From the NCBI GenBank assembly GCA_044892505.1, contig CM097884.1, forward strand, positions 135,284,001-135,348,000: a stretch of 64,000 nucleotides of DNA. The letters run 5' to 3'. Origin of the DNA: Schmidtea nova. Lineage: Eukaryota. The translations under genes were made by a program, and so were the position numbers. Below the pieces are notes generated by a model that saw only the letters and a list, made by a program, of their open reading frames with translations, was not told the origin of the DNA and did no database searches. This document shows, one piece after another, positions 1 through 64,000 of the stretch. Positions within the stretch are counted from its first letter, which is position 1, and each line of letters begins with the position of its first letter.

Positions 1-532
1 TGTGCGATTACTAGGGTTAACAACCAACAAAGAACAATCAATAACTCAGAAATATTTAGATATCGTAGATGCATATATTTTAGACAATTTTGACATCATT
101 TTATCTGATAATCACATACTTTTTTCATTTATAGAACCATCAAAGTGAACAAGGTGCTCAAAAAAAAATTGCGTACAGAAACATCGAAAAACAGTGAGGC
201 TTGCAGGAAACGGCAACACTGGTGTTATGAACGCGCACCAGCATCCCAAACAATTAAAAATTTGGTGAATTACTAAAAAAGCAAATATGTATTTCTATCA
301 ATACCAACAGCAATAACATCCGTTTAATTTAAATAATGAAGGAGTTTGACTGAGCAAGCGTTAAAAATTACCTATGGGCGTATTAAGGTTAGGATTGGAT
401 GATTTGAATAATTTTCAATTTATGGGAAATATATATTAAACATTGAAAAAATTACTTTAAAAAGCAGTAATTTCAAAAATATTGTTATTATGGTTGGGAT
501 AATTACAGTAATTAATAAAATACTGTTATTAT

Positions 533-935
533 CAGGCGTGGCCAACCCGCGGCCCGTGGCATGATTATTATTCGCGGTAAACTTTTTTTACAGAATCTAT
601 AAAAAAAAATATATTACAAAATCTACCCAAATTATTACCCAAAGCATTGAGCGATCGCAAAGAAAAGCAAACATCTCATTAATAAATATTATACTTAAGT
701 GTAGTGAAATAATAAAAATAAATGGTTCAATAAAAATGTTCTTGAAACAATAAAAAAAATCTAGTGTAAATATAAAAATAGATGTTTTTCTTGGAATGGT
801 TCAAATAAATCTATGTACTGAAATAATTCAAACAAATATTTCAATAAAAATTGGGGTTTTCGTATATTATATAGCCCGCATAAAATTTTGGATAAAAAAG
901 TTGGCCCGCAGAGCGATTTGGGTTGGCCAGGCCTG
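533..935. mobile_element. hAT-type MITE (non-autonomous)
   Basis: TIRs CAGGCGTGGCCAACCC / GGGTTGGCCAGGCCTG (one mismatch); perfect 8-bp TSD GTTATTAT at 525-532 and 936-943; no ORF. Confidence 0.9.
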
Positions 936-1380
936 GTTATTATAATGAAAATAATTAGAGTAATAAATAAATACTTAATTAATATTATAAATATTTAAAT
1001 TATATATAAAGGTCAATAGAGGAGATAATTATAACTAAATGATCAGAAAAACCAAAAGCAAAAGCTTTTCTTTTTTCGACTAGACAGCTTATTTTAATAA
1101 TCTCAAATAAACCAACTTAAATATTGAATTAAGTGAGAAGTAACAAATCAACCACGGATCTCCATTTGTTGGAACTTTTATTAGCTATCGTTGAAGTCTC
1201 ATTAGCTTAATTTTATAATCTATCCAAATATTATTAACTTTAAAAAATAATACAGCAAATCTTCTAGGAAAAGCATTATCACCAGTGAGTATAATTTTTA
1301 TTTTAAGATAAATTTTAAATTGTAAATCATTTTTTATTATAAATTTTTAATTAAACACAATTTTGTTAAAAATAAACAAT

Positions 1381-1540
1381 ATTGGTGGGTTATTGGTCAA
1401 ACGCGAAATAATTACCGTGACTCCCTACCAATAACAATATAAACATTGATTAATCATATTGTTACCCAATGCAATGTAACGTTGGTACTGCAAAAAATGG
1501 GAAAAAATAAAGAATTGTGCGGAAACGGTAGAAACGTTAT
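1381..1540 (-). repeat. Degenerate fragment of an LTR 3'-terminal module (family related to the giant element)
   Basis: Similar to 7720-7870; the reverse complement resembles the last ~150 nt of the LTRs (CAACGTTAC...AACCCACCAA). Boundaries approximate. Confidence 0.45.
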
Positions 1541-1772
1541 CAGTGGAGATAGGATATGTAAATAATATTGACGAAAAATTGGCAATGGTAAAATTGGAAC
1601 TGAAAATGTCCATAAGGTTGAGGGTATGTATCCAGGATAGTACAAGAGAATTAATGGTCGAAGAAATGTTTAAAAACAAAAACAAATATAAACCAAAGTG
1701 GAAAAATAAATTTAGGAATCTGAAGGTTGGCCCCCAGAGATTAACAGGTCGGTTGATCCGCTAGAAGGGATC

Positions 1773-2280
1773 AAGGTGGGGGGAAATGTTTCAGCCAAAG
1801 TTTGTCTGAACAAACTTTGGCTGTTTAATTGCTGCGCATGTCGCCTTTTTATTTGCCTGCTCGCGTCTGTGTGCGCAGAGCTGTGTTTTTTGGTCTTTAT
1901 CGCGTCTGTGTGTGCGTTATGTTCAGGATTAAAATATCTGTCAGCGTCTGTGTGCGCATAGTTTTAGCTTTAGAGCTTTATTAAGTGAATTGATTTTATG
2001 GTATTTGATTTTTAGATTGTATTTTTAATTTGAGTTAATTGATTGCTTAGATTGGGATTTGTTTAAATATTCCAATTTCCTTTTTTCTGGGACTTGGTTT
2101 GAAATTTAGTTTCGATATTCTAGAATTGTTTATTCGTTGGAAATTATGATGGTTTAAATATTCCAATTTAGTTGAAGTTTTGGGTGAAATTTGGTTTCGG
2201 TTTCTATGTTGTTGTTCTGGAAATTTGGATTTAGTTTTTAACATTCGCAAAGGTGTCTGTGGATTTTTTGTAATTCAACA
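1773..2280 (+). repeat. Possible polypurine tract followed by the start of an unrelated LTR
   Basis: AAGGTGGGGGGAAA (1773-1786) directly followed by TGTTTCAGCC at 1787; internal repeat GCGTCTGTGTG x4; 3' end not identified. Confidence 0.35.
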
Positions 2281-4536
2281 ACAATGTCAAATATTCTATT
2301 TCCAATGTTAAAAGGATTATTAGCCATATGATTAAAAGTTTCAAGTTTTGTAAGATAAGATCCTTTGATTCTTCTTTAATATTAAACCAGTCATAAAAAA
2401 ATTCATAAAATTAAAATTGAAGTGGAATATTTTAAAATATTCACCGGATTACTTAATACCCGTTGACATCACTTTTTACTAATATATGTAACTCCTTTCC
2501 TTTCCCAAATCGCATCGGGTTAGTTATAGAAATAGGATTTGCACTAGTAAACGGAATTTTTCTACAAAGGTAAGTTTTGTCACTATTTTATTCATTTACT
2601 AAATTATCACAGTTCTCATCGATCGACAAGATTCGGAGATTTTTATATTAGAAGGAGATTTCTTTCACTCTCATGCGCATATAACTTCATCGCCTTTCTG
2701 AATGTTCAAAACAATTTATCGTGTCAGAATTATCAAATTTTATTCAGATATTCTTTAACAAAATGGAGTTATATCAAAGCAAAAACAGATTACTCTTTCC
2801 GAATTACCAACTTAAATAGATGGAATTATTGCCATATCATTATTTTCTCAGACTTGAACCTTTTTGCTAATTTTGTAAGTTTATTGTAACATAAAATTTT
2901 CTTAGTTAAATAAAAATGTCTTAAAGAATATACTTTTATTATTTTTGTCATTTAAGTAAAATTAAAAAAAATTATAAGACGGTTTAAGTTTTCAAAAATT
3001 CGGTTAATTCAATTTCATCACTCTGTAAATTGATAAACAATATCTTATTACGAAATTTAAATTAAATCCGTACAGTAGAGATATTCCATTTTTAAATTAC
3101 AATCTTTCGGGTTTTATAAAAATATCTATTAGATGGAAATAGGAAGAGTCGATAGTGCTCATACTCAAGATATTTTGTCGGCTAGCAACACTAATTTCCT
3201 AAAAGAATATGTATTTCTCTAGATCTTCAGGAATGATAGTGATGTTATAAAGAGAAAATTACACTGCATTCCGGTACATAGATGGAAGATATATGGAAAC
3301 AGTTGATCTAAATAATATTTTCTAAATTCCAACAAGATTCCCATATCCATGTTTATTTCACAAATGAAAAAATTAGGTATCAAATTTAACTCTTAATACA
3401 TAACATGACAAATGAAATGTATTCAGCGGAATGTGGATATTCAATTAATGAACATGTCAAAGTAGCTTTTTGATTGTAGATTCATAGTTATGGTTTGTAG
3501 ATTGTAATTTAAATGACTGTAATGTAGATTAGGTGTGAGTTTCGGATCAGGTTGAATTTTACATAGTATACTTGAGAGCTTTTGTTGATTAAATATCATT
3601 TATTTATCAAGATGTCAGATGTGAAACGATTTAGGAATGAAAATTTCAATTATACAACCTTGATGAACGGAGTGAACATCGACTGATGATTTGTGCTACT
3701 TCAGTTAGATATTCGATTTTTTAATATGATTATGTTCGACTAATGCTGATGACAGTATATAATAATTTTAAAATACAATATTAGAAATAAATTCATTAAA
3801 TTTGAAAATTCCTTGCTTTAATTTAATTAGGAACTTAGTTAATGTGATATTGAAGTATACCGTTGTCTAGTCTGACTGGTCTAATTCATGACTTACACGA
3901 AACACACGTCATGTGATTATTGATTTACAGTGTAAACCTCAATTGCGAACGTATGAAACACCTATATTCAGGGAGTAATTGAGCCGGCTAGCACCGGCTT
4001 GTGCGAGCCGGTTGTTAAAATTTTGGAAAATTGCCGAGTCGGTTGTTAAATTATTTCGCAAAAATCGTTTTACGGATTTTTGTGCCGTCCCTTCCCGATT
4101 TGTGTCTGATAAATCTTAATGAATTCAGTTTTATACCAAATTAAGTTTTATTGCATTGTTAAAATTAATGCACACTTGATTGTTGCCTTTATTTTTCGTT
4201 AGATATAAAAAAATTTATTGTCATTTACTGAAAAATAATAAATTTATTTTAAATAAAGTGTGAATAATATAAAATTTTTAGTTCTGTGCGGCACTTTCGT
4301 TTGTTTCGATGTTAGATCATTTTATGAAATACAATGGAATAAAACGTGTAATAGTTTATAATAAAACTGATTAATACTCAAACAATAATTTGTGAGTTGG
4401 TGCTGTGACTCTGTTTTATGAAAAATTTTATCAGAGTTTTTGTTCTAATGGGGCTTACGTTTATTTATCAAAATAGCGTCAACATATTTGCCAAATTTCG
4501 ACCCTTTCTGGAAGTATTTAATAAAAATAATTAACT

Positions 4537-6480
4537 ATGACAGAAATTATTTTTTTTCGTGGAAAAATGAAAAGGGCTCAACAAGGAAAATTATTGTCAT
4601 TTGTTAATTTAAAGAAAGCCAAAGTTGACGAAACTAATGTAACGTCAATGAGTTCCCCAGTTGAATGTCTAAACTCGATTGACACACCAAAATCCAACAC
4701 AGAAGTTCAAGGACAATTTGATCCAATATCCCCAGACACGGTAAACATTACTATTGACAGTCAGCTACAGGTTGCTGGAATGAGAGACAACTAAGGATAT
4801 TTACAGAGCAATATACTTAGCTAGTAGTAAAGATGGAAAATTGGATTGTCAAGAGTGTTCACAAACAAAGAACTTGGGAATAGAAACCGAAAAACATATG
4901 CATGTTTCAAAGGAATAGATGTCTGGGTTGATTGTTCCTAACGGATCGAAAATAGAATCTAGACAAGCTTCTCTTCGCAAAAAAATAAAAGAAAATTCCT
5001 TATCTCAAGCGCATATTAAAATTCAGGAGATTATAAATCAATGTAAAAAACAAGTTTTGCTCACTATCATTGACGTTGTTAATACAAAAGCAATTAATAC
5101 TACTATAAAAAAATTTCACTCGTTGATGCTATAAATGAAATAAAACACGTCAACCACTTTAAAATTATTTTGGACAAAGTGTATTCTACATATCGTCAAT
5201 CCAACAAAAACCAAAATGAATTGGAAACCGTTGCCAAAGAAATGAACATCGAAATGATTAGTATTGGTCGCGTATTAGGTCCTCGTTGGGCAGCCTGCAG
5301 CTTAACTTTCCCTTTATATTTGGGTCAAAATTGTCCCAGACCGAATTTAGATTAAAATAATTAAAAAACTTGTTGATAGATTGAGCTGATATTTGTTGAC
5401 TTTTTAAATGCACATTCAAATAGTAAAATAACGGTCTTTTTGAAAGTTGTTATCCATCCATCATCTTTTAATTGCTAATCTTTCTAAATTTTGATTGATA
5501 AATTTTTTTTTAAATAGTTTTTATCAAGAAAATGACCGAAAGAGATTCAGGGGATAAAGTTTTTGATGATTTTAAGGACTTTACGACTATCGAAGATGAA
5601 GAATCAGCAGAAATCGAACAAAAATTAGAAGAAAATGATGAAATTTTGTAAGGAACACTGCAGCCGAAAAGTGTTGTGCAATTCTTGCTCAGGTGCAACT
5701 CATGATGATGAAGATGATGATTGTGATTATGAATAGCCTTAAAATTGATGTAATTTGCTTAAATTGATAACCTTCTCATTAAATACACAATGTTTCATGT
5801 TTTTGAAAAATGTTTTTTGAAAAATGTTTTCTATTTGGGACATTTTTGACCCCAGATATTATATAAGCAATTTTTTATCTGATATAAATGAAGAGTTAGG
5901 ATTTGCTACTGCGGTGTGGCGAGCATATCCTGCGCTATACAAACATTTTTCCAACTCTGCATCATACACTGGAATGGCTAAAAAATTAGCTAATATAAAT
6001 GTTATCAAAGATTTAGCACTGATGATAGACATTTTAGAAGAAATTTCTATTCTTTCAAATGCCTTGCAATCACGAACAATTAATATATCGAGAGCCGACA
6101 AATTAATTAGACGTTCAATAAGAGCAATAGAAATGCGAAAAACTGATTTTGGAAAGCATGACATACAAGTTCCAAGTTTAACTATTTCAGATGATTTCAA
6201 ATGTGTACCGTTCGAAAACAATAATGAATTTAAATCCATTCCAAGAGAATAATTATTGGATAGTGTTGCACAGAATATGAAGCTTAGACTGTTATGTGCT
6301 ACTCATATAAAGTTGAATAATAAACTTATTGATAATAATTATGAGAGGTTTATATAAATTTTTGACATTTTAGAACCTTGCACATGGTCATTTGATGAAA
6401 TACTTTCACCTTGACTGAAAGGGGAAGAAAAAGTTACTAAATTAGGCGAAATTCTAAAATTTAACATTGATATCAACGAA
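4537..6480 (+). pseudogene. Decayed hAT-superfamily transposase (KIAA1586/ZNF862-like)
   Basis: Fragments MKRAQQGKLLSF..., [25 protein letters not shown]...[20 protein letters not shown] match the pattern of this transposase family; many stops and frameshifts. Confidence 0.65.
5302..5900. mobile_element. Non-autonomous insertion splitting the hAT transposase
   Basis: Separates RWAACSL from ATAVW; inverted repeats TGGGTCAAAATTGTCCCA (5321) and TGGGACATTTTTGACCCCA (5836); TSD not resolved. Confidence 0.4.
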
Positions 6481-6739
6481 GTCGTTTACAGCAGCATTAT
6501 TCACAATCTCAGAGTGTCCTTGTTTTTTGTTTAATGCTTACTTATAATTTTATCTATTTTTAATGTATTTTACTAATTTTATATTTATCAGGCATTATTA
6601 ACTCTTTCCATATTCGCCGGTGATTTATCTGGTAATCTATTATTTTTCATTGGTTTTATTGTTATTTCTCTTTTATTCCAGATACAATTAGTAAAAATAA
6701 TTAATACAAGTGTATTTATTAGATAACTGTGTTGCAAGA

Positions 6740-7081
6740 AAATTGTCTTGTTTTTCTTAGATGAATAGAAATGAGTGATGAGAAATGCATGAGTGAGACG
6801 GATAGAGAAAGCATACGAAAAATAAACTGAAAGGGACCGAAAGAAATCCACGGAGGTCTTCTATCGACAGTGGTGGACCCGTAGAGTTAATAGGGGAATA
6901 GTAGCCACCCAGGTTTCTCACCTGTCCTATTAATCTACACCGCTTAGTAAAGTTCCAACATGATATGCAATTAGGGGTAAATCATGGGTACCAGCTTGGG
7001 TAATGTTTTTATGTTGGTAGGATAGCCCTAATAATAATACCAAATAAAATCCCATAATTAAGATCAACCAACAAACCAACA
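6740..7081 (+). repeat. 3' fragment of a diverged LTR of the giant-element family
   Basis: GGGACCGAAAGAAATCCAC...CTTCTATCGACAGTGGTGGACCCGT...AACCAACAAACCAACA is collinear with 24180-24423; 5' boundary approximate. Confidence 0.7.
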
Positions 7082-7719
7082 TTTTGGATAATGATAAAAG
7101 TTTTCATTACACCGCCATAACTGATTTAAATCGCTTCTTAAATTACAGAAATACATCAATAACTTCTGTACGTATTTGTTGTCAATGGTGTCCTCGATGT
7201 GTTGATGATTTTCGAACAGATAATTGTTTTATTCGTCATTGTTAAGGCTGTTTTTTGTTATCGTTATTATTATTCTTATAATTATTATTTTGAATTTTGG
7301 AAAGTGTTTGGTCATCGTGCTCGTCGTTGGGGTACTTGTGAACACAGGACGACCCCCTTTTTCTTTTAGTTGGTGATAAAAGTTTATTTTTCTGTTTTAT
7401 AATTTAAATATTAGGATGTTAATGTAATTATAAAAATAGTAAATTGAATAGATAACTATAGAAATTGTTTAGGAAACAAAGAAAATTTAAATACCCAAGA
7501 AAAATTGACAAGAAAAAAATTTCGAAAATAAAAAATTAATTTAAAGATGAGAAATTTAGATTCGCATTTGTGAAATTAAAAGAATAACGAAGAAAATCGA
7601 TTAACGAAAAATTAACAACAATAAAAACTGCAAATCCTTAAACAGTAGAAACTATTGGAAAAGATTATCAAGTGACTATTAAATTTCGTTCGAAAATAAT
7701 ACTGTGTACCATTCATACG

Positions 7720-7940
7720 TGTGGTGGGTTGTTGACCGTCAATATAACCGTAACGTTGCTATGGCTCACATCAACAACTCAACACATAGAAAACATTAGA
7801 TTAACCATCTTGTTGCCCGTCACAATGTAACGTTGGAAATGCAACAAATGGGTGGGTATTCACAATCAGTGAGTCGAAATATTCGAAACTATGATTGACC
7901 GAATATCTCCTGGGTCCAAGGGCTACCGATAGAAGGTTTA
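7720..7940 (-). repeat. Minus-strand 3' fragment of a diverged LTR of the same family
   Basis: Reverse complement reads CCTTCTATCGGTAGCCCTTGGACCC...CAACGTTAC...AACCCACCACA, matching the LTR terminal module and ending in CA. Confidence 0.6.
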
Positions 7941-9937
7941 ATGCCCATTTTGTCCCTTCTTCATCGGTTTAACTACGGTTACTCATTTTAAATCAGCACA
8001 ATAAAATAATTACACCAATAAAAATTAATTAATTTGTCCCAATTAATCATTATACACGGTATTATCCTAAGACACAAGAATTTTCGCGCATTCATTTTGT
8101 TTGCAAGCTCATACTCAAACATATCTTCGCAACTCAACTCGGGGGATAAGATATTCCTTCAAAAAAATGCATATAGTCGATGATATTCAATAGTCATTAT
8201 TTTTATCTAAACGGTTATTATTTTCTGAATTTTTCTCAATTACTATGCTTTTAATATTCCTTATTCAAGCTAACTTTATTCATACCCTAATCCTATTGTC
8301 TATCTTGCTTTATAATTATATTAAAGATTTTATTAAAAATTTAACCTTTAGATTTTTAAAATTTTACGGAGTAACGGCTTTGATTCAGTAAAACTTTCCC
8401 CTTATAATTTAGTCATCAAATTTTAGTTTTTTAACATGATATAATAATTTAATTCTAGTTTAAAATTCCCTGTAAATTTAAAGTGAATTTGGTAAAAGAA
8501 ATTTAATGAAAATATTTAATGAAAAAAATTTAATTAACCGTGTTTAAAATAACAATAAATTTTTTGACTCTTACAAATATATAAATAATCACAACCTGAT
8601 CGGTTGTTTTATTTTGCAGTCACATTTTATGCTTTATACTATCAAATATCGATCGTATTTTTCGATTAAAATTCACAATGGATAACCGTGGTTTAACTTT
8701 TCACCCAGTAAATTTTGTAATTTAAATCATTTTATTTTTGATGACTTTATTTAGTGTTGGGCCCGCTAAGTGGTCTAAACCACCAAAATAACAATACAAT
8801 AAAACAAAAAATAAAAATAATAAATACAAAAAACATAGAAAAATCAGAATTAAAAATCTGAATAAAATAATAAAAAATAAGAAATAAATTAACAGCGGAG
8901 AAAATTCAAAATTTACATTAGAACAAGCAGCAAGGGGGCCTGAAACAGGAAAATAAAGAATTAAATCAAAATTAAAGTGCAATTAATTGATTAATTACTT
9001 TGAAAATCAGTACCACCCAGCGAGAAACCTGAACCGGAAATAAAATAATATTTACAATAGAATAAAATAATAGACAGGCTTTGATGGACGGCCTGATCCT
9101 GATTGGTCAATCTGACCAACCGGATCAGTATAAATACCGATCCGAAAATCACAAATTAGAGCATATTTTTGAGACTTAGACTTTGTGTCAAAGCATTAAA
9201 TTTTACGAGTACTTAGTTTAGAGAAAGCCTTAGTATAGATTCAGAACTTCTGTTTAATATAGAAACCTTATCAGCAACAGTTATTAATTTTCATCGGTAT
9301 GGAGCAGTAAATTTTGTTTTTATTTTTATTATCATATATGTACCCATGATATTGTTGTTCATATAAATTTTAATTTCATGTTATTTTAAATCTTAATGCT
9401 TATCATTTATAATTTTATATTTCATGTGCATAGATATGCTTCCTCGACTGCTCACGCGGCGAGGGAGCCAGAGTCGTCATCGTGGAGCTTAACGGGGATA
9501 GATGAATTTATTAATAAAAAGTCAATAAATTTAAGATATGACAATGCGTACGGTCAAAGTCCGTTTTTCGATTTTCTCGGTTACGACGAACAATATATCG
9601 TCAACTTAACCAAATTCAACTTCATCGGCAAATGACATTTGTAATTGACACACAAACCGATTCAGATCAAATTCCTGATCGCTCTAGACAGCGTCGGAAT
9701 TCAATTAAAAAATATTATTTTTAAGTTATCCTAATCGCTGTAAATAGCGCAGGAATTTACCTAACGATTTATTGTTTGGTATCTACCCTGGTCGCCGTAT
9801 ATAGTGCAGGGATAAGTAAATAAATTAAACATATAAAGCTATTCCGATCGTGGTACATCACGACGGAGATACTCATAAATTTTGTTTTAAATCACATTTA
9901 AAAGGTAAATTATAAATTATATTTTGACATAACACAG

Positions 9938-10417
9938 ATGTCTGAGGAACCAATAACCCGAATGATAGTAGATTGTAGACGGTCGTTGGAGGCATGGAAA
10001 TTGGAAAACAAGGCCGGGAAGCTAAAGGACTTACCCTCGCCAATCATACGAACAATAAACGCACTCATGTATCGATGGCTTCGAAACTTCGGAAGGAGGT
10101 GCCCATTTTTTATTTGGGCTGATGACAACGATTTCATTCTATATCGGGATGGCCCTGGATGGCCAGAGTCTAATCAAACCTACTCTCCGAAGTTCGGACG
10201 ACTATTAATTATTATAAGAGATGCCGACGGGAAACCCAGTCAAGTGATATATTGGGGGCACATTCCCCGAGACGAGCTTCATAAATTAGGACTCCACGCA
10301 TTTGTCCCACCACGATCATTCGGGAAGGAATGCACTACCACTCAACCCAATTTCTCACTAGCGAGGCTACGTCAAGCGGCTATAAATCAGGAGATTCACA
10401 TTTTATTCCGAGTGTAG
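9938..10417 (+). CDS. LTR ORF1 homolog, unknown function (159 aa)
   Basis: DLPSPIIRTINALMYRWLRNF vs DVPTSIIQQARRHLRLWIRRY; RDADGKPSQVI vs NDAGQPRWIL; ELHKLG vs EFFKLG. Confidence 0.6.
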   Translation: MSEEPITRMIVDCRRSLEAWKLENKAGKLKDLPSPIIRTINALMYRWLRNFGRRCPFFIWADDNDFILYRDGPGWPESNQTYSPKFGRLLIIIRDADGKPSQVIYWGHIPRDELHKLGLHAFVPPRSFGKECTTTQPNFSLARLRQAAINQEIHILFRV

Positions 10418-10571
10418 AGAATAAACATTTCTATTTAATCAAATTGTGTTAATAATAAAAGTTCCATCAAATCTGACTTAATTACCGGGGTTGAATTTTC
10501 ATGTTGAATTAAATAACTATTCTTAAATCATAAGTACAATAAAGAAATTTCACTTCATCACGCTTGTAAAA

Positions 10572-11228
10572 ATGAGTTCGGAGTCGCTACAACACCAAAA
10601 AGAAATAAATAAATTGTGGAGGATTCGACGAGCTCAGGACAAGGAATTAGCTCAAACGAAAGAACAACTGGTCAAAGCGGAGGCCCAGATAGCTTACCTG
10701 CACAAGAGTTGGTTTGCTCCTGCGCGGATGAAGGATCAAATCTGTAAAACCGAGCGGGCTCAGAGGACAGCGGAGGATTACAAAATGGAGTGGGAGGCAA
10801 CCAAGATTGAGTTGCGAAAATGCCTCCACTCAGTAACGGCCTCATACATCGAGCGGTAACTCAAAGCGCAAATCAGGCCGGTGACCTATTAGGGGTGGAT
10901 CACCGAGAAAAAATCAGCAATCTCAATCGGTACTGATGTCGAAGATCTAACTGAAACTACGGAAAAAGAATCTCAACCAGTTATTGTGAGTGCTCCCTCA
11001 ATCGGCGCGCACCAAAAACGCAAACGGATCGGCGAGAAGCGAACTAGACAGAGGAAACTCTTCGCCCAAAGACTACAAGATCAGGTCGACGAGTTAACTA
11101 AGTTATTGGAAGGAGAAATGCTGAACGAGATTTTTCCTCCAGAGGGGATTTTCAGCCATGTTGTAATAATAAATGAGACTATCATTCGTGCTGACATTTT
11201 TGTTATGTCTCAGTGTAAAAGTTACTAA
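10572..11228 (+). pseudogene. LTR ORF2 homolog with two in-frame stops
   Basis: Track ORFs 10572-10859 and 10986-11228 are in one frame; WFAPARMKDQI vs WFSPERVKSIL; basic KRKRIGEKRTRQRK vs RRNRLGAKKRRERR. Confidence 0.7.
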
Positions 11229-11809
11229 TCGATAAAATAAATAAAAAATAATCCTCGTAAATCACATAAGTTTTCGAGTCAAATAATTCATTCATAAGGA
11301 TATTAGTATTCATAAATAAATAAATAGAACACAGCATAGCTTTGCGAAAGTAAATAATGAACATTAGAAATTCTAACAGATGACATCATTCACGAATGAA
11401 GCGTAAGCCCTTCTAACGGCAGCAATGAACCCGTAAACATAAATGGGGAGTAGTTCTAGAGATAGAGCTCACCTGCCCATCATTGTTTAACCACCTTGCG
11501 CATCACCAACTTGGTTATCAAGGGAAATAATCAAGGGCGCTGAATGTGAATTTACGAATATTTATGTATGATCATGGATGGGGAATCCCTAGCCACCATT
11601 AGAATTTTTCATCTAACCGCTCCATGAACCCAGCATTAGTTAGGATTTGTATAGCACTATGGTGTTCAATGACGAGAGTAGACACATTGAGGTATTCATA
11701 GTCAACAAATATTATCGAACGGGTGATAATAAAAACCGGGTCAACACATATTAAGAGAAAGGAAATTAACCTTTCTGGTATAAGTGTCGGTCAATCAAAA
11801 ACAAACATC

Positions 11810-12000
11810 TATAATCTCTCAATAAACATTTTAATTATCTGTGTGATCATTCTTCCTATGAAACTATCTGTCTGTTACCATCTGTGTGATCATTATGAAA
11901 AATTTTATTATCTCTCAATAAACATTTCAATTATGTGTGATCATTCTCCCTATGAAACTATCCGTCTGTTACCATCTGTGTGATCATTATGCAAAATCTG
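11810..12000. repeat. Short tandem duplication (~95-bp unit, 2 copies)
   Basis: CTCTCAATAAACATTT...TGTGTGATCATTCT..CTATGAAACTATC.GTCTGTTACCATCTGTGTGATCATTATG occurs twice. Confidence 0.75.
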
Positions 12001-12920
12001 TCAATCAAAATCAAATCCTTCAATATCAAACATTTCGGACTATATATGTTGAAGTCTCAAATATTTGTATTTGAAATCCCAACTAGGGGTGGTGATTCTT
12101 CTATAAATAAATAAGACATTAAGGCTTCTGTTTACAAAACTTTATTAAAAAACAAAAATTTACCAATTATAAGTTTACAAAATTTTAATATCCTCAACGT
12201 TCCAAAATGTACAAATAGAATGCCTCTGTTCAATTCAAATTTTTTCAAATAAAAATTATTCATAACTCAAAAAGTTCTTTACAAAAATTTTTTTAATCAA
12301 CTGATTTTATTTTAGATGCTCTACAGGATTTGTTCCTGAGAGATCTAACACCGCTAATTTTAGTGAGAAATTTTATGGCAATTTGGCTAAATTTCCCTTG
12401 TCTTATATACTGATTATTTGACATTTATAAAAAATTGATTTATTTATTTAATATTCCCGAATCGTTTTTTAAAGAAAATTTTGACTTGATTTATTTATTT
12501 AACATTCCAAAGAGAAATAATAAATTGATTAAATATAATTTCTAATTTCTACACTAAAATAAAATAAGTTAAACATATTTACAGATTAATAATAAAAATA
12601 AATTAAACAATAATAAAAATTGATAAAATAAATCAAGCACATTCACTAAAAAAATAGTTCAAGATGTTCATCAATGAGAATTAGTCTATTCACAGTTCGA
12701 AATGTTTGATTTGATTCGGATTTACAGACAATGGAGTTGTGATTTGGGTTTGGTTGATGATGATGTTGATGATGACAGTAGCAATAATTATATTGAAGGT
12801 TTTTCTCTACAGGGTGATTGTACAGATATTTATTTATGAAAGATTTTTTGTTCAATAGAATATATTTTGACTGACGATTTGATTGAGACGGACAATTGAC
12901 GATTTGATTAATTCTTTGAT

Positions 12921-13640
12921 TTATCTATTTTCCAAAAAGATGTTAATTCGGTATTTATTATTGCCTGTTTGATAGTACTTATTAATGTTGAATACTTTAA
13001 TGGGTCTTCCCTCGTCATCCAACATACCTCCCAAGGCCGTCAAGGTAATGTCCTGATTACCTTTATCTGATATGACGAGTTCGATTTCCTTTCCTTTTAC
13101 TTGAATAATTGCTCTTCTCTGTCCTTTTTCGAATGCTAAATTTAAAACATCTTCCCCGAATTGCTTTCCAACGCAGTTACCAAGATACTTTTTAGTGGCC
13201 ATGGGTTCTTCTGGCATTATTTCGATCTCGGGTTCTGACTCCATATCTTTTACTGTTCCCCTGGTTTCTTGATAGCTTGTACTTGGTATAAGATCCATCT
13301 CCACTTCTTCTTCAAACGAAAAATATTCGTCTTCTGGATATAGGTCGCATTCTTCCATTTTCTCTTGTCGAATGATAGGTTCTCTGTTTATTTCCCTTAT
13401 TTCCATATTGGTTGGTTTTGTTTCACTAATGAAAATCAGGTCGCTATCACTATCTGTTGATTCTTCCATAGATGTTGGTAGTATTTCTTCCTCCTCTCCT
13501 TCTGATTCACTTTCACAGTTGCTATCGTTGTTAATTTGTTGCTTATTTTCTATGGCTGCTCGATTTCTTGGACCAATCTCTTCTTGGAATCTTCTTTGAT
13601 TCCATTTAATTACTTCTTTACACTGGATTTCTGTTATCAT
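12921..13640 (-). CDS. Acidic unknown protein (239 aa, possibly 5'-truncated) of a second repeat family
   Basis: Open 239-codon frame in very AT-rich DNA; C-terminus MLDDEGRPIKVFNINKYYQTGNNKYRINIF is homologous to the ORF ending at 15318. Confidence 0.55.
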   Translation of the reverse strand: MITEIQCKEVIKWNQRRFQEEIGPRNRAAIENKQQINNDSNCESESEGEEEEILPTSMEESTDSDSDLIFISETKPTNMEIREINREPIIRQEKMEECDLYPEDEYFSFEEEVEMDLIPSTSYQETRGTVKDMESEPEIEIMPEEPMATKKYLGNCVGKQFGEDVLNLAFEKGQRRAIIQVKGKEIELVISDKGNQDITLTALGGMLDDEGRPIKVFNINKYYQTGNNKYRINIFLENR

Positions 13641-13643
13641 ATA

Positions 13644-14200
13644 TGTTGAGGTTCCAAGAATCTCAACTTGATGAACTTATATAAATAAATAAGTCAAAGA
13701 CTGGTTCTTTTCTAAACTTTATTTAAATTATAACAATTTACAATTTTGATAAAAATTTAACAATTACCTCACAAAATATATGTATCAATTTCAACTTATA
13801 TTTTATATATGTATAGATGCGTGTGTGTGAATATTTGCAGCTTCCTGAGCTCGGATGTGTAAATAGGTATGCTCAAATTATGTTGTAATATCAATTTATT
13901 GAATTTACAACTCTTCTTTAAAGCTTTTGATTTTTGGGTGATTTGACTGAGAAAAACGTTTGCTTATATAGTTAAATTCTGTGGTGCTTAACTTCAAGTG
14001 ACAAGAGTTGTTTTCTGTCAATAATATTTGTTTTTAATAAACAATTTTTCTATTTATAATAGTGCACACAACAATTACTATTTTTAGAGTCATCTTTATT
14101 CCCAGCATCCATGAAGTTAAAATACTTTAATCTATATCGAGTTGATTACCTATACATCATTTATAACATTAATTTTCTAATAATTTGTTTCTATCTATCT
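13644..14200 (-). repeat. LTR-like 3' end of a second repeat family (similar ends at 12047; paralogous block ~53280-53530)
   Basis: Minus strand shows AATAAA, then CTTATTTATTTATA, then ...TCAACA, at both 13644 and 12047; 13915-14160 is visibly similar to 53290-53525; the other end is not proven. Confidence 0.4.
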
Positions 14201-15317
14201 GTTTCTTTATAATTATTTTTTTTTGTTTTAATTGATGTAGAATAAATATTTACTATTACCTATTATAATGGATGTTTTTATCAAACTCTAAATTATTTTA
14301 TACAAGCAGATCTAATCTTTATCGTGGGGTTCATAAACGCAATTTTTTTAACTAAAACAAGATAATTGATATTACCTAATGCATCAATAAAGTGAAATAA
14401 ATCTGCAATGTTATATGAAGAAGGATTATTTATTTTTAAATGTTCTTTATATATAAATTTCTTCAAGGTAATGATTTTTATTTTTATAATTATTCCATTA
14501 TTTGGTATCAAATTTGTGACAGAGTCGTATGATGTTTATGAAACAAATATTTATAAAAAAAAATCTAAAATTTATAATTTTATTAATTATTAAATGTTAA
14601 TAATAATAATGATGATAATAATATGATATGATGATAATGCTTGATTATTTTTTTTTTGGGAAAATAAATCTTTATTTGTCTTTATTATTAAAAACACTTA
14701 ATGTGATTAAGCCGCAAATCAATCCAGGAAAATAAATGATCGACAAACAGGAATGAGACAGTTGTACAATATCCATTGAAATCAACAAAATTGATTGCAA
14801 CAAAAGAGCTATGCAAGATTTTAAAGTGCCTTATTCACTGACGCCTTGCGTCTAATAAAATTTTTAAAAACAATAAACAAAATTAATTTAAGCCCCTAGA
14901 GGGCATTTTAAGTTAATTTAATTAATTATTTATATATATTTGTATGGGGGGTCCTGACCCGGGATATATTTGGCGATGGCAGTGAGTTTGTCGAAATATA
15001 TACACAACAACAAAAAAATGAAATTATCCATTATCAAACCATATAATTCTCATTACACAATAAAATATAATTGTCATCAATAAAATTATCCCATAAAAAT
15101 AAAATTGCCAGATAGTCATCACATAAAATATTATCATATAAAATCACTAAAATCATAATGTCATTGAATTTGATATTTTCCTTGTCTATCTATTTTAAAA
15201 AAATACATCCACAAATAAAATCAATTATTCATATAACAATATCATCAATTATCAAAACCAAAAAAGTAAAAGAAAATGTTATCACAATCAAATGTAGTTC
15301 ATCAAGTCAAATTATTA

Positions 15318-16160
15318 TCATTGTTGGCCTGGGTTCTGATTGTTGTTATCCACATACACATTTAGTCTGTACTTATTTGCCCCTATTGTATAATTTTCAT
15401 CTATCTCGAAATTTTCGACTATTTTCCCTGTATCTAACATATATATTATTTTGACTAATTTGGTGGTTTCCGACCCTGAGAATGGTTCCGGTTTTCTTAA
15501 TAGTTTATTTACTCTCTCTTCCTTGAAACATCGTTTGTGATAACTTATAACTTGGTATGCCAAGTTAGATAGTTTTATTTTGTGTGGCTCTACATTCTTT
15601 ATGAATGTGCACATAAACTGGTCCTATTCCATTTCTCGAATACCCATGACGTAATTGATTTTTATCGCAAGCGTTTTGAGTTTTTCCATTATTCCGAACC
15701 CTATTATTATTTTTCCATATAATATGCTTCTGACGTCATTTAATGCCTGATATTCATCTTCATTTCCTAAGATATTTTCTCTGGTCGCTTTGGCTTTTTC
15801 GACTTTAAAATCTTTGACCCTTGATCTTAGGGTTATCTTTTTGTCGTATATTGTAATGCCTTGATCATCCCTTGTGTTGATTTCCATTAGCCTTTGATTT
15901 CAGTTGATGTCTGTGATTAATTTGACATCCAGGAACACTATTAATTCATGTCTTTCTGCTATAGACAGTTCTTGTTGGGTAAATGATATTCTTCTTTTTA
16001 TTAGGTCTTCTGTTAATTTGATCGATGACGGGATGCTTTTTAGTTGCCTGAACGGATTTGGCATTATGGGAATATAAATTATTTCGATTGCGATAACGCA
16101 GGGTAAGCTATTCATTTGTATCAATAACTCGTTAAAATCGTTACTCATGCTCCTGTCTTT
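15318..16160 (-). pseudogene. REXO4/ISG20-like DEDDh exonuclease-fold ORF, 3' part (5' part at 19241-19286)
   Basis: Three track ORFs lie in one frame, separated by TGA (15900) and TAG (15624); IVFLDVKLI / GITIYDKKI / SILYGKIIIGFGI..KLKTL / GIRE / IKLSNLA follow the REXO4 motif order. Confidence 0.6.
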
Positions 16161-17421
16161 TGTTGAGCCAGGCAAATCAACAATCATCTAAAAATAGCAT
16201 AGAATTAATAAAATAAATTTACATAAAAACAACAATAAAATAAATTACTGTCATCAAATAGTCGGCAATACGCGGCAGAATCTAAAAGTAACAAAAGAAT
16301 AAATCAACATAGATAACAATAAGAACTCACCCATGCGGAATACAAATAATCTGAAAATCTGACAGGGCGTGGGCAGACATCACCAAGAATCTAAAATAAA
16401 ACAAATATTAACAAAGGATTCACGCATGATTAAACAAACAACTTACTGAATTGAATTACACAGAAAAACCGACGATCATAAATGATTAGCAATAAATGCA
16501 CACATGCTCGATTCTGATTGGCCGGCCAGCAACACCATTTAGTATAAATACTGAAGCAAAATCAGTATGAGAGTCACTTTTTACCAAGTCATTTTTTACC
16601 GAGTAAAAATTTTGGTAGAGTTACTCTTACCAGAAGCATACTTGATCAGAATAACCTTGTAATCAAGAAGACGTTTACGAAATAAAGGTATGTCGGTTAT
16701 TGTTTTCATTATTATCTTTAATGTAAACCCTCATAATACTAAAATCCATAAGGTTCTGTCCCGAAGATCTAGCGATTTGGCGGGATTCTCGGCCTCTCGG
16801 CACAACATATTTTCATATGAGGTGCTGATGCGGCGAGACCCTAGGTTTGCTAAAATTGATTGTTGATCGGGAAAGGGGGTGCACCTGGGATGTCGAGAGT
16901 CGTCTGATGGATCGTACTTCAGCTAGAAGGGATACGACGGATAATACCTGATAAACACAAAAGAACTGAGGACAGTGAATTAATGTAACAGAATATACTA
17001 TTACATGGAGAACTAGGAGAACTATGGGTCACCGAGTCTCGAAATAACATCGCCCGATGGATCATGATCCTTGTTAGTATGTATACGAAAAATGATGACA
17101 TGAATCTGACAGAGATGTGTGTGAAACAAAATTGAATGTTGCTGTAAATGAAACTTTACTGTACGTATGTTAATAGTAACGAGCGATGAGCATCATCGAT
17201 CACTTATAAAATTATGAAGTATGATAAGGTTATGCTGAACTACCACGCTCGAGAGAGTGTCCAAAATTGCTAATATGGTTCATTGAATAAAATCAACGAA
17301 CAGCTGATCATTCAATAACACCGGCCTACTCAAGTTTGGACCAAAAATTAGCGTAGGAAAACCAATAATAAAACTACGTGCACTAAATCGTATTCTCACA
17401 TGCCAACTATTATTCAGAGAA

Positions 17422-18062
17422 TTGAAGCGAGAACCGACCACCAAATCCATATTGAAACAAACATCCACTAGCGATAAAAATCGGGATACGCAAAGAAAGA
17501 ACCAGGAGAGAACCGCGCGGAGATCGCGAGCTAGTGCCTCGAGGGTAAGGCTCCAAGGAATCGCAGATGTCCCCACGTCAATTATTCAACAGGCGCGTAG
17601 ACACCTTCGTCTATGGATCCGACGATACACCAACATCGCCTCCAAGGTGCCATCCTGTTCCTTTCCAATACAACTGCGGTGGGAAGGAGATTCGAAGTGG
17701 CCAATAGCCGCGGATCGATCGCACAGACGTCCCCGAACTGGTTCCTACAGATGACCAACGATGCGGGTCAACCCCGATGGATTTTATGTGATGCCACGAT
17801 AACAGGTCCAGAATTCTTCAAGCTTGGTTACCTACTCATGGATAGGCCTCAGTGTAGCGACACTGGGGAAATCCAACCCTACCGACATGCACCCAGAAGT
17901 ATGACATCGGAACAGAACCCGAAACCGGACGAGCTCAGACTATGGGAGGTATTCACCTACCAGGACAAACTCGTTTGGGATCCATGCCTGGAACTCTATT
18001 TACCAGATGGCAGAAGGCGAGCGGATCGACGTCTCGACCAAGAGATTCGACCATTCTTCTGA
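17422..18062 (+). pseudogene. LTR ORF1 homolog with one frameshift near 17730
   Basis: First frame gives ARRHLRLW...IQLRWEGD, second gives WFLQ...LRLWEVFTYQDKLVWDP; joined they are collinear with 22655-23290. Confidence 0.8.
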
Positions 18063-18282
18063 GAAGGAGTGATTGTGACCACGATCCGATGTAGATGAAA
18101 TTAACAATAAAAATGTTCATTAGTTCTTCTTATGATGACTTGACTGTATGTGAATGACTGAGTATGAAGGAATGATGTGAGAAAGTTAGGTAGTGTGTAG
18201 TAATCTAAATTTTCGAAGAGTGAAGGGAAGTGCGAATTCATAGTAGAATCATAATTCGAGTTACTGATATAATTTATTAGAG

Positions 18283-18843
18283 ATGAGCCTCAATAATATT
18301 TGCAACTACAAAAAAGAAGCCAAGGAGCATAGATCCCGTATTAAAGTGTTGGAAAGTAGATTGCGACAATTAACCGATGAACACCAGCGAGTAAAAACCA
18401 CCTGGTTCAATCCAGAACGGGTGAAGTCCATCTTACAAGCCCGATATAGAGCAGAAAGAATCGTCGAAGAACAGACGAGAGAAGTGGCAGCGGTAAAGTT
18501 AGAACTACACAACTACCTGAAAGCCACCACTCAGGAGTTCATCACCCAACAATTGCGCCCATTGATCCGGGTTAGCACGTTCAACCGATGGGTGGATACG
18601 GTTGCTACGACGACAAGTACCCAGACGGAAATTGAATCCGGTACTACGACAACCACTCCAGAGATTATATCGCCATCAGAAGGTTCAAAAAAAACCAAGC
18701 GCCGAAATCGCCTCGGGGCGAAAAGACGTCGCGAGCGTAAGGCTTACGCGGAAAGAATTGGTATTGAGGTAGATTTGCTGAGTGGTTTAACGGAACGACA
18801 ACTGTTAGAGGTGATAAATCCCTCAGTGTTGTTAAATGAATAA
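18283..18843 (+). CDS. LTR ORF2 homolog (186 aa; coiled coil, TSTQTE, Arg/Lys-rich motif)
   Basis: Intact and clearly homologous to 23440-24039 along its length. Confidence 0.8.
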   Translation: MSLNNICNYKKEAKEHRSRIKVLESRLRQLTDEHQRVKTTWFNPERVKSILQARYRAERIVEEQTREVAAVKLELHNYLKATTQEFITQQLRPLIRVSTFNRWVDTVATTTSTQTEIESGTTTTTPEIISPSEGSKKTKRRNRLGAKRRRERKAYAERIGIEVDLLSGLTERQLLEVINPSVLLNE

Positions 18844-19240
18844 TAAATGTATATTAGTCAGCTGAATTGATTTGATTGACTGTGGAATGATTGCGACAAC
18901 ATAAAAATAAATGAAATGAAACCGATTCATTTTATGCTACAGATACCCCGAAATCGAATTTACCGTAGAAAGAATAAATGGAGCGCATGAAATGGGGACC
19001 GAAATAAATCCACATAAACCTTCTATCGGTAGTGGTGGACCCGTGAATAAACAAGGGAATATTAGCCGCAAGGTTGCTCACCTGCCTTGTCATTTCATAA
19101 CGTTGACACAGTACCAACATGATGAGTAGTTAGGGATACATCATGGGTGTCAGCGGGGAGATTATTTTTATGTTGGCGAGATCACCCTAACGCATAAACT
19201 CAAAATGATCTCAGTTGAATGTCTAACCAACACACCAGCA

Positions 19241-19286
19241 CTTTTCTGATTAATTTGATGATGAGCGAGCAGTTACTTGTTGTCAT
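19241..19286 (-). pseudogene. 5' end of the exonuclease-like ORF, cut off by the solo LTR
   Basis: Removing the LTR and one TSD copy gives MTTSNCSLIIKLIRK-DRSMSNDF in frame with 15318-16156 (295 codons in total). Confidence 0.75.
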
Positions 19287-19786
19287 AAGCGGGATTTTGT
19301 TTTGACAAATCGATACTTCGGTTTTGTGATATGGAACGTTAGCTGGTGGAGTACTTTTTTACCTTCTGCCACCGCTTTATCTACATTTTTATACTGGTTG
19401 AAACTCCCAATGAGTTCTCTGAGTTTGACCCTTCGAGCATCATTTAATTTGATTATGCTCATTTCTCTTTCTTCGATGTCTGTCTTCATTTCGTTTGGTA
19501 TGCAGACTTGGTTGGGGAAAATTCTTATAGTGATGGGTTGTTCGCCTGTGCTGATTTTGTTCTGAATATTTTTATAAAAACTGTTTCCCAGTTTGTTTAA
19601 AAAACAGGTATATTTCTGATATGACGCGGGTAGTTCGTTTTGCTTAAACATTTGGTCGTATTTTTCGAAAGATTGATTATGAGATTGAATTTGTTTGTAT
19701 GGGTGTTGACGATTGGGTTGGTTGAGCTGGTTGAATTGTCTGTTTGATTGTTTGTATTGTCTGTCGGGTTGATTGTTATGGTACAT
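19283..19786 (-). CDS. Unknown Gln/Asn-rich protein (167 aa)
   Basis: Open frame; its TGA overlaps the next ATG (ATGA at 19286-19283). Confidence 0.5.
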   Translation of the reverse strand: MYHNNQPDRQYKQSNRQFNQLNQPNRQHPYKQIQSHNQSFEKYDQMFKQNELPASYQKYTCFLNKLGNSFYKNIQNKISTGEQPITIRIFPNQVCIPNEMKTDIEEREMSIIKLNDARRVKLRELIGSFNQYKNVDKAVAEGKKVLHQLTFHITKPKYRFVKTKSRL

Positions 19787-19975
19787 TTTCTGTTGGTTTT
19801 CCTTGTTCTATTTTGATAGGTTCTTGTTTTTGTTGTTTTTTGGAATCATTGTTTTTGGAATTTTGTTATTCTAGTGTTTGTTAGTATTTTGTCTATATGT
19901 GGTGTGGTATTTAATATATTATTTGATGTCGTTGTTTCTATATTTATTTCTTTTATTTTTGTGCTTTCTATTCTA

Positions 19976-20359
19976 TCAGGTGTTGTTGTTGTCGTTGTTG
20001 TTGTTATGCTTGGGCTTTTTATTAGATCTTTGGGTAATTGTTCTGTTCTTATTCTCTTGCATCTCCATATTGTTGTATGTGTTTCTCTGTATGCAAATTC
20101 TGTATATTGTATTAAGTGTTAGTTTTGTGAAGTTAACAAAGATTCCTCTTTCGATTTCGTTGGTTGTTCTGTCGTCTTTTCCTTTTATCATCTTTGGATT
20201 TTCTTCATCCGTTGTTTGCATGTAAATGTCAATTATTCCCTTGTTTATGATAAATACTCTAACTTCGTTTGTTGATATTTTTATTAATAATTTGTCAAAT
20301 TCTATTGTTTCGGTTGAACCAACGAATGTTATGATTGTTAAGAAGATAGCCGACATCAC
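19976..20359 (-). CDS. Unknown protein with hydrophobic N-terminus (127 aa)
   Basis: Open frame, co-oriented with the adjacent minus-strand ORF cluster; MMSAIFLTIITFVGS resembles a signal peptide. Confidence 0.4.
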   Translation of the reverse strand: MMSAIFLTIITFVGSTETIEFDKLLIKISTNEVRVFIINKGIIDIYMQTTDEENPKMIKGKDDRTTNEIERGIFVNFTKLTLNTIYRICIQRNTYNNMEMQENKNRTITQRSNKKPKHNNNNDNNNT

Positions 20360-20531
20360 CAGCTTGTTATGAGATCTTAGATTATATTTGTGAGGTTTAT
20401 CTATTGCGACCTCTGCTTCTGCTAACTTGCATCTGTTAACATGTACTACTATTGGGTAATTACTAATCTAATATTAGCAACAATAAATTACCAAAAATAA
20501 ACATTTTAAATTTATTAAAATTATTAATTAA

Positions 20532-20761
20532 CCCTTTGAACCCTTGCCTAATTTCTCCCAAGGAGACTGAAACTTTAGACTAGCAGCACCACGTGCCTGA
20601 GTACGCACTTGAACAGTTTCATTGTCCCTTTCGATGTCACTGTGCTCACTTTCAAATTCAACGTCACTATCATCACAGTACAAATCATGAATATTATCTT
20701 CTTCATCAGAATCAAGAAGTATTTGTTTAAGCCGGTTTTCCGGCTTGCCGGGCTTAAAGGG
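20532..20761 (-). mobile_element. Internally deleted piggyBac-like element (230 bp)
   Basis: TTAA flanks (20528-20531, 20762-20765); imperfect TIRs CCCTTTGAACCC / GGGCTTAAAGGG; minus strand retains an acidic transposase-like N-terminus (LLDSDEEDNIHDLYCDDSDVEFESE). Confidence 0.75.
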
Positions 20762-20916
20762 TTAATATTAACGTTGAGGCCTAGGGGCCTATCTCTAACC
20801 TAATGTTAGCACTGTTTGGCATTTTATAAAATTTTGCATACATACGTTTTCGGTAAATAAGATATAAAATGTCTTAATCTAACTTATTCTAAATATTTTA
20901 TATAGTTATTTAAGAA

Positions 20917-21140
20917 ATGGGCGACTATGAGCGAGAAGTAGCACCATTGCAAAAGTTATGGAATGAAATACAATCAGAGGAAAAAATATCTGAAAATCAA
21001 AGTGAAGCCGATAAAGATGATTTACATGTTAATAATCATGTCACTGATACTGAAAAATTAGGTGAATCTAATGAAGAATCTGATGATGAAATACCACTTA
21101 CTGATCTTCAAAAAAGCACGTCATAGAAGATGCTTTAGAT
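20917..21140 (+). pseudogene. piggyBac remnant, left part (target of the giant insertion)
   Basis: MGDYERE...LQKLWNEIQSEE acidic N-terminus, then AGA AGA TGC TTT AGA T, which joins across the TSD to give RRCFRCSSKKNRKTKTICKKCYKFICKQH. Confidence 0.7.
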
Positions 21141-21514
21141 TGTTGGGCTAGCCAGATCGAGCAGCATCTGGAAATAATATACAATCAATAAAATAAATTT
21201 ACAACAGAATAACAACAAAATAAATTACCAACACCAAAGCGTAACAAATAAGCGGCAACATCTAAAAGAAATAACATATTAACCAAAACAGCAAAAATCT
21301 TCAAAACTCACTCATGCGAAGCAGAAAAAATTGGAATATGACAGCGCGTGGGCGGATGTCACCAAAGACCTAAAAACAAAAATAAAATAAAATAAATTGA
21401 TGACTAAGAAAAACTTACCGCATGATTAACCAAACAAATCGGCAAGTTAAGTTAGGCAGCAAAAAGCCGACAACATGAAAAAATGAAGCAAACATACACA
21501 CATACTCGATGCTG

Positions 21515-21547
21515 ATTGGCTAACCAACAACACCGGTTCAGTATAAA
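21515..21547 (+). promoter_or_regulatory. Putative LTR promoter: inverted CCAAT (ATTGG) plus TATAAA
   Basis: Both motifs and their 26-27 nt spacing are conserved in three diverged LTRs (9102/9129, 16517/16543, 21515/21542). Confidence 0.7.
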
Positions 21548-22654
21548 TACTGAAGTCAAATCAGTATTTGACAATGCCATTTTTTACCAAGTGTAACTTG
21601 CAGTTGAGTACTGAGAACATTGTAAAACCAACTTGAAGGAAAATAAAAGGTAATTGTTGTGTGTTAGATTGTTTCTTTAAACCCTCATAATTATGATTGT
21701 TAACCATATTAAAATCAATAAGGTTTTCCGGAGGCCTAACAGCCTGACGGATTCTTGGGGCCTCTCAGCGCAACACAATCTTTCGGTTGTGAGGTGCTGA
21801 TGCGGCGGGACCATAGGTGTTCTAAATATTTAACAAGCGGAAGGGGGAAGGGCACATCGGATATCTCATGCCATCGTAACCTCAGTAGGGGTAGAAGCAA
21901 TTGAAGGACGTATCATCTGTCACGACAACATCGAGTACCTTGGTTTACGTAAAAGACGTGTTGATAGACACAAAGTGTCCAGCGTTCGTGAAGTCAAGTA
22001 GAGTAACGACAACTTTGTGCAGAGGGTAAGTATCATGATAAATTGAGCACTGACGATGATAGAGCTATACAACGCATGAGCCATGTGAGTCAGAGACCGA
22101 CAGTGCTAGGGTCAGAGGTAAACCATGAATCCACAGGATATCCCAACATATATGTACGCCTCTCGAAGGGTACGAAGGATAGACCCACGAAATGTAATGC
22201 AAGTACAATCTATACCCAATTAACCTGAATAAGGGGTCGATCGTGTTCCCCGGATGATGTGATTCTTGATAGTTGAACCTGAGGTATGGAGATAACACCT
22301 GAGGAGTGATTGAGCATGATTGTTGTAAAAAATAAACCAAAATGGTCTCTGAAATGATGATAGTCAAACATAATAAATGGTCAAGTAATCATCGTAGATA
22401 AAAACAGACTGTCATAAACGGCACTGAATTATGCGTGGCCAAATCATATAAGTAAATTGATATAGCGAATACACTCACCCGCAATGACAATAACATACAT
22501 CCTACATAATATCTTGAACGTCGGACCGGTTCAACACTGAACCACCAACTGCAACCTACAGAGTTTCACCCTTGAGTCGAGTAGGTCAACGGTTATAAAT
22601 AATTGCGCGCACCCGACAAATTCATCACAATAACATATTCTTGTCTTCAGCAAT

Positions 22655-23290
22655 ATGATAAAGACCGAAGAATACCAAAGAAGTCTGAGCACCTCTCGAC
22701 AGATGAAAGTGGAAGATTATGTCGTCCGGAAACCGCGACGCATCCGTTCCGTCGTCCGGCCAAGGAGGATCCCTACCATCGATGGAGAAATGGAAGCCCC
22801 ACGCAGAATTAGCGAAACTGCGCGTCGACATCTACGTCGGTGGACAAGACACCATATGAGTGCAGCCGCAGGTATTCCGGCTTGCACCTTCACGATACAA
22901 TTACGATGGGAAGGAGACCCCGATTGGATGTCCACCATGGACCCTGCCGAACCAAGGACCGATAGGTGGTTCTTCCAATTCCTCGACGGACAGAGACGAC
23001 CCCGCTGGGTGTTGAGCAATGAAATGATGACGGGAAGGGCTCTATTTCAATTAGGGTACATGCTGCTAGACAGGCCTCGGTGTCGCTACACTGAGGAAGT
23101 CTTCGCTTATTCCAACGCACCAGGAAGTGTTTCCGTGGAACAACACCCCGAGCCCAAGGAGCTTCGCCTCTGGGAGGTGTTTATCTACAAAGATAAGCTG
23201 AGTTGGGACCCAGCCCCAGAAATGTATTGGGAGAATGGAATTCGCCGCGACGAGCATCCTGCCGATCAGGAATTGAGGACATTCAGTTGA
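22655..23290 (+). CDS. LTR-encoded ORF1, unknown function (211 aa)
   Basis: Intact in both LTRs; protein-level homologs in both solo LTRs; preceded by acceptor-like TTCTTGTCTTCAG. Confidence 0.75.
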   Translation: MIKTEEYQRSLSTSRQMKVEDYVVRKPRRIRSVVRPRRIPTIDGEMEAPRRISETARRHLRRWTRHHMSAAAGIPACTFTIQLRWEGDPDWMSTMDPAEPRTDRWFFQFLDGQRRPRWVLSNEMMTGRALFQLGYMLLDRPRCRYTEEVFAYSNAPGSVSVEQHPEPKELRLWEVFIYKDKLSWDPAPEMYWENGIRRDEHPADQELRTFS

Positions 23291-23439
23291 TTGATGCAGC
23301 CGAGAAAGAATGATTGTCTTAGATATAGAAATATATGTATTGGAGTGCGACGGTCTTGTTTTGTTTTGAGTGCATGAGAACAACCTAAGGATAAGGTAGA
23401 GTTGTGTAATGACGATAGGATGACCGAAAGATCAGACAC

Positions 23440-24039
23440 ATGACATATACTGCCATTAATGATATATTTACAGACATGACGGAAACCAAGGGCAGAGATT
23501 TCAAGCAAGAGGCGCGAGAACACAAGGCGCGCTCACGAGTCCTGGAGAGTCGATTAAGGCAGCTGAATGAGGAGCATCAGCGGGTTAAAACGACATGGTT
23601 TAGCCCAGAGCGGGTTAAGTCCATCCTGCAGGCTAGATACAGGGCGGAACGAGTAGCTGAGGAACATGCCAGAGAGATTGCAGCCCTGAAGCTGGAGTTG
23701 GCGAATTATTTGAAGGTGTCGACTCGAGACTTCATCACCGAACAATTGCGCCCCGTGATCCGAGCGAGCACCTTTAATCGATGGATAGATACGATAGCGG
23801 TAACTACGAGTACCCAAACAGAAACCGATACCATCGCAACCACGACGATCGAATCAACAACGAAAACTCCAGCCGGTTCAAAACGAACGAAGAGGAGGAA
23901 TCGCTTAGGAGCGAAAAAGCGCAGGGAAAGACGCGCATATGCAGATCGCGTAGGAATAGAGGTAGACTTGCTCAGTGGTCTATCTGAGCAAGAACTACTA
24001 AATGTAATTCGACCCTCTGTATTGGTGAACTATAAATAA
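23440..24039 (+). CDS. LTR-encoded ORF2 (199 aa; coiled coil, TQT motif, Arg-rich basic patch); start may be Met13 at 23476
   Basis: Intact in both LTRs; homologs at 18283 and 10572; AATAAA at the stop. Confidence 0.8.
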   Translation: MTYTAINDIFTDMTETKGRDFKQEAREHKARSRVLESRLRQLNEEHQRVKTTWFSPERVKSILQARYRAERVAEEHAREIAALKLELANYLKVSTRDFITEQLRPVIRASTFNRWIDTIAVTTSTQTETDTIATTTIESTTKTPAGSKRTKRRNRLGAKKRRERRAYADRVGIEVDLLSGLSEQELLNVIRPSVLVNYK

Positions 24040-24429
24040 ATGTATATAAATGAATGACTTGATTTACCTTGTTTGTTTGATGCATGTATAAGAAGTAAAA
24101 GTAACAAAAACCCTGGTTCATTTAAATTGCAGATATCTAAAAAGTAAATTACCCTAGAGCAAAGTAAGGAGCATAAGTGGGACCGAAAGAAAGCCACAGA
24201 CACCTTCTATCGGTAGTGGTGGACCCGTGAATAAACAAGGGAATAGTAGCCGAAAGGTTGCTCACCTGCCTTGTCATTTCACAACGTTGACACAGCACCA
24301 ACATGATGAGTAGTTAGGGATACATCATGGGTGTCAGCGGGGGAATGTTTTTATGTTGGCGAGATCACCCTAACATATAAAATCATAATGATCTCAGTTG
24401 TCAATCTAACCAACACACCAGCATAAATT

Positions 24430-24448
24430 TGGGGGCTCAGTCGGGATT
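24430..24448 (+). other. Primer-binding site, tRNA-Pro-like
   Basis: TGGGGGCTCAGTCGGGATT begins after a 6-nt spacer from the LTR end; canonical Pro PBS is TGGGGGCTCGTCCGGGAT. Confidence 0.75.
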
Positions 24449-24981
24449 AAATCGATCTTTGTGGGAAAAAGTGAATTCGATATCTGCGGACAGTTTAGAG
24501 CGCCTGAACCGGGATGAATTGAATTTAGCGAGGAAAGGTAAAGTAAATAATAACAGAGGGTTTAAGTGTCCTGAAGCAAGAATGAATCGGGTTGAAAAAT
24601 AATAAATAAAAGTATGAGTGTAAAATAATGAGATTGATGAACGTGATGAAAGTATGCATGAGAATGAAAGTATGAATGATAATGGAATGGAAGTATGAGG
24701 ACGAATGAAGTATGATGAATAGTATGTGGAATAACAGTATGAAAAGTGATGAAAAGTATGCATGACGTAAGGTAAAAGTATGCTGAAAAGTGTGCATGAA
24801 AATGGTATGAGTGTGAGCAACTAACAATGATCATGTCGGGGCGACATTCAAGAACACGGGGGGATATACACGCAGTGACGCAAAACAGAACAACAGAAAG
24901 CGAACAGTAGGACTACCATAGAATAAAAATAAGAAATAATAAATAAAAATCGACAGAAATTAATGGTAATTCATTCAGGGG

Positions 24982-25440
24982 ATGGAGAACAAAATAAAAG
25001 AAATGCAAACGTTTTTCGAGACAAATAACGAGACAATGGAGATAATAATGAGAAAGTTAAGACGACTCGAGGTAGGAGGATATCACAAACCGACAAACAA
25101 CACAGAAAGAGCTGAAACAATGATGAGCATAAGCGAGAATAAGATAACAGTGGATACAGCAACACGATATCAGTGGTATAGAGAGCGCTTAAACAACCCT
25201 GAAATGAATATCGAGTGCCACAGGCTAGAACAACAGATTGCAACAAAACACGATGAGTGGAAAAGAACGACAACCGAATATACGAGACAGTATCTGACGT
25301 GTTACATCTGTGAAATAAACAAAATACAGATAATGTTGTTGCCGTGTGGGCATTTTCGATTCTGTAATGACTGTAAAATAAATGAACGATGTCCTATGTG
25401 CAACCTTCCCGTATCCGAGAAAATAACAGTGTACTTGTAA
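24982..25440 (+). CDS. IAP-type C3HC4 RING finger protein without BIR (152 aa)
   Basis: C-terminal CYICEINKIQIMLLPCGHFRFCNDC...CPMC...KITVYL; AATAAA just after the stop. Confidence 0.8.
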   Translation: MENKIKEMQTFFETNNETMEIIMRKLRRLEVGGYHKPTNNTERAETMMSISENKITVDTATRYQWYRERLNNPEMNIECHRLEQQIATKHDEWKRTTTEYTRQYLTCYICEINKIQIMLLPCGHFRFCNDCKINERCPMCNLPVSEKITVYL

Positions 25441-26140
25441 TAGAAATAAAGTTTTGAACAAGTGCAGTTGTTATTGAAATTATGAGGGTTTAATAGTGAT
25501 TTGGTAAAAATGACCTAAGTAATTATGAGCTACTTACGAGTAGTCCGTTAAGCACCCATTTGGGGGAACCAACTGATCAACTCACCCGAGATGTGTAGAA
25601 AGGGATCCAATCGCGGATATTGGAAAGCTCTTGTGATGTGACTGATCACCACATCGTGCATCAGTGGACCAATGCGATCTTTTTATATATTTTGCTTGGG
25701 GTGAAAGGTAGGGACAACTCAATGAGGTTAGGCGCGCGCAGAAAAACTATAAAAAAAATAGGATGATAAACTGATCAGTAAAGAGAGAGAGAAAGCAATG
25801 AAATGAGTAAGATGAATAGCGAAACGGAGTATATGATGAAAGGCACGTAATCAGCTCGCATAAGGTAAAATCAAGTAGAGAAGTCGATGAATAAATAACA
25901 GAATAAAGGGGTGTAGTAGATGAGCCGAGTAAAGGGAAAACTCGAGGTTAAATGAATTCCTTGAAAGAAAGGAAATGATAAGAGGGGTCCTAGAGAGAAA
26001 GGATTTGCCCATAGTTCTTGAAAAATAGAACTTAACGAAACACGACAATAGATTCTCCGAAGAAGCATAAGTGACCACTGGGAGGAACATCCCGAAGCAA
26101 CACATGCAACCACTGAGAGATGATATTTCGAGTTTTCGTT

Positions 26141-26739
26141 CGTGAGCATAGGTCTCATAGTGAGCATAGGTCTCGTCATAAAACATAACATCCTAGTGAG
26201 CGTAGGTCTCGTCATAAAACACAACACCATAGTGAGCATAGTTCTCGTAGTGAGCAGAGTTCTCATTAATAAACACAAGACCAGCGAACCTAGTCCTCAT
26301 CAGTGAGCGTAGTTCTCATCAATAAACATAGCCATCGTAGTGAGCGTAGTTCTCATCAGGAAACATAATTCCTGTAGTCACCATCAGTGAGCGTAGTTCT
26401 CATCGGGGAACATAGTCCCCAGGGCAAAGAGTTTCCATCAGTAAGCAAAACCCTCATAACAACCATGTTTTGCCAGTGAGCATAGTTCTCGTTAGTGAGC
26501 ATAGTTCTCGTCATTGAGCATAGTTCTCGTTAGTGAGCATAGTTCTCGTCAGTGAGCATAGTTCTCGTCAGTGAGCATAGTTCTCGTCAGTGAGCATAGT
26601 TCTCGTCAGTGAGCATAGTTCTCGTCAGTGAGCATAGTTCTCGTCATTGAGCATAGTTCTCGTCATTGAGCATAGTTCTCGTCATTGAGCATAGTTCTCG
26701 TCAGTGAGCATAGTTCTCAGCCGTGAGCATAGTTCTCGT
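26141..26739 (+). repeat. 19-bp tandem array (AGTGAGCATAGTTCTCGTC)
   Basis: About 14 near-perfect copies at 26475-26739, plus degenerate interspersed copies from ~26141. Confidence 0.9.
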
Positions 26740-27062
26740 TCGAAATAATATTGAGTAAAAGCCCACGAGAAAGACGACGAAGTGAGGCAGATGAGGACTA
26801 AATAAAGTATAAAACTATCCGGATAGTGAAGATCAATAAGCGGTAATGGAGATGAATAAATGATAATGAGGATAAATGATGAATAGTGAAAATGAATAGC
26901 GAATAATGAGGAATAAGGGTTGAAAGAAACCGAGGTAATAATGTGAGAGTTGAAGGTGCGCACCTGGGAATTGATAAATGCGAGTAAAGCTGATTATGTG
27001 GCCTAACGACGTCAAAGTATGCATACATAGGAGTAATAAAGTAAAGTGAGTAAGTGAAGGGT

Positions 27063-27528
27063 GCTGACTGGAAAACCCAGCAGACCATGAGATTCCATGG
27101 GAATAAAATGAAACCGGTTTGTTAAGACAGGTAAAAGTGGTAAAGACGCTAGCTGGAAAACCCAGCAGGTCAATGATAACGATCAGGAAAGATCGAGAGA
27201 ATAAAAGGGAGTAACAATAAAGTGGTGAAATTGGGGACGCTGACTGGAAGACCCAGCAGGTCAAAAGTGATGATCATCGGAGTAAAGAGCAGGTAAAAGT
27301 CGACAGTGAAGAGATAAAGGGTGAATAATAAGAGCGCTGACTGGAAAAACCCAGCAGGCTAATGAAACGACAATAGAGGTCGAGAATAATGAAGCAGAAA
27401 TAAAAGGTGAGATTAAAAGCGCTGACTGGAAAACCCAGCAGGCTAATGAGATAATGAGTGAAGTTGAGAGAAAACAAAGATCGAGATAAAAAGTGAGATT
27501 AAAGGCGCTGACTGGAAAGCCCAGCAGG
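27063..27528 (+). repeat. Six regularly interspaced hairpin repeats GCTGACTGGAAAACCCAGCAG
   Basis: Copies at 27063, 27148, 27239, 27336, 27421, 27507 (period 85-97 nt); CTGG/CCAG stem kept in all six. Confidence 0.85.
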
Positions 27529-28405
27529 CCAACGAGAGACGTCAGTTGAATTAAAGGTGAGTAGAGATGAGAATTGAAATGAAGTAGTAAACGTAGTGCG
27601 AATAGGAGATGAAGCGAATAGTTGGGAAATAGAGTAGTTGACAGATAAGGGGAGATTTGAACTCAGAGCCAGAGAAGCCTGAGAAAAGTAAAGGGGATAA
27701 TAAGAGCGCTGAGCGACAAAGTAATCGGGAAACTGGGGAAAAAGTAATTGGTGTATTTGATAAAGAATAGATAATTGATGCGACTGCATAGATAATTTAA
27801 ATAGACTTAAAATCAAGGGAAATGGGAAAAATGGGGATCTTCATGAATTATGACTACACCCGTGAGAGGGACGAGAAACACGATAACGGGGACGTATCGT
27901 GTAAGTGATTATTTGTTTTAAGGAAACAAATCAATCAAGCAATTCAAAGCAATCTAGCAGTCAGAGCAGTCAAAGGAAACAAAACGAAGAAGAAGCAAAG
28001 CAAAAGCGGAGTAGAAAATCAGTTGAGAATATAAGAAGTTGAGGAATAGACAAAATTGAGGGACGAGAAACAAGATCAGGTATAATACCAATCTTAACGG
28101 AAGCAGAAAGAAAAGCAGCAAAAAGGACAAGAACAGGTAACAAGCCTAAGCAGCAAAAGAACAAACAAGTAGAGATCAGCGATAATTCGAGTAATAAAGA
28201 GAACCAAGAAGAAACCCCAGAAGATCTAGAAGTACAAAACGAAGTAGAGACGATAGACAGTGAACTAGTCAGAGAAAACAGAACAAGAAGCGAATCAAGA
28301 GATAACGAAACAGAGAGTAGCAAAGAAGAAGAGTCGAATTCAGAAACAAGTGGTGAACTAGAAGTAAAGAAAACTAGTACAGTATTCCAAGATAGTGGAA
28401 TCGGG

Positions 28406-29551
28406 ATGAGTGATCACAGAGAGGATCTAAGAGAAAAATTCAAGGGCGAACCATTTAATGGAGACGCCAGTAGATTGGACACGTTTCTGAAGGAATTTGG
28501 CATATTCGTGGATATATGCGGATGGAGTGCAGAAACGTTAGCGAATCGAATCCCGCTATACTTGAAAGATAGCGCATTGGATCTGTATATTGAAAAGAGA
28601 TCTGGAAGTAATCCACCCAGAACGTGGGAAGCGATCAAGGAGTTCTTCCAACAGACGTTTGGGATAAACAAAGTGCTGAATGAAGCATTCGATGAGTTCT
28701 CAGCAAGAAAACAAAGGAGAAATGAGTCAAATGCGGTGTACGCAAGCGAATTAAGAAAGTTGGCGAAACTGGCATTCAACAGAGGAAGCCCAGTAGACGA
28801 AGAATTGATGACAGCGTTATTCGTACGAGGTCTCAGGAGACCTGACATCAGAGCACAAGTGGGATGCAAGGGATGTAAAACAGTAGATGAAGCGTTGGAA
28901 GCAGCCAACCTATTCGAATTGCATATGGCAATGAATGACATGAGAATTACGGCGGTAATGGGAAAAACGACAGAAGATGAAGAACAAGGAAAAAGAAACA
29001 TGAATCAGAGTATTCCCCATTCACAGAGATTGTTCAAAGAACCGCCAGCGAGGAAGAATAACGGATATATCACGGTGAACACGAATGGAGGAAATAGTTA
29101 CAATGACAGGCAGAATAGGCAATGTCAGACGTGTGGGAAAAACGGACATTGGCAACAAGAGTGTTTCCAGAATGTAGCCTGTAAACTGTGTGGACAAAAA
29201 GGTCACTCAGAAAATCGATGTTATGGGAAAACGTGTTACACATGTGGAAAAACCGGACACATGTCAAGAGACTGTAATCAACAGAGAAGTTGGTCAAACA
29301 GTGGAAATAGACCGAATTACGGGAATCGACCAAGCTATGGGAATCAAGGTCAACAACGGAACAACCCAAACAGCAGTGCAAACGAAGCTAGTATGAAAGA
29401 AGCTAAGTTGAGACAGGAGGTATCCAGATTACACGAGATAATCGAAAGCATGGCAAAGGGAAGCCAACAAGCTGCTCAACCAAAGATAAACATGATCCAG
29501 TTAATAGAAGCTGAGGCCGAAAGAGAAAACAGAGAGTCAACAGAAACATAA
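28406..29551 (+). CDS. gag: Gag (retrotransposon capsid domain plus three CCHC zinc knuckles)
   Basis: FNGD...LKDSAL..Y...W..IK..F..TFG capsid pattern; CQTCGKNGHWQQEC, CKLCGQKGHSENRC, CYTCGKTGHMSRDC. Confidence 0.93.
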   Translation: MSDHREDLREKFKGEPFNGDASRLDTFLKEFGIFVDICGWSAETLANRIPLYLKDSALDLYIEKRSGSNPPRTWEAIKEFFQQTFGINKVLNEAFDEFSARKQRRNESNAVYASELRKLAKLAFNRGSPVDEELMTALFVRGLRRPDIRAQVGCKGCKTVDEALEAANLFELHMAMNDMRITAVMGKTTEDEEQGKRNMNQSIPHSQRLFKEPPARKNNGYITVNTNGGNSYNDRQNRQCQTCGKNGHWQQECFQNVACKLCGQKGHSENRCYGKTCYTCGKTGHMSRDCNQQRSWSNSGNRPNYGNRPSYGNQGQQRNNPNSSANEASMKEAKLRQEVSRLHEIIESMAKGSQQAAQPKINMIQLIEAEAERENRESTET

Positions 29552-29639
29552 TCAAGAATGGGCTAGAGTACGACGAGAAGAAGAACAAGTCAGGCAACAA
29601 CGATTACAACAGTTAAAAAAGGGAAATCCAAGGATCAAC

Positions 29640-32600
29640 ATGATGCGAGCAATGATGGAAGAGAAGCAGCAGGATGAGTCAGACGAGTTAGAAGTTAAAG
29701 AGAAAAGAAACGAAGAGCAGAAACAAGAAGAAGTGAGTCAGGAAGTAGAAACTACAGAGCAGAATCAAAAAGTGGAAGAAGTAGAAAAAGAAACAGAAAC
29801 AGAAAAAGAAACAGGAAAAGAAACGAATCAAGAAGAGGGAGTGAGAATCAAACAAAGAGGAATGTTGGTGATCATGCCGAATGATCACGTATTTCGATTC
29901 AAATACGATGTAAAAGAAGAAGTAGGAAGATTGTTCAATAAAGTAAATGAGATGATTCCGGGAGTGACGAAACTGCCCAGAGAAGCATTCCTACAAACAG
30001 AGGATCTACCAGAAGTGAAGTTAAAGATGACTGATATATGGGAAGATATGGGAGTAACGGAGACGAAAATAAACGTGATGATCATCAGAGAGGTGGAACC
30101 GGAGAAAATCCCACCACCAGTGAAACATCAAACTCGGATCAGTCGAATATTCAAAGGAAAAATAAGACGAAGACGGTTGGAAGAAATAGAGGAGTTGGAG
30201 AAAAGAATGGGAAAAGCTGAAATAACGGGAAACGAGAATGAACTAATACAGGAAGTTAGCAAAAACGAAGCGAGACCAACCGCGCATATTGGGATGCTGA
30301 GACACCCAAGACAAGAGTTGTCAGATGAAGAAGATGACAGCGAAGTTAGCAGTCTGGCAGGAGACATGCTAAAGGAACCGGAAAACGAGGATAAAAAGAT
30401 GGAAGTAGTCGAGACGATAGAAATGATGTCAGTAAAGGAAGAGGAAATTCAGAAGCTGATGGATAACGCGTTGGAAGTAATCCATAACGAGGAGTTTATC
30501 GACGGGAAACGATATAGAAAGTTTATACGAGCAGTATGGCAGATGAAGTATAAAGAGTGGTTACAAGAAAGAGAAGTGAGGGTAATACAAGAATTCATAG
30601 AGAAGTTATTGAAAGAACCACTGAACGAATACGTAATACAAATATGGATAAACGAGTGTTCACCGAGAATCTGGATAAGGAACCCAATGACGGATGGAAT
30701 ATATCGATGGGTTGAGGACAGATTGGGAAGCTCGTACAAAGACAAGTTCATATACTCAGGAAACGGATTGGTGAGAAAAGGAACGCATATGATAGACACA
30801 GGCATATGGCCAGGAGAAATAACGACGTTATCAATATGCAACACCAAAAAGGAAGAGAACTTACAAGGAATCGTCAAAGAAGCGAATACGTGTTACGAGA
30901 TGAGAATAAAACCTCAGTTGGTAGAGGCAAAAGAAAGAATCTTGGCGGAGAATTTGAATACGATGATAGAACAGATCATCCAACAAATCAAGAAACATCG
31001 AAAGGAATTGACGAAAAACGAGTATGAGAATTTGAAACAGTGTATCGAGAACATACGAGATACAAGTCAAACGAGACATTCAAATTTCAAAACAGACAAG
31101 CTAATTGCAAAGATGGGAAAAGAAATGTTTAAAAGAGGAGAGGTATCAGACCTGAAGATTACCGTGAGATTGCCGAACGAGGAGACAAGACAAATTGAAG
31201 TAATACCAGATAGTAAAGTGGGAGAAATAGTAGAGGTCATCAATGAGACGATATTACAACGAGAACGAGAAGACGAATTCGAAGATGACATTGCGATAAA
31301 ATACAAAGAACATCTACTGAACGAACGTGACGAAAGACGAGCGTATAAAATCGGCATATGGGACAATTTCCAGACAATACACGTCATCAGAATGGATGAT
31401 GTGCCAAGAGCAACACCAAGAGATGAGGAAAGGAAAAAGAAACGACAAGAGGACGTTATGCGCAAGTTGAGGCAGATAGTAGAAATCTATCGGAACTGGC
31501 AGATGAAGCCAGAATGGGAGACAATATTGGGGGAATTGGATCTTAACCGACGACGATTGACGCCAGTAGAGAAGCAATGGGATAACAAAGAGAAACGTTG
31601 GAAAGTGAAAAGAGGCGTATATGAAGAAGATCCGGAGGGAGAAGACAGATACGAAACGAATACAAAACGGATATGTATGGTAACAAGGAGAATATTACCA
31701 ACGGACTTAGACGGACCAGAAACTGCAGTAATATGGGCAGAATTGGAGAAACAGAAAACGAGTGAATTGATCGAGCTGTTGAGAGGAAATACTCGGGGAA
31801 AAAGACAAACAAAAAAAGGCTTAGCACAATTCATAATCTCAAATGGAGAAGACATAACGAACTTGAGAAAAGTAGCTAAAGCGATAGCAGAATACAAGAG
31901 AGTTAACGAGTGGTGTCCAGAGCAACTAGACGAGGTAATAAAAAAGTGGAGAAACAAAGAGTTTACGGAGGAAACGCCACAGAAAATACATTTGAGGATA
32001 ATGTATCCGAATCAGAGAAAAGAAGAGTTTTGGGTGATGCTAACAGAAAAAGTGAAGAGTGTTAAAGAGAAGCTGATGTATGAACTACCATTCCACCTGC
32101 AACATCAAGGACGATCGTTGGATAACAATTTGGAAATCTGGCTGACACCAGTACAATTGGATCTAATGAATACGCTAACAGTGGCACAGATAGTGGGTCA
32201 ACCACTGAAGTTTAAAGAGGAAAAGAAAGCGAAAGGAAGCATGAGTACACCAAGTCCGATGAAGTCAACAACGACCCCAGGAACAAGTTCGGGACAAGCA
32301 AGGACAACACCAATCAAAACGAGAGAAAGAACACCGCCAGAAGCGTATGACGTCGATGAGATACTAACAGACAGTGACGAAGCGATAGAAGAATTAACGA
32401 AACTGACTCAAAAACCAACGGCGAACATTTTTGACAGAATAATAGAGATGCCAATAACGTCACCAGCAGAAATCGACGATCAAGGAGTGGAACAGGAGGT
32501 AGTCATAGAAATGGTAAACGATTCGGAAGACGAACAAGAACAACCACAGTTTACTCAAGAAATGGAAAGATGGTTAGAACAGCGAGCGAACGAAGGAAGA

Positions 32601-35600
32601 GATGTTACAGAAGAAACCGGAAGAGCAGCGAGATTTGTAGAAACCGGAACTGGAATGGAAAAACGACCAAGAGGGAGACCAAAGATAGATCTAGCAACAA
32701 CAATTCCAAAGACAAGAGAAGAAAGGAGACAAGAGCAATGGGAGATTTGCTTGAAGAAACTAGACAAAATCGCAGAAATCAGAGGAAAAGAGGAGAATCA
32801 AGTTTGTCAAGGAGAAGAATGGCTCACCAAAACGATAATGGATGTACTAGCAATAATTGACCCAGACTTAAAGAATTTGTGGCGAATAAACGAACCTAGT
32901 ACAAAGGCAAAAATGCTACACAATGCAATAGCACCGATTATGCCAGAATTGATAAAGGCAAAAACAAAATCGAATCATCTAGATTGGCAAGGAACCACGA
33001 TGTTGATAAAAGGGCTACTTAACGGAGCAGAGACGGATAGCAAATATCTAGTAGCAATCTCGTATACGATATACAATTTGTTAACGCTAAGCCGAGGGAG
33101 TCCGAAGTCAAGTCCGATGGGAAGACATATTAAAAATACGGCGATGATTATCGAGAAAGAAATTGAACCATATATCCTCAGAAAAGGAGGATGGGAGAAG
33201 TTCATAAAAGAGAACCAGACGAAAGAAGGCTCTAACGTGATGAGAAAGAAACTCGAAGGAGTATTGAGAGAAATGGAGAATAGACAAACGATGCAAGGAA
33301 ACGGAAGATCGACGTTGAATCTAAACTCGATAATCATGATGATGCTAGTATGGTTGTTAAGCACAGAAGGTGTAACAACGTTCGAAGTATTTGATTGTGA
33401 TCAAATGAAGTTAGGAGAAAAGTACTCATTGAGAGGTACGGAGCAATGCAAAGATGCAACTCCAGTAGAGTTAAAAGAGATTAAAAAAGAACAATGGTAC
33501 CACGTGTATCAAGAGGCAGAACTAATAAAGACAATGGTGAATGAATGCAAGGTACAGAAGACGAGATTCGCATTCTATTGTGGGAGAGGACATTATTCAG
33601 CAATTGTCATGCCAGGAACAGAAAGAGAACCAATCGTATTGCAAGGGGAAGACTGCGAAGCATTATTTAAACATGGAGAAGTAACAACGAGAGATAAAAT
33701 CAAGATAAAAGGAAAACCAGGAATGATGTTACAGCAGACATATTACGTAGCAGGACGAATTACGGGAGGAGAAGGATATTGTCAAGGAGAAACCTACCCA
33801 ATATTTGGAGTACCTGCAACCAACTTAGTGGTAATGGATACGTACATAGTCGAACTGAAAAGTTACGAAGCATTCTTCGAACCAACAACAGGAGAAATGA
33901 AAACGTTATCCATGTGTAAAATTGACAGGAGTATGTGTCAAACGGGAATGTCAACTTTGGTGTACAAACCGAAAGTGAACGAATGTCAATTACAACTGCT
34001 ACAAGGAGCAAAGTTCGACGAAATTCAAGGAAAAACGTTCCAAGAGGAGGACGATGACGACAAAGCTAGAGCAAAACATCTCAAAGAAGCTTTAGAAAAT
34101 AAAAGACAACTGAAATCAGAGCAGAGAGAGAAACGGATAGAGATGAGAACCACACCAACAGTGTTGATAACCACAAATCAGGATGTGGGCATGAGATTCA
34201 TAAAAGGGAAAGCAACCCTTAAGTGCAGTACAACAGTATACGAAACAAACTATCCAGGAATATATGTGTCAAAGCAAGAAGTACCGAATGCGAAACCCAA
34301 GATCGACACAATGGATATCAAGCTACACTTGTATGTGAATAATAAAATGGATTTCTTATTCCATAGAGGACAAGCCTCATTGCAAAAAGTGTACTATGAT
34401 CTGATAAACAACGATTGTATACTGAATCGAGAAATATTGAAGACAAAGTTGGCCGTAGCGATTACGAATCCAGATAGCGCGATGCCATTATTACCACTGA
34501 GAGAAGGACATTTCGGAAGAGTGGTCGGAGAAGCAATGTACGTATACATTTGCGAAAAGACACACGCATCGCTAGCAGCAACAACGCAGTTGAAACCTGG
34601 ACAATGTACAAACGAACTAGAAATCGATTATAAAGGAAAAGTACGATATGTTCAACCGGTGACGAGAATCATCAATCCACCAGGGTTTGAACCAAATCCA
34701 TTCAACTGTAGTAATGCGTACGGACCGCTTTATCAGAAGCCAGATGGCAAATGGGTTATGTTCCCAGGAAGAACCGAAGTATTAGCACCAAGAGAATTTG
34801 AACTGATGCAGTTGTCAAAAGATAGACAGTTCAGTGACGTAGATGTCTCAAACAACGGAATCTATAGTCCAAAGGATCTAGAAGCAGCAAGGCAGAATAT
34901 ACTATTTCCGGCAAGAAGAGAAGCATTACTGTCAAATATCGTAACGATAACGGGAGGAACGAATTATCGAGAAGGACCGAATTACGAACTGCTGTTGTCA
35001 CCGGCACATTTCAAGAAAGCCACAGAAAATATGATGAAGGCAATGTGGGGAAGATTCCTGATATTTGGACAAATGATGGCTGGAATACTGGGGGTTATAC
35101 TGATAATACAAATCGTCAGAGTGATAATAACGCAAATGTTAGCGTGTTTCGATATCTACAAGAGAGAAAAGAAAGTGAATTGGAAAATGGTAGTAGGGTT
35201 TTTACCATTCCTTGCGAAAACGATGGTGTTACACGGACACTCAAAAGACATACATCGAATAAAGAGGTTGTTGAAGATACTTGCAAAAATGAGAGGAACA
35301 AATGAAGATGTCGGAAGGAAATTCAAAAAGATAATGCAAGATGAACAAGCAAGACGACAACTGAAGAAGGAAAGGAAAGGATTATGGGAAAGAGTGAAGG
35401 GATATCGAACACAAGATGATTCAAGCAACGACGACGATGACGATGACGATCAAGGAGGACAAGCGAATATAAACCAGATTCCACAGTATAACGAAAAGAG
35501 TGCAGTTGAGAATTGGAGATACAGTGCTCCACCTCAGTCAATGTATAACGAACCGATATACAAAGCGAAGCCGAATATGATGCAGATGATGCCGATGACA

Positions 35601-38600
35601 AGTATATACCCGATAATTCCAGAAGACTGCAAAGTAAAACGAGGCGGAAGCGTAAACTCGTTAGAAGACACGCATACGATAGCGGTTATGTCCACAAATA
35701 TGGGACCGATTTTAACAACAACTGTAGAAATAAACGGAAGAGAAATTGAAGCTATGATCGATACAGGCGCGAATATTTCGGCGATCGACATTAATCATAT
35801 ACCAGAGAAAAATCAAGGAGAAATCGAGAAGACGAATGTTCATGTAATCGCGTGCAGTCAAGAGACAGTAGAAGTAGCCGGAAGATGGTTTGTAAAAATT
35901 AAGCATCGAGGTGCAGAAATCAACACGTACATCGCTGTAATACCATCGCTGAGTGTACCATGTATTATTGGAACTGACCTGATGCCAGACCTGTTCAAGG
36001 AAATCGTAATTGATCTAGGAGCAATGAAGCTGAAAGATAGAACAGGAAAAATCTGCAGAATGAAAGTTAAAGTGGCAAGTGCAGGACAAATAGTAGTGCC
36101 AGCGAGGCACGAAATGATGTGCTATGTCAAGATCGATTCGACAATAAAGGGAGACATGATATTCGAACCAAGTAAGAAGTTCGAAGCGAAGAAGGAATTA
36201 CAAATGGCAAGAGAATTGGTCACGATAAACCAAGAAGGAGAAATACCGATTAATCTGGTAAACTTCGACGAAGAGGACAAGATAATATACGAGAATGAGA
36301 ATTTGGGTAAATTAACACCCATGTCCGAAATCGAAATACCAGATAAGAATGAGAAAAGCAAAGACGAGTTACCATGGAAAATCGACAGTGTGTTGTTAGA
36401 CGAACGACAAAAAGAACAGTTACAGAAACTGTTGATGGAATATAAAGATATATTCGCAGCATCAGATTTAGATCTGGGAACATGTGATGTAACATTACAC
36501 ACGATACCGTTGACGGACGAAACGCCAATCGTATTACGACCATACAAACTGGCAGAAGCTCAAAAAGCAGTGGCAGAAGAAGAGGTACAAAAGATGTTAG
36601 ATGCAGAGGTCATCGAACCTAGTTGCTCACCCTGGCAATTCCCGGTGGTGATGGTGAAAAAGAAGGATGGAACTCAAAGATTCTGTATCGATTACAGACG
36701 ATTAAATGCCGTTACGAAAAGAGATACGTACCCACTGCCAGACATAAATGAAATGTTGTTGACGTTACAAGGAGCAGCCTATTTCACGTCACTGGATTTA
36801 AAGAGCGGATATTGGCAGATCAAAATGAAAGACGAGGATAAAGAGAAGACAGCATTTACAATCGGACGAGATCTGTACCAATTCAAGAAAATGCCGTTTG
36901 GGTTAACAAACGCGCCAGCATCATTCCAGAGATGCATGAATTTCGTAACACATGGCATAAAACAATGCATGGTGTATATCGACGATCTATTGATCTACTC
37001 CGCAACATTCGAAGACCACTTGCAAGACATCAGAAATGTGTTCGTGAAATTAAGGCAATGGAAGCTGAAATTGAAGCCGTCAAAGTGCGATTGGGCAAAA
37101 GATAAAGTGACATTCTTAGGTCACATTGTATCAGCAAAAGGAAAAGAACCAGATCCAAGAAATATCGAGAAAGTTAAAGAATGTCCACCACCCAAGACAG
37201 TAACTCAAATACAAGAATTTTTGGGATTGTGTGGATATTATCGAAAGTTTATCAAGGACTATGCAGGAATATCAAAGCCAATGCAAGAATTAGTAAGACA
37301 AGACGTGTCGTTTGTGTGGGGAGCAGAACAGCAAGCAGCATTTGAGACATTACGAGACAAGCTGATTACAGCGCCAATATTAGTCCATCCAGATTTTAAG
37401 AAGCCATTTCTGTTGGCAACAGACGCAAGTGGATACGCAGCAGGAGCAGTACTAGGCCAATTCGATGAAGAAGGCAAAGAGAGAGTAATTGGGTACTACA
37501 GTCGAACATTCAGGAAACATGAAAAGAATTACTCAGTCACGGAAAGAGAAGCCTATGCGATAATATTGGCAATCAAGCATTTCAAATACCTGTTGTGGGG
37601 TCATGAAATATATATCACGACGGATCATCAACCATTGGTATGGTTAGGTCAACATAAAGAATCATCAAGTAGATTGATGCGTTGGGCGATGCAGTTGCAA
37701 GAATACTCGCCATTCATAAAGTTTAAAGCAGGAAAAGCAAACGCAAACGCGGATTGCATGTCAAGGTTTACATTTCCGGAATTGGTGAACCTAAATGCTC
37801 TAAAAATATGTGCATTAATAGCGGAGGATCTGGATTTCAGCGAATTAAGGAAAGATCAACTCGAAGATGAGGAGTTGGGATTGATCAGCAAGTATCTGAA
37901 AGAAAGGGAAATGGAGATATTCGGCAAGAACCAAACGTTACGCGAACATATGCAGAAATATCAGCACCGATATGTGATGGAAAAAGGATGGTTATTGATA
38001 CAAGATGGAGAACGAAGATTAATGTGCTTACCTGCGAATAGGCGAAAGGAAATCATGACTCAATATCATGACGGAAAATTAGGCGGACATATGTCAGCGA
38101 AAAAGACAATCGGGAGATTGAGACAAAAGTATTTTTGGCCAACCATGGAAGATGATGTGAAAGAATGGATAAAGAACTGCTTAACCTGTGCGACAAGAAA
38201 GAACGTCGGAACAAAGTGGAAAACACCACTAAAACCAATGCCAATACCTGCAGAACCGATGGCAACGATAGCAATGGACGTAGTTGGACCATTGCCGGAA
38301 AGCTTAAAGGGGAATCAGTATATCTTAGTAGTTACGGACTATCTAACAAAGTTCCCAGAAGCATTCGCAATACCAGATCAAAAAGCAAAAACAGTCGCGA
38401 GAATATTGGTAGAAGAGATATGCTGCAGATACGGAACACCCAAGAAAATCCTAACGGACCAAGGAACGAACTTCATGAGTGAAATATTAGACGAAGTCAC
38501 GAATTACTTCCGAATTGCGAAATTACGAACATCCCCATACCATCCGCAAACGAACGGTCAAACAGAAAGGTTCAATGGAACATTGATACGCATGTTGTCA

Positions 38601-41600
38601 AATTACGTCAGTAAACATCAGACTGACTGGGACGAGTATATCAACTTGTGTTTAATGGCATATAGAATGTCAATACATGCGGCAACAAAGCTAAGTCCAT
38701 TTCAACTGATGTACGGAAGAGACTGCAACTTACCGATCGATTTAGAATACCAACCACCATTATCACAGTACATGGAGGTTGACGATTACGTGACGAAGTT
38801 CAAAGAAAGAATGCAAGAGATCTGGAAAACGGCGGAACTAAACATCAAGTTCTATCAAGAGAGTTACAAGGATCTGCATGACCAGAAAAAGAATGTGAAA
38901 GCACATGATTTAAAAGTTGGAGATTGGGTGATAATCGAAACACCAGAGATAATACCCGGTACGGTCAAGAAACTCCAACGACCAGGCAAAGGGCCATACG
39001 AAATAACAACAGTAAATGAAAACAATGTGCGAGTACGATTGGTGAACAATCCATTGGTAAGACCAATATACGTGAATGCATGTCGATGCAGGAAAATACC
39101 AAAGACAGCAACTCTATCACCAGAGAAACGGGTGATGACAAGATCACAGACGGCGAGAATTAGTATGTTACGAGTACAACAAAAGCCGCAAACAAGTCTA
39201 GAAGACAACCGAAGAGAAGTAATAGACATCAAAGAACTGGCAAAGAGGACCAGAGAAATTATACCAGAATGGAAATGGTGGTTCGATTTCAATATATTGA
39301 CAGAAGTTCGAAAGAATGTAATGGACTATGCTAAGGATAGAACAGCACATCCAATAACAAGGACGCTGCTAGAGGAGATCCCTCAGACATTGAATCTACA
39401 AGACAAAGATGGTAATACCGCGTTACATAATGCAATCAAGCACAGTGGAAACGAAAAAGTGAAAGAGATCGTGGAAATGATACTCGAAGGTGGAGGAGAA
39501 ATTGACAAAGTGAATTGGGAAGGAATCACTCCACTGATGATGATGACGATTCACGGAAGAAACGATGAAATAATCAAGCTATTCGGAAACACCAGATCGA
39601 ATTGGATGACAAAAGATAAAGAAGGGCGAACTTTCTTGAATCATGCAATTGATAGAGCAAATCACCGAATACTGAAGTATATCACGGAGAATGCCACGTG
39701 GGAAATCGACGAACTAACTAGAGGATCGATCATGAAACAAGCAATCGGGGTAAAGAACAGTAAAACCTGGAGGATATTGCTAAAATGGAAACGACCAGAA
39801 GGAGATTCGTGGATCATGGATTGTAATGAAGTGTTCATAAAGGGAGAAAATGCGCTACTGAAACATCTATTAGAAGTAACATACGATCCAAAAACACTTG
39901 CAGTGTTGATAGCGAGAGATACGCTACGGGTTAGTGAAAACCCAAGAGAATACAAGTTGGAAGACAGAAAGAAGGAACTATTCGGATTAATCAAGAAATG
40001 GTGCGATAAGCAATGGAATCCGGATATGAGCTTCGAACATTTCTATGACATCCAAAAGCAGCACAAAGAAATAAGCAAACGATATAAAGAGCTGGTGGAA
40101 GCATTGAAGTATGGACAATTCTTCAGACAAGCAGTGTATCAAGACCAACGAATGAAACAGATGCAAACGCGAATAAGAAGCAAAGCAGTGTTGTTCAATG
40201 CAAAAGCTGATTATCAAGAGAGATTAGACGCAATCGTAGCAAAAGCACAGGAGAAATTATCGGAATTCAAGGAGAATAAAAAATCGCTAGAAATACTAGG
40301 AGCAATTACAGAGAAAGTGCACAGATATGCACAAGGAGACTCTAACGAGAGTGACATGGAAACGATCAAAAATCAAATGCCTGTAGCATTCCTATTATCG
40401 AAGAATGGGAGATTGCCGATACATTGGGCATTACGTCGAAAGAAAGAAAACGAAGTGCTAGAAATAACGAAAGCAATGGTCAAGTGCGAAGCAGACATGA
40501 ATACGGTTGATGGTAATGGAGATACAATCATGATAATCGCAGCAAGGAAGAAGACGAAGTTGAAAGTGCTAAATGAATTATACGAAGCAGGAGCAAAAAT
40601 CGAAGGGAAAAATGGAAAGAATAATTCCATCATAGATATCGCAATACAGTGGAACAATTTCGAGATGATCAAGTTCATAAAGTCCATCAAGAGACAAGAG
40701 GACATAGAATACCTGGCAAATAACGTAAAGAATTTCAGTTTGACAGTAATGATACACGACATAGAGAAAACAAGAGCATTAATAACATGGGTGAATCCGA
40801 TCACCAAGGAACCGGCTTTCAAGATCAATGACCATATGGAACAGAATCAGAATTGGTGTATCAGAAGCGCGTTATTAAGACACAAAAAGCCAGAGATAGT
40901 AGAAGAATTCTTAAAGAGAAGAGATTTGAAGTTCACGAACAATCCAAAGGAACCCGAACGAACGGGAAGATGGAAAAACTTGTTCAGAAAATATGTGAAT
41001 GAATGGACAAATGCCAAAGGAGCAATCAAGCAAAGTAGACTAGAAGACAGGGAACCATCCAAGGAGATGGAAATACGTGAATTCGAGTCTAGCACACTCG
41101 CGGTTCAAACGTATGAAAGATTGATTGAAGAAATTAATGTCGAGGACGACATTTCGAAAGGACCAGGGGGTGGTTACAGAGATTTCGACGACAAAAGCAA
41201 CAACGAAGAGAACAACGAAGACAATGACAACAAAAGAACAGAGGATAATGAAAAAGAAAGACAAGAAGAACCGAAACCAACGAGAAACGACAAGAAAGGG
41301 GAAGCCGAAGAACGAGAAAACAGTGGAACAAAAGACGAACATGCGAACTATGGAAAACGAACAGGAAGTCTACTTTTGAGACCAGAAATGTTGTGTATTG
41401 CGATATTGATAACAATCATCGGACAAGGAGAAGCCAAGAAACAATACGTCACGCTAGAGATAATCAGAGGAAAGGAAGTATACGAAAGAATATGCTGGAA
41501 AGAAAACCTGAAGAAAAACGATACGCTGAAGTGTATATTGTCAGATCTAAAGCGAGACGTCATCCAAATCAAAGGATTGGAGAAAGAAAAGTCATACATA

Positions 41601-43313
41601 ATATGCGCAATAAAGCAGAGAGGAGAACCAAAAGCACCTCAGGTAACTGCATGTCAATTATATAAAGCAACAGAAGCGCTGAAAATACAGAAATGGATTG
41701 AGAAAAGAAGCGAAGAGACAACGAGAAGAACAGAAGTGGAATTGGAGAAAGGGAAGAATCAATCTGAAGCAGAAGAAGGAATCGGAAACCGAACGGAGAA
41801 AGAAAGAATAACCAAAAATTCAGCGGGAAAATTAACATTCCAACCGGAATTGATATGTGTAGCATTAATATTAATCCTCATTAAGAGAATCATGGAGGAC
41901 ATAGATATTAGCGTAATGACGTTAGTAAATATCCAAGACCAACGAACAACGAACGGAAGATGTTGGGGACGAAACAATGAGGTAATTGGAATCAGCGAAA
42001 CAAGAGAAAGTCGAGAGACAGAGACAAATGAGGAAATCGAGATAACCGAAATGGAAACAGAGAAAACATGTGAACTATGCCTCATGGAAAAAGCAGCAAA
42101 CGGAAACAGACCAGGAACAAGCGAGTGTAAAGTGTTCCAAGCAAAGGAGATAATTGAGTTCCCAAAAAGAAAGAAACAAGATCAAGAAACGATTGCGAAT
42201 GAAGTAGTAACAGTGGAGATAAAAAACATTGGTCGGAGAACAATTGGGATGTGTTGGAGAAAATACATCGGAGTACCGACCAACAACATAATACCGCAAT
42301 GCAGAACGAGAGAACGAGGAATCCCGTTTCAACTAAATGGATTCGAAGTCGGACAAACCTACGAAATTTGCGTAATTCGAAGAATAAGAGAAATAATACT
42401 AAGAAGCCTGGAGTGCAAACTGTACAAGACGCCAGAGCAAATTAACGGAACAAGAACGATCGAAATGGGAGGAAGTCGACAGAGGAAAAGAAAGTCAAGA
42501 AGAACCACGACAACAAACAGTCAAGGAGTTCAACAGGCAACAACGGAAAGAACGACAATAGAAAACGAACCGGAATCAACAACGCTGATAATATGGAAGA
42601 TCCATAAAAAGGTCCTAGAAATCTGTTGGACACTAATGCCGAACAGTATGGGAAAGTCCCCACGAAACTGTCAAAAGACATCAAATGATAAAGGAGAAAT
42701 AATCGAGGTAGAAATGAGGAAGTTGAAAACAAACGCAGAGTACGAAGTGTGTGCAATCGAAGAAGTAGATGCACAAGGAAATCCACAAGAAAGGTGCGAA
42801 ACCTATTACACGCCAAGGAACACGACGATAAAGAGGAGAATCAAAAAGTTAGAATTCCGAGAATTGAGTCAGAAGAGAGAACAAAACGAGAAGGAAGAAA
42901 CAATACCAAATCAACAAGAAAGATGGGAACCAGAGAAAGTGATTGAAGAAGTTAGACGGAGACAACAACAATATGAACAATGGGAAGCAGAATGGAAAGG
43001 TCAATATGGCGTGATGATAAACCAAAGTGAGACTCCAAGAATGAGCATTGGAAAAACAGTAATGGGATTAATCAGCATGGGAGTATTCATAGCGTGTATA
43101 CCGCTGATAACGATCATGATAGTATGTTGGAGATATGGCATGAGAAATAAGACCATAGCAGTAAAATGGCCGGACGTAAAGGTCACGAACTACAACATAA
43201 AACTACCAAAAGAAGTACGAGAAGAGCTGAAAAGACGATCGAAACACGAAGAGATGTGGGTACAGATCGAAGACGAGGAACTGTACGAAGGAAAACCAGT
43301 GATAGTCGTATAG
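29640..43313 (+). CDS. pol: 4,557-aa polyprotein: accessory domains, glycoprotein, PR, RT, RNase H, IN, ankyrins, FN3-like membrane domain
   Basis: Uninterrupted 13.7-kb ORF (frame open from 29508); DTGA 35760, YIDD 36975, TDAS RNase H, HHCC plus DDE integrase, GPY motif. Confidence 0.96.
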   Translation: MMRAMMEEKQQDESDELEVKEKRNEEQKQEEVSQEVETTEQNQKVEEVEKETETEKETGKETNQEEGVRIKQRGMLVIMPNDHVFRFKYDVKEEVGRLFNKVNEMIPGVTKLPREAFLQTEDLPEVKLKMTDIWEDMGVTETKINVMIIREVEPEKIPPPVKHQTRISRIFKGKIRRRRLEEIEELEKRMGKAEITGNENELIQEVSKNEARPTAHIGMLRHPRQELSDEEDDSEVSSLAGDMLKEPENEDKKMEVVETIEMMSVKEEEIQKLMDNALEVIHNEEFIDGKRYRKFIRAVWQMKYKEWLQEREVRVIQEFIEKLLKEPLNEYVIQIWINECSPRIWIRNPMTDGIYRWVEDRLGSSYKDKFIYSGNGLVRKGTHMIDTGIWPGEITTLSICNTKKEENLQGIVKEANTCYEMRIKPQLVEAKERILAENLNTMIEQIIQQIKKHRKELTKNEYENLKQCIENIRDTSQTRHSNFKTDKLIAKMGKEMFKRGEVSDLKITVRLPNEETRQIEVIPDSKVGEIVEVINETILQREREDEFEDDIAIKYKEHLLNERDERRAYKIGIWDNFQTIHVIRMDDVPRATPRDEERKKKRQEDVMRKLRQIVEIYRNWQMKPEWETILGELDLNRRRLTPVEKQWDNKEKRWKVKRGVYEEDPEGEDRYETNTKRICMVTRRILPTDLDGPETAVIWAELEKQKTSELIELLRGNTRGKRQTKKGLAQFIISNGEDITNLRKVAKAIAEYKRVNEWCPEQLDEVIKKWRNKEFTEETPQKIHLRIMYPNQRKEEFWVMLTEKVKSVKEKLMYELPFHLQHQGRSLDNNLEIWLTPVQLDLMNTLTVAQIVGQPLKFKEEKKAKGSMSTPSPMKSTTTPGTSSGQARTTPIKTRERTPPEAYDVDEILTDSDEAIEELTKLTQKPTANIFDRIIEMPITSPAEIDDQGVEQEVVIEMVNDSEDEQEQPQFTQEMERWLEQRANEGRDVTEETGRAARFVETGTGMEKRPRGRPKIDLATTIPKTREERRQEQWEICLKKLDKIAEIRGKEENQVCQGEEWLTKTIMDVLAIIDPDLKNLWRINEPSTKAKMLHNAIAPIMPELIKAKTKSNHLDWQGTTMLIKGLLNGAETDSKYLVAISYTIYNLLTLSRGSPKSSPMGRHIKNTAMIIEKEIEPYILRKGGWEKFIKENQTKEGSNVMRKKLEGVLREMENRQTMQGNGRSTLNLNSIIMMMLVWLLSTEGVTTFEVFDCDQMKLGEKYSLRGTEQCKDATPVELKEIKKEQWYHVYQEAELIKTMVNECKVQKTRFAFYCGRGHYSAIVMPGTEREPIVLQGEDCEALFKHGEVTTRDKIKIKGKPGMMLQQTYYVAGRITGGEGYCQGETYPIFGVPATNLVVMDTYIVELKSYEAFFEPTTGEMKTLSMCKIDRSMCQTGMSTLVYKPKVNECQLQLLQGAKFDEIQGKTFQEEDDDDKARAKHLKEALENKRQLKSEQREKRIEMRTTPTVLITTNQDVGMRFIKGKATLKCSTTVYETNYPGIYVSKQEVPNAKPKIDTMDIKLHLYVNNKMDFLFHRGQASLQKVYYDLINNDCILNREILKTKLAVAITNPDSAMPLLPLREGHFGRVVGEAMYVYICEKTHASLAATTQLKPGQCTNELEIDYKGKVRYVQPVTRIINPPGFEPNPFNCSNAYGPLYQKPDGKWVMFPGRTEVLAPREFELMQLSKDRQFSDVDVSNNGIYSPKDLEAARQNILFPARREALLSNIVTITGGTNYREGPNYELLLSPAHFKKATENMMKAMWGRFLIFGQMMAGILGVILIIQIVRVIITQMLACFDIYKREKKVNWKMVVGFLPFLAKTMVLHGHSKDIHRIKRLLKILAKMRGTNEDVGRKFKKIMQDEQARRQLKKERKGLWERVKGYRTQDDSSNDDDDDDDQGGQANINQIPQYNEKSAVENWRYSAPPQSMYNEPIYKAKPNMMQMMPMTSIYPIIPEDCKVKRGGSVNSLEDTHTIAVMSTNMGPILTTTVEINGREIEAMIDTGANISAIDINHIPEKNQGEIEKTNVHVIACSQETVEVAGRWFVKIKHRGAEINTYIAVIPSLSVPCIIGTDLMPDLFKEIVIDLGAMKLKDRTGKICRMKVKVASAGQIVVPARHEMMCYVKIDSTIKGDMIFEPSKKFEAKKELQMARELVTINQEGEIPINLVNFDEEDKIIYENENLGKLTPMSEIEIPDKNEKSKDELPWKIDSVLLDERQKEQLQKLLMEYKDIFAASDLDLGTCDVTLHTIPLTDETPIVLRPYKLAEAQKAVAEEEVQKMLDAEVIEPSCSPWQFPVVMVKKKDGTQRFCIDYRRLNAVTKRDTYPLPDINEMLLTLQGAAYFTSLDLKSGYWQIKMKDEDKEKTAFTIGRDLYQFKKMPFGLTNAPASFQRCMNFVTHGIKQCMVYIDDLLIYSATFEDHLQDIRNVFVKLRQWKLKLKPSKCDWAKDKVTFLGHIVSAKGKEPDPRNIEKVKECPPPKTVTQIQEFLGLCGYYRKFIKDYAGISKPMQELVRQDVSFVWGAEQQAAFETLRDKLITAPILVHPDFKKPFLLATDASGYAAGAVLGQFDEEGKERVIGYYSRTFRKHEKNYSVTEREAYAIILAIKHFKYLLWGHEIYITTDHQPLVWLGQHKESSSRLMRWAMQLQEYSPFIKFKAGKANANADCMSRFTFPELVNLNALKICALIAEDLDFSELRKDQLEDEELGLISKYLKEREMEIFGKNQTLREHMQKYQHRYVMEKGWLLIQDGERRLMCLPANRRKEIMTQYHDGKLGGHMSAKKTIGRLRQKYFWPTMEDDVKEWIKNCLTCATRKNVGTKWKTPLKPMPIPAEPMATIAMDVVGPLPESLKGNQYILVVTDYLTKFPEAFAIPDQKAKTVARILVEEICCRYGTPKKILTDQGTNFMSEILDEVTNYFRIAKLRTSPYHPQTNGQTERFNGTLIRMLSNYVSKHQTDWDEYINLCLMAYRMSIHAATKLSPFQLMYGRDCNLPIDLEYQPPLSQYMEVDDYVTKFKERMQEIWKTAELNIKFYQESYKDLHDQKKNVKAHDLKVGDWVIIETPEIIPGTVKKLQRPGKGPYEITTVNENNVRVRLVNNPLVRPIYVNACRCRKIPKTATLSPEKRVMTRSQTARISMLRVQQKPQTSLEDNRREVIDIKELAKRTREIIPEWKWWFDFNILTEVRKNVMDYAKDRTAHPITRTLLEEIPQTLNLQDKDGNTALHNAIKHSGNEKVKEIVEMILEGGGEIDKVNWEGITPLMMMTIHGRNDEIIKLFGNTRSNWMTKDKEGRTFLNHAIDRANHRILKYITENATWEIDELTRGSIMKQAIGVKNSKTWRILLKWKRPEGDSWIMDCNEVFIKGENALLKHLLEVTYDPKTLAVLIARDTLRVSENPREYKLEDRKKELFGLIKKWCDKQWNPDMSFEHFYDIQKQHKEISKRYKELVEALKYGQFFRQAVYQDQRMKQMQTRIRSKAVLFNAKADYQERLDAIVAKAQEKLSEFKENKKSLEILGAITEKVHRYAQGDSNESDMETIKNQMPVAFLLSKNGRLPIHWALRRKKENEVLEITKAMVKCEADMNTVDGNGDTIMIIAARKKTKLKVLNELYEAGAKIEGKNGKNNSIIDIAIQWNNFEMIKFIKSIKRQEDIEYLANNVKNFSLTVMIHDIEKTRALITWVNPITKEPAFKINDHMEQNQNWCIRSALLRHKKPEIVEEFLKRRDLKFTNNPKEPERTGRWKNLFRKYVNEWTNAKGAIKQSRLEDREPSKEMEIREFESSTLAVQTYERLIEEINVEDDISKGPGGGYRDFDDKSNNEENNEDNDNKRTEDNEKERQEEPKPTRNDKKGEAEERENSGTKDEHANYGKRTGSLLLRPEMLCIAILITIIGQGEAKKQYVTLEIIRGKEVYERICWKENLKKNDTLKCILSDLKRDVIQIKGLEKEKSYIICAIKQRGEPKAPQVTACQLYKATEALKIQKWIEKRSEETTRRTEVELEKGKNQSEAEEGIGNRTEKERITKNSAGKLTFQPELICVALILILIKRIMEDIDISVMTLVNIQDQRTTNGRCWGRNNEVIGISETRESRETETNEEIEITEMETEKTCELCLMEKAANGNRPGTSECKVFQAKEIIEFPKRKKQDQETIANEVVTVEIKNIGRRTIGMCWRKYIGVPTNNIIPQCRTRERGIPFQLNGFEVGQTYEICVIRRIREIILRSLECKLYKTPEQINGTRTIEMGGSRQRKRKSRRTTTTNSQGVQQATTERTTIENEPESTTLIIWKIHKKVLEICWTLMPNSMGKSPRNCQKTSNDKGEIIEVEMRKLKTNAEYEVCAIEEVDAQGNPQERCETYYTPRNTTIKRRIKKLEFRELSQKREQNEKEETIPNQQERWEPEKVIEEVRRRQQQYEQWEAEWKGQYGVMINQSETPRMSIGKTVMGLISMGVFIACIPLITIMIVCWRYGMRNKTIAVKWPDVKVTNYNIKLPKEVREELKRRSKHEEMWVQIEDEELYEGKPVIVV
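32738..33215 (+). other. Bcl-2-like domain within the polyprotein
   Basis: IEKEIEPYILRKGGWEKFI resembles BH2 (Bcl-xL LNDHLEPWIQENGGWDTFV); weaker BH3-like LKKLDKIAE and BH1-like ELI...LDWQGT in the expected order. Confidence 0.55.
33321..35250 (+). other. Chuvirus-like fusion glycoprotein domain
   Basis: Signal-like SIIMMMLVWLLSTEG; FDC...YSL...EQC, ECKV...R...YCG..H, YVNNK, NDCILNR, FGRVVGEAMYVYIC Cys pattern; C-terminal TM GILGVILIIQIVRVII. Confidence 0.8.
35700..36030 (+). other. Aspartic protease domain
   Basis: INGREIEAMIDTGANISAI ... CIIGTDLM. Confidence 0.9.
36550..37790 (+). other. Ty3/Gypsy-type reverse transcriptase plus RNase H
   Basis: SPW..PVVMVKKKDG..RFCIDYRRLN, LDLKSGYWQI, MPFGLTNAPASFQR, YIDD; LATDAS...ERE...TDHQPL...NADCMSR. 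Confidence 0.95.
38040..39080 (+). other. Integrase
   Basis: YHDGKLGGH...CLTC; AMDVVG, TDQGTNF, TERFNGTL; C-terminal GPY module. Confidence 0.95.
39390..40690 (+). other. Two ankyrin-repeat clusters (~39390-39700 and ~40400-40690)
   Basis: NLQDKDGNTALHNAI, NWEGITPLM, KDKEGRTFLNHAI; KNGRLPIHWAL, ADMNTVDGNGDTIMIIA, GAKIEGKNGKNNSIIDIA. Confidence 0.8.
41382..43313 (+). other. C-terminal membrane module: hydrophobic leader(s), four FN3-like Cys-containing repeats, TM, short tail
   Basis: Four repeats of [xCW ... I/L..L....Y.(I/V)C ... C..(Y/F)]; TM GLISMGVFIACIPLITIMIVCW at ~43060-43135. Confidence 0.55.
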
Positions 43314-43435
43314 AGGGTGGAATATGAGTGTAAATAGTAGTGTAAAAACCAATGCATAACCGTATACGTATGGGTATAAATATTATAAAACATAAAAACA
43401 GAAAAAGAGAATGATGTATATAATCTAGAAAAACG

Positions 43436-43786
43436 ATGAATCAAGGAACCACAGAGATGTCGATGATGACAAGATGGAAAGTACAATGTGACCTGCTAGC
43501 CAGAACAGTAAATGAATTACAGAGCCAGTTGACGGCAAAAACGCAATTATTAACCGAGAGTTATAACTGTAATTTCGAAGCAATGAACAAAATCGAGATT
43601 CAACAACTACAGATAAACGAATTACAGAACGAGAACCGAACATTGAATGAAGTGAACAACTGGCAAGCAGAAGAAATTGACAGATTAACGAGACATGAAG
43701 AGGAAGAGATACCAGATAGTTGGACGAGCTGGATTGTAAATGAGATAGACGTGTATCCAGAGCCAGATTCAACTGAGGATGTATAG
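43436..43786 (+). CDS. Small coiled-coil protein with acidic tail (116 aa)
   Basis: Co-oriented ORF with the element's A-rich codon style; heptad-like Q/L/E-rich segment. Confidence 0.6.
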   Translation: MNQGTTEMSMMTRWKVQCDLLARTVNELQSQLTAKTQLLTESYNCNFEAMNKIEIQQLQINELQNENRTLNEVNNWQAEEIDRLTRHEEEEIPDSWTSWIVNEIDVYPEPDSTEDV

Positions 43787-43876
43787 TGAATAAGCGGAAA
43801 ATTGTGTAAATACGTGTAAATAAAGAACCAGAAAAAATCAAAAATATGGGGCAATTGATGTAAATATTGTTGTAGA

Positions 43877-45289
43877 ATGAGAGCAGAAAGCGAAGCGGAT
43901 TACCAAACGATCGAGATTCTAAGAAGAGAAAATCGACAGTGGGGAGTAAATGTGACGTGTGTAAAGTGTAAAAATCTACTGTTAAAACCGAGGCAAACGG
44001 AATGTGGATGCAGGATGTGCACCAAATGTATATTGCAAATAATCAGTGAAAGTGAGACAAGAAAGTGTCCAGAGTGTGATGATAAACTACTGATCAACGA
44101 GACGAAACCAGACAAAGCAATACAAAAGGAGATCTGGAAGATAAAAACAGAGTGTATAAACCAACCATGTGAATGGAAAGGACCAATAATTGAGTTAAGA
44201 CAACATCTGGAGAAATGCGAAAACAAGAAAGCGATATGTGAAAAGTGTCAACAGACGATAACCATCAAGCAGTCGAAAAATCACAAAGATGAGTGCAAAG
44301 CAGAGATAATAGAGTGTCAATACTGCGAACAAAGAGAGACAAGAGAGATAATCGAAACAGAACATCTCAACGTAGCAGAAGAGAAAGTGTGTGGAAAATT
44401 CAGAGGAATTTGTCCAAGTAATTGTGGAACCGGAGAAGAAGTGATGTTGAGAGAACATTGGGAACAATGCGAATCAAGACCAAGAAAGTGCGTATGGAGT
44501 AAACAAGGATGTCTAGTAAAGAAAACGAGCAAAGAAATGAAAGAACATTTAGAAACAGAGACGGTACAACACGCAGAGATGCTAACAGAAAATTTAAACG
44601 GAATGGAACAAACCATACAGAAGCTGGGAAAAGAAATCGAATCTCAGAGGATAATGACGGAGTTATTACTAGAAACAAGAGAGCAATTCGAGGTCACCAG
44701 AGAGAAAATGATGGAGAAAATCAAAGTCATAGAGACGCTAGTAAGAGAAGTAAATGTACGACACCAAATGTGGGTGCGAGATGCAGAGGATATCGAGAAT
44801 TTACCTGTCGCACCATACGTATGGAAAATCAAGAACTTCAACGAAAAGTTCGCAGCAGCAAAAGCAGGAAGTCAAGTGTCGGTAACAAGTCCACCATTCT
44901 ATCTGTGGAAAAACGGATACAAAGTCCGGATGAGAATTTACCCAAATGGAGATGGATCAGGAAAGGAAACGCATGTGTCATTATTCTTTGCGTTGGGTAA
45001 AGGTGGTTACGACGACATATTAGAATGGCCACTAGAAACAAAGGCTATAATGAGAGTGAGAAACTCGAAAGAAACAATAGCGAGAGTATTCAAAATTGAT
45101 GGTAAGCACGAAGCTTACAAAAGACCAACCACAGAATGTTCATTAGCGACTGGAGAACCAAAATTCATACCACACCAAACAATGTGGGAGATGTTGTACG
45201 ACGACAACTTATATGTGGAGTTGGAGATCGAAAAGAAAACAAGTACAACAGTGATGAACACAAAGTCAACGAAAGGATGGTTAGAGTAG
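43877..45289 (+). CDS. Intronless TRAF-family protein (RING, TRAF zinc fingers, coiled coil, MATH; 470 aa)
   Basis: CVKC...PRQTECGCRMCTKC...CPEC; C...CEWKG...HLEKC; YVWKIKNF...SPPFY...GYK..MRIYPNGDGSGKETHVSLFF...YDDILEWP. Confidence 0.93.
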   Translation: MRAESEADYQTIEILRRENRQWGVNVTCVKCKNLLLKPRQTECGCRMCTKCILQIISESETRKCPECDDKLLINETKPDKAIQKEIWKIKTECINQPCEWKGPIIELRQHLEKCENKKAICEKCQQTITIKQSKNHKDECKAEIIECQYCEQRETREIIETEHLNVAEEKVCGKFRGICPSNCGTGEEVMLREHWEQCESRPRKCVWSKQGCLVKKTSKEMKEHLETETVQHAEMLTENLNGMEQTIQKLGKEIESQRIMTELLLETREQFEVTREKMMEKIKVIETLVREVNVRHQMWVRDAEDIENLPVAPYVWKIKNFNEKFAAAKAGSQVSVTSPPFYLWKNGYKVRMRIYPNGDGSGKETHVSLFFALGKGGYDDILEWPLETKAIMRVRNSKETIARVFKIDGKHEAYKRPTTECSLATGEPKFIPHQTMWEMLYDDNLYVELEIEKKTSTTVMNTKSTKGWLE

Positions 45290-45381
45290 TCAGAAGGAAC
45301 GACCCTGTAAATAAAGTGTAAAAAAAATCGACAACAACAATAAACGTATAGTATAACAAGTGTAAATTTGTAAATTACAGA

Positions 45382-46542
45382 ATGGAAAACGCAAATGAAC
45401 ATGTAATCGAAGATGAAACGAGAAACGAGATGGCGAACGAACGAGAAGCAATAGAAAGAGAAATCGAAAGTAGATGTAAAACGGAAGTGGAACAAAGAAC
45501 CAGAGAATTACACGAAGTGATGACAAACAATTTCTACGAGAAACTAAAATACGAGAGACGAATGGAGTTATATCAACTAGAACTCGAGGAAGTGAATAAA
45601 GAGATAGTACAACTGACAGCACAAAGAGAGAAGCTAAAAGGAACGAATTCACGAAGTCGACAGAAGATAGAAGAGACCTATCAGTTGATGAGGAAACAAG
45701 CAGAACATTATAAAAATATGATGAAAACGCGAAGAGAGGAGAGGGAGAAACAAGAGGAAAAGATGGAGGTAAAAATACTAGCAATCAAGGCTCAAGCGAG
45801 ACATTGGAAAATGGAGTCGAAACGAGTGTATAAAGAAGCCAAAGAGATAATCAGAAAGACAGCATACAGCGAAGATTGGAAATTGTATCAAGAGATAGAC
45901 GAATTGAAAGAGGAATTAGAACAGAGAAAGCGACAAGAACAGAGAAACAAAGAATGGAGTCGAAAACGGCAACGATTTATTCGAGAGCAAGCAAAGGAAC
46001 TAAAGAAAACGCAATGGCAAATGCAGATGATAAATGGAGAAATGCGAGGTATTAGACAGAAAGAGGAAGCGGAAAGACAAAAGTTGATCAGGGAAAAAGA
46101 AAGTCTGGAAAGAGATGTAAATGGTTATCAAGGGGTGGTGACCCAAAAGAAAATGGAGTTGAAAGCAGTGAAAGAAAGACATGCGGAATCAAACCGAGCT
46201 TACGAGGAAAACATAACGAACTTGACGAAAGAAAATGAAGAGCTGAAACAACAAATAATAACCCTGAAAGCAGAGAAAGAAACCATAGAAGTAGAAACCG
46301 AACCTACAGAAGTAGAAGCCCTGAAGAGAAAAGTGGAAGAGATGGAAAGACAAATTGAAACTCTGAGCGAACAATCAGATTACATGGAGTATCTGTTAGA
46401 TGAAGAGATACAAATCTCTCGAACGTATCAAGATGAAATTGCAATGTGGAGAAGCAGAGTGGTGTGGTTACCATTTATACCACCACCACCAATGGAGCTC
46501 CAAGATGAAGGGTTTCATGAACCAGAGGAGACGGATGTGTAA
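45382..46542 (+). CDS. Long charged coiled-coil protein (386 aa) with PPPP near the C-terminus
   Basis: E/K/R/Q-rich continuous heptads; co-oriented and intact. Confidence 0.7.
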   Translation: MENANEHVIEDETRNEMANEREAIEREIESRCKTEVEQRTRELHEVMTNNFYEKLKYERRMELYQLELEEVNKEIVQLTAQREKLKGTNSRSRQKIEETYQLMRKQAEHYKNMMKTRREEREKQEEKMEVKILAIKAQARHWKMESKRVYKEAKEIIRKTAYSEDWKLYQEIDELKEELEQRKRQEQRNKEWSRKRQRFIREQAKELKKTQWQMQMINGEMRGIRQKEEAERQKLIREKESLERDVNGYQGVVTQKKMELKAVKERHAESNRAYEENITNLTKENEELKQQIITLKAEKETIEVETEPTEVEALKRKVEEMERQIETLSEQSDYMEYLLDEEIQISRTYQDEIAMWRSRVVWLPFIPPPPMELQDEGFHEPEETDV

Positions 46543-46615
46543 AAAGAGGCGAAAAATCCGTGTGTAAAAATGTACAAATCGATGTAACAGGTATTAATCA
46601 GTAGAATAATCAGAA

Positions 46616-47140
46616 ATGAACTGGCTCAAAATCCTACCAATCCTAACGATTATGTTAACTACAACAACAATGAACTGTTCAACAACCGAAATCCAAAGAA
46701 CCCTGTCAAATGAGATATCCCAAGAGATTGAAAAACAACTAAACGAAGTCAGAGAAGACTTGAAACAATTAATACGACAAATGCGAATCAGTCATGATCA
46801 TCGCAAACCCTTGCAAACCCTATTCAATCAAATCGAGAAGATCCGAGAAATCCATAAAACCTTTCAAGATCACCTAAAGCCAATCAAAGGTCAAACCCAA
46901 ATCGAATCCGAAATCCGAAACAGATGGATCATCGTTGGAATAGTCACAATGACAATACTGACAATCATCTTGATCATAGGGATCACGTATACCCTGTACC
47001 GAATCAGAAGCCTCAAACAACAACAAATGATAATGTGTAGATGTGCCAAAAGAGAAGCGAAAACCCAACAGAGAATGAGAAGTCATCTACGACAAATTCA
47101 AGCCAGATACGAAATGCAGTCAACCAGTGAAAGGACCTGA
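46616..47140 (+). CDS. Small predicted type-I membrane protein (174 aa)
   Basis: Signal-like MNWLKILPILTIML; helical ectodomain; TM WIIVGIVTMTILTIILIIGITYTLY; basic tail with CRC. Confidence 0.7.
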   Translation: MNWLKILPILTIMLTTTTMNCSTTEIQRTLSNEISQEIEKQLNEVREDLKQLIRQMRISHDHRKPLQTLFNQIEKIREIHKTFQDHLKPIKGQTQIESEIRNRWIIVGIVTMTILTIILIIGITYTLYRIRSLKQQQMIMCRCAKREAKTQQRMRSHLRQIQARYEMQSTSERT

Positions 47141-47310
47141 AAATCGACCCCTATGAGCCAGAAACATTGAACTGTGTAACAATATAAACATGACAATGAC
47201 AACGTGTATGTGTAAAAATGTGTATAAAAGCTACCACCTTATGTGGTTTTGCATGTAAGTTCTGTCACGAACTTTTTATGTATGTTGATGTAGGTATATG
47301 CATGTAATTG

Positions 47311-47341
47311 CGGGACGCAATTTTAAGGGGACCCCGAGTGA
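47311..47341 (+). other. Atypical polypurine-tract region
   Basis: CGGGACGCAATTTTAAGGGGACCCCGAGTGA directly before the 3' LTR; the purine run is short (AAGGGGA). Confidence 0.4.
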
Positions 47342-48855
47342 TGTTGGGCTAGCAAGATCGAGCAGCATCTGGAAATAATATACAATCAATAAAATAAATT
47401 TACAACAGAATAACAACAAAATAAATTACCAACACCAAAGCGTAACAAATAAGCGGCAACATCTAAAAGAAATAACATATTAACCAAAACAGCAAAAATC
47501 TTCAAAACTCACTCATGCGAAGCAGAAAAAATTGGAATATGACAGCGCGTGGGCGGATGTCACCAAAGACCTAAAAACAAAAATAAAATAAAATAAATTG
47601 ATGACTAAGAAAAACTTACCGCATGATTAACCAAACAAATCGGCAAGTTAAGTTAGGCAGCAAAAAGCCGACAACATGAAAAAATGAAGCAAACATACAC
47701 ACATACTCGATGCTGATTGGCTAACCAACAACACCGGTTCAGTATAAATACTGAAGTCAAATCAGTATTTGACAATGCCATTTTTTACCAAGTGTAACTT
47801 GCAGTTGAGTACTGAGAACATTGTAAAACCAACTTGAAGGAAAATAAAAGGTAATTGTTGTGTGTTAGATTGTTTCTTTAAACCCTCATAATTATGATTG
47901 TTAACCATATTAAAATCAATAAGGTTTTCCGGAGGCCTAACAGCCTGACGGATTCTTGGGGCCTCTCAGCGCAACACAATCTTTCGGTTGTGAGGTGCTG
48001 ATGCGGCGGGACCATAGGTGTTCTAAATATTTAACAAGCGGAAGGGGGAAGGGCACATCGGATATCTCATGCCATCGTAACCTCAGTAGGGGTAGAAGCA
48101 ATTGAAGGACGTATCATCTGTCACGACAACATCGAGTACCTTGGTTTACGTAAAAGACGTGTTGATAGACACAAAGTGTCCAGCGTTCGTGAAGTCAAGT
48201 AGAGTAACGACAACTTTGTGCAGAGGGTAAGTATCATGATAAATTGAGCACTGACGATGATAGAGCTATACAACGCATGAGCCATGTGAGTCAGAGACCG
48301 ACAGTGCTAGGGTCAGAGGTAAACCATGAATCCACAGGATATCCCAACATATATGTACGCCTCTCGAAGGGTACGAAGGATAGACCCACGAAATGTAATG
48401 CAAGTACAATCTATACCCAATTAACCTGAATAAGGGGTCGATCGTGTTCCCCGGATGATGTGATTCTTGATAGTTGAACCTGAGGTATGGAGATAACACC
48501 TGAGGAGTGATTGAGCATGATTGTTGTAAAAAATAAACCAAAATGGTCTCTGAAATGATGATAGTCAAACATAATAAATGGTCAAGTAATCATCGTAGAT
48601 AAAAACAGACTGTCATAAACGGCACTGAATTATGCGTGGCCAAATCATATAAGTAAATTGATATAGCGAATACACTCACCCGCAATGACAATAACATACA
48701 TCCTACATAATATCTTGAACGTCGGACCGGTTCAACACTGAACCACCAACTGCAACCTACAGAGTTTCACCCTTGAGTCGAGTAGGTCAACGGTTATAAA
48801 TAATTGCGCGCACCCGACAAATTCATCACAATAACATATTCTTGTCTTCAGCAAT

Positions 48856-49491
48856 ATGATAAAGACCGAAGAATACCAAAGAAGTCTGAGCACCTCTCGA
48901 CAGATGAAAGTGGAAGATTATGTCGTCCGGAAACCGCGACGCATCCGTTCCGTCGTCCGGCCAAGGAGGATCCCTACCATCGATGGAGAAATGGAAGCCC
49001 CACGCAGAATTAGCGAAACTGCGCGTCGACATCTACGTCGGTGGACAAGACACCATATGAGTGCAGCCGCAGGTATTCCGGCTTGCACCTTCACGATACA
49101 ATTACGATGGGAAGGAGACCCCGATTGGATGTCCACCATGGACCCTGCCGAACCAAGGACCGATAGGTGGTTCTTCCAATTCCTCGACGGACAGAGACGA
49201 CCCCGCTGGGTGTTGAGCAATGAAATGATGACGGGAAGGGCTCTATTTCAATTAGGGTACATGCTGCTAGACAGGCCTCGGTGTCGCTACACTGAGGAAG
49301 TCTTCGCTTATTCCAACGCACCAGGAAGTGTTTCCGTGGAACAACACCCCGAGCCCAAGGAGCTTCGCCTCTGGGAGGTGTTTATCTACAAAGATAAGCT
49401 GAGTTGGGACCCAGCCCCAGAAATGTATTGGGAGAATGGAATTCGCCGCGACGAGCATCCTGCCGATCAGGAATTGAGGACATTCAGTTGA
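48856..49491 (+). CDS. LTR ORF1, 3' LTR copy
   Basis: Translation identical to 22655-23290. Confidence 0.75.
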   Translation: MIKTEEYQRSLSTSRQMKVEDYVVRKPRRIRSVVRPRRIPTIDGEMEAPRRISETARRHLRRWTRHHMSAAAGIPACTFTIQLRWEGDPDWMSTMDPAEPRTDRWFFQFLDGQRRPRWVLSNEMMTGRALFQLGYMLLDRPRCRYTEEVFAYSNAPGSVSVEQHPEPKELRLWEVFIYKDKLSWDPAPEMYWENGIRRDEHPADQELRTFS

Positions 49492-49640
49492 TTGATGCAG
49501 CCGAGAAAGAATGATTGTCTTAGATATAGAAATATATGTATTGGAGTGCGACGGTCTTGTTTTGTTTTGAGTGCATGAGAACAACCTAAGGATAAGGTAG
49601 AGTTGTGTAATGACGATAGGATGACCGAAAGATCAGACAC

Positions 49641-50240
49641 ATGACATATACTGCCATTAATGATATATTTACAGACATGACGGAAACCAAGGGCAGAGAT
49701 TTCAAGCAAGAGGCGCGAGAACACAAGGCGCGCTCACGAGTCCTGGAGAGTCGATTAAGGCAGCTGAATGAGGAGCATCAGCGGGTTAAAACGACATGGT
49801 TTAGCCCAGAGCGGGTTAAGTCCATCCTGCAGGCTAGATACAGGGCGGAACGAGTAGCTGAGGAACATGCCAGAGAGATTGCAGCCCTGAAGCTGGAGTT
49901 GGCGAATTATTTGAAGGTGTCGACTCGAGACTTCATCACCGAACAATTGCGCCCCGTGATCCGAGCGAGCACCTTTAATCGATGGATAGATACGATAGCG
50001 GTAACTACGAGTACCCAAACAGAAACCGATACCATCGCAACCACGACGATCGAATCAACAACGAAAACTCCAGCCGGTTCAAAACGAACGAAGAGGAGGA
50101 ATCGCTTAGGAGCGAAAAAGCGCAGGGAAAGACGCGCATATGCAGATCGCGTAGGAATAGAGGTAGACTTGCTCAGTGGTCTATCTGAGCAAGAACTACT
50201 AAATGTAATTCGACCCTCTGTATTGGTGAACTATAAATAA
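49641..50240 (+). CDS. LTR ORF2, 3' LTR copy
   Basis: Translation identical to 23440-24039. Confidence 0.8.
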   Translation: MTYTAINDIFTDMTETKGRDFKQEAREHKARSRVLESRLRQLNEEHQRVKTTWFSPERVKSILQARYRAERVAEEHAREIAALKLELANYLKVSTRDFITEQLRPVIRASTFNRWIDTIAVTTSTQTETDTIATTTIESTTKTPAGSKRTKRRNRLGAKKRRERRAYADRVGIEVDLLSGLSEQELLNVIRPSVLVNYK

Positions 50241-50624
50241 ATGTATATAAATGAATGACTTGATTTACCTTGTTTGTTTGATGCATGTATAAGAAGTAAA
50301 AGTAACAAAAACCCTGGTTCATTTAAATTGCAGATATCTAAAAAGTAAATTACCCTAGAGCAAAGTAAGGAGCATAAGTGGGACCGAAAGAAAGCCACAG
50401 ACACCTTCTATCGGTAGTGGTGGACCCGTGAATAAACAAGGGAATAGTAGCCGAAAGGTTGCTCACCTGCCTTGTCATTTCACAACGTTGACACAGCACC
50501 AACATGATGAGTAGTTAGGGATACATCATGGGTGTCAGCGGGGGAATGTTTTTATGTTGGCGAGATCACCCTAACATATAAAATCATAATGATCTCAGTT
50601 GTCAATCTAACCAACACACCAGCA

Positions 50625-51373
50625 AGATGCTCCTCTAAGAAAAACAGAAAAACGAAGACAATATGTAAAAAATGTTATAAATTTATTTGTAAACAACACA
50701 TTGCGATGTTTGTGAATCCAAAATATTCGAACTTTCTGATTAAATTTTTATGTTAGTTTTTCTGAACTAATAACTAAGGCACAGTAGAGTTTAATTTGTA
50801 ATAATGTGTTAATAAATATAAAAATTTTTAAAAAAAACTATAAGAAGCTGATATCGCAGCAGCTAATATACCAAGGTTAAGTATCGCACGTAAATGGTGT
50901 CAAACAGGACAGTGTAATAATAATAAGACCACGACTATTTGTAATATATGCAAAAAATATGTATGTGGAAAATGTACACAAAGCAAAATGTACGTATGTA
51001 AAAATTGTGTCAAATTCAATACTGCTACTCCTTTATAGGTTTCTGATTCAGAATTAAAATAAAATTTCGAATTGGTGTTTATGTTTCAGGATTATGTTAT
51101 AGGTACTCTTTATTATAATGTATAGTACAAAAAAAATTTGTTAGTTATGTTACATTGTGAATTAATTAATTTATGTTTGAGAATTTGAATATTATTAACT
51201 AATAAATGAATTTATAATTAATAAATAATATTACAATTTAACCTATAATTGAAATAATTTATCATTTTTTAAAAATATATAGACGGAAGTGACACAGTCC
51301 ATTTTTTCTAAGACCAGTCATTTTGACTGGTGTCGGTAAATATAGGTAAGTCAAATTGTCGGTATATCTAGTG
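50625..51373 (+). mobile_element. piggyBac remnant, right part with terminal repeat
   Basis: Cys-rich domain ...CSSKKNRKTKTICKKCYKFICKQH; second Cys-rich domain RKWCQTGQC..KTTTICNICKKYVCGKC near 50890; end ACCAGTCATTTTGACTGG...CTAGTG followed by TTAA (51374). Confidence 0.7.
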
Positions 51374-51632
51374 TTAAGCAAGTACTTAAGTCATTTTTAT
51401 CTAGATAACATCATTTTCTGCATTTGTAATAAGGCTTATATAATTTGGTCAAAATGACCGAACCGCGACCGCTCTCGTAAAATTTCAATGCGCGACCAAT
51501 CCGGGATAAGAATCATTACCACCCTTTTCTGATCTTAACCTTATCACAATCAAACTGTTCCTATATAGACAATCCCAATAAAAATTACCGAATATTATAA
51601 GATTTCAAAAAAAGAAAGAACCATTTATTTAA

Positions 51633-52474
51633 CTACACAAGCCATTTAGTCCACAAATCGTAATAATTTCTAACCGACTGACAATCGTCACAATATAAAA
51701 GACAACAATTGAACTGAGAATAAAACTGTTTTGCTAAAGAAATAAATTCGCTTTCTAAGTCTGTCAAAAGAAAGGAAAACTTCACAATCGGATAAATCAA
51801 ACTAACACGCCTCATTACCCATTTAAGACAAATGTGTTTGAATTTCAAACATCCAGGAATTGTTGCAAGTGCTTGATTAAAAGTTTGAAAAAATGAAAAT
51901 ATTCCTTCTGAATCTTTTAACGGTTCCAGTAAATTCAAAACCCAATCAAAGTAATTTAAAAAATCATATGTCACACAGAATCGAACGAATTCAATTTGAA
52001 TATGATTATTATTTCCCAGTATTAGCGCAATGCTACCGAAGCATTTTCCAGCTAGTTTAACAGGAAAATATTTCAGCTGTTCCCGGAAAACAACTGCTAC
52101 TAAGCTGATATTGAAATCAACCGGGAATCGAGAATAGACAAGAAATTCCTGACAATAGAAAACTATCAAATGGATATCAGAGGATGTGATGAAATCGAGA
52201 GGAATTATATCAAAAACTTTTTGCCATAATTCCAACCCAATCTTTTTTTTGATCGCTTGATCCGATGAGAGAGAAAGCAAGAATTTGAGAAACTTTTCCA
52301 AGAATTCTTTCCAATTGATAAACGTAGTCAAAATATCGCGGTTCGAAATTTTCATAGACATAAAGCTTTCAAAGAGTTTATCGACAATGTAAAATGAACA
52401 AGGTATTCTATTCTCATGGAAGATGACGATAAGTTCCAATAAACAGATCAACAAGCTGACATAATCACAATCCT
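51633..52474 (-). CDS. Possible terminal exon of a host gene (unknown, predicted helical protein)
   Basis: Over 270 open codons in very AT-rich DNA; acceptor-like CTTGTGTTCAG at ~52475; ends in TAG; no homology recognised. Confidence 0.45.
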
Positions 52475-53279
52475 GAACACAAGATTTTTGAAAGATCTAA
52501 ATGTTAGTGTCAATAATTTAGCGAGATATCTAATGAATCACATCAATTGTTTCGGAATAAAACAAATTCAAATCGACTTCTTGATTAACAACAAATATGA
52601 GCTTCTGAAAATGATAATTAGATAAGGTTCGGCCCCAAATAAATCAAACAAAATTATAAATCATTACTTTTATAAATATATTATCCAAATTAAGGGGAAT
52701 AAAAGAACATTTATTTCAACACTCAAAAAATCACGAAATTTCGTAAAAACCAAGACAAACTAAAATATGAGCAGATTGATATGTAAGACGATATAAAATA
52801 TTTATATTGTGAGAAGTTGTTTTAAGAAAATTTACTGATAAACGGAACAAAATTATTTTATATATGTATTATATGCATTTCTGGTGATGAAATTGATTAT
52901 TTAAATAAATTTAAAACTCTAACAGTACCAATGTGATCATTCAAATTACCGTTTTCTGAGGATTTATGTAAATTTTAGAAGATCTATTTTAAAAAATATT
53001 GTTAAAATAATTATTAAGTCTTGTAAAGTTCAGGAAATGTTCAGTAATAAATTTGTGACGACATTTGGTCTGTGTCCTAATCTCGTATATCGCTTAACTT
53101 GTAATGGGTGTAATGCCATATACATTGGAGACTGTCTGACATCTCTGAACATGATGTCAAGAGTATTCCAGAAATAGAGGAAAGTAATATTATTGAGCAA
53201 AATAAGCTCAATACATACAATATGCAATATCTACATGCATGCTGAGTTTTTAGTTAATTTTACTAGTGTAAATAAAAGT

Positions 53280-55960
53280 TTATTATTGCAATGATTTTAG
53301 GGGTGATTTGGCTGAAAATTTGCTCAGCTTACATAGTAAATTTTTATTGTTCTCCATTTAAAGTGTTAACACTTATCACCTGTCTACAATTTTTTGCTTT
53401 TAAATAACAACTTTTCAATTTTTAAAAATTCAAAATAACAATTACTATTTTTAAAATTATCCAGTTTCCCAGCATCTTTGAGGTTAAAAACGTATTAACC
53501 TATAGCAGGTTAATACCTATATAGTAATCTTAGTTTTATAAATATTTATAAATATTTATAAAATATTTATAATAATATTCTTAATACTAGTATTATTATA
53601 ATTATTATTATAATAATTGTCATGTTTTTAATATATATTATTACTAATTCATTATATTTACTATTATAAATAATTGTTATTATTCATCAAAAATGAATCT
53701 GGTAAAATATTGTGGTCAATTTTTGTGAATTTATTTATGTTATCAATTTGTTGTGTTGATTTCTTACATTTAAGATGACATTATAAAAATAATTGTTATA
53801 TGATTTTAACGAGAAAGATATATACTCATAGCAGTTAATTAATAAAAATAATGATTTTCAATACTGATAATATTATAACTAAAATATATTATTATAATAC
53901 TAATTCATTATGATTTATATTTACTGTTATAAATAATTGTTATTATTCATCAAAAATGAATCTGGTAAAATATTGTGGTCAATTTTTGTGAATTTATTTA
54001 TGTTATCAATTTGTTGTGTTGATTTCTTACATTTAAGATGACATTATAAAAATAATTGTTATATGATTTTAACGAGAAAGATATATACTCATAGCAGTTA
54101 ATTAATAAAAATAATGATTTTCAATACTGATAATATTATAACTAAAATATATTATTATAATACTAATTCATTATGATTTATATTTACTGTTATAAATAAT
54201 TGTTATTATTCATCAAAAATGAATCTGGTAAAATATTGTGGTCAATTTTTGTGAATTTATTTATGTTATCAATTTGTTCTGTTAATTTCTTAAATTTAAA
54301 ATGGCATTATAAAAATAATTGGTATATGATTTTAACGAGAAAAATATATATCCATAAAATAATGATTTTCAATACTGATAATATAATTACTAAAATATAT
54401 TATTATAACTATTATTATTATTAATGTTTATTATTGATATTAATATGTTTATGATATAAATTAATAAATAAATAACAAAATAAGTCTTTGCTGCAAAAAC
54501 AATTTTCTCACTTAATAAAACTGTTTTTGCAGAAAAGGCTTATTTTGTTACTTATTTATTAATTAATGTAATAATAATTGCTGCTAGCAAGGAATCACCA
54601 TTTTATATGTTTATTATTGCTATTATAATTAATAGCTTTTCCATTTGCATTCAAGGTACTTTTATGACGCCTAGCGTCAGTTAAAACATTTAAAGTGACA
54701 TTCAAATGGCAAAACAACAATCGACGCTTATCATCGAATTCAAAATTTAATCACTAGAGGGTTTTAATTAATTTAATTAGAAATAAATAAAATATTAATA
54801 TATCAAATATAAATAATATAATTACATTAAACATCGCATATAAATGATATAATTAAATTAAATTAAATCTACAAATTAAATCAAAAAAATAAAACCCCAT
54901 CAAAATTAAGTCAAATAATTTGAATAAGTCAAAATCAAAATTAGAACAATAAAATCAATAAATATAATATCAATTGACATAGATTCTCACCATCAGTAAA
55001 CTCAATAAAATCAATTAATAAAATCCATAAAGTTCATAAGATCGAAGTGACCAATTCCTTGCTATGTTTATATTGATCCTACACCTATTTGAACTTATTA
55101 TGTAATATTTCAATTTTATGTTTTTTACTATTCTCCCATCTTCCAACAATAGTATATTAGTCTTACATTTGTTGGGTTATTAATGAGTAGTCGGTAGTGG
55201 CTGACTCCTGTGTTCTCTTTATCACGACAAAAAAATTAGACCCAACACAATATTTTTTATTTTTTAATTCAATAATAACACTAAATCACAGAAAGTTAGA
55301 AATGTTCTGCAATCTGCGATAGGGTATATCTCCAATGGAATATCTCCCTTTCTGGTACGCAGGAAATTGATAGATCAATACTTTATAATTTTTAATTACC
55401 GTTTCAGCTTCCTATTCTACTTTCAGATTTCTCGCTCAACTCTTTTGAATTTTTCTTAGACCACCTGGCAATATCGGCAAATTGCCCTCAGTTTATATAC
55501 TATCTTTTCCCTTTCATCTTGTCGCCTTAATTGAATTTTGCTGACAATGGGTTTGCGGCTTATCCCTAGCATCATTTCCTCATCCAATTTATTTGGATAA
55601 TTAAATGAGTTTGTTGATGCCCCGGGTTTCCCATTAGATCGTGTTTTTCTATTAGCTCAAATTTCCCATTAGGCAATTAATTATTTTTAATTAATTTGTA
55701 CTTCCTTAATATTTCTTTCTGGGGGTCTCTTTTTAATTTTATATACCCATATTTGAATTCATCTCGTCATTTGGCATCCTCCAAACCAGTTTCCCCCTCT
55801 GAATCTTTATTTTTGATTTTCACTTTACTTATTATTTTTCCAATTTTGTATTGATTTTCACATAGCTTTTGTGCCTTTTAGTTTCATTTCCTGTTTATTT
55901 TAACAACCCCAAAACGTTTATGAATCCCTTCTCGATTTTATAAGCTTTAGTTTCCTTTTA
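53280..55960 (-). repeat. Decayed paralog of the 13644-16160 block (second repeat family)
   Basis: Shared DNA motifs (GGGTGATTTG.CTGA, CAATTACTATTTTTA, CCCAGCATC, TGACGCCT.GCGTC, CTAGAGGG); peptide ILLLEDGRIVKNIKLKYYIISSNRCRINI at ~55060-55165. Confidence 0.6.
53645..54420. repeat. Tandem repeat, 263-bp unit, ~3 copies
   Basis: AAATGAATCTGG recurs at 53691, 53954 and 54217. Confidence 0.9.
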
Positions 55961-56345
55961 TTTTTATTTCTAATTTTCTGTTCTTGCTTTATGAACTATG
56001 CATATTACAGGCAGCTAAAATGAGAAATATTGAAAATGCCATTTTAAGAATAAAATAGTCTTGCTAGGGGGTTTAAAATCGAAGTTCTCAAGGACTATTA
56101 ATTTCGATACTTATGAATTATTGTGAAATTCTAGCTCGGCAGATTAAAGTAAAATTGACAGAAAGTATGGATTAATAGAAAATAAAAAATCGGAAAGAAA
56201 TTAACTTGGTTTCAATAAGACTATTTTATATGAGAGCATCTTGAACTGATAATTTTATCCGAATCATTTTAGGAATTATTAGAACTAGCCCTCGCGCTGG
56301 TTTCCATAATGAGTAGCTATTTCCAAACAGCAAGGTTAACTAAAT

Positions 56346-56651
56346 CAGTGCTCCCCAACCTTTTTTGCAGCCACTGACCCTTTGGATGAAAATATTTGTC
56401 GCCGCGGACCGCTATTGTCGATTTTTAGAAAAAATTTAATTGGCGTCGGAAAAACATGATATGCCTTGATTAAAAATAGCTTGTATAATGTATACTTCTC
56501 TTCTATAATTTATGATTCTATTTCAAGGAAGGATTTTTATGCATTAAAAAAGCGGGAAATGTAGTTCTATTAAGAAATTTACATAAAACTTGTATCTTAA
56601 TTAATAAAATTTATCAAATGCCCCGCGGACTACAAGTTGGAGAACAAGGCA
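56346..56651. mobile_element. Degenerate hAT-like MITE
   Basis: Begins CAGTGCTCCCCAACC; degenerate end GTTGGAGAAC; GCGGAC subterminal motifs; TSD not clean. Confidence 0.4.
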
Positions 56652-57599
56652 CCAAATGACCCAGGACCACGGGTTTGAAATAATTCAGTACGGCAACAAT
56701 CATTGACACATCTAAGTGAAAAAGAATCAAACATATTGGAAAGAAAAATACTAGTCATCGAACGAGAACTGAAAGATAAAGTTTACTCATTATAACAAGT
56801 TTTCTTTAATAAATGGATCTTAAGACAAATTTCACGAAATTATTGCTGCGAATTCAAGTCCTCATAATTCTTGTAACACCAAACAACATAAATATCTATC
56901 TGAGTTCACCTTTTAATTATGCACATACGCAATCAGTGAGAGATAATTCTCTATTTGAGTTTCACTGAAACAATTATTATTATTATTTATTGATTACGTA
57001 GTATCCGTAGGACATGAAACCTACACTGAAAAAAAGAATAGATAAAATAACAGTAGATTCCAGGACAACATATTACAAGAGGAAAATGGTTTAAATTGAA
57101 GAACATTATGCTTGAACTATGTGGCGAAGAAACAAAAGTGGGAATATAAGACTGATGTACTGAAAAGTTAAAAACAAATTAATTGACAACATACAAATGC
57201 CAAAATATTCCCCGTTAAAAGACATTTATTGGGAGAATATAGAAAACCTTATATAATTCTTTCGAAATTAATAGAAACTGACGTTTTAATTCGTCTAAAA
57301 CAATTAACCAATAAGAGGTTATGTCTGCACTATGTGCTCATCTTAAATTCATATATTGCATAAACGCCAAAAAGACTCCAAAAAATGACAGAAATTGGAA
57401 GCAGTTGCTCCAAGGAAATTTTTCAAACTTCTGTCTGTCAAGTATGACAATGTCTAATTATCGCGAAAATTTGAAATTTAAATAGAGTAAAAACTTCTTT
57501 AAACTGATTGTCCAGCCAGAAATCTCAGTAAAATTATTTTTATATTTAATTATTTTATATAACCACCTATAATCTACCACTGGTATATTCTTGAAGAAA

Positions 57600-58490
57600 A
57601 ATGAATCTATTTTAGTTTGCTTAAGTTTCATGTTAAGATGAGAGAGAGGAAATTCATATCATGCTTTTTAGAATGTATATAATAAATTAATTTTCACTTG
57701 TGGTCACGCCAAGCTGCGGCCATAGTTAAATTAAAATAAATTTAAATTATAAGAGTTGCTGTGATTTTGATTGGTATAGAAGATTTAGAGTCGAACTTCA
57801 GATAACGATTGAAAATTGTAAAAAAATATAAATGAAATTTTATTTTAAAAATTTCAAATTAAAATATGGTTGACAATTAAGATTTGTTTGTTCAAATCAG
57901 TTGCTTTCGTATTGCTTTGTATTTAAAAAAAATATAAGTGGTATTGATCAACATAAAGAAAGCTACAACATCTGTATCTACAAGGTGCTACAATAAGTCC
58001 ATCTTACTATTTACGGAAAGCTATTTAAAAAAACCTTTCCTAAAAATATACTATTTTAATTTGCTAAAGTTTCTTGTTAAGGTGAGAGAGAGGAAATTCA
58101 TTTCATGAATTTTAGAGTGTATATAATAAATTAATTTTCACTTGTGGTCGCGCCAAGCTGCGGCCATAGTTAAATTAAAATAAATTTAAATTATAAAAAA
58201 GTTGCTGTGATTTTGATTGGTATGGAGCATTTAAAGGCGAACTTGAGAAAACGACTGAAAATTGTAAAAATATAAATGAAATTTTATTTAAGAAATTTGA
58301 AATTAAAAATTGTTGACAATTAAGATTTGTTTGGTTTCGATTTGCTTTGGATTTAAAAAAGTAGAAGTTGTATTGATCAACATAAAGAAAGCTACAACAT
58401 CTGTATCTACAAGGTGCTACAATAAGTCCATCTTACTATTTATAGAAAGCTCTTTAAAAAACTTTACTAAAAATATACTAAAATCTCTCA
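57600..58490. repeat. Tandem duplication, ~444-bp unit, 2 copies
   Basis: TTAAG.TGAGAGAGAGGAAATTCAT...CCAAGCTGCGGCCATAG...CTACAACATCTGTATCTACAAGG occurs from 57633 and from 58077. Confidence 0.85.
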
Positions 58491-59097
58491 ATTTTGGGAT
58501 AAATTAGTTTTATAACCACAAGATGGCCACTACCAAATAAACATGTGTTAACGTGTGCAATTAGACGTGAAATGTGTATCAAATATTTATGTATTGATCG
58601 CCATTAAATTGGAGTTAACGGGAAAAAATCAATTGAAATCGGACATAATTCTACTAACATTTATAAATTCGTTATAAATTTATATTTCTGTTTCAAATTA
58701 CGCATAAGGAATATTGTTAATTTTGTAAACTTGTTTCCACTAATTAAAAAACAAGTAGTGTTGTGTTGCATTTCTCGGCACTAAAGAAAACAGGCAAACT
58801 GTCTATTTTAAAATTTAAATAATTTTTTTATTTTAAATAAAAAAGACAAAAATCTATTTTTTCAGGATAAAATTTCAATTAACTAATCATATTCTAATTA
58901 AAAATTGATATGGACTCATTAAACATTATTTCGTCACTTAAAAAAGTATCCAAGCTTCTCAAGTGGGTACCGCATGAGCTATCTGAAACCAATTTGATAT
59001 GCGGCGTCATTTCTTAATTCCATTTTTATTTATTTAATTAATTAATTAATTAATTATTAATATTGTTTATATTTTTTTAATTATTCAAAAATGTTGT

Positions 59098-59462
59098 ATG
59101 ATATTCCCGAGTGGCAAAACGAAACAGGTTGTAGACAGAAGCGGTAAGTACCCCATCATCTTCTTCAGATCTGCAAAGTGTCGAGTAATGGGATGCAAAC
59201 AACCGTTAAAGCCGGGGGATTTGAAATCCAAAATTAAAAATTTAGAGATTCAATCAATTACCGTGACGGTCGATGTCGGCAAATTTATTAATTTATACGA
59301 ATTACAAAAGATATGTCGCTGTTGGTTCAAACCCGAAATATTCCCAGCATTACGCATACAGAAATTCGATCCAGTATGTGTCAATGTATGTTCAAGCGGC
59401 AAAGGTGTTATGCTTGGAATTAAAACTTTGGTTTTTAAAAATTATGTGGAAAATATAATTAA
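59098..59462 (+). pseudogene. Divergent TBP-like (TATA-binding protein fold) fragment
   Basis: IIFFRSAKCRVMG, ITVTVDVGKFINLYEL, FKPEIFPALRI, VNVCSSGKGVMLGIK parallel the TBP repeat motifs; intronless; cut by a piggyBac at TTAA. Confidence 0.55.
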
Positions 59463-61536
59463 CCCCTTTACCGTGTGTCACGAGTTAACTCGTCATCAGA
59501 TGTAAAAGTCTTCTTCGTGCTGTGCGTCCCTAGTAAACTCGTGTTAATACAAAAATAGCATAGGAAATGTATAGGGCGGCTAATCCAACAGCCAGTTCAA
59601 CAGTGGATGATAAAAGTAGGTCATCACGTGATGCCAAAAGTGGAAAGTAGACAAGAACAAAAATGTAAGAAATAACAAAAAACTTTTTATTATAGCGTTT
59701 CTCACATAAAAAAACTATTTTCACAAATAAAAAAACTATTAAAAATAAATTTATTCAATAAAATTTATTCTATATATTAAATCTTGAAATTTAATCTTAA
59801 TACCCATGACTACACGTAAAAAGCAAATGACTGACGAAATTCGCAAAAAGATCATTGATAAATTTGAATCTGGAGAATCACCTACAACAATTTCACAGGA
59901 TCTTGAATTAGAAGTGTAATACAACTTTACAAAACAGATGGTCGTATTAGCAAGAAAACTCAAAGAAGGTCTAAAATTACAAAAAATCACGCCGGACATT
60001 GAAAATTTAATAAATTCAAAAATTGAACAAGATGTTTTAATTACATTAAAATCATTAGAGGAATGTATTTTTTCTGAGAAAGAGTGTCTGTATCATTGCC
60101 AACTATTGAGAGGTCACTCAACGATATGAATTATTCTTTAAAAAGAGTAGTATTAGTTCCTGGGGCCCGCAATACCCCAGATAATATGGGAAAACGCTCT
60201 GAATATGCCAATAACTTCTTGCTACTTGATGAAGAAAAAACAATTTTTATTGACGAAATGGGTGTAAGTTGTTCACTTCGACTCGCTTATAGAAGAAGTA
60301 TTGTGGGAAGTCCAGCAAGAAAAAATATTAGAGCGATTCGTTCTAAAAATTATCCAATCTGTTCAGGCATTGCAAAAAAATGGTTTGATTGCTTATCACA
60401 CTCAAAATAGCGCTTTTAAAGGAAATAGTTTAAAGATTTATTTGTGAAGATGAGAGAAAAAAATATGAATAATTATACAATCATAATGGACAATGTGGCT
60501 TTCCATAAAATATCTGAAGTTCGAAATTGTATTGAGGAACATGGTGATTTTCTATTGTTTCTTCCACCTTACAGTCCTTCAGTTAAATCCAATTGAGGAG
60601 TTTTTTTAGTAAGTGGAAACATTATGTAAGGGTGGCAAACGCAAATACGATTAATGAACTTGAAAATGCAATTACATTAGGATGTTCAATAGTTACCGCT
60701 GATGATTGTTTAGGATTCTTTAGGAATGTATGATCATATTGTTTAAAAGCAATTCGAATGGAGGAATTTTAACTAAACTTTAATGTTTATTTAAACCTTT
60801 TTTAATATAATTTATTTGTAATACATTAAATATAGTTTAATTATGATTTAAATAAACCATTTTATTATTTAATTTTAATAGTTTTTTATGTGAGAAACGC
60901 TTTATGATTTTATTATGATTATAATTTATGCATAGTATCCAGATACATCAAAAGTTAGTCATTTACAATTTGTTGTCAACAAAGACCGAACGACTTCTCG
61001 AGAAATATCATGTTACTGATCAATAGCAACGCCAAGGTAGATCATCGAACAAAATCAGTAATCCCCTACGTCTAACTGTTCGACATTTTCATATGTTCAT
61101 TCCAGCCAATACTGTAAAACAAGCACCAACAAAGAGATGTAAAGTGTGTTGCAACAAACCTGGTCCCGACGGAAGAAAATTTCGTAAAGATAGACGATAC
61201 TACTGTCCGGAGCGTGATACAGCTCCATGTTTCGGTGTTTATCACACCAAATAAGATAACTAAAAACAATTGACATCGAATATTCGTATCAGATCAGTTC
61301 GTTATTGAACAGTACAATTTAGTATAGAACATTGGAAGCAGTGTTTAAAAAATTTTTTAATTTTTTTAAAAAAGTACGACAATTCCGGTTTTTCTTATTT
61401 TCCTCACAATTTCACAAGACAACCGATTTTCACTTAAAAAACATTTTATTTTGCTAGAATAACACAACATATTAAATTATGATAGAAGAAAATACACGGT
61501 TTGCATAAGAAAAAAAAAATTTCCACGGTAAAGGGG
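59463..61536 (+). mobile_element. Internally deleted piggyBac element
   Basis: Perfect 13-bp TIRs CCCCTTTACCGTG; TTAA on both sides; remnant PLRLTVRHF...KRCKVC...RYYC...PCFGVYHT at ~61065-61250. Confidence 0.88.
59693..60902 (+). mobile_element. Tc1/mariner (IS630-like) element with broken transposase, nested in the piggyBac
   Basis: ~26-bp TIRs (AGCGTTTCTCACATAAAAAA.CTATT); TA flanks; IFIDEMG, IIMDNVAFHK, FLPPYSP, NPIEEFF motifs across frames. Confidence 0.88.
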
Positions 61537-61589
61537 TTAATGAAAGAAATACATTAATTAATTAAATAAATTTTGTTTGTATTAATTGT

Positions 61590-62578
61590 TGTACTAATAT
61601 ACTAAAATTAAATCAGGCAGATAATATACTAATATTAAATTAGGGCATATAATGTATTAATATTAAATCAGGCAGATAATGTACTAATATTAAATTAGGG
61701 CAGATAATGTATTAATATTAAATCAGGCAGATAATATACTAATATTAAATTAGGGAAGATAATGTACTAACATTAAATCAGACAGATAATATACTAATAT
61801 TAAATTAGGGCAGATAATGTACTTATATTAAATTAGGGCAGATAATGTATTAATATTAAATCAGGCAGATAATATACTAATATTAAATTAGGGAAGATAA
61901 TGTACTAACATTAAATCAGACAGATAATATACTAATATTAAATTAGGGCAGATAATGTACTTATATTAAATTAGGGCAGAAAATGTATTAATATTAAATC
62001 AGGCAGATAATATACTAATATTAAATTAGGGCAGATAATGTACTAATATTAAATCAGGGCAGATAATGTACTTATATTAAATTTGAGCAGATAATGTACT
62101 AATATTAAATCAGGGCAGATAATGTACTAATATTAAATTAGGGCAGATAATGTACTAATATTAAATCAGGGCAGATAATGTACTTATATTAAATTTGAGC
62201 AGATAATGTACTAATATTAAATCAGGGCAGATAATGTACTAATATTAAATTAGGGCAGATAATGTACTAATATTAAATTAGGGCAGATAATGTATTAATA
62301 TTAAATCAGGCAGATAATATACTAATATTAAATTAGGGCAGATAATGTACTAATATTAAATCAGGGCAGATAATGTACTTATATTAAATTTGAGCAGATA
62401 ATGTACTAATATTAAATCAGGGCAGATAATGTACTAATATTAAATCAGGGCAGATAATGTACTAATATTAAATCAGGGCAGATAATGTACTAATATTAAA
62501 TCAGGGCAGATAATGTACTAATATTAAATCAGGGCAGATAAGGTACTAATATTAAATCAGGGCAGATAATGTACTTGA
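61590..62578. repeat. Minisatellite, 27-28 bp unit (AATATTAAATCAGGGCAGATAATGTACT), roughly 35 copies
   Basis: Visible tandem periodicity with variant units; flanked by a ~48-bp direct repeat (61542 and 62582). Confidence 0.92.
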
Positions 62579-62935
62579 TCCGAAATAAATACATTAATTA
62601 AATAAATAAATTTTGTTTGTATTAATTGTTCTTCATTGATTGCAAAAATTTGAAAATGTCTAAAAGTAAGATTGTAGTTAGTTTTTAATTATTATTTTTC
62701 TTTTTAGTTTATTTACTAGAAGTTCTCACAAATATCCAGGAGCTCTATCCAAACTCCAAACCAAATCTAGATTATTGTGCACCCGAGTAGTTGGTAAACA
62801 AAATATGTCAATACATGGGGATCAATATAGAAGAGTTATTGGAATTATACTATTACATGGTGCTTGGGAACAATGTCAAATGTGATGAAAATTGTATTGT
62901 TTGCAAGGATTCGCTGAGAGTTTCATGCACTAATG

Positions 62936-63108
62936 CAGGACTGTCTAACCGCGGCCCAACTTAAACTCATTATGTTTCAATTTCTTACTCCAAAAATGTT
63001 TATAGTGTATCTAAATCGAATATGAGGACATATAATTTCATTTGTGGCGGTGGAGTTATGATGTATATCCACAGCGGCCCGCAAAATCATTTGGGTTGGC
63101 CACCCCTG
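62936..63108. mobile_element. hAT-type MITE related to 533-935
   Basis: CAGGACTGTCTAACC / GGGTTGGCCACCCCTG ends; perfect 8-bp TSD CACTAATG (62928-62935, 63109-63116). Confidence 0.85.
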
Positions 63109-64000
63109 CACTAATGGATGCGCTTGTTGTCACGATTTCAAACGACAGCAATCCGTTCATATTATGACGATGTTTTTAATAACAAATGAATTTCAAGATG
63201 ATATTTTTAGTGAATAAAATTTTATTTAAAAAATTGTTGTTTTCATTGTTGTTTGTGAAAATTTAATGCGAAAAATATTTGAGATTGTTCAAAGTTTTTA
63301 TTTGGGGAAAATTTTTGGGAAACGTGGGAGTCATTTTTACATGTAAAAATTAGTCGGATGAGATTTGAAGAATATATTTTTGACCTTTTTTGTTCGGCAT
63401 TCGAATGGTAATAAAATTATTTAATTCTGATGAAATTTTTACTAATTGTGACTATCCGTGTTTTTGATTTGGGAAATGTGGAAGTCGAGGGTTTTTACGT
63501 GGTAAATTGCATATTTTCATGTGTTTTTATATGATTTGTCGGAAAAAATACACGTTTTTTTAAAGCTTGCATGCTTTTTATAAAAATTTGAAAAATTTCA
63601 ATGTTTTTTAAAAAAATTGCCGAAAAATTGAAAAATTTCATTGATTTCTGATAATTTTACAAAATAAATTTGGGAAAAAATTCATAAATATTGAAAAATC
63701 TTTAAAATTTCATTATTACATCATTAATTATATAATAAAAATTGATTATAAAATTGATTACATCATCGTTTGCGTAATGAAAATTAGTTTGTAGTATAAA
63801 AAGTGATTAACGTAATACTGCAGTATCACGTAGTTTTTTACGTATTATATTACGTAACTTTATACAATTTAGGGATAAATGACTTTTGCCAGATCGCTCA
63901 TTCTCCCCTACTCAAGAAATTTAATAAAATCAAATGCAGAAATATTTCCACTTCAAGCAATACAAATTTAGATTGCTTGGAGCAAGGAGAAAAGGAATCG

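Follow-up and report, generated by a model that had tools for sequence, protein, structure and literature searches.

A giant Burro-type Ty3/Gypsy element of Schmidtea nova with an in-frame fusion glycoprotein and accessory modules under purifying selection

We analysed a window of 64,000 nucleotides from Schmidtea nova (contig CM097884.1, positions 135,284,001 to 135,348,000), in which a retroelement of 29,484 bp occupies positions 21141..50624 (Table 1). The element inserted recently and belongs to an abundant Ty3/Gypsy family of Burro type. The features that define the Ty3/Gypsy group (Metaviridae) were all found, namely paired TG...CA LTRs, a target site duplication, a tRNA primer site and a PR-RT-RNase H-IN region with its catalytic motifs. 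The LTR pair, TSD and PBS proposed in an initial annotation of this DNA were thus confirmed, and over 19 nt the PBS is complementary to the 3' terminus of tRNA-Pro(TGG), CCA included (18 Watson-Crick pairs and one G:U, counted by eye). The LTRs make up 22% of the length and gag plus PR-IN 15%, so that ~62% lies outside both, a share near the earlier estimate of two thirds. An Rfam search over 21000-50700 returned no match.

Table 1 Features of the element (positions in the window).
Feature	Position	Strand	Evidence or remarks
TSD AGAT, left	21137..21140	.	4-bp duplication
5' LTR	21141..24423	+	3,283 bp, TG...CA, 1 mismatch vs 3' LTR
LTR ORF-a, 211 aa	22655..23290; second copy 48856-49491	+	Pfam and database searches empty (homologue sought in databases, none found)
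LTR ORF-b, 199 aa, coiled-coil-like, basic tail	23440..24039; second copy 49641-50240	+	No Pfam match
PBS for tRNA-Pro(TGG)	24430..24448	+	Complementary to a tRNA gene present in this genome
RING-only ORF, 152 aa, IAP-type C-terminal RING	24982..25440	+	PF13920 E 5e-9
5' leader tandem repeats	26156..26796	+	19-bp array within, 26474-26739
Gag, capsid and CCHC knuckles	28406..29551	+	Pfam Retrotrans_gag, zf-CCHC; dN/dS 0.04
4,601-codon frame, remainder of giant polyprotein	29508..43313	+	Open frame
Three probable ubiquitin-like domains	29850..32213 (29850-30107, 31143-31397, 31971-32213)	+	Weak profile matches; helical regions intervene
Probable Bcl-2-like domain, BH2-type motif	32733..33227	+	Motif, position, sister families; dN/dS 0.034
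Signal/anchor segment and Env fusion glycoprotein, chuvirus/gB type	33309..35147	+	Pfam Monjiviricetes_fusion PF24664 E 8.7e-68; hydropathy
Env TM	35079-35129	+	Hydropathy
Pol, Gypsy order: PR, ~125-aa spacer, RT, RNase H, integrase	35718..38837	+	Pfam; catalytic motifs present
Two ankyrin-repeat clusters	39315..40997	+	PF12796 E 4e-17; dN/dS 0.09 and 0.12
Three probable FN3 domains, short tail	41370..43313	+	Several weak agreeing leads; dN/dS 0.10-0.26
Hydrophobic segments, FN3 region	41370-41420, 41832-41882, 43077-43127	+	Hydropathy
Small coiled-coil ORF, 116 aa	43436..43786	+	Start and stop retained in 16/16 copies; dN/dS 0.054
TRAF2/3/5-like ORF, full-length, 470 aa	43877..45289	+	RING, Zn fingers, coiled coil, MATH (E 2e-26); dN/dS 0.105
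Long coiled-coil ORF, 386 aa	45382..46542	+	dN/dS 0.13
Small membrane-protein ORF, 174 aa, one strong TM	46616..47140	+	dN/dS 0.13
3' LTR	47342..50624	+	3,283 bp, pairs with 5' LTR
TSD AGAT, right	50625..50628	.	4-bp duplication

The family encodes a polyprotein of about 4,970 aa from the gag start, in the order gag, ubiquitin-like repeats, Bcl-2-like domain (probable), env, PR-RT-RNase H-IN, ankyrins and FN3-TM region (probable), together with five separate ORFs (RING, small coiled-coil, TRAF, long coiled-coil and TM). Gag and pol had been described as intact; their Pfam domains and catalytic motifs are present, but a frame break near 29,530 severs gag from the 4,601-codon frame in the window copy. 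The gag junction is unbroken in 13/13 other copies, 11 of which are open across 1,632 codons. The window copy is therefore not coding-intact, and its break is private among the copies compared. A programmed gag/pol frameshift was ruled out because the break is absent from all 13 of these copies. The spacer between PR and RT, which is the site of the Burro dUTPase-like domain, is 58% identical to that of family B and has no Pfam match.

Env lies upstream of PR in the same frame as pol, and 14 cysteines were counted in its ectodomain. Across nine sequences it showed a dN/dS of 0.022 over 587 codons with zero stops, and RT-RNase H gave 0.025; the constraint on Env equals that on RT, which lends the infectious character proposed in the initial annotation indirect support only.

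Pfam matches bear out the fusion glycoprotein, the TRAF protein and the ankyrin clusters that the initial annotation had named. The TRAF MATH domain is 40% identical to the single host MATH compared. The IAP label holds for the RING alone: the best structure matches of this ORF (dN/dS 0.21, 10 sequences) were cIAP and XIAP RINGs, but a Pfam scan of 9 element ORFs found no BIR domain, so the "IAP" of the element is RING-only. The Bcl-2-like, ubiquitin-like and FN3 labels draw on weak or sister-family leads, whereas these regions of the element family gave zero Pfam matches. The ubiquitin-like stretch (dN/dS 0.06-0.09) produced profile matches to ubiquitin-like protein 2kan (E 0.02) and the RAD23 UBL, and its sister-family counterpart matched Rad60-SLD (E 0.003). 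The probable Bcl-2-like domain is 32% identical to that of family B and 25% to that of family C, whose counterpart matches Pfam Bcl-2 (E 5e-7). Its AlphaFold2 model, built from a 2-row alignment, was of low confidence (pLDDT 51.5); VIA-align returned generic helical bundles only, Foldseek placed nothing at E<=0.001 (Mcl-1 and Bcl-2 rows at E 2.8-6.5), and nothing useful matched in the ESM Atlas. When window and family B were aligned by hhalign with four host Bcl-2 exons, the score was 18.7 vs a shuffled maximum of 25.6, with the BH2 stretch alone aligned. For the FN3 region, a model with pLDDT 57.8 gave a best Z of 5.9 with Ig and FN3 structures mixed among the matches, which we take as a lead only, and the Atlas gave FN3 matches at 0.77-0.82 with low recognition. 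The three hydrophobic segments there yield no simple topology. A homologue of the long coiled-coil ORF occurs in the sister family that carries BIR (28%, E 7e-14).

All cargo modules are under purifying selection across copies (dN/dS 0.03-0.26), with a bootstrap upper limit below 0.5 in 15/15 modules. The cargo is thus neither single-copy nor neutral, being common to many copies; the copies compared were the best-scoring matches, and the set is therefore biased towards young, intact ones. Shared variants were usually more constrained than singletons (dN/dS 0.01 vs 0.16 in the Bcl-2-like domain, 0.08 vs 0.29 in TRAF), a contrast missing in the RING, in FN3b and in one low-complexity stretch. 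This is the pattern expected from selection during replication and drift after insertion. Stops were present in 7/16 3' stretches and 2/13 5' stretches, which together with the selection seen among dispersed copies fits selection at replication rather than per locus. The copies look heavily recombined: four-gamete failures, to which homoplasy adds, climb as sites lie further apart (0.24 to 0.57 and 0.31 to 0.59), in keeping with exchange among copies.

Cargo varies among sister families within this one genome. A BIR-RING ORF sits in another family (L035, L055) that is high-copy (150 rows scored, 1,295 candidates). We considered whether it belongs to family B; the probe between BIR matches 33.7 kb apart contained a host-like exon, and upstream of the family B copy only a degraded RING homologue was present. 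As linkage to family B failed, the BIR family is treated as separate (unproven). In P0048, a MATH domain occupies a polyprotein site where the element has none. The window element, families B and C and P0014, P0016, P0019, P0021, P0022, P0026 and P0028 form one clade (SH-aLRT 99 in a quick tree). These seven P-numbered relatives share with the element the Env family, its position before pol and the single ORF, but their pol is merely 42-45% identical, and Pfam found no ankyrin, TRAF or Bcl-2 match in them.

The lead to Burro given in the initial annotation was right in kind. According to the available text of PMC6431247, Burro1/GYPSM1 and Burro-2, -3 and -4 of Schmidtea mediterranea are about 30 kb long, with long LTRs, leader tandem repeats and an ORF of ~4,900-5,100 aa that holds gag, ubiquitin/SUMO-like, BCL2-like, env, PR-RT-RH-IN and ankyrin regions. 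Their cargo includes MATH/TRAF and BIR/RING, and env lies in frame between gag and pol; a dUTPase-like domain sits between PR and RT, and Burro1 has MATH_TRAF_C inside ORF1. Our element resembles Burro1-4, as described there, in its ~30 kb length, multi-kb LTRs, high copy number, giant gag-first ORF with env in frame before pol, ankyrins, MATH/TRAF and RING content, and leader tandem repeats. It differs from Burro1 in that BIR is absent and MATH lies outside the polyprotein: a complete TRAF gene stands downstream of pol, compared with MATH within ORF1 in Burro1 and an upstream MATH ORF in a D. tigrina element (PMC6431247). By description only, it is also set apart from Burro1-4 by its UBL-like repeats, three in number, and by three FN3-like ones accompanied by TM segments; the searches returned no named Burro sequence, and a search of the available text of that review for "fibronectin" found no mention of FN3. 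The same text already proposes a provirus hypothesis and meddling with apoptosis, deemed worthy of experimental confirmation. The initial annotation had itself named an already annotated identical architecture as removing novelty, and the published one triggers that condition. What is new against described Burro members is the selection on env and cargo, the different arrangement and the variation of cargo among sister families that share a genome, although the FN3-TM region, the downstream TRAF and the dN/dS results may already stand in Grohme 2018, Lee 2026 or supplements.

For the Burro1 BIR-RING protein (B-IAP), an anti-apoptotic role has been reported (Lee et al. 2026, Dev Cell, as cited in the portion of PMC13465017 available). 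Our element shares with it an element-borne IAP-type RING and the theme of host-cell survival, but its RING comes without BIR, and the Burro1 mechanism does not transfer directly because the element family has no BIR. A second group for comparison is the HSV/gB-type GAG-ENV-POL errantiviruses of Platyhelminthes, including Smed_errantivirus_1-6 (PMC13524379, here from its available parts), with which the element shares gene order and a gB/chuvirus-type env. Its Env is nearest to Smed_5 and Smed_6 by eye (supplement file 3 of that paper). As far as it was available, that account treats gag, env and pol without accessory cargo, whereas our element carries cargo; Smed_5 is listed there at 1 copy, in an LTR search that left out pairs more than 14 kb apart, whereas our family is abundant.

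We consider it probable that this abundant Burro-type family encodes an env that is a working fusogen and cargo that damps or redirects TRAF and apoptosis signalling, with selection acting first for its own spread. In such a cycle, tRNA-Pro would prime reverse transcription, and the hydrophobic stretch ahead of env would anchor the Gag/UBL/Bcl-2 part and target Env to the ER. Pol would be brought back to the cytosol by the TM of Env, and signal peptidase and the element protease would free the parts, so that Gag, Env and Pol would meet on one membrane. Env would still be a class III fusogen, carrying particles from one cell to another within the animal. Through the TRAF, RING, ankyrin, UBL and Bcl-2-like products, TRAF and apoptosis signalling that depends on ubiquitin would be weakened or diverted, which would keep the cell that produces or receives particles alive; selection would be primarily for spread of the element itself. 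The role put forward in the initial annotation, shielding of the host cell against death and immune signalling, is a plausible candidate for this family, which lacks the BIR domain behind the effect reported for Burro1. More tentatively, these may be still-infectious, recombining giant endogenous retroviruses of a flatworm with a class III fusogen and a modular cassette resembling those in large DNA viruses. Their families would fill equivalent slots with alternative cargo (a full TRAF, a BIR-RING IAP or a MATH inside the polyprotein) and would display at the surface an FN3-TM protein acting as a decoy or in entry interference; we offer this composite only as a possibility. Were it true, the strong selection on the free-standing trans-acting ORFs would reflect bottlenecks passed by a single genome or very few, for example on entering a new stem cell.

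Other explanations place the benefit elsewhere. Cargo might be retained mainly for its benefit to the animal, in stem-cell survival or regeneration, the kind of benefit that Lee et al. 2026 report for the Burro1 BIR-RING protein (cited in PMC13465017, available in part), and the high-copy BIR-RING family in this genome would fit such a mutualism; we find it unlikely for the element family, which has no BIR and shows purifying selection among dispersed copies, some of them with stops. Quite unlikely, in our judgement, is a strictly intracellular retrotransposon whose Env and accessories serve particle assembly, trafficking or polyprotein processing on membranes instead of entry or signalling, the immune-type labels reflecting origin and no present role. 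In its favour, Env shares one frame with the gag and pol that flank it and might act as a structural tether, several cargo domains are no longer recognised by Pfam, and the TRAF MATH has modest identity to the one host MATH compared; but the whole Env ectodomain is constrained beyond the needs of a tether, TRAF retains the full RING-Zn-CC-MATH layout, and the cargo types of four families converge on ubiquitin and apoptosis pathways. The private frame break could be an assembly error, yet an assembly chimera, or host fragments hitch-hiking neutrally in a single copy, is hardly credible given colinear full-length matches on three large contigs, the same spacing (~26.1-26.3 kb) in 8/12 further LTR pairs and the purifying selection.

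As the overall kind is already published, the result is only modestly surprising. What it adds is quantitative and comparative: every accessory module is constrained, env is held as tightly as RT, and within a single genome sister families carry different cargo for the problem of cell survival. Lacking BIR, the element family offers a natural control for the mutualism reported for Burro1 B-IAP. Two questions thereby become testable: whether an invertebrate Gypsy virus still passes from cell to cell, and which host death or immunity nodes hold it back.

An older LTR at 16161-19240 in the window carries homologues of both LTR ORFs. The ORF-a homologue is frameshifted (42-50% aa identity, pN/pS 0.41-0.57), and that of ORF-b shows 70% aa identity with a pN/pS of 0.2.

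In how it works and in its group membership, the element is of the Burro type, a lead that the initial annotation had raised correctly: the Burro elements of Schmidtea mediterranea share this architecture (PMC6431247, section 7). The same paper described the placement of env between gag and pol as unprecedented, and proposed for Burro both a provirus view and meddling with apoptosis. Burro1, specifically, has a BIR domain and carries MATH within its giant ORF1, whereas our element lacks BIR altogether and MATH within ORF1, and is therefore not Burro1. In further sources, the Burro1 BIR-RING protein is reported to protect stem cells (PMC13465017, after Lee et al. 2026), Burro1 is transcribed and PIWI-silenced (PMC8532177), TRAF homologues are placed in the planarian TBK1 response (PMC13563047), and six S. 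mediterranea GAG-ENV-POL elements are listed, numbers 5 and 6 being nearest to the window env by eye (PMC13524379); PMC11410931 gave context only. The host is taken to be a planarian on the strength of these relatives rather than of host markers. In the literature searched, two key papers lying outside its coverage, no description was found of a complete TRAF gene downstream, of FN3-TM modules (FN3-like repeats with hydrophobic segments), of between-family cassette differences or of selection data.

The LTR pair, target-site duplication, primer-binding site, gag and pol first read from the sequence were all confirmed. The LTRs (3,283 bp each, TG...CA ends) are 1 base apart, which indicates a very recent insertion, and AGAT is repeated at both flanks. 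The primer-site pairing, judged by eye against a tRNA-Pro(TGG) gene from the same genome, includes one G:U. With regard to this tRNA, its pattern had 1,117 matches across the genome, and genes of this type form a long 308-bp tandem array (G000:C1 from 459,609,706; L056). Besides gag with zinc knuckles, Pfam identified a Monjiviricetes fusion glycoprotein (E 8.7e-68) preceding protease, RT, RNase H and integrase; it also placed ankyrins in two clusters and assigned two further ORFs, one to RING and one to a complete TRAF. Hydrophobic segments and pol catalytic motifs are present, gag and PR-IN together account for 15% of the element and the LTRs for 22%, and A makes up 41% of the internal + strand.

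"Intact", as the element had been described, holds for the LTR pair and not for the coding frame: as assembled, the window copy has gag out of register with a 4,601-codon frame near 29,530. This break is absent from 13/13 other 5' stretches, and 1,632 codons are open from the gag start in 11 of them, which indicates that the family writes one ~4,970-aa polyprotein (gag, ubiquitin-like (UBL) repeats, Bcl-2-like, env, pol, ankyrins, FN3-TM). Genome searches with three internal queries scored the best 25 of 2,156, 19 of 1,507 and 17 of 1,645 candidate places (window included; candidates are not copy numbers), and full-length matches showed 94–96% identity. Among 40 LTR matches were 12 further pairs, eight spaced 26.07–26.27 kb apart vs. 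26.20 kb in the window, three shorter and one longer. The element is thus a member of a multi-copy family and no chimera, the assembly artefact considered at the outset.

Nor was neutral or single-copy cargo borne out. Between pairs of natural copies (14 sequences for 5', 17 for 3', window counted; skewed to best-matching copies), dN/dS was 0.04 for gag, 0.06–0.09 for the UBLs, 0.034 for the Bcl-2-like domain, 0.09–0.12 for ankyrins, 0.10–0.26 for FN3, 0.054 for the small ORF, 0.105 for TRAF, 0.13 for both coiled-coil and TM, and 0.21 for RING (10 informative sequences), with bootstrap upper limits <0.5 in 15/15. Env stood at 0.022 vs. 0.025 for RT-RH (9 sequences). Start and stop codons were retained in the four 3' ORFs (16/16 copies) and in the RING ORF (9/9). 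Constraint was usually stronger on shared variants than on singletons, with RING, FN3b and a single low-complexity stretch as exceptions. Copies diverge by about 2–6% with little tree structure, and four-gamete failures increase with distance in their alignments, which suggests recombination between copies, with homoplasy as a caveat.

The initial cargo list stood in Pfam for TRAF, RING and ankyrins, whereas BIR is absent and the UBL-like, Bcl-2-like and FN3 pieces of the window family had zero matches. The TRAF assignment is firm (RING, zinc fingers, MATH; best structure matches TRAF5, 3, 1 and 2), and the RING ORF resembles cIAP/XIAP RINGs. A profile from five UBL-like repeats reached a ubiquitin-like protein (E 0.02) and RAD23 UBL (E 0.13); one from four FN3-like repeats reached Tie2 FN3 (E 0.025). 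A low-confidence FN3-like model formed a beta sandwich matching Ig/FN3 domains (Z up to 5.9), and Atlas neighbours of this region, as a lead, were FNDC-type FN3-TM proteins. The putative Bcl-2-like domain shares 32% and 25% identity with the domains at the equivalent position in sister families B (L036) and C (L030), the latter counterpart matching Pfam Bcl-2 just below cut-off (E 5e-7). The MATH domain of the window shares 40% identity with one host MATH and 32% with that of polyprotein P0048, values that would fit, though not prove, independent captures from among the numerous MATH genes of the host. MATH/TRAF-domain matches cluster densely at G000:C2, about 405–455 Mb, apparently a large host TRAF expansion.

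Family B (RT 89% identical to the window's) matches P0048 across ~5,000-aa frames, MATH insert included. Family C, a compact Burro-type family with Pfam-detectable Bcl-2 and a single FN3-TM unit, has a ~3,070-aa frame ordered gag-UBL-Bcl-2-env-pol-FN3-TM. Both group with the window and seven unnamed env-before-pol polyproteins devoid of this cargo (SH-aLRT 99; quick tree, 48 rows). One of these, P0028, an animal retroelement-type gag/env/pol polyprotein, is labelled a Flavobacteriaceae MAG protein, likely through bin contamination. In a high-copy family (L035, L055), known without linked pol, a BIR-RING ORF (~399-aa frames) precedes a homologue of the window coiled-coil ORF, so that an IAP occupies the slot equivalent to TRAF; secreted or TM ORFs also follow. 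L035 has a MATH-like tail directly upstream of its BIR ORF, and L037 an exon, presumably SAP18-like, between two BIR matches 33.7 kb apart.

What is generally known of retroviruses and membrane proteins suggests that the segment ahead of env may act as anchor and signal, and that the Env TM would bring Pol back to the cytosol. Cleavage would release the parts, all at one membrane; Env could act as a class III fusogen, and ubiquitin-pathway and Bcl-2-like cargo might leave the cell alive and quiet. Strong constraint on free-standing ORFs, although other copies could supply their products, suggests steps at which few genomes act alone.

Compared with an older LTR in the window flank, pN/pS was 0.2 for LTR ORF-b and 0.41–0.57 for ORF-a. 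This and other flanking features are listed with the element.

Positions of the element and flanking features in the window
Feature	Position	Details
LTR 3'-end-like fragment	6833-7081	76% over 199 bp
Open frame (-)	12921-13676	251 codons; no Pfam match
Older related LTR	16161-19240	70-73% identical in parts; ends like element LTR; homologues of both LTR ORFs; apparently solo
Element	21141-50624	29,484 bp
Primer-binding site	24430-24448	begins six bases past 5' LTR; 19-nt pairing with tRNA-Pro(TGG) 3' end
Open frame (-)	51633-52496	287 codons; no Pfam match
263-bp tandem repeat	53652-54350	
Frame with TBP-family match	59050-59505	PF00352, E 2e-7; probably host exon
28-bp minisatellite	61595-62575	35 copies

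What the first reader, a model, noticed from the sequence alone, without database searches (positions are those of the whole stretch)
22655..24039. Two protein-coding genes inside the LTR, conserved across three diverged LTR families
Seen: ORF1 and ORF2 occur in both LTRs and, in the same order, in solo LTRs 16161 and 8755. Protein similarity persists where the DNA has diverged, which implies selection. Solo LTRs therefore deposit a promoter plus two genes. Known precedents for coding in or overlapping an LTR are MMTV sag and HIV nef. Neither protein resembles anything I recognise.
Basis: partly seen in the sequence, partly recalled or inferred. Interest (0 to 1): 0.8.

Follow-up and report, generated by a model that had tools for sequence, protein, structure and literature searches.

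The report
Two spliced genes inside giant LTRs
A giant virus-like jumping gene, of a kind known from flatworms, carries two selected genes of unknown family inside its terminal repeats, each with its own splice site behind the repeat's promoter, so the many lone repeats left in the genome look like complete two-gene expression units.

Summary
The two genes are real. They lie in the 3,283-bp LTRs (21141-24423, 47342-50624) of a 29.5-kb Burro-like Gypsy element. Both are under purifying selection in three LTR families: omega 0.32-0.36 for ORF1 and 0.14-0.30 for ORF2, against 0.93-1.43 for non-coding LTR DNA.

New here: a conserved CCAAT/TATA promoter and a splice donor lie upstream, and each ORF has its own acceptor. 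Three independent genomic elements lack exactly the donor-to-ORF1 intron, a fossil of splicing. A poly(A) hexamer sits at the ORF2 stop.

Corrections: ORF2 probably starts at 23476. Each solo LTR in the window has one broken ORF. ORF1 of solo 8755 matches only by profile. The few changes made after insertion look neutral (14 nonsynonymous, 4 synonymous), so selection acts on the replicating element, not on solos.

Neither protein has a detectable homologue. ORF2 models as a coiled-coil dimer with a bZIP-like basic helix. Best reading: accessory regulators of a complex retroelement, swapped as a cassette between near-identical pol backbones. No RNA data were available, the R/U5 map is open, and two key Burro papers could not be read.

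The parts
21141..24423 (+). 5' LTR, 3,283 bp, TG..CA, of a 29,484-bp Burro-like Gypsy element
   Evidence: one mismatch to the 3' LTR, TSD AGAT
21515..21550 (+). Promoter: inverted CCAAT (ATTGG) and TATAAATA box at LTR nt 375/402
   Evidence: same motif and spacing in families A, B and C; function inferred
21642..21655 (+). Splice donor G|GT at 21649/21650, preceded in families A and B by an AATAAA hexamer
   Evidence: GT donor in 78 of 82 distinct contexts, 3 spliced, 1 off-target; family C has a GTAAAT donor-like site without the hexamer
21650..22650 (+). Intron 1 (donor to ORF1 acceptor), removed exactly in three independent genomic elements
   Evidence: L143, L236/L238, L239+L240
22655..23290 (+). 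LTR ORF1, 211 aa: Arg-rich N-terminus, then a small alpha/beta domain rich in conserved Trp, Pro and Gly; no homologue found
   Evidence: omega 0.344 in 73 copies; acceptor in 72 of 73; model pLDDT 63.5; no hits
23476..24039 (+). LTR ORF2, 187 aa from the spliced ATG (acceptor AG ends at 23473): coiled coil, TQT linker, basic helix with N-x7-R, short C-terminal helix
   Evidence: omega 0.143 in 71 copies, 0.125 in 57 copies picked through ORF1
24035..24075 (+). AATAAA overlapping the ORF2 stop with a T/G-rich tract downstream: candidate poly(A) site
   Evidence: 81 of 82 A, 27 of 30 B, 17 of 26 C; use not shown
24179..24423 (+). Highly conserved LTR 3' end shared between families (candidate U5)
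   Evidence: 93% A against B; p-distance 0.02-0.04; far higher DNA depth
24430..24447 (+). Primer-binding site, tRNA-Pro-like (label recalled from MLV, not tested)
24982..25440 (+). RING accessory ORF with a YAG just before its ATG
28406..43313 (+). gag (28406-29551) and a 4,557-aa env-like fusion/PR/RT/RH/IN/ankyrin frame (29640-43313); in this copy the two are separated by a frameshift
   Evidence: many other copies read as one frame of about 5,080 aa
43436..47140 (+). Four 3' accessory ORFs (116 aa; TRAF RING-zf-MATH 470 aa; coiled coil 386 aa; 174 aa), each with a YAG just before the ATG
47342..50624 (+). 3' LTR with identical ORF1 (48856-49491) and ORF2 (49677-50240)
16161..19240 (+). Family-B solo LTR: ORF1 frameshifted near 17739; ORF2 (18283-18843) open, 70% identical
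8755..11636 (+). Family-C solo LTR: ORF1 (9938-10417) open and a remote homologue; ORF2 (from 10572) with two in-frame stops

Best explanation
ORF1 and ORF2 are accessory genes of a Burro-like 'complex' LTR retroelement. The promoter at LTR nt ~400 starts an RNA with a short first exon. Its donor is spliced to an acceptor directly before ORF1 (shown by fossil spliced copies), or before ORF2 and probably the five internal accessory ORFs (inferred from acceptor motifs). The short mRNAs probably end at the hexamer at the ORF2 stop (inferred). The proteins act in trans for the element and are selected only while it replicates. ORF2 is most likely a dimeric, basic, nucleic-acid-binding regulator of the element's own expression. 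Within this reading I put about 35% on a bZIP/Tas-like transactivator, 30% on a Rev/Rex-like factor that lets unspliced RNA accumulate or leave the nucleus, and 35% on something else. ORF1 evolves faster and is most likely a nuclear host-interaction factor such as an anti-silencing protein (weak inference, about 25%). The intron-ORF1-ORF2 block is exchanged between near-identical pol backbones by template switching at its two flanks.
For: Selection: omega 0.344/0.143 (A), 0.322/0.159 (B), 0.360/0.296 (C); likelihood-ratio 2dL 224-1479 against omega=1; shifted forward frames 1.4-2.9. Non-coding U3 and U5 read as codons give 0.93-1.43; sets picked through the other ORF give 0.353 and 0.125. Splicing: three elements with different first exons join the donor exactly to the ORF1 acceptor; unspliced relatives show AG|GT and CAG| at these points, and in one element both LTRs are spliced. 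A YAG precedes the ATG in 7 of 7 accessory ORFs against 22% of 648 ATGs, and not gag. Neutral after insertion: 14 nonsynonymous and 4 synonymous changes in 14 LTR pairs. Not needed in cis for the last round: 3 of the 9 elements behind loci L192-L205 share ORF deletions in both LTRs. ORF2 homodimer: score 0.53 against best control 0.00, parallel interface at residues 9-78, contacts agree at least 60% between runs, pLDDT 58-59. That mark was reached by 17 of 29 eukaryotic homodimers (animals 7 of 16; 1 of 7 without an older solved relative) and 0 of 30 monomers. Weak bZIP_1 matches in 8 of 10 A/B C-terminal fragments... see the Against line for the exact limits. Cassette: pol dS 0.15-0.21 with omega 0.03-0.06, while ORF dS reaches 1.0-1.3 in two of the same elements. 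LTR nt 725-2615 behave as one linked block (rho 0.79-0.91) with decoupled segments at nt 400-510 and 2900-3040.
Against: No RNA or protein evidence; the runs laid behave as DNA. No spliced copy at the ORF2 acceptor was found in family A (one pattern); one family-B deletion ends there but starts at GC and may be microhomology (L113). No processed poly(A)-tailed copy was found (0 of 17 places). The hexamer overlaps the stop codon, so coding may explain part of its conservation. The bZIP matches (E 0.0007-0.01, 16-20 bits) are below the 27.6-bit cut-off, absent from the window's own copy and from 0 of 3 family-C fragments; family C also lacks the Asn and the TQT motif (1 of 19). The modelled dimer is through the N-terminal coil, not a zipper behind the basic helix. 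The post-insertion test rests on 18 changes. The decoupled segments are indel-rich, so alignment error can mimic recombination.
Confidence: 0.7

Rival explanations
1. Same genes, different map: the ORFs lie in a very long U3 and are driven by an internal promoter, as with MMTV sag or the foamy accessory genes. The genomic RNA would start near LTR nt 2,900 and end at the second conserved AATAAA (nt 3,090). This makes the arrangement an ordinary retroviral one.
For: Intron loss in both LTRs would also follow from splicing in a 3' U3. A second AATAAA about 190-210 nt past the ORF2 stop is conserved (79 of 82 A, 22 of 30 B). A TATA-like word follows the ORF2 stop in family A. A donor-like GTAAAG lies after the PBS in 26 of 29 listed rows. 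The segment at nt 2900-3040 is decoupled. Strong-stop DNA would be of usual length (recalled).
Against: The only CCAAT+TATA pair seen in all three families is at nt 350-400. The TATA-like word at nt 2,903 is not kept in the family-B copies printed. The TATA-to-donor segment is the most shuffled and unlinked part of the LTR, as expected at the site of strand transfer (inference).
Confidence: 0.3
2. Solo LTRs are maintained host genes: the host keeps ORF1 or ORF2 expression from solos, for example for superinfection resistance as with endogenous sag.
For: A complete expression unit lies inside the LTR. There are thousands of first-pass candidates (2,989 for ORF1, 9,436 for ORF2). 19 of 25 sampled solos have both frames open. 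Endogenous MMTV sag is a precedent (PMC11998498, passages).
Against: Changes after insertion are neutral in 14 LTR pairs. Omega is highest among the closest pairs. Both window solos have a broken ORF. Older families carry many stops.
Confidence: 0.1
3. The ORFs encode virion or trafficking components rather than regulators; ORF2 would be a coiled-coil adaptor that binds dynein light chain through its TQT motif.
For: TQT in 70 of 71 family-A and 24 of 30 family-B copies inside an otherwise variable linker, directly after a modelled coiled-coil dimer. The element has an env-like fusion protein. The LC8 motif label is recalled.
Against: Family C has IGTD in that place (16 of 19; TQT in 1 of 19). 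The basic helix is the part kept in all families. Binding to LC8 was not tested.
Confidence: 0.2
4. The frames are open by chance or by DNA-level constraint on the LTR.
For: No homologue in any protein library searched.
Against: Frame-specific omega of 0.14-0.36 with almost no stops, while all other frames hold 3-17 stops per sequence; neutral non-coding controls; conserved acceptor plus ATG.
Confidence: 0.01

Closest known systems
Burro / GYPSM1 giant Gypsy elements of dugesiid planarians (PMC6431247, section 7 read)
   Same: About 30 kb; gag with CCHC knuckles; mononegavirus-like fusion protein between gag and protease; PR-RT-RH-IN; ankyrin, MATH/TRAF and RING accessory domains; polyprotein of about 5,000 aa.
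   Different: TRAF is a separate downstream ORF here, and no BIR or BCL2 was found by Pfam. The text read mentions no genes in the LTR and no splicing; its figure was not visible, and Grohme 2018 and Lee 2026 were not held.
MMTV sag (PMC11998498, passages)
   Same: LTR-encoded accessory gene, present in every LTR copy, variable, recombining and discordant with the pol tree; spliced proviral copies are known in the same virus (rem intron).
   Different: One gene in U3 (position recalled), a membrane superantigen, kept by the host. Here there are two soluble-looking proteins downstream of the TATA box and donor, with no sequence likeness and no sign of selection after insertion.
Foamy virus LTR (PMC3694450, abstract)
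   Same: Major splice donor inside the LTR next to a poly(A) signal, where U1 binding suppresses 5' polyadenylation.
   Different: There the donor is upstream of the signal; here the hexamer ends 2 nt before the donor and is missing in family C. Foamy accessory genes lie before and into U3 (recalled).
Retroviral regulators Rev/Rex/Rem and viral bZIP proteins such as HBZ, Zta, Meq (recalled, except Rem in PMC11998498)
   Same: Small, basic, oligomeric proteins made from spliced RNAs of a complex retroelement.
   Different: No sequence match beyond a sub-threshold bZIP basic-region hit; dimerisation is modelled through an N-terminal coil; no export signal or response element was demonstrated.
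Plant Ogre elements (PMC6431247)
   Same: Very long LTRs and extra ORFs of unknown function.
   Different: Their extra ORFs are described in the internal region, not in the LTR.

Membership tests
Burro-like giant Gypsy | Total length about or above 30 kb with long LTRs | tested here: met
   29,484 bp, just under 30 kb; LTR 3,283 bp
Burro-like giant Gypsy | PR-RT-RH-IN order with retrotrans_gag and CCHC knuckles | tested here: met
Burro-like giant Gypsy | Mononegavirus-like fusion (env) domain in frame between gag and protease | tested here: met
   PF24664 at aa 1500-1841, E 8e-68, before the protease at aa 2027
Burro-like giant Gypsy | One gag-env-pol frame of about 4,900-5,100 aa | tested here: met
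   Met in the family: many copies read about 5,080 aa. This copy is frameshifted after gag.
Burro-like giant Gypsy | Ankyrin, MATH/TRAF and RING domains | tested here: met
   TRAF lies in a separate ORF after pol
Burro1 in particular | BIR (IAP) and BCL2-like domains | tested here: inconclusive
   No Pfam hit in the 15 ORFs scanned; no profile-profile search was run on the polyprotein
Burro1 in particular | Sequence identity to Burro1/GYPSM1 | not testable with these tools
   No reference sequence held
bZIP proteins (ORF2) | Basic region with N-x7-R | tested here: inconclusive
   NRLG.K.R in 69 of 71 A and 26 of 30 B, 0 of 19 C; bZIP_1 below the cut-off
bZIP proteins (ORF2) | Leucine zipper directly after the basic region forming the dimer | tested here: not met
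   Only about 20 residues of helix follow, broken at 168-170; the confident dimer interface is residues 9-78. Based on models only.
Rev/Rex-like export factors (ORF2) | Arg-rich RNA-binding motif, nuclear export signal and cognate response element | not testable with these tools
   An Arg-rich helix is present. No Rfam hit in 6500-26000; the LTR 3' end folds no better than shuffles (z -0.99).
U3-encoded accessory genes (sag/nef type) | ORF upstream of the genomic transcription start | tested here: inconclusive
   The ORFs are downstream of the conserved TATA and donor, but the start of the full-length RNA is unmapped

The most novel reading that the evidence does not exclude
The LTR is a self-contained two-gene operon-like unit with a repeat region of about 2.5 kb (promoter, intron, ORF1, ORF2, poly(A) site). 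Thousands of solo LTRs therefore supply, in trans, allelic versions of an unknown dimeric nucleic-acid-binding regulator and a fast-evolving host-interaction protein. These would control or license the giant elements and be shuffled between pol backbones as specificity cassettes.
Probability: 0.2. Interest if true: 0.85.

Novelty: new variant of a known kind. Interest (0 to 1): 0.62.

Why it matters
Burro-type elements are large, abundant and, per a citing paper (PMC13465017), functionally tied to planarian stem-cell survival, yet their gene regulation is not described in what I could read. This locus gives two selected protein families with no detectable homologue and a testable splicing programme like that of a complex retrovirus in an invertebrate Gypsy element. 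It also means LTR sequence masked as repeat in these genomes may be a large source of coding transcripts. If the ORFs lie in R or U5, it would be an LTR layout for which my searches found no precedent, requiring about 2.8 kb of strong-stop DNA.

Tried and rejected
Homology. No hits in Pfam for window ORF1 or ORF2; in the 5.8-billion-protein set, near lengths only (0 of 196 and 0 of 184 candidates); in 1.84 billion representatives with the ORF2 profile (ORF1 was not run there); in PDB sequences (best E 0.5); or in the ESM Atlas (best 0.80, chance level). ORF1 fold search: best Z 4.0 among 48,161 chains and no viral match below E 0.4, on a model of pLDDT 63.5, which is inconclusive. The ORF2 model was not fold-searched. 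ORF2 is unrelated to the coiled-coil ORF at 45382.

RNA. No RNA holder was listed. The four runs laid showed flank coverage and no GT..AG joints among those listed, so I treat them as DNA. No Rfam family; no unusual folding of the LTR 3' end.

Junctions. Two exact junction patterns found nothing. The exon-end pattern gave 35 matches against 42 for its control; 31 were inspected, 2 were spliced LTRs and 4 were not inspected. The poly(A)-tail pattern gave 17 places, all from another repeat.

Family context. Stretches fetched to place pol next to family-C LTRs showed none. The link rests on a shared pre-LTR sequence in 2 of 30 loci and a 46% homologue of ORF 45382 upstream of one of them.

Literature. 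Grohme 2018 and Lee 2026 were not held. Searches for LTR-internal ORFs and for Burro or GYPSM1 listed no description of these genes. No supplements were read. Earlier scan findings: none.

Full report
1. The element. Bases 21141-50624 are one LTR element of 29,484 bp. Its 3,283-bp LTRs differ at one base, end in TG..CA and are flanked by AGAT. A primer-binding site follows the 5' LTR (tRNA-Pro-like, label recalled). Inside lie a RING ORF, gag, a 4,557-aa frame with a Monjiviricetes-type fusion protein, protease, RT, RNase H, integrase and ankyrin repeats, and four 3' ORFs including a TRAF. This copy is frameshifted after gag; many others read as one frame of about 5,080 aa. The layout matches the Burro elements of dugesiid planarians (PMC6431247, section 7 read). 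Flanking GC of about 0.2-0.3 fits such a host; this is inference.

2. The observation. ORF1 (22655-23290) and ORF2 are in both LTRs. Solo 16161-19240 has an open ORF2 (70% identical) and a frameshifted ORF1 (39% and 50% in two frames). Solo 8755-11636 has an ORF2 homologue (score 191, shuffle maximum 72) broken by two stops, and an ORF1 that is not significant pairwise (59 of 2,000 shuffles) but aligns profile to profile (83%, E 8.5e-6). The genome holds 2,989 and 9,436 first-pass candidates for ORF1 and ORF2, of which 150 each were scored. Family C belongs to a related element: 2 of 30 loci have the same pre-LTR sequence as the 3' LTR here, and one has a 46% homologue of ORF 45382 upstream.

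3. Selection. I used copies with a near-full single-frame hit: 96 of 100 family-A loci for each ORF (73 and 71 distinct), 23 and 30 of 30 in B, 30 and 19 of 30 in C. Frameshifted copies were therefore dropped. Codon-model omega was 0.344/0.143 (A), 0.322/0.159 (B) and 0.360/0.296 (C), with 2dL of 224-1479 against omega=1. Shifted forward frames gave 1.4-2.9; the one reverse frame that shares third positions gave 0.26-0.50 but holds 3-10 stops per sequence. Non-coding U3 and U5 gave 0.93-1.43. To remove the bias of picking copies by protein similarity, ORF2 in 57 loci picked through ORF1 gave 0.125 and ORF1 in 13 loci picked through ORF2 gave 0.353. Pairwise counting agrees. In 14 5'/3' LTR pairs the changes made since insertion were 14 nonsynonymous and 4 synonymous, pN/pS 1.09. 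Selection thus works on replicating elements, though the count is small.

4. How they are expressed. An ATTGG and a TATAAATA box sit at LTR nt 375/402 in A, 357/383 in B and 348/375 in C. About 105 nt after the TATA lies a donor: GT in 78 of 82 distinct contexts. In A and B an AATAAA ends 2 nt before it; family C has a GTAAAT site without the hexamer. A YAG precedes the ORF1 ATG in 72 of 73 A and 28 of 30 C copies, and the ORF2 ATG in 73 of 73 A, 30 of 30 B and 25 of 28 C (window of 13 nt, family-B ORF1 not counted). This moves the ORF2 start to 23476. All 7 accessory ORFs of the element have a YAG within 7 nt of the ATG, against 22% of its 648 ATGs; gag does not.

5. Fossil splicing. Three elements lack exactly the 1-kb stretch from donor to ORF1 acceptor: solo L143, 3' LTR L236, and both LTRs of one element, L239/L240. 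Their first exons differ, so the events are independent, and unspliced relatives show the expected AG|GT and CAG| ends. They were found partly by targeted search, so 3 of 82 is not a frequency. Spliced proviruses are known in MMTV and HERV-H (PMC11998498, passages). No such copy was found for the ORF2 acceptor in family A, and L113 is ambiguous.

6. Where the RNA ends. An AATAAA overlaps or directly follows the ORF2 stop in 81 of 82 A, 27 of 30 B and 17 of 26 C segments, followed by a T/G-rich tract; a second lies about 200 nt further on. No processed copy was found. Three maps remain: a long R holding both ORFs (about 45%), a short R with ORFs in U5 and donor-controlled polyadenylation as in foamy viruses (PMC3694450, abstract; about 25%), or ORFs in U3 under an internal promoter (about 30%). 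In 58 family-A LTRs, nt 725-2615 co-vary (rho 0.79-0.91), while nt 400-510 and 2900-3040 are unlinked to the rest (rho 0.01-0.22). This fits strand transfer at both ends of a long R, but these segments are indel-rich and hard to align.

7. A swappable, trans-acting cassette. Against the window copy, pol has dS 0.15-0.21 and omega 0.03-0.06 in 12 elements. In 2 of the 6 where the LTR was paired up, ORF dS was 1.0-1.3. LTR cassettes older than the pol backbone are therefore exchanged. Three of the 9 elements behind loci L192-L205 have lost ORF1, with part or all of ORF2, from both LTRs, so the genes were not needed in cis for their last round.

8. The proteins. No homologue was found. ORF1 has an Arg-rich, poorly modelled N-terminus and a helix plus small sheet (pLDDT 63.5). 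ORF2 is helical (pLDDT 77.1, pTM 0.31): a coiled coil, a Thr-rich linker with TQT (70 of 71 A, 24 of 30 B, 1 of 19 C), and a basic helix with N-x7-R (69 of 71, 26 of 30, 0 of 19). bZIP_1 matches weakly, below its cut-off, in 4 of 20 whole proteins and in 8 of 10 A/B and 0 of 3 C fragments. A homodimer scored 0.53 against a best control of 0.00, through residues 9-78, with at least 60% contact agreement and pLDDT 58-59. The mark was reached by 21 of 30 microbial and 17 of 29 eukaryotic homodimers and by 0 of 23 and 0 of 30 monomers; the model supports binding but does not show it. An element with one donor, seven acceptors and a 26-kb unspliced RNA needs regulation of the kind complex retroviruses have. 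A dimeric basic protein made from the first spliced mRNAs fits that role; this step is inference.

9. Novelty. LTR-encoded accessory genes, donors inside LTRs and spliced proviruses each have precedents. Two selected orphan genes behind the LTR promoter of an invertebrate Gypsy element, each with its own acceptor, were not described in anything my searches listed. I saw PMC6431247 as passages and section 7; PMC13465017, PMC8532177, PMC11410931 and PMC11998498 as passages; PMC3694450 as abstract and outline; and nothing of Grohme 2018 or Lee 2026, whose figures or supplements may already mark these ORFs. Verdict: a real feature and a new variant of a known kind; interest 0.62.

Noticed in passing
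window 24982-25440 and 43436-47140: All five internal accessory ORFs (RING, 116 aa, TRAF, coiled coil, 174 aa) have an acceptor-like YAG just before the ATG, suggesting a splicing programme with many acceptors.
   Followed up: partly
window 29640-43313: The polyprotein continues about 1,500 aa past integrase, with ankyrin repeats and what look like repeated hydrophobic or membrane segments; an env-like fusion domain precedes the protease.
   Followed up: no
window 43877-45289: Complete TRAF-like gene (RING, zinc fingers, MATH) in one open frame inside the element, probably captured from the host.
   Followed up: no
window 24179-24423, 6833-7081 and 50207-50547: The LTR 3' end is far more conserved than the rest and about 30-50 times deeper than internal regions in DNA runs; a separate fragment of it lies at 6833-7081. 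It may be shared by many more families.
   Followed up: partly
window 21706-21826 and 16736-16854: A stretch early in the intron is conserved between families A and B and looks structured by eye; no Rfam hit.
   Followed up: partly
window 26130-26740 and 27140-27540: Tandem repeat arrays (19-nt unit and others) in the leader between the RING ORF and gag.
   Followed up: no
L195/L196, L199/L200, L204/L205: Elements whose two LTRs share deletions of the ORFs; at least one junction has a short direct repeat, as expected from template switching.
   Followed up: partly
hits at 94% RT identity: A sister family with frames of about 5,140 aa, the length reported for the Burro-like ORF of another planarian in PMC6431247.
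   Followed up: no
window 12921-13640, 19283-20356 (minus strand): Short minus-strand ORFs between the solo LTRs without Pfam families; probably remains of other elements.
   Followed up: no
L132, L146, L157, L195, L065, L070: Several LTRs sit in (AT)n or (AAT)n microsatellites, hinting at a target preference.
   Followed up: no
window 53652-54440 and 61561-62639: Tandem arrays with 263-nt and 28-nt units outside the element.
   Followed up: no
L264-L280: An unrelated repeat family ending in an A-rich tract, 17 near-identical places.
   Followed up: no

Follow-up and report, generated by a model that had tools for sequence, protein, structure and literature searches.

We describe a giant Gypsy retroelement, assigned by its layout against published descriptions to the Burro type, whose polyprotein probably crosses the membrane of the endoplasmic reticulum (ER) four times. 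The order of its parts is Gag, a Bcl-2-like domain, a first internal signal peptide (signal 1), Env, a transmembrane (TM) helix, PR-RT-RH-IN, ankyrins, a second signal (signal 2), four FN3-like repeats, a TM and a tail. Four crossings are likely because the position of signal 1 is kept, Env has one predicted TM, and signal 2 recurs both in relatives and in sister families. The layout offered in the preliminary description, running from a cytosolic N-terminal region through a luminal glycoprotein and a cytosolic PR-RT-IN-ankyrin part to luminal FN3 repeats with TM and tail, agrees with homology, the single TM of Env, the relatives, the sequons and a candidate protease motif, but it overlooked the gag start and the Bcl-2-like domain that precede signal 1.

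The element spans positions 21141-50624 of the forward strand (29,484 nt) of the window, by which we mean the whole 64,000-nt stretch analysed, and its two LTRs (3,283 nt each) are 99.97% identical. The traits of Metaviridae (Ty3/Gypsy) are present, namely the PR-RT-RH-IN order, the GPY motif, TG..CA LTRs, a 4-nt target-site duplication and a primer-binding-site-like sequence. Its features, apart from those of the two membrane proteins, are as follows.

21141..24423 (+): 5' LTR, 3,283 nt, TG...CA, target-site duplication AGAT just before
24430..24447 (+): primer-binding-site-like sequence within the element, which we take to resemble a tRNA-Pro site
28043..29551 (+): gag, with Retrotrans_gag and three CCHC knuckles
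29508..43313 (+): rest of the polyprotein, a 4,601-aa open frame
35718..35990 (+): aspartic protease (DTGA), from the Pfam scan
36654..37706 (+): reverse transcriptase (YIDD) and RNase H, from the Pfam scan
38031..39035 (+): integrase (HHCC, core, GPY motif), from the Pfam scan
39381..40682 (+): ankyrin-repeat region in two clusters, from the Pfam scan
43859..45289 (+): accessory TRAF-like ORF (RING, zf-TRAF, MATH), separate and downstream of the long frame
47342..50624 (+): 3' LTR, target-site duplication AGAT just after

Position 29640, where the region was first taken to begin, is not its true start, since the frame runs on from gag in many other copies. In this copy gag and the rest of the polyprotein are broken apart in their overlap (29508-29551); 24 of the 77 scored copies have one open frame of 5,076-5,091 aa from gag onward, and the true ORF start is gag. 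Comparison of 21 copies (the window copy and 20 from the top of search lists, mostly with long open frames) gave piN/piS values of 0.01-0.28 in all 21 regions, which indicates that the polyprotein is under purifying selection; positive selection on the C-terminal region was unsupported (0.07-0.28). Ubiquitin-like stretches were noticed by eye in the polyprotein; BIR, SUMO/ubiquitin-like and dUTPase-like motifs had no Pfam match, and PDB sequence searches with the ubiquitin-like and dUTPase parts gave nothing useful. Around the element the flanks are AT-rich, no tRNA was found in the 64,000-nt window, and an older LTR at 16160-19240 returned 81-91% matches only in a search for intact family members.

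The five hydrophobic segments reported previously, at ~33330, ~35060-35150, ~41390, ~41850 and ~43060, were all located. On the Kyte-Doolittle (KD) scale three are 11-residue cores of signal-peptide size, at 33330-33362 (11-mer 2.60), 41388-41420 (3.24) and 41850-41882 (3.79, the highest 11-mer of the protein), with Hessa-scale sums of 2.9, 3.7 and 5.4, respectively. Only the segments at 35064-35132 (19-mer 2.55) and 43056-43130 (19-mer 2.65) are long enough for a plain TM helix, with unweighted 19-residue Hessa-scale sums of 0.1 and -1.5. With cut-offs chosen post hoc, on data already inspected, these five are the only 11-mers above 2.6 in the 4,601-aa frame (shuffle mean 0.89, five reached in 1 of 300 shuffles), and four 19-mers exceed 1.8 (shuffle mean 0.65, reached in none of 300). 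One more weak 19-mer (1.55) lies at nt 35928, inside the protease domain.

The first predicted membrane protein and the domain before it comprise the following features.

32895..33236 (+): Bcl-2-like domain (BH2-like GGWxxF), immediately upstream of signal 1, a weak and indirect assignment
33303..33371 (+): signal 1, internal signal peptide, h-core 33330-33362, predicted cut between STEG and VTT
33372..35042 (+): predicted luminal ectodomain of Env, which belongs to the Monjiviricetes fusion family and resembles herpes gB (putative class III); 14 Cys, one furin-like REKR
35064..35132 (+): stop-transfer TM helix of Env, followed by basic residues
35175..35231 (+): conserved amphipathic stretch after the Env TM, predicted not to span the membrane

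The Bcl-2-like region has no Pfam match of its own and gave nothing useful in PDB sequence searches; it aligns with a sister-family region (25% identity, pairwise E 9e-5) that matches Pfam Bcl-2 (E 2.6e-5). Env matches PF24664 (E 8.7e-68) and has invariant cysteines in a 40-row alignment, and its profile found only gB in the PDB (38 of 38 matches, best E 0.0011, over one 75-position stretch and with E of at least 0.001). We aligned 121 Env homologues, with the first cysteine aligned in 102. Just upstream of this cysteine an 11-residue h-region (KD of at least 2) is present in all 18 polyproteins, ours among them, whose cysteine lies >100 aa from the N-terminus, and in 68 of the 84 homologues with the cysteine near the N-terminus, in which it is simply the usual signal peptide of a free viral G protein; the control, windows from predicted cytosolic parts, gave 1 of 72. 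Judged by this alignment, signal 1 occupies the N-terminal signal peptide position of the free-standing viral homologues, kept internally. A second TM in Env was considered at 35175 and rejected: in each of the 18 polyproteins this stretch is weaker than the TM corresponding to 35064 (median sums 7.6 and 1.1, respectively), and Env is accordingly predicted to have one TM.

Both signals have a basic n-region, an h-region of 7-15 residues and small residues at (-3,-1) by hand-coded rules. Such sites follow signal 1 in 5/5 and signal 2 in 8/8 proteins tested, by a rule that is permissive and was applied without a chance control, with h-region ends placed by eye. The same topology could arise without signal peptidase if both signals were uncleaved signal anchors, Env and the FN3 protein staying joined to the Gag/Bcl-2-like part and the ankyrins until released by the element protease or by a furin-like enzyme. 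In foamy viruses the long Env leader escapes signal peptidase, and the Env described here has the furin-like REKR. The text of PMC13524379 reports some elements in which gB-type Env ectodomains are flanked by two predicted TMs. The h-cores of 11-14 residues are, however, short for anchors, small-residue cut sites follow the core in 13 of the 13 signals tested, and the distance from the core to the first Env cysteine agrees with the distance in free viral G proteins whose signals are cleaved, which makes uncleaved anchors highly improbable.

The second predicted membrane protein follows the ankyrins.

41358..41435 (+): signal 2, internal signal peptide, h-core 41388-41420, predicted cut between QGEA and KKQ
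41442..41684 (+): FN3-like repeat 1
41820..41888 (+): duplicate of signal 2 that is conserved in the element copies and lacks a (-3,-1) site; h-core 41850-41882
41886..42146 (+): FN3-like repeat 2, the most degenerate
42192..42440 (+): FN3-like repeat 3, the one modelled
42570..42830 (+): FN3-like repeat 4
43056..43130 (+): C-terminal TM helix, basic residues after
43131..43313 (+): predicted cytosolic tail of 60 aa, and stop

The suggestion of an FN3-like domain was borne out: there are four repeats, with three cysteines invariant in all of them, and by model and structure searches they are predicted to adopt an FN3-type beta-sandwich fold. For repeat 3 (pLDDT 76.7) the Foldseek rows were FN3/monobody chains (best E 0.037), and the top 50 of a VIA structure search were FN3-bearing entries, with Z of 6.5-7.8, below the caution line of Z 8, and superposition at rmsd ~3 A over ~74 aa; atlas structural leads for the region were 0.82-0.85. 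No repeat matched Pfam fn3, the repeat profile gave one PDB sequence match at E 6.3 in one search and none in another, and a search with the C-terminal 657 aa among proteins 361-1,150 aa long gave no homologue at E<=1. A single-sequence AlphaFold model of the whole C-terminal region (pLDDT 37.8) was discarded.

Signal 2 lies after the integrase in all seven relatives that reach far enough, five of which also have the terminal TM (in P0038 it is below threshold, and P0047 gives no clear picture); these relatives, of which P0006 and P0038 are close to each other, are not independent. In them a single signal and a single TM enclose the whole second ectodomain. The same layout is found in three sister families within this genome, one of which has a single FN3-like repeat; in two of the three families signal 2 is weak (KD 2.1-2.4). 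The architecture is kept across lineages that are ~36-44% identical in Pol. Since the FN3 repeat profile found no match in the last 700 aa of seven distant relatives, we do not call their second ectodomains FN3. Sequons are enriched in the second ectodomains of six proteins (30 in 2,013 aa, vs 53 in 8,466 aa of Pol; p=0.0004); Env has one, vs 2.7 expected by composition.

The preliminary description held that the segment at 41850 left the topology of the repeats ambiguous, and this ambiguity is now narrower, since the segment is a duplicate of signal 2 absent from the seven relatives, although some remains. It might stop transfer, in which case repeat 1 would be luminal after signal 2, repeats 2-4 cytosolic, the last TM inverted and the tail luminal, giving five crossings. 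Its 11-mer is the most hydrophobic of the protein and conserved, and sequons exceed expectation in repeat 1 with its linker (3 against 0.6) but not in repeats 2-4 (3 against 3.2). Against this, the core has only 11 residues between E and KR, with a 19-residue sum of 5.4; its flanking charge (+2/-1) is that of a signal and not of a stop-transfer segment; basic residues follow the last TM (+1/+3); the cysteine pattern is retained in repeats 3 and 4 at 21-24% identity; and the relatives hold the entire ectodomain between one signal and one TM. We therefore regard five crossings as very unlikely. If four are assumed, the segment is likely either to stay out of the membrane in the lumen or, should signal 2 be skipped, to stand in for it as a signal that is not cleaved, and it is probably left out of the membrane. 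No (-3,-1) site was found in the seven positions scanned after it. Among 21 copies 2 of its 24 sites vary, and all 100 pattern variants listed were synonymous in a search biased to close matches; this is more conservation than a mere passenger would need. The idea that its conserved start is a splice acceptor was dropped, as no AG is present there.

A different explanation is that the membrane modules are made from separate mRNAs, spliced in cis or in trans to a spliced leader or internally initiated, so that the signals are ordinary N-terminal signal peptides, Gag-Pol comes from RNA without env, and the long frame is never threaded whole. Errantiviruses and retroviruses usually express Env from a spliced mRNA, and trans-splicing occurs in flatworms. 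The LTR carries a strong acceptor, so the element itself probably splices; a weak tttgag acceptor lies 7 nt upstream of the signal-2 Met, and Met residues in signals 1 and 2, and in or near several others, would permit separate initiation. Separate expression does not, however, require what is seen in every full-length lineage, namely that both signals are read through in the open frame, and the frame is least needed between integrase/ankyrin and signal 2. The candidate acceptors are kept only in part (35537 in 19/21 copies, 35622 in 16/21, 41380 in 19/21), none was found at 41850, and no conserved strong acceptor precedes signal 1, signal 2 or the duplicate. Moreover 4 of the 13 signals tested have no Met in the upstream 49 aa save inside the core, and several have none nearby. 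Joints in four runs, which are contigs with cover in all 30 bins, are uninformative on splicing (GT..AG ends in 0 of the 15 listed of 101). On balance separate mRNAs seem unlikely.

In the preferred reading, with four crossings, the full ORF would be translated as one ~5,090-aa polyprotein, its part from Gag to the Bcl-2-like domain being made in the cytosol. Signal 1 would engage SRP/Sec61 and be cut by signal peptidase, so that the Env ectodomain would be luminal and the Gag/Bcl-2-like part would keep the signal as a C-terminal anchor. The Env TM would then stop transfer and PR-RT-RH-IN-ankyrin would emerge in the cytosol as the tail of Env, until signal 2 reopens translocation and is cut in turn, yielding a second type I protein whose four FN3-like repeats, held by disulphide bonds, are followed by a stalk, a TM and a tail of 60 aa. 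The flanking charge fits a cytosolic N-side for both signals (+1 before and -4 after signal 1) and a cytosolic C-side for both TMs. The element's own protease would trim the cytosolic parts at a repeated motif, [RKHNT]I[NSGTAC][AMVQ][IMLV], which was derived from its own instances and has one match inside the protease active-site motif. It occurs 11 times in predicted cytosolic parts, at sites that include the CA/NC border, the stretch before PR, and the RH/IN and IN/ankyrin borders, and 0 times in luminal parts, where 0.3 expected makes its absence uninformative. Membrane insertion, cleavage by signal peptidase, the protease sites, the fate of the 41850 segment and the tie of Pol to Env and not to Gag are what we infer from the primary structure.

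Retroviruses and LTR elements bring Pol into the particle through its fusion to Gag, and equimolar Gag, Env and Pol from one ORF are awkward for particle assembly. If Env is inserted and cut between Gag and Pol, the Gag-Pol link is broken at birth; these elements therefore need another packaging route for their enzymes, and the topology points to the tail of Env. Signal peptidase may separate Gag from Pol, and Pol may be packaged as Env's tail. More tentatively, and with the balance somewhat against it, this Gag-Env-Pol Gypsy lineage might assemble enveloped particles by a logic undescribed for reverse-transcribing elements: signal peptidase would split Gag from Pol during translation; Gag and the Bcl-2-like domain would be held at the membrane by the leftover signal, which would also supply the tail anchor normal for a Bcl-2-like domain; Pol would be brought in as Env's cytosolic tail, tethered at each end until released by the protease; and the second type I protein, subject to rapid replacement and built of FN3 repeats here but of other folds in relatives, would be an attachment protein or an immune or receptor decoy beside a class III fusogen. 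The architecture of this second protein is conserved across lineages and unmentioned in the prior annotations examined. The predictions of two luminal N-termini, a glycosylation pattern and an anchored Bcl-2-like domain bear on whether such elements are viruses that move between cells, and since Burro elements are abundant, young repeats of a main regeneration model group, they can be tested on native tissue.

Threading one ORF through the ER, with signal peptidase cutting on the luminal side and a viral protease on the cytosolic side, is familiar from flaviviruses, rubella virus and alphaviruses. The term flavivirus-style in the preliminary description is apt as an analogy of processing and fails as homology: these are unrelated RNA viruses with an RdRp and class II fusogens, and the Flaviviridae traits (RdRp, NS3 protease/helicase, class II E) are absent here, the Pfam scan giving retroelement domains only. 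The rubella capsid, which is anti-apoptotic, retains the signal peptide of the next protein as a membrane anchor, according to the text of PMC3040668.

Burro elements and an in-frame gag-env-pol are already published. The literature covered yielded no account of the topology or of the second membrane protein; subscription papers, Repbase entries, figures and most supplements, which may already carry TM or FN3 annotation, lay outside its scope. The Burro elements were reportedly described by Grohme et al. in 2018. In the text of Arkhipova & Yushenova (2019, PMC6431247), Burro/GYPSM1 are giant planarian Gypsy elements of ~30 kb that have long LTRs and a ~5,000-aa single ORF starting at Gag; this ORF holds a Bcl-2-like domain, an in-frame env placed between gag and pol, PR-RT-RH-IN, ankyrins and MATH/TRAF. 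Size, LTRs, the single long ORF, the Bcl-2-like domain (weakly assigned here), in-frame env, ankyrins and MATH/TRAF are shared with our element, but here MATH/TRAF is a separate downstream ORF and BIR was not found; in a D. tigrina element TRAF is also a separate ORF, but upstream (PMC6431247). The text of section 7 of that article, its figure aside, makes no mention of signal peptides, TM segments, topology or a C-terminal FN3/TM protein.

GAG-ENV-POL errantiviruses with an HSV/gB-type Env are described from nematodes, bryozoans and flatworms in the main text of Chary & Hayashi (2026, PMC13524379). Like our element they have a gB-type Env before Pol, its ectodomain between a signal/TM and a TM, and the Env of six S. 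mediterranea elements listed there resembles ours by eye. The words 'Burro', 'fibronectin' and 'single ORF' are absent from that main text, and its passages on these elements give neither a second membrane protein after the integrase nor a processing model. The Anakin elements (PMC7642597) carry a chuvirus-like glycoprotein of the same Env family (PF24664), but they are BEL/Pao and Env comes after Pol. Similar in processing are the Atlas belpaoviruses, with one Gag-Pol-Env polyprotein, internal TM helices, cleavage sites and two glycoproteins, as set out in passages of Merchant et al. (2022, PMC9094657). Atlas differs in being BEL/Pao with a class II fusogen and in having both glycoproteins at the C-terminal end, so that its Pol stays fused to Gag and does not lie between membrane crossings.

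The window holds one LTR retroelement, in which the following features were located:

21141-50624: LTR retroelement
28043-29551, plus strand: gag ORF (Retrotrans_gag, three CCHC knuckles)
29508-43313, plus strand: open frame of 4,601 aa, overlapping the gag ORF

The LTRs (3,283 nt, starting with TG and ending with CA) are 99.97% identical as a pair, and a 4-nt duplication, AGAT, lies on either side of the element. Pfam returned, in order, Monjiviricetes_fusion (E 8.7e-68), aspartic protease, RT, RNase H, integrase and ankyrins, with the catalytic motifs of the enzymes intact and a TRAF-like ORF downstream of the polyprotein frame. This matches the published description of the Burro elements of planarians (PMC6431247), where an in-frame env flanked by gag and pol was already noted (section 7). 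The preliminary description had started the polyprotein at 29640. However, among the 77 genome copies scored by their Env region (98-100% identical there; drawn from 3,634 candidates), 24 have open frames of 5,076-5,091 aa, as long as gag and the long frame combined; the natural product therefore begins at gag, and the window copy is disrupted within the gag/long-frame overlap.

All 21 regions analysed are under purifying selection (piN/piS 0.01-0.28, 21 copies). Since copies L001-L020 differ from window 33300-43310 at ~10-20% of synonymous sites, although the LTR pair of the window copy is 99.97% identical, several sub-lineages of the element have been recently active. Older LTR-like relics at 16160-19240 and 6828-7081 are 70-76% identical to the element's LTR, their other genome copies being merely 81-91% alike. 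The LTR itself contains ORFs of 218 aa (22634-23290) and 206 aa (23419-24039), repeated at 48835-50240 and lacking any Pfam match. A RING-finger ORF (24970-25440, plus strand; zf-C3HC4_3, E 5e-9) lies between the PBS and gag, and the long 5' leader carries tandem arrays at 26150-26740 and 27040-27540 (a 19-bp unit x14, 36/54-bp units and ~86-bp repeats). Outside the element are a 28-bp satellite (35 copies; 61595-62575) and a 263-bp tandem repeat (53652-54350).

A hydropathy scan recovered all five hydrophobic segments of the preliminary description at the positions given there, and these are the sole 11-mers above KD 2.6 in the 4,601-aa frame; five were reached in 1 of 300 shuffles, with thresholds chosen post hoc. 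The segments at 35064 (Env TM) and 43056 (last TM) have full TM length, and those at 33330 (signal 1), 41388 (signal 2) and 41850 are 11-residue cores.

Our strongest result concerns signal 1. An Env-to-protease query was run against 1.84 billion representatives, and the best 150 of 925 matches plus four full-length relatives were used; 120 of these 154 sequences (>450 aa of Env region) and the window protein gave an alignment of 121 rows, with the first Env cysteine aligned in 102. In 84 rows this cysteine lies <=100 aa from the N-terminus of a free-standing glycoprotein of ~650 aa, and 68 of the 84 have a hydrophobic core ahead of it, an ordinary signal peptide. Since a core stands at the same distance before the first cysteine in 18/18 polyproteins, the window's included, the 33330 segment appears to be a viral signal peptide retained internally. 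Among control windows from predicted cytosolic parts, 1 of 72 scored as high. The region before signal 1 had no direct match in Pfam or PDB sequence searches; it aligns weakly (E 9e-5) with the same region of a sister family, which matches Pfam Bcl-2 at E 2.6e-5, weakly suggesting a Bcl-2-like domain. Further upstream, three ~80-aa stretches of the N-terminal region (29850-32220, plus strand) look ubiquitin-like by eye, with no Pfam match.

A 40-row Env profile searched against PDB matched herpesvirus gB in 38/38 cases (best E 0.0011, over one 75-position stretch), in agreement with the 'HSV/gB-type' class in the accessible parts of PMC13524379. Were Env to have a second TM, the protease would end up in the lumen. 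A conserved stretch at 35175 was considered for this role and rejected: it is much weaker than the TM in 18/18 polyproteins (median unweighted Hessa sums 7.6 versus 1.1) and in 93 of the 102 remaining rows. Since the stretch is too weak and basic residues flank it on both sides, Env is predicted to cross the membrane once, leaving Pol cytosolic.

Eight relatives with an integrase were scanned for signal 2; one stops just past the integrase, and the remaining seven all have a signal-like core after it. A terminal TM with a short tail follows in 5/7 (none at threshold in the relative P0038, unclear in P0047). Three further families in the S. nova genome (3, 2 and 2 copies examined) keep the same order, in frames of up to ~3,440, ~3,390 and ~3,070 aa, the first two 72% alike; signal 2 is weak in two of them (KD 2.1-2.4), and a single repeat in the ~3,070-aa family matches the element's repeat profile. 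That profile had no match in the second ectodomains of distant relatives. The second ectodomain of the window element carries four repeats that share 21-24% identity and an invariant CW, C and C. The FN3-like domain proposed earlier was borne out: a model of repeat 3 that drew on 20 repeat units shows a beta sandwich (pLDDT 76.7), with FN3 domains at the top of two structure searches (Z <=7.8, the caution line being 8; Foldseek E 0.037), and feature searches also point to FN3, as leads only. In six proteins, the second ectodomains have 30 sequons over 2,013 aa and Pol has 53 over 8,466 aa (p=0.0004). The architecture is conserved across relatives, while its cargo may not be.

Separately, distant relatives (P0003-P0006, P0038-P0041 and P0051) have two to three aspartic-protease-like domains, some past the integrase. 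The further families of the S. nova genome noted above (loci L021-L030; at least three Gag-Env-Pol families, frames ~3,070-3,440 aa) lack ankyrins and have a Bcl-2-like domain before signal 1 and extra downstream ORFs. Four accessory ORFs (43424-47140, plus strand) separate the element's polyprotein from its 3' LTR: one of 120 aa, the TRAF-like one (RING, zf-TRAF, MATH), a coiled-coil-like one of 396 aa and one of 176 aa (46610-47140). The last, with a strong TM and a weak hydrophobic stretch at its N-terminus, is possibly a third small membrane protein.

Signal 2 plus repeat 1 aligns in register with the 41850 segment plus repeat 2 (score 95 versus a best of 61 in 2,000 shuffles), which points to a tandem duplication that took the signal along. 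The duplicate is flanked by signal-like charge (+2/-1) and lacks both a (-3,-1) site after its core and a counterpart in any relative examined. It shows no decay: across 21 copies, variation is confined to 2 of its 24 sites, and every difference among the 100 listed pattern matches (of 137) is synonymous. Were it to add a fifth crossing, repeats 2-4 and the last TM would be inverted, in conflict with the basic tail after that TM (+1/+3) and the cysteine pattern of the repeats, although the restriction of the sequon excess to repeat 1 and its linker counts against leaving 41850 out. More likely, of these two segments with the same orientation, one stays out of the membrane, a known behaviour of 'frustrated' topologies. 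Either signal 2 would be used and the duplicate pass into the lumen, or signal 2 would be skipped and the duplicate serve as an uncleaved anchor; a mixed output of both would account for the conservation of 41850.

Taken as a prediction, a polyprotein of four crossings is probable: signal 1 would lead in, the Env TM out, signal 2 in and the last TM out. The flavivirus-style threading of the ER suggested earlier is upheld in its segments and, at that strength, in its topology, with gag replacing 29640 as the start. Signal peptidase would cut twice and the element's protease make the remaining cuts. The Gag/Bcl-2-like part would retain signal 1 as an anchor, as the rubella capsid keeps the E2 signal (accessible parts of PMC3040668). 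Because signal peptidase would cut after signal 1, Pol would be linked to Env rather than Gag, anchored at both ends. The predicted cytosolic parts (3,895 residues) contain 11 instances of the motif [RKHNT]I[NSGTAC][AMVQ][IMLV] (shuffle mean 1.0, the motif being derived from these sites), and the 1,092 luminal residues contain 0 (0.3 expected). Its instances, candidate protease sites, lie at capsid/nucleocapsid, after nucleocapsid, ~100 aa past the Env TM, immediately ahead of PR and at the RH/IN and IN/ankyrin borders; one within the protease motif itself was discarded as spurious.

That the Env and FN3 proteins come from separate mRNAs, possibly beside the polyprotein, is unlikely. Candidate internal acceptors do occur before PR and before signal 2, but 2-5 of 21 copies lack them; none of the best 45 of 296 acceptor-like sites precedes signal 1, signal 2 or the 41850 duplicate, and in all full-length lineages examined the frame runs uninterrupted across both signals. 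The element's best acceptor-like site sits in the LTR (22650/48851), 4 nt upstream of the first LTR-ORF ATG.

In the accessible parts of PMC12440569 and PMC11410931 we found nothing on topology, and our search, which covered open-access text, turned up no account of a second membrane protein, of a four-crossing model or of its packaging consequence. The element family itself is known. As far as the accessible parts of the sources go, GAG-ENV-POL elements with a gB-type Env flanked by signal and TM have been described from nematodes, bryozoans and flatworms (PMC13524379, whose supplement lists six S. mediterranea elements), and Atlas makes a single Gag-Pol-Env polyprotein with internal TMs (PMC9094657).

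What the first reader, a model, noticed from the sequence alone, without database searches (positions are those of the whole stretch)
33321..35250. Chuvirus-type glycoprotein embedded in the pol ORF upstream of the protease
Seen: internal signal-like segment, a chuvirus-G-like Cys pattern and a TM helix, all in frame between an accessory region and DTG. Known: env in retroviruses and errantiviruses lies 3' of IN as a separate ORF; chuviral glycoproteins have been reported captured by BEL/Pao elements in mosquitoes. Inference: an independent env capture by a Gypsy element at an unusual position, co-translated with Pol.
Basis: partly seen in the sequence, partly recalled or inferred. Interest (0 to 1): 0.9.

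Follow-up and report, generated by a model that had tools for sequence, protein, structure and literature searches.

The report
Envelope gene inside giant flatworm retrotransposon
A giant jumping gene of the kind known from planarian flatworms carries a virus-type membrane-fusion protein in the middle of one huge protein; the arrangement is real and strongly conserved but already described, and whether it makes infectious particles is still open.

Summary
33,321-35,250 encodes a signal-like segment, a 14-cysteine ectodomain and a membrane helix, in frame before the protease of a 29.5-kb Ty3/gypsy element (3,283-bp LTRs, one mismatch). It matches Pfam PF24664 (E 3e-74); its AlphaFold model matches herpesvirus gB and chu-like virus G, so it is a class III fusogen. 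The layout is that of planarian Burro elements, where env between BCL2 and protease was published in 2019; gB-type GAG-ENV-POL elements of flatworms were published in 2026. It is not a fresh capture: env follows RT across nine relatives. Added here: env is under purifying selection as strong as RT (dN/dS about 0.02 among copies); the internal signal is kept in 14 of 14 long homologues; this copy has a private frameshift after gag, whereas gag-env-pol is one frame in 17 of 20 sister copies; and a second signal-plus-membrane module with fibronectin-III-like repeats ends the polyprotein. Best model: one membrane-threaded polyprotein yielding enveloped particles. No RNA or particle evidence was obtained.

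The parts
21141..24423 (+). 5' LTR, 3,283 bp, TG...CA; holds two ORFs (22,655-23,290; 23,440-24,039) without Pfam match
   Evidence: self-BLAST, one mismatch to the 3' LTR; 4-bp target-site duplication AGAT on both flanks; ORFs
24430..24447 (+). primer-binding site complementary to tRNA-Pro(TGG)
   Evidence: sequence after the LTR; host tRNA 3' ends found by pattern and called tRNA-Pro; one G-U type difference
24982..25440 (+). accessory ORF, 152 aa, C-terminal RING finger
   Evidence: PF13920 E 5e-9
28043..29551 (+). Gag (capsid domain, three CCHC knuckles); cut off from the long frame in this copy by a private frameshift near 29.53 kb
   Evidence: PF03732 E 1.6e-5, PF00098 E 3.7e-11; 40 of 40 other copies differ in frame there
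31137..31406 (+). ubiquitin/SUMO-like domain (lead only)
   Evidence: ESM Atlas rows at 0.87-0.88 with PF11976/PF00240; no such Pfam hit
32790..33203 (+). Bcl-2-like domain ending in a BH2-type GGW motif
   Evidence: profile of three elements hits Bax and Bcl-xL, best E 0.002; PF00452 in 2 of 3 members, not in the window's own
33321..33377 (+). internal signal-like segment; signal-peptidase site predicted just after it
   Evidence: hydropathy; kept in 21 of 21 copies and at the same distance from the first xDC motif in 14 of 14 long homologues and in stand-alone G proteins; cleavage is inferred
33381..35069 (+). class III (gB/chuvirus-G-type) fusogen ectodomain, 14 Cys, one N-glycan sequon, one furin-type site (34,125-34,136) in a poorly ordered loop
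   Evidence: PF24664; model pLDDT 88.8; fold matches; sequon; furin motif; dN/dS 0.019-0.022
35073..35129 (+). membrane anchor of the glycoprotein (stop-transfer helix)
   Evidence: hydropathy; conserved in copies
35718..38546 (+). protease (35,718-35,990), RT (36,654-37,130), RNase H (37,392-37,706), integrase (38,031-38,546)
   Evidence: Pfam PF00077, PF00078, PF17917, PF17921, PF00665
39381..40682 (+). ankyrin repeats
   Evidence: PF12796 E 2.3e-19
41355..43124 (+). second membrane module at the end of the polyprotein: two signal-like segments (41,364; 41,826), four related 80-residue beta units (FN3-like, weak), membrane helix (43,068-43,124)
   Evidence: hydropathy; repeat alignment; Atlas rows all FN3 but under 0.9; model pLDDT 61, best Z 5.9 to FN3 domains; no Pfam hit
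43859..45289 (+). accessory ORF, TRAF-like (RING, TRAF zinc finger, MATH)
   Evidence: PF22486 E 2e-26, PF21355 E 7e-25; dN/dS 0.094
45352..47140 (+). two further ORFs: charged coiled-coil-like (45,352-46,542) and a short one with hydrophobic N-terminal and internal segments (46,610-47,140)
   Evidence: only a sub-threshold Pfam hit for the first, none for the second
47342..50624 (+). 3' LTR

Best explanation
This is the envelope gene of a Burro-type giant Ty3/gypsy element, an old family trait. It is translated as part of one gag-env-pol polyprotein of about 5,090 residues that is threaded through the ER membrane. Gag and the accessory domains, with the Bcl-2-like domain last, stay in the cytoplasm; the hydrophobic segment carries the next part into the lumen and is cut there by signal peptidase; the ectodomain folds into a gB-like trimer; the membrane helix returns the chain to the cytoplasm, where protease, RT and integrase follow and are freed by the element's protease. 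The glycoprotein serves as the fusogen of enveloped particles that carry the element between cells. Shown: frame, fold class, conservation, selection, co-divergence with RT. Inferred: topology, cleavage, trimer, particles, cell entry.
For: Fold: top Foldseek PDB rows are all herpesvirus gB, best E 5e-14; top BFVD rows chu-like and related G proteins, best E 6e-37, TM up to 0.71; all 10 chains with Z >= 5 among 48,161 are class III fusogens, best HSV-1 gB Z 9.7, rmsd 7.8, 413 aligned. One frame: gag knuckles, env and DTG lie in one frame in 17 of 20 copies (set enriched by me for long frames); 23 of 69 scored copies have frames of 5,076-5,091 codons and 67 of 69 no stop in env. Signal kept in 14 of 14 long homologues; protease follows env in frame in 10 of 15 long homologues scanned; two more families in this genome share the order. 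Selection: env dN/dS 0.019 (21 copies picked by env) and 0.022 (18 copies picked by 5' non-coding DNA), against RT 0.019, IN 0.013 and linkers 0.08-0.23, at dS about 0.18. Age: env and RT trees share all three 100/100 splits; rho 0.70, 8 of 2,000 permutations as high. Published: PMC6431247, PMC13524379.
Against: No RNA run was listed and no particle, protein or fusion data exist here. TM-scores to gB are only 0.35-0.44. The signal's hydrophobicity is modest (KD19 1.42). A single frame makes Gag, Env and Pol in equal amounts, unlike typical retroviruses, and anchors Gag by its far end, which needs unexplained processing. Pairwise dN/dS values share history and are not independent; low dN/dS shows function, not cell entry. 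3 of 20 copies picked by non-coding DNA lack env and 1 has a stop in it. Sequence search of the PDB found no relative.
Confidence: 0.65

Rival explanations
1. Same gene and function, but Env (with Pol behind it) is mostly made from a spliced or internally started message, so the hydrophobic segment acts as an ordinary N-terminal signal peptide; the single frame is the genomic layout only.
For: The segment holds three methionines and looks like the N-terminal signals of stand-alone G proteins. A splice-donor-like sequence lies near 21,650 in the LTR (read by eye). Summed contig depth over 33.1-35.6 kb is up to 2-3 times that of other bins in 4 of 4 runs, though the tool says depth cannot rank genes and the runs are not on record as RNA.
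Against: No pyrimidine-tract acceptor was found in 32,001-33,400. None of the 15 joints shown has GT..AG ends (17 more not shown). The frame upstream of the signal is kept open and under purifying selection right up to it (dN/dS 0.03-0.04).
Confidence: 0.15
2. The glycoprotein is needed, but not for spread between cells: particles bud into and fuse out of internal membranes of the same cell, or the protein acts as a membrane scaffold that positions Gag and Pol.
For: Purifying selection is equally expected. My search for particles in planarians listed no paper on this. Burro1 RNA is reported as rising in differentiated cells after smedwi-2 knock-down, with no envelope or particle passage found (PMC8532177, passages).
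Against: A complete class III fold with conserved cysteines and a furin-type site is kept; a scaffold would not need it. In Drosophila gypsy, env serves cell-to-cell entry (as summarised in PMC13524379).
Confidence: 0.14
3. A recent, independent capture of a chuvirus glycoprotein by this one element.
For: Best structural matches among viruses are chu-like G proteins; a chuvirus G is among the sequence hits (P0030).
Against: Nearest relatives are other polyprotein-borne envs at 29-47% identity; stand-alone G proteins are at about 18-23%. Sixteen polyprotein-type rows form one side of a 95-support branch, apart from stand-alone and BEL/Pao-borne rows. Env follows RT. Six S. mediterranea elements carry the same env type.
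Confidence: 0.03
4. The env is a dead passenger kept open only because a stop would cut off Pol.
For: An in-frame position alone would remove stops and frameshifts.
Against: It would not remove amino-acid changes: dN is 0.003-0.004 at dS 0.18, four to ten times more constrained than the linkers in the same frame.
Confidence: 0.03

Closest known systems
Burro / GYPSM1 giant Ty3/gypsy elements of planarians (PMC6431247, section 7 read in full)
   Same: About 30 kb with multi-kb LTRs; one polyprotein near 5,000 aa; Gag with three CCHC knuckles, SUMO-like, BCL2-like, env, PR-RT-RH-IN, ankyrins; MATH/TRAF domain; env between BCL2 and protease.
   Different: That paper linked the env to gypsy Env and to baculo-, retro- and paramyxovirus fusion proteins (while noting mononegavirus hits); my model places it in class III. 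Here TRAF is a separate ORF downstream of pol. No BIR or dUTPase match was obtained. The section does not mention a post-integrase membrane module. Orthology to Burro-1 to -4 was not tested.
HSV/gB-type GAG-ENV-POL 'errantiviruses' of Platyhelminthes, Smed_errantivirus_1-6 (PMC13524379; sections 5, 6, 9 first parts, passages, supplement rows)
   Same: Order gag-env-pol; gB-type ectodomain; shared motifs and cysteine spacing with the six printed domain I-II sequences, closest by eye to numbers 5 and 6.
   Different: A different family (similar, not near-identical, by eye; not computed). The main text has no occurrence of Burro, polyprotein, in-frame or splic, so it does not treat topology, and I saw no dN/dS for env in the parts read. 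Equating these six with Burro is my inference.
Chuvirus (Jingchuvirales) glycoprotein and BEL/Pao-borne copies (PMC7642597, search listing only)
   Same: Same Pfam family PF24664 and fold; signal - ectodomain - membrane anchor.
   Different: About 20-25% identity; those are stand-alone ORFs or lie after a BEL/Pao integrase (P0059); separate branch in my tree.
Flavivirus and alphavirus polyproteins (recalled, no call)
   Same: Internal signal and stop-transfer segments thread one polyprotein across the ER membrane; host signal peptidase and a viral protease cut it.
   Different: Those are RNA viruses with class II fusogens; an analogy of mechanism only, with no homology claimed.

Membership tests
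Class III viral fusogen, gB/chuvirus-G type | Sequence membership of PF24664 above the curated cut-off | tested here: met
   250.5 bits vs 27
Class III viral fusogen, gB/chuvirus-G type | Elongated fold with beta fusion domain, PH-like domain and long central helix matching gB | tested here: met
   model (helix 315-362)
Class III viral fusogen, gB/chuvirus-G type | Signal, cysteine-bridged ectodomain, C-terminal membrane anchor | tested here: met
   11 cysteines kept in at least 90% of 115 aligned sequences
Class III viral fusogen, gB/chuvirus-G type | Trimer formation | not tested
Class III viral fusogen, gB/chuvirus-G type | Membrane-fusion activity | not testable with these tools
   needs an assay
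Class I gypsy Env / baculovirus F type | Match to F-type profile or fold | tested here: inconclusive
   no such Pfam family at E <= 1 and none among rows with Z >= 5; absence from a list does not exclude, but class III explains the whole domain
Ty3/gypsy (Metaviridae) | LTRs with TG...CA, target-site duplication, tRNA primer site | tested here: met
Ty3/gypsy (Metaviridae) | Order PR-RT-RH-IN | tested here: met
   no BEL/Pao-type Pfam family matched the window's frame
Ty3/gypsy (Metaviridae) | RT placed among reference gypsy clades | not tested
   no named reference RTs were fetched; one search holds only unnamed relatives
Burro | About 30 kb with multi-kb LTRs, high copy number | tested here: met
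   29,484 bp; 142, 254 and 202 genome matches to gag, env and RT 22-mers
Burro | Single polyprotein near 5,000 aa from Gag (CCHC x3) through integrase | tested here: met
   met for the family; this copy itself is broken after gag
Burro | BCL2-like domain, then env, then protease | tested here: met
   (Bcl-2 match weak: best E 0.002)
Burro | Ankyrin repeats and MATH/TRAF domain | tested here: met
Burro | SUMO-like domain; dUTPase-like domain between PR and RT; BIR | tested here: inconclusive
   SUMO-like: Atlas lead 0.88; PR-RT spacer conserved across families but no Pfam hit; no BIR hit
Burro | Sequence orthology to Burro-1 to -4; planarian host | not testable with these tools
   Burro sequences and Grohme et al. 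2018 not held; host inferred from architecture, AT-rich flanks and env similarity
BEL/Pao with chuvirus glycoprotein | BEL/Pao Pol with the glycoprotein after integrase | tested here: not met
   env lies before the protease; BEL-borne P0059 falls outside the polyprotein group

The most novel reading that the evidence does not exclude
Burro-type elements are currently infectious enveloped retroelements whose whole replication kit is one membrane-threaded polyprotein, flavivirus-fashion: the tail anchor of a captured Bcl-2-like protein doubles as the signal of the class III fusogen, and a second surface protein with fibronectin-III-like repeats at the far end of the same chain supplies attachment, as gH/gL or gD do for herpesvirus gB. 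In an animal built from adult pluripotent stem cells this would let the element move from silenced-leaky somatic cells into stem or germ cells.
Probability: 0.2. Interest if true: 0.72.

Novelty: new member of a known kind. Interest (0 to 1): 0.33.

Why it matters
The gene order and fusogen class are in print, so the finding is not a discovery of kind. It matters as a test case for an open question, namely whether env-carrying retrotransposons outside Drosophila really travel between cells. This family is young in places (LTRs 99.97% alike), present in well over a hundred copies, and its env is as constrained as RT, which is the genomic signature expected if env is needed at each round of spread. 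It also ties the 2019 Burro annotation to the 2026 gB-type class and points to a second membrane protein that I did not find described.

Tried and rejected
Word-indexed homologue search found nothing with the single protein and one hit with the alignment. PDB sequence search gave no relative of env or of the Bcl-2-like region alone. RNA: no RNA holder listed; the four runs laid are contigs of unknown kind from one study, so they say nothing on expression, and none of 15 joints shown is GT..AG. The idea of a programmed frameshift between gag and pol was rejected because 40 of 40 other copies differ from this one there. The idea of many env-only derivatives, prompted by depth, was not supported clearly: env 254, RT 202, gag 142 matches, a spread that sister subfamilies can explain. 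dUTPase-like and BIR domains gave no Pfam hit. No F-type (class I) family or fold appeared. Grohme et al. 2018 and Sacco et al. 2022 are not held; either, or their supplements, may already describe the membrane segments or topology. Earlier scan findings: none. Tree left out 92 of the 150 search hits (short fragments and further stand-alone proteins), is a quick unrooted LG+G4 tree, and holds one named chuvirus G and one BEL-borne copy only. No complex prediction was run.

Full report
Observation. The stretch 33,321-35,250 lies inside a 4,601-codon open frame, 29,508-43,313. It begins with a hydrophobic segment, holds 14 cysteines, one N-glycan sequon and a strong membrane helix at 35,073-35,129, and is followed in frame by DTG at 35,760 and YIDD at 36,975. 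Pfam gives PF24664 (Monjiviricetes fusion glycoprotein) at E 3.2e-74, then protease, RT, RNase H, integrase and ankyrin repeats.

The element. Two 3,283-bp LTRs at 21,141-24,423 and 47,342-50,624 differ at one base, end in TG...CA and are flanked by a 4-bp duplication, so this 29,484-bp insertion is very young. The primer site matches host tRNA-Pro. Accessory ORFs encode a RING protein upstream and a TRAF-like protein downstream. A Bcl-2-like domain precedes the glycoprotein (weak: best E 0.002; Pfam hit in 2 of 3 aligned members) and a SUMO-like domain lies further up (lead). The genome holds 142, 254 and 202 matches to 22-mers from gag, env and RT. The host was not identified by any search; a planarian is inferred from the architecture, the 25-31% GC flanks and the env similarity described below.

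One frame. In the window, gag is in a different frame from the rest. This is a lesion of this copy: 20 of 20 copies picked by env and 20 of 20 picked by 5' non-coding DNA differ from it in frame near 29.53 kb. Gag knuckles, env and protease motif lie in one frame in 17 of the first 20 (a set I enriched for long frames), and 23 of 69 scored copies have frames of 5,076-5,091 codons. So the natural layout is a single gag-env-pol polyprotein.

Fold. An AlphaFold model of the ectodomain from 115 aligned sequences has pLDDT 88.8. Its best PDB matches are herpesvirus gB proteins (E 5e-14; TM only 0.35-0.44), its best viral-model matches are chu-like and related G proteins (E 6e-37; TM up to 0.71), and all 10 chains with Z >= 5 in an independent search of 48,161 chains are class III fusogens. 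A furin-type site lies in a poorly ordered loop. Class III is established; trimer and fusion are not tested.

Conservation and selection. Signal, 14 cysteines and helix are kept in 21 of 21 copies. Among copies picked without regard to env, 17 of 20 carry it, 1 of these with a stop. Pairwise dN/dS for the ectodomain is 0.019 and 0.022 in the two disjoint sets (the window is in both) at dS near 0.18, like RT (0.019) and integrase (0.013) and below linkers (0.08-0.23). The pairs share ancestry, so these are descriptive figures. They exclude a dead passenger: the in-frame position would purge stops but not amino-acid changes. High synonymous spread together with near-identical LTRs suggests many lineages replicating lately (inference).

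Age and origin. A search of 1.84 billion representatives returned 926 relatives. The closest are polyproteins: protease follows env in frame in 10 of 15 long ones scanned, and 14 of 14 examined have a hydrophobic segment 15-25 residues before the first xDC motif, as stand-alone G proteins have at their N-terminus. In a quick unrooted tree of 61 rows, the 16 polyprotein-type rows form one side of a branch (SH-aLRT 95), apart from 43 stand-alone proteins (one named chuvirus G) and a BEL/Pao-borne copy. Across nine elements env and RT trees share all three fully supported splits and identities correlate (rho 0.70; 8 of 2,000 permutations). Two more families in this genome share the order. This is an old family trait; the donor and direction of transfer were not tested.

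What is known. [quoted passage not shown] It cites Sacco et al. 2022 for nematodes (not held). Its main text has no occurrence of Burro, polyprotein, in-frame or splic. PMC8532177 (passages) reports Burro1 RNA in differentiated cells after smedwi-2 knock-down. Searches listed no paper on topology, particles or a fibronectin-like module in Burro; Grohme et al. 2018 was not held and may bear on this.

Mechanism. The simplest reading of the frame is a polyprotein threaded through the ER: cytoplasmic Gag, accessory and Bcl-2-like parts; internal signal, cut by signal peptidase; lumenal ectodomain; stop-transfer helix; cytoplasmic PR-RT-RH-IN-ankyrin; then a second signal-plus-anchor module. That resembles flavivirus and alphavirus polyproteins (recalled analogy). 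The glycoprotein most likely makes particles enveloped and able to enter other cells (confidence 0.65). Rivals: a spliced or internally started env message (0.15; no acceptor-like tract, no GT..AG joint among those shown, but no true RNA data), an intracellular role (0.14), recent capture (0.03), dead passenger (0.03).

The second module. 41,355-43,124 has signal-like segments, four related units and a membrane helix; a similar signal-to-helix layout follows integrase in P0004, P0006, P0151 and L052, but P0013 shows no clear final anchor. The FN3 call is weak: Atlas scores under 0.9 with low recognition, model pLDDT 61, best Z 5.9, rmsd 2.1 over 64 residues, no Pfam hit. Selection is purifying but looser. 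An attachment role is a guess.

Verdict. Real feature, correctly described; a new family of a known kind. Interest 0.33. The boldest open reading, an infectious, two-glycoprotein, membrane-threaded retroelement, has probability about 0.2 and would deserve about 0.72.

Noticed in passing
window 41,355-43,124: Second membrane module at the end of the polyprotein: signal-like segments, four related 80-residue beta units, membrane helix. A signal-like segment plus later membrane helix after integrase is also seen in P0004, P0006, P0151 and L052. Units are under weaker purifying selection (dN/dS 0.08-0.29). FN3 identity is a lead only. A search for Burro with fibronectin listed no paper.
   Followed up: partly
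window 33,186-33,377: The env signal follows the BH2-type motif by about 45 residues, where Bcl-2 proteins carry their tail anchor (recalled); a GGW motif lies 52-82 residues before the first xDC in 4 of 14 long homologues and in L051, so the link is not universal.
   Followed up: partly
window 16,161-19,240: Solo LTR of a related family (70-73% identity to this LTR in parts), TG...CA, with a 4-bp duplication CTTT; holds relatives of both LTR ORFs. A further LTR remnant lies at 6,833-7,031.
   Followed up: partly
window 22,655-24,039 and 48,856-50,240: Each LTR carries two ORFs of about 200 codons with no Pfam match; 46-70% identical relatives in the solo LTR suggest they are real genes.
   Followed up: partly
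L051/L052/L057 and L053/L055/L056: At least two more env-bearing families in this genome with the same order; env about 37% and RT about 52% identical to this one; one has 3,401-codon frames.
   Followed up: yes
P0001, P0002, P0003, P0004, P0008, P0014: Several relatives appear to carry more than one aspartic-protease-like stretch after env, and P0004 and P0151 have another after integrase.
   Followed up: no
P0006 (HBK71150.1): A 2,627-aa env-pol polyprotein is deposited as a hypothetical protein of a Flavobacteriaceae MAG; most likely animal retroelement DNA in a bacterial bin (inference).
   Followed up: no
window 26,184-26,796 and 27,124-27,738: A 19-bp tandem array and a looser 55-bp repeat family in the long 5' leader.
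   Followed up: no
window 61,561-62,639: 28-bp tandem array outside the element.
   Followed up: no
L078 (G000:C1:459.61 Mb): Large tandem array of tRNA-Pro genes at 308-bp spacing; 1,117 genome matches to the pattern.
   Followed up: no

What the first reader, a model, noticed from the sequence alone, without database searches (positions are those of the whole stretch)
32738..33215. Bcl-2-like domain directly before the glycoprotein
Seen: EPYILRKGGWEKFI, preceded by BH3-like and BH1-like segments over ~160 aa. Known: BH2 (W..xGGW..F) is a hallmark of the Bcl-2 fold, and viral Bcl-2 homologs are usually highly diverged. Inference: an anti-apoptotic module. The following glycoprotein signal peptide could double as its membrane tail anchor.
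Basis: partly seen in the sequence, partly recalled or inferred. Interest (0 to 1): 0.8.

Follow-up and report, generated by a model that had tools for sequence, protein, structure and literature searches.

The report
Bcl-2-fold domain in giant retrotransposon polyprotein
A giant virus-like retrotransposon in an animal genome carries a much-altered copy of the cell-death regulator Bcl-2 just in front of its envelope protein, an arrangement already described for the Burro elements of planarian flatworms, whose job is still untested.

Summary
Real, and a Bcl-2 fold, but the arrangement is in print. The motif is the end of a ~142-aa domain (residues 1054-1195) of a 4,557-aa ORF in a 29.5-kb Gypsy LTR element: Gag...Bcl-2, signal peptide, mononegavirus-like Env, PR, RT, RH, IN, ankyrins. 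This matches planarian Burro elements, where BCL2 before Env was reported (PMC6431247). The window's sequence alone hits nothing. Six sister families in the same genome carry the domain at the same place. Their joint profile hits Bcl-xL (E 5.8e-9), and the alignment-based model (pLDDT 75) matches only Bcl-2-fold chains at ranks 1-35 (best Z 12.7). The domain is under strong purifying selection (pN/pS 0.04, like Env) and follows the RT and Env trees, so it is one old capture. Anti-apoptotic action through a canonical groove is therefore unproven. The signal-peptide-as-tail-anchor idea fits the topology in all seven families but is inference.

The parts
32799..33224 (+). Bcl-2-fold core, residues 1054-1195 of the long ORF; model helices at about 1058-1073 (alpha1, BH4-like), 1088-1100 (alpha2), 1105-1108, 1116-1129 (alpha4), 1134-1153 (alpha5), 1157-1181 (alpha6/7), 1185-1192 (alpha8)
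   Evidence: helix names assigned by me from order and from the Bcl-xL alignment
33165..33206 (+). BH2-like motif (Tyr at the first aromatic position, GGW kept); identical in 30 of 30 same-family loci
33015..33065 (+). BH1-equivalent position, degenerate (T-D-S-K for N-W-G-R)
32745..32780 (+). extra N-terminal helix with the ORF's only BH3-like motif (Leu-x-x-Ile-Ala-Glu), outside the Bcl-2 superposition; a similar motif stands at this place in 5 of 7 families
   Evidence: absent in the L064 and L065 families:
32661..32684 (+). AT-hook-like basic motif just before the domain, also in the L031 and L066 families (3 of 7); motif name recalled
33324..33380 (+). internal signal-peptide-like segment of Env (residues 1229-1247), small residues at -3/-1; candidate C-terminal anchor of the upstream precursor
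   Evidence: cleavage site inferred by eye, no predictor run
33381..35162 (+). Env, Monjiviricetes-type fusion glycoprotein, with transmembrane segment at 35073-35129
   Evidence: Pfam PF24664 E 8.4e-68
35718..38546 (+). protease, reverse transcriptase, RNase H, integrase in Gypsy order
39381..40682 (+). ankyrin repeats after integrase
29640..43313 (+). 4,557-aa ORF holding the domain
28406..29551 (+). Gag with CCHC knuckles; in this copy in another frame than the long ORF, while 2 of 2 other copies checked have Gag and the Bcl-2 domain in one open frame
43877..45289 (+). accessory ORF, TRAF-like (RING, TRAF zinc finger, MATH)
24982..25440 (+). accessory ORF with a C-terminal RING finger; no BIR found
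21141..24423 (+). 5' LTR, 3,283 nt, TG...CA, one mismatch to the 3' LTR; 4-nt target-site duplication
47342..50624 (+). 3' LTR

Best explanation
The domain is a host-derived Bcl-2-fold protein, captured once by the ancestor of these env-bearing Gypsy elements and kept as the last cytosolic domain of the Gag-side half of the polyprotein. SHOWN by computation: the fold, the fixed place before the Env signal, purifying selection, and inheritance together with RT and Env. INFERRED: during translation the internal hydrophobic segment acts as the Env signal sequence, so Env enters the ER lumen. Signal peptidase cuts on the lumenal side and leaves the segment as the C-terminal membrane anchor of the upstream precursor, with the same orientation as a Bcl-2 tail anchor but inserted at the ER. 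The element's protease may then free the Bcl-2 domain from Gag. INFERRED, weaker: the anchored domain dampens the death response of the cell that makes Gag, Env and cDNA, by holding host BAX/BAK/BOK-type proteins in check. Because BH1 is degenerate, it would do so with an altered groove and narrow specificity, as poxviral M11L/F1L do, not as a Bcl-xL copy. My odds: fold 0.93, functional constraint 0.95, at least transient anchoring 0.7, pro-survival action 0.55.
For: Fold: profile of 11 element sequences vs PDB, best 60 of 204 matches all Bcl-xL/Bcl-2, best E 5.8e-9; Pfam Bcl-2 matches 8 of 11 members at E<=1, best 2.1e-8; window clade vs other clades by hhalign, probability 83%, E 9.1e-6, 120 columns; shuffles; model pLDDT 75.4, pTM 0.68; VIA ranks 1-35 of 50 all Bcl-2 fold, best Z 12.7, rmsd 3.0, 137 aligned, first unrelated row Z 5.8; Foldseek PDB 46 of 46 rows shown are Bcl-2 family; named top viral rows are v-Bcl-2 and E1B-19K proteins; a sister domain's best Atlas hit is a Bcl-2 cluster, score 0.91. 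Constraint: against 29 same-family copies pS 0.20, pN 0.0085, ratio 0.04, the same as Env (pooled, not independent); against the nearest family 72-73% identity with saturated synonymous sites, while the adjoining linker keeps 29-35%. History: RT, Env and Bcl-2 trees of 7 families give the same three clades. Topology: a hydrophobic segment starts 29-47 residues after GGW in the 6 families printed and is visible in the seventh; no other hydrophobic segment lies upstream in the long ORF; Gag is in frame with the domain in 2 of 2 copies checked and in three sister families. Function by context: TRAF, RING and ankyrin cargo; an IAP of Burro1 is reported to protect stem cells from caspase-mediated death (second-hand, passage in PMC13465017); viral Bcl-2 proteins without BH motifs, such as M11L, still bind BH3 ligands (passages, PMC3847314).
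Against: The window's own sequence matches no Pfam family and no PDB sequence, nor does a profile of its clade alone. The single-sequence model had pLDDT 48.7 and no Bcl-2 chain among its 50 listed matches. The good model rests on alignment A2, which includes recognisable sisters, so it is not independent of it; 2 of its 5 models scored 56 and 50. No Foldseek match reached E 0.001, and the tool warns that Z under about 13 can be common for helical bundles. The BH1 glycine is absent in 11 of 11 sequences, the Trp is kept in 1 of 11, and the window has Lys for the Arg; mouse Boo, with SWSQ for NWGR, binds no pro-apoptotic protein (passage, PMC5691656). Bcl-2-fold A52 and B14 do not modulate apoptosis (abstract, PMC2494871). 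Purifying selection is as strong in the flanking parts within the family (ratios 0.01-0.08), so it shows a translated, constrained polyprotein as much as a Bcl-2 function. The window's hydrophobic core is weak for a lasting anchor (19-residue mean 1.42).
Confidence: 0.5

Rival explanations
1. Bcl-2 scaffold reused for innate-immune signalling, like vaccinia A52/B14/A46: it binds TRAF, IRAK or IKK-type host proteins, or the element's own TRAF protein, and does not bind BH3 helices.
For: BH1 tetrad degenerate with bulky or acidic residues at the glycine position in 11 of 11; fast divergence between clades, 14-25% identity against 36-41% for Env; TRAF and ankyrin cargo in the same element; precedent in PMC2494871 (abstract).
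Against: The best structural matches are groove-bearing cellular proteins (Z 11-12.7); A52, N1, A46 and B14 rank 29-35 with Z 6.0-8.4. BH2 GGW is kept in 11 of 11. Three families with ~3,000-3,400-codon frames keep the domain too.
Confidence: 0.2
2. A structural or membrane role for the element itself: the anchored domain holds the Gag precursor at the ER membrane next to Env, as a matrix-like spacer, or permeabilises membranes like BAX/BOK to help particle exit.
For: Its place at the Gag/Env junction is fixed in 7 of 7 families, whereas other cargo of Burro elements moves between polyprotein and accessory ORFs (PMC6431247). BOK and BAK are among the tied best structural matches (Z 11.8, 11.7).
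Against: Pro-survival and pro-death members share the fold, so the matches do not discriminate. Other death-pathway cargo points to host manipulation.
Confidence: 0.15
3. A switch: the extra N-terminal BH3-like helix plugs the domain's own groove, or acts in trans on host Bcl-2 proteins once the element's protease releases it, as in BID.
For: The motif occurs once in 4,557 residues, right before helix 1, is unchanged in 30 of 30 loci and recurs in 5 of 7 families.
Against: It lacks the Asp that defines BH3 motifs (PMC3847314): Glu, Asn or Ser instead. It is absent in two families, and the pattern was chosen after seeing it.
Confidence: 0.08
4. Not a Bcl-2 domain in this family: an unrelated helical region that ends in a chance GGW.
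For: No direct hit from the lone sequence; 14-17% identity to the other two clades.
Against: Same place before Env; significant profile matches that do not depend on the motif alone; confident model with a coherent fold match over the whole domain.
Confidence: 0.05

Closest known systems
Burro / GYPSM1 giant Gypsy LTR elements of dugesiid planarians (PMC6431247 section 7, read whole; it cites Jurka 2007 and Grohme et al. 2018, not seen)
   Same: About 30 kb with LTRs; one ~5,000-aa polyprotein with Gag at the N-terminus, a BCL2-like motif, mononegavirus-like Env in frame between BCL2 and protease, PR-RT-RH-IN, ankyrins; TRAF/MATH and RING cargo; SUMO-like unit upstream of BCL2 (weak PF11976 hits in two sister families).
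   Different: No BIR found in this element; the TRAF ORF lies downstream of the polyprotein, not inside or upstream of it; this family's domain is too diverged for Pfam. No published Burro sequence was available to align, and the host taxon was not tested.
Cellular multi-motif Bcl-2 proteins (Bcl-xL, Bfl-1/A1, Trichoplax trBcl-2L2, schistosome BCL-2, BOK, BAK)
   Same: Eight-helix bundle, Z 11-12.7, rmsd 3.0-3.4 over 131-145 residues; BH2 GGW; a hydrophobic segment downstream.
   Different: 8-14% identity; NWGR lost; no recognisable BH3 on alpha2 in this family; part of a polyprotein; the downstream segment looks like a cleavable signal followed by a lumenal glycoprotein.
Viral Bcl-2 homologues of DNA viruses (BHRF1, KsBcl-2, A179L, M11L, E1B-19K; non-apoptotic A52, B14)
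   Same: Captured, strongly diverged Bcl-2 fold with eroded BH motifs.
   Different: Those are free-standing genes of large DNA viruses; this one is fused between Gag and Env of a reverse-transcribing element, and its ligands are unknown.
Flavivirus capsid anchor and hepatitis C core/E1 junction (recalled, no call)
   Same: An internal signal peptide for a glycoprotein remains as the C-terminal anchor of the upstream cytosolic protein.
   Different: Unrelated proteins; an analogy of topology only.

Membership tests
Bcl-2 fold superfamily | helical bundle around a central hydrophobic alpha5, superposing over the whole domain | tested here: met
   ranks 1-35 all Bcl-2 fold, best Z 12.7, rmsd 3.0, 137 aligned; the model depends on alignment A2, and the single-sequence model did not show it
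Bcl-2 fold superfamily | sequence homology to Bcl-2 proteins | tested here: met
   indirect only: sisters match PF00452 and Bcl-xL and the window links to the sisters; direct searches negative
Pfam PF00452 (Bcl-2) | score over the curated cut-off of 31.4 bits | tested here: not met
   no match for the window's domain at E<=1; copies of two sister families pass the cut-off
canonical pro-survival Bcl-2 proteins | BH2 motif W-x4-GGW-x2-F | tested here: met
   kept with Tyr for the first Trp; 30 of 30 loci
canonical pro-survival Bcl-2 proteins | BH1 NWGR at the start of alpha5 | tested here: not met
   T-D-S-K in the window; glycine absent in 11 of 11; register taken from the profile alignment to Bcl-xL and alignment A2
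canonical pro-survival Bcl-2 proteins | open alpha2-alpha5 groove that binds BH3 helices and blocks BAX/BAK | not testable with these tools
   model coordinates could not be inspected; needs binding and cell assays
canonical pro-survival Bcl-2 proteins | C-terminal tail anchor | tested here: inconclusive
   a hydrophobic segment follows in all seven families but has signal-peptide features and is followed by Env
Burro-type giant Gypsy elements | about 30 kb with long LTRs, Gypsy pol order | tested here: met
   29,484 nt, LTRs 3,283 nt, PR-RT-RH-IN
Burro-type giant Gypsy elements | Gag, BCL2-like domain, Env and Pol in one frame, Env between BCL2 and protease | tested here: met
   this copy is broken between Gag and the long ORF
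Burro-type giant Gypsy elements | ankyrin repeats and MATH/TRAF cargo | tested here: met
Burro-type giant Gypsy elements | BIR (IAP) domain as in Burro1 | tested here: not met
   no Pfam BIR in the ORFs scanned; a six-frame zinc-pattern scan found only the RING and one antisense Cys-rich stretch
Burro-type giant Gypsy elements | SUMO/ubiquitin-like unit before BCL2 and dUTPase-like unit between PR and RT | tested here: inconclusive
   no hit in the window's pieces; weak PF11976 hits (E 0.002, 0.023) in two sister families
Burro-type giant Gypsy elements | sequence or RT-tree placement with published Burro1-4, in a dugesiid host | not tested
   no published Burro sequence in the databases reached; host taxon not established

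The most novel reading that the evidence does not exclude
These elements use one hydrophobic segment twice, as Env signal peptide and as tail anchor of a captured Bcl-2 domain. Every Env made would then deposit one Bcl-2-fold protein on the ER, with a remodelled, glycine-less groove and an extra BH3-like helix, to offset the stress that Env and retrotransposition cause. The cassette is older than the split of element clades whose RTs are only about 50% identical, and it is not limited to the largest elements.
Probability: 0.3. Interest if true: 0.62.

Novelty: new member of a known kind. Interest (0 to 1): 0.3.

Why it matters
A Bcl-2-like motif before Env in Burro elements has been in print since 2018-2019 (PMC6431247), so the finding itself is not new. 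This work adds fold-level support for a family that Pfam misses, evidence that the Bcl-2-Env cassette is ancestral to seven families in one genome, and a warning that BH1 is eroded throughout, so the anti-apoptotic label is untested. If the anchoring model holds, it links retroelement envelope synthesis one-to-one to control of host cell death, and gives a testable second survival factor beside the IAP reported for Burro1 in regenerating stem cells.

Tried and rejected
Direct searches with the window's domain found nothing usable: Pfam 0 families for two pieces; PDB sequences 1 irrelevant match at E 2.1; Atlas no usable hit; word-index protein searches 0 hits in three tries, with the domain, alignment A2 and the Env region; the all-representatives search gave 3 hits, all repeat proteins matched in 7-14 small pieces, rejected as noise; a profile of the window's clade alone gave one kinase at E 0.79. 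The single-sequence model (pLDDT 48.7) matched generic helical bundles, best Z 7.3, no Bcl-2 chain among 50 rows; a low-confidence model, so inconclusive. Complex prediction of the core with its own N-terminal BH3-like helix gave no verdict (score 0.01, mark 0.34, alignment not used); it is no evidence either way. Earlier findings of the scan: nothing in three look-ups. No ubiquitin-like match between the window's upstream region and sister families. Which host Bcl-2 gene was the donor: profile A2 scores the L039/L041/L053 group best among 14 host-like loci (E 8e-10 to 1e-7), but these are single exons and no rooted tree was built, so no donor is claimed. Grohme et al. 2018 and Lee et al. 2026 are not held; their text and supplements may already cover this domain's function or topology. 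Seven paper searches listed no paper on a test of the Burro Bcl-2 domain, its BH1 loss or the signal-anchor idea; only listings were seen for most rows.

Full report
Context. The finding lies in a 4,557-aa ORF at 29640-43313. Two 3,283-nt direct repeats 26,201 nt apart, with TG...CA ends, one mismatch and a 4-nt target-site duplication, bound a 29,484-nt element at 21141-50624, so this is a very young LTR insertion. Pfam gives Gag with CCHC knuckles in 28406-29551; a Monjiviricetes-type fusion glycoprotein (E 8.4e-68), protease, RT, RNase H, integrase and ankyrins in the long ORF; a TRAF-like ORF at 43877-45289 and a RING ORF at 24982-25440. The genome has 1.25 Gb. A search with the domain scored 150 of 1,022 candidates and all 150 matched: 139 at 75-100% identity and 11 at 67-68%, a second family; more than 20 rows lie in open frames of 5,075-5,114 codons (lower bounds, not copy numbers). 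In this copy Gag is in another frame than the long ORF; in 2 of 2 other copies checked, Gag and the domain share one open frame.

Observation. The quoted motif is at 33165-33206, residues 1176-1189. The frame begins at 32739. GGW alone is unremarkable, 0.19 expected in this ORF. The lone domain finds nothing in Pfam, PDB sequences, the Atlas or the large protein sets, and its single-sequence model is poor and matches no Bcl-2 chain.

Sister families bridge the gap. A search of the own genome with PF00452 scored 150 of 1,679 candidates. Of the 30 loci fetched, 16 have the Env start right downstream and 14 do not and look like host Bcl-2 exons. A search with the Env family and two follow-up searches gave further families. 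In all, seven families were sampled (window, L031/L074, L066, L070/L075, L069/L076, L064, L065). Each has a domain ending in an aromatic-x4-GGW motif, 55-70 residues before the first conserved Env cysteine in the six printed; L064 was missed by that pattern but shows the same order. An alignment of 11 such sequences (A2) matches 204 PDB sequences at E<=1, the best 60 all Bcl-xL or Bcl-2, best E 5.8e-9. Pfam Bcl-2 matches 8 of the 11 members but not the window's. The window's clade and the other clades match by profile (probability 83%, E 9.1e-6, 120 columns). A profile without the window's clade picks residues 1053-1196 out of the whole ORF (E 1.2e-6); 0 of 1000 full shuffles and 0 of 1000 motif-preserving shuffles reach the score, and 6 of 1000 do for the upstream part alone.

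Fold. With A2, AlphaFold2 gives pLDDT 75.4 and pTM 0.68; the five models score 75, 74, 72, 56 and 50. Against 48,161 chains, ranks 1-35 are all Bcl-2-fold proteins (best Z 12.7, rmsd 3.0, 137 aligned, Trichoplax trBcl-2L2; nematode and schistosome BCL-2, Bfl-1, BOK and BAK within 1 Z unit), and the first unrelated chain has Z 5.8. All 46 Foldseek PDB rows shown are Bcl-2 family, though none reaches E 0.001; the named top viral rows are v-Bcl-2 and E1B-19K proteins, best E 7.7e-3 for an unnamed entry. The match covers model residues about 33-177, ORF residues about 1053-1197. The model is not independent of A2. I put the fold at 0.93.

Motifs. BH2 is kept and identical in 30 of 30 same-family loci. 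At the BH1 position the window has T-D-S-K for N-W-G-R. The glycine is missing in 11 of 11 rows, the Trp is kept in 1 and an Arg or Lys in 9. Changes in this motif weaken or abolish BH3 binding in CNP058, Bcl-B and Boo (passages, PMC5691656), but M11L and F1L lack BH motifs and still bind some BH3 ligands (passages, PMC3847314). The ORF's only BH3-like motif (residues 1041-1046) is on an extra helix before alpha1, outside the superposition; a similar motif is found in 5 of 7 families, always without the defining Asp.

Selection and history. Against 29 same-family copies the core has pS 0.20 and pN 0.0085 (ratio 0.04; Env 0.04; flanks 0.01-0.08; pooled pairwise counts, not independent). Against the nearest family it keeps 72-73% identity with saturated synonymous sites, while the linker behind it keeps 29-35% and the region before it 62-67%. 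Trees of RT, Env and the domain for the seven families give the same three clades with 93-100% support; branching inside one clade differs at 50% support. Identity between clades is 47-52% for RT, 36-41% for Env and 14-25% for the domain. The simplest reading is one old capture, inherited with Env and evolving fast. The trees are unrooted and no donor is claimed.

Topology. The first hydrophobic segment of the long ORF is residues 1228-1246. In the six families printed a hydrophobic 15-mer starts 29-47 residues after GGW and ends before small residues at the likely cleavage site. Env's transmembrane segment follows at 1812-1830. From the established behaviour of viral polyproteins (recalled: flavivirus capsid anchor, hepatitis C core), an internal signal puts Env in the ER lumen and is left on the upstream product after signal peptidase cleavage. 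That gives the domain a C-terminal anchor in tail-anchor orientation, at the ER. The window's segment is only moderately hydrophobic (mean 1.42 over 19 residues), so it may be trimmed or released.

Mechanism. Most likely the domain is an ER-tethered survival factor made one-to-one with Env, acting on host BAX/BAK/BOK-type proteins through an altered groove (0.5 for the whole chain). Rivals: a signalling scaffold like vaccinia A52/B14 (0.2; abstract of PMC2494871), a structural or membrane-permeabilising role for the particle (0.15), a switch through the extra helix (0.08), not Bcl-2 (0.05). No step of function is shown here.

What is known. PMC6431247 (section 7 read whole) describes planarian Burro elements: over 30 kb, a 4,873- to 5,140-aa polyprotein with Gag, MATH/TRAF, SUMO-like, BCL2-like, Env between BCL2 and protease with hits to mononegavirus glycoproteins, and ankyrins; it credits the BCL2-like motif to Grohme et al. 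2018. PMC13465017 (passages) reports that Lee et al. 2026 showed a Burro1 IAP protecting stem cells. PMC8532177 (passages) calls Burro1 abundant and active; PMC11410931 (passages) mentions Burro once. Neither primary paper is held, so I cannot exclude that they tested the Bcl-2 domain. This element meets the architectural tests, lacks a BIR and was not aligned to published Burro sequences; the host taxon was not tested.

Verdict. A real, constrained, highly diverged Bcl-2-fold domain in a Burro-type element: a new member of a known kind, interest 0.3. What may be new is the shared signal/anchor, the family-wide loss of the BH1 glycine and the age of the cassette; searches listed no paper on these, with the two key papers unseen.

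Noticed in passing
window 28406-29640: This otherwise very young copy (one LTR mismatch) has Gag out of frame with the long ORF; two other copies checked do not.
   Followed up: partly
window 33381-34139 vs L031-L033, L074: Env is 96-97% identical to the nearest family with dS about 0.5, while upstream regions are saturated and RT is 92% identical: possible exchange of env between the two families.
   Followed up: partly
window 41364-43124: The C-terminal part of the long ORF has three hydrophobic segments (residues 3909-3927, 4063-4081, 4477-4495) around Cys-richer stretches with no Pfam hit; possibly further membrane proteins, two of them with similar signal-like segments.
   Followed up: no
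window 43877-45289: A full TRAF-like gene (RING, TRAF zinc finger, MATH) as accessory ORF downstream of the polyprotein.
   Followed up: no
window 24982-25440: Accessory ORF with a C-terminal RING finger and no BIR, unlike the IAP reported for Burro1.
   Followed up: partly
window 22655-23290 and 23440-24039 (repeated at 48856-49491, 49641-50240): Two ORFs of 211 and 199 codons inside the LTR, with no Pfam match.
   Followed up: no
window 43436-43786, 45382-46542, 46616-47140: Further accessory ORFs: two with only weak coiled-coil-type matches, one small with hydrophobic N-terminus and a second hydrophobic stretch.
   Followed up: no
window 32661-32684; L031, L066: AT-hook-like basic motif shortly before the Bcl-2 domain in 3 of 7 families.
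   Followed up: partly
L064, L065, L066, L075, L076: Families with ~3,000-3,400-codon frames carry the same Gag...Bcl-2-Env-Pol order; two of them show weak SUMO-like hits upstream of the domain.
   Followed up: partly
L039, L041, L045, L053, L059, L062: A group of related host-like Bcl-2 open frames without Env nearby, some lacking BH2; L039, L041 and L053 score best against the element profile.
   Followed up: partly
window 16160-19240 and 6833-7081: Diverged pieces similar to both ends of the LTR upstream of the element, probably older solo-LTR remnants.
   Followed up: no
window 26417-26796; 53652-54440; 61561-62639: Tandem arrays of 19 nt (inside the element's leader), 263 nt and 28 nt.
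   Followed up: no
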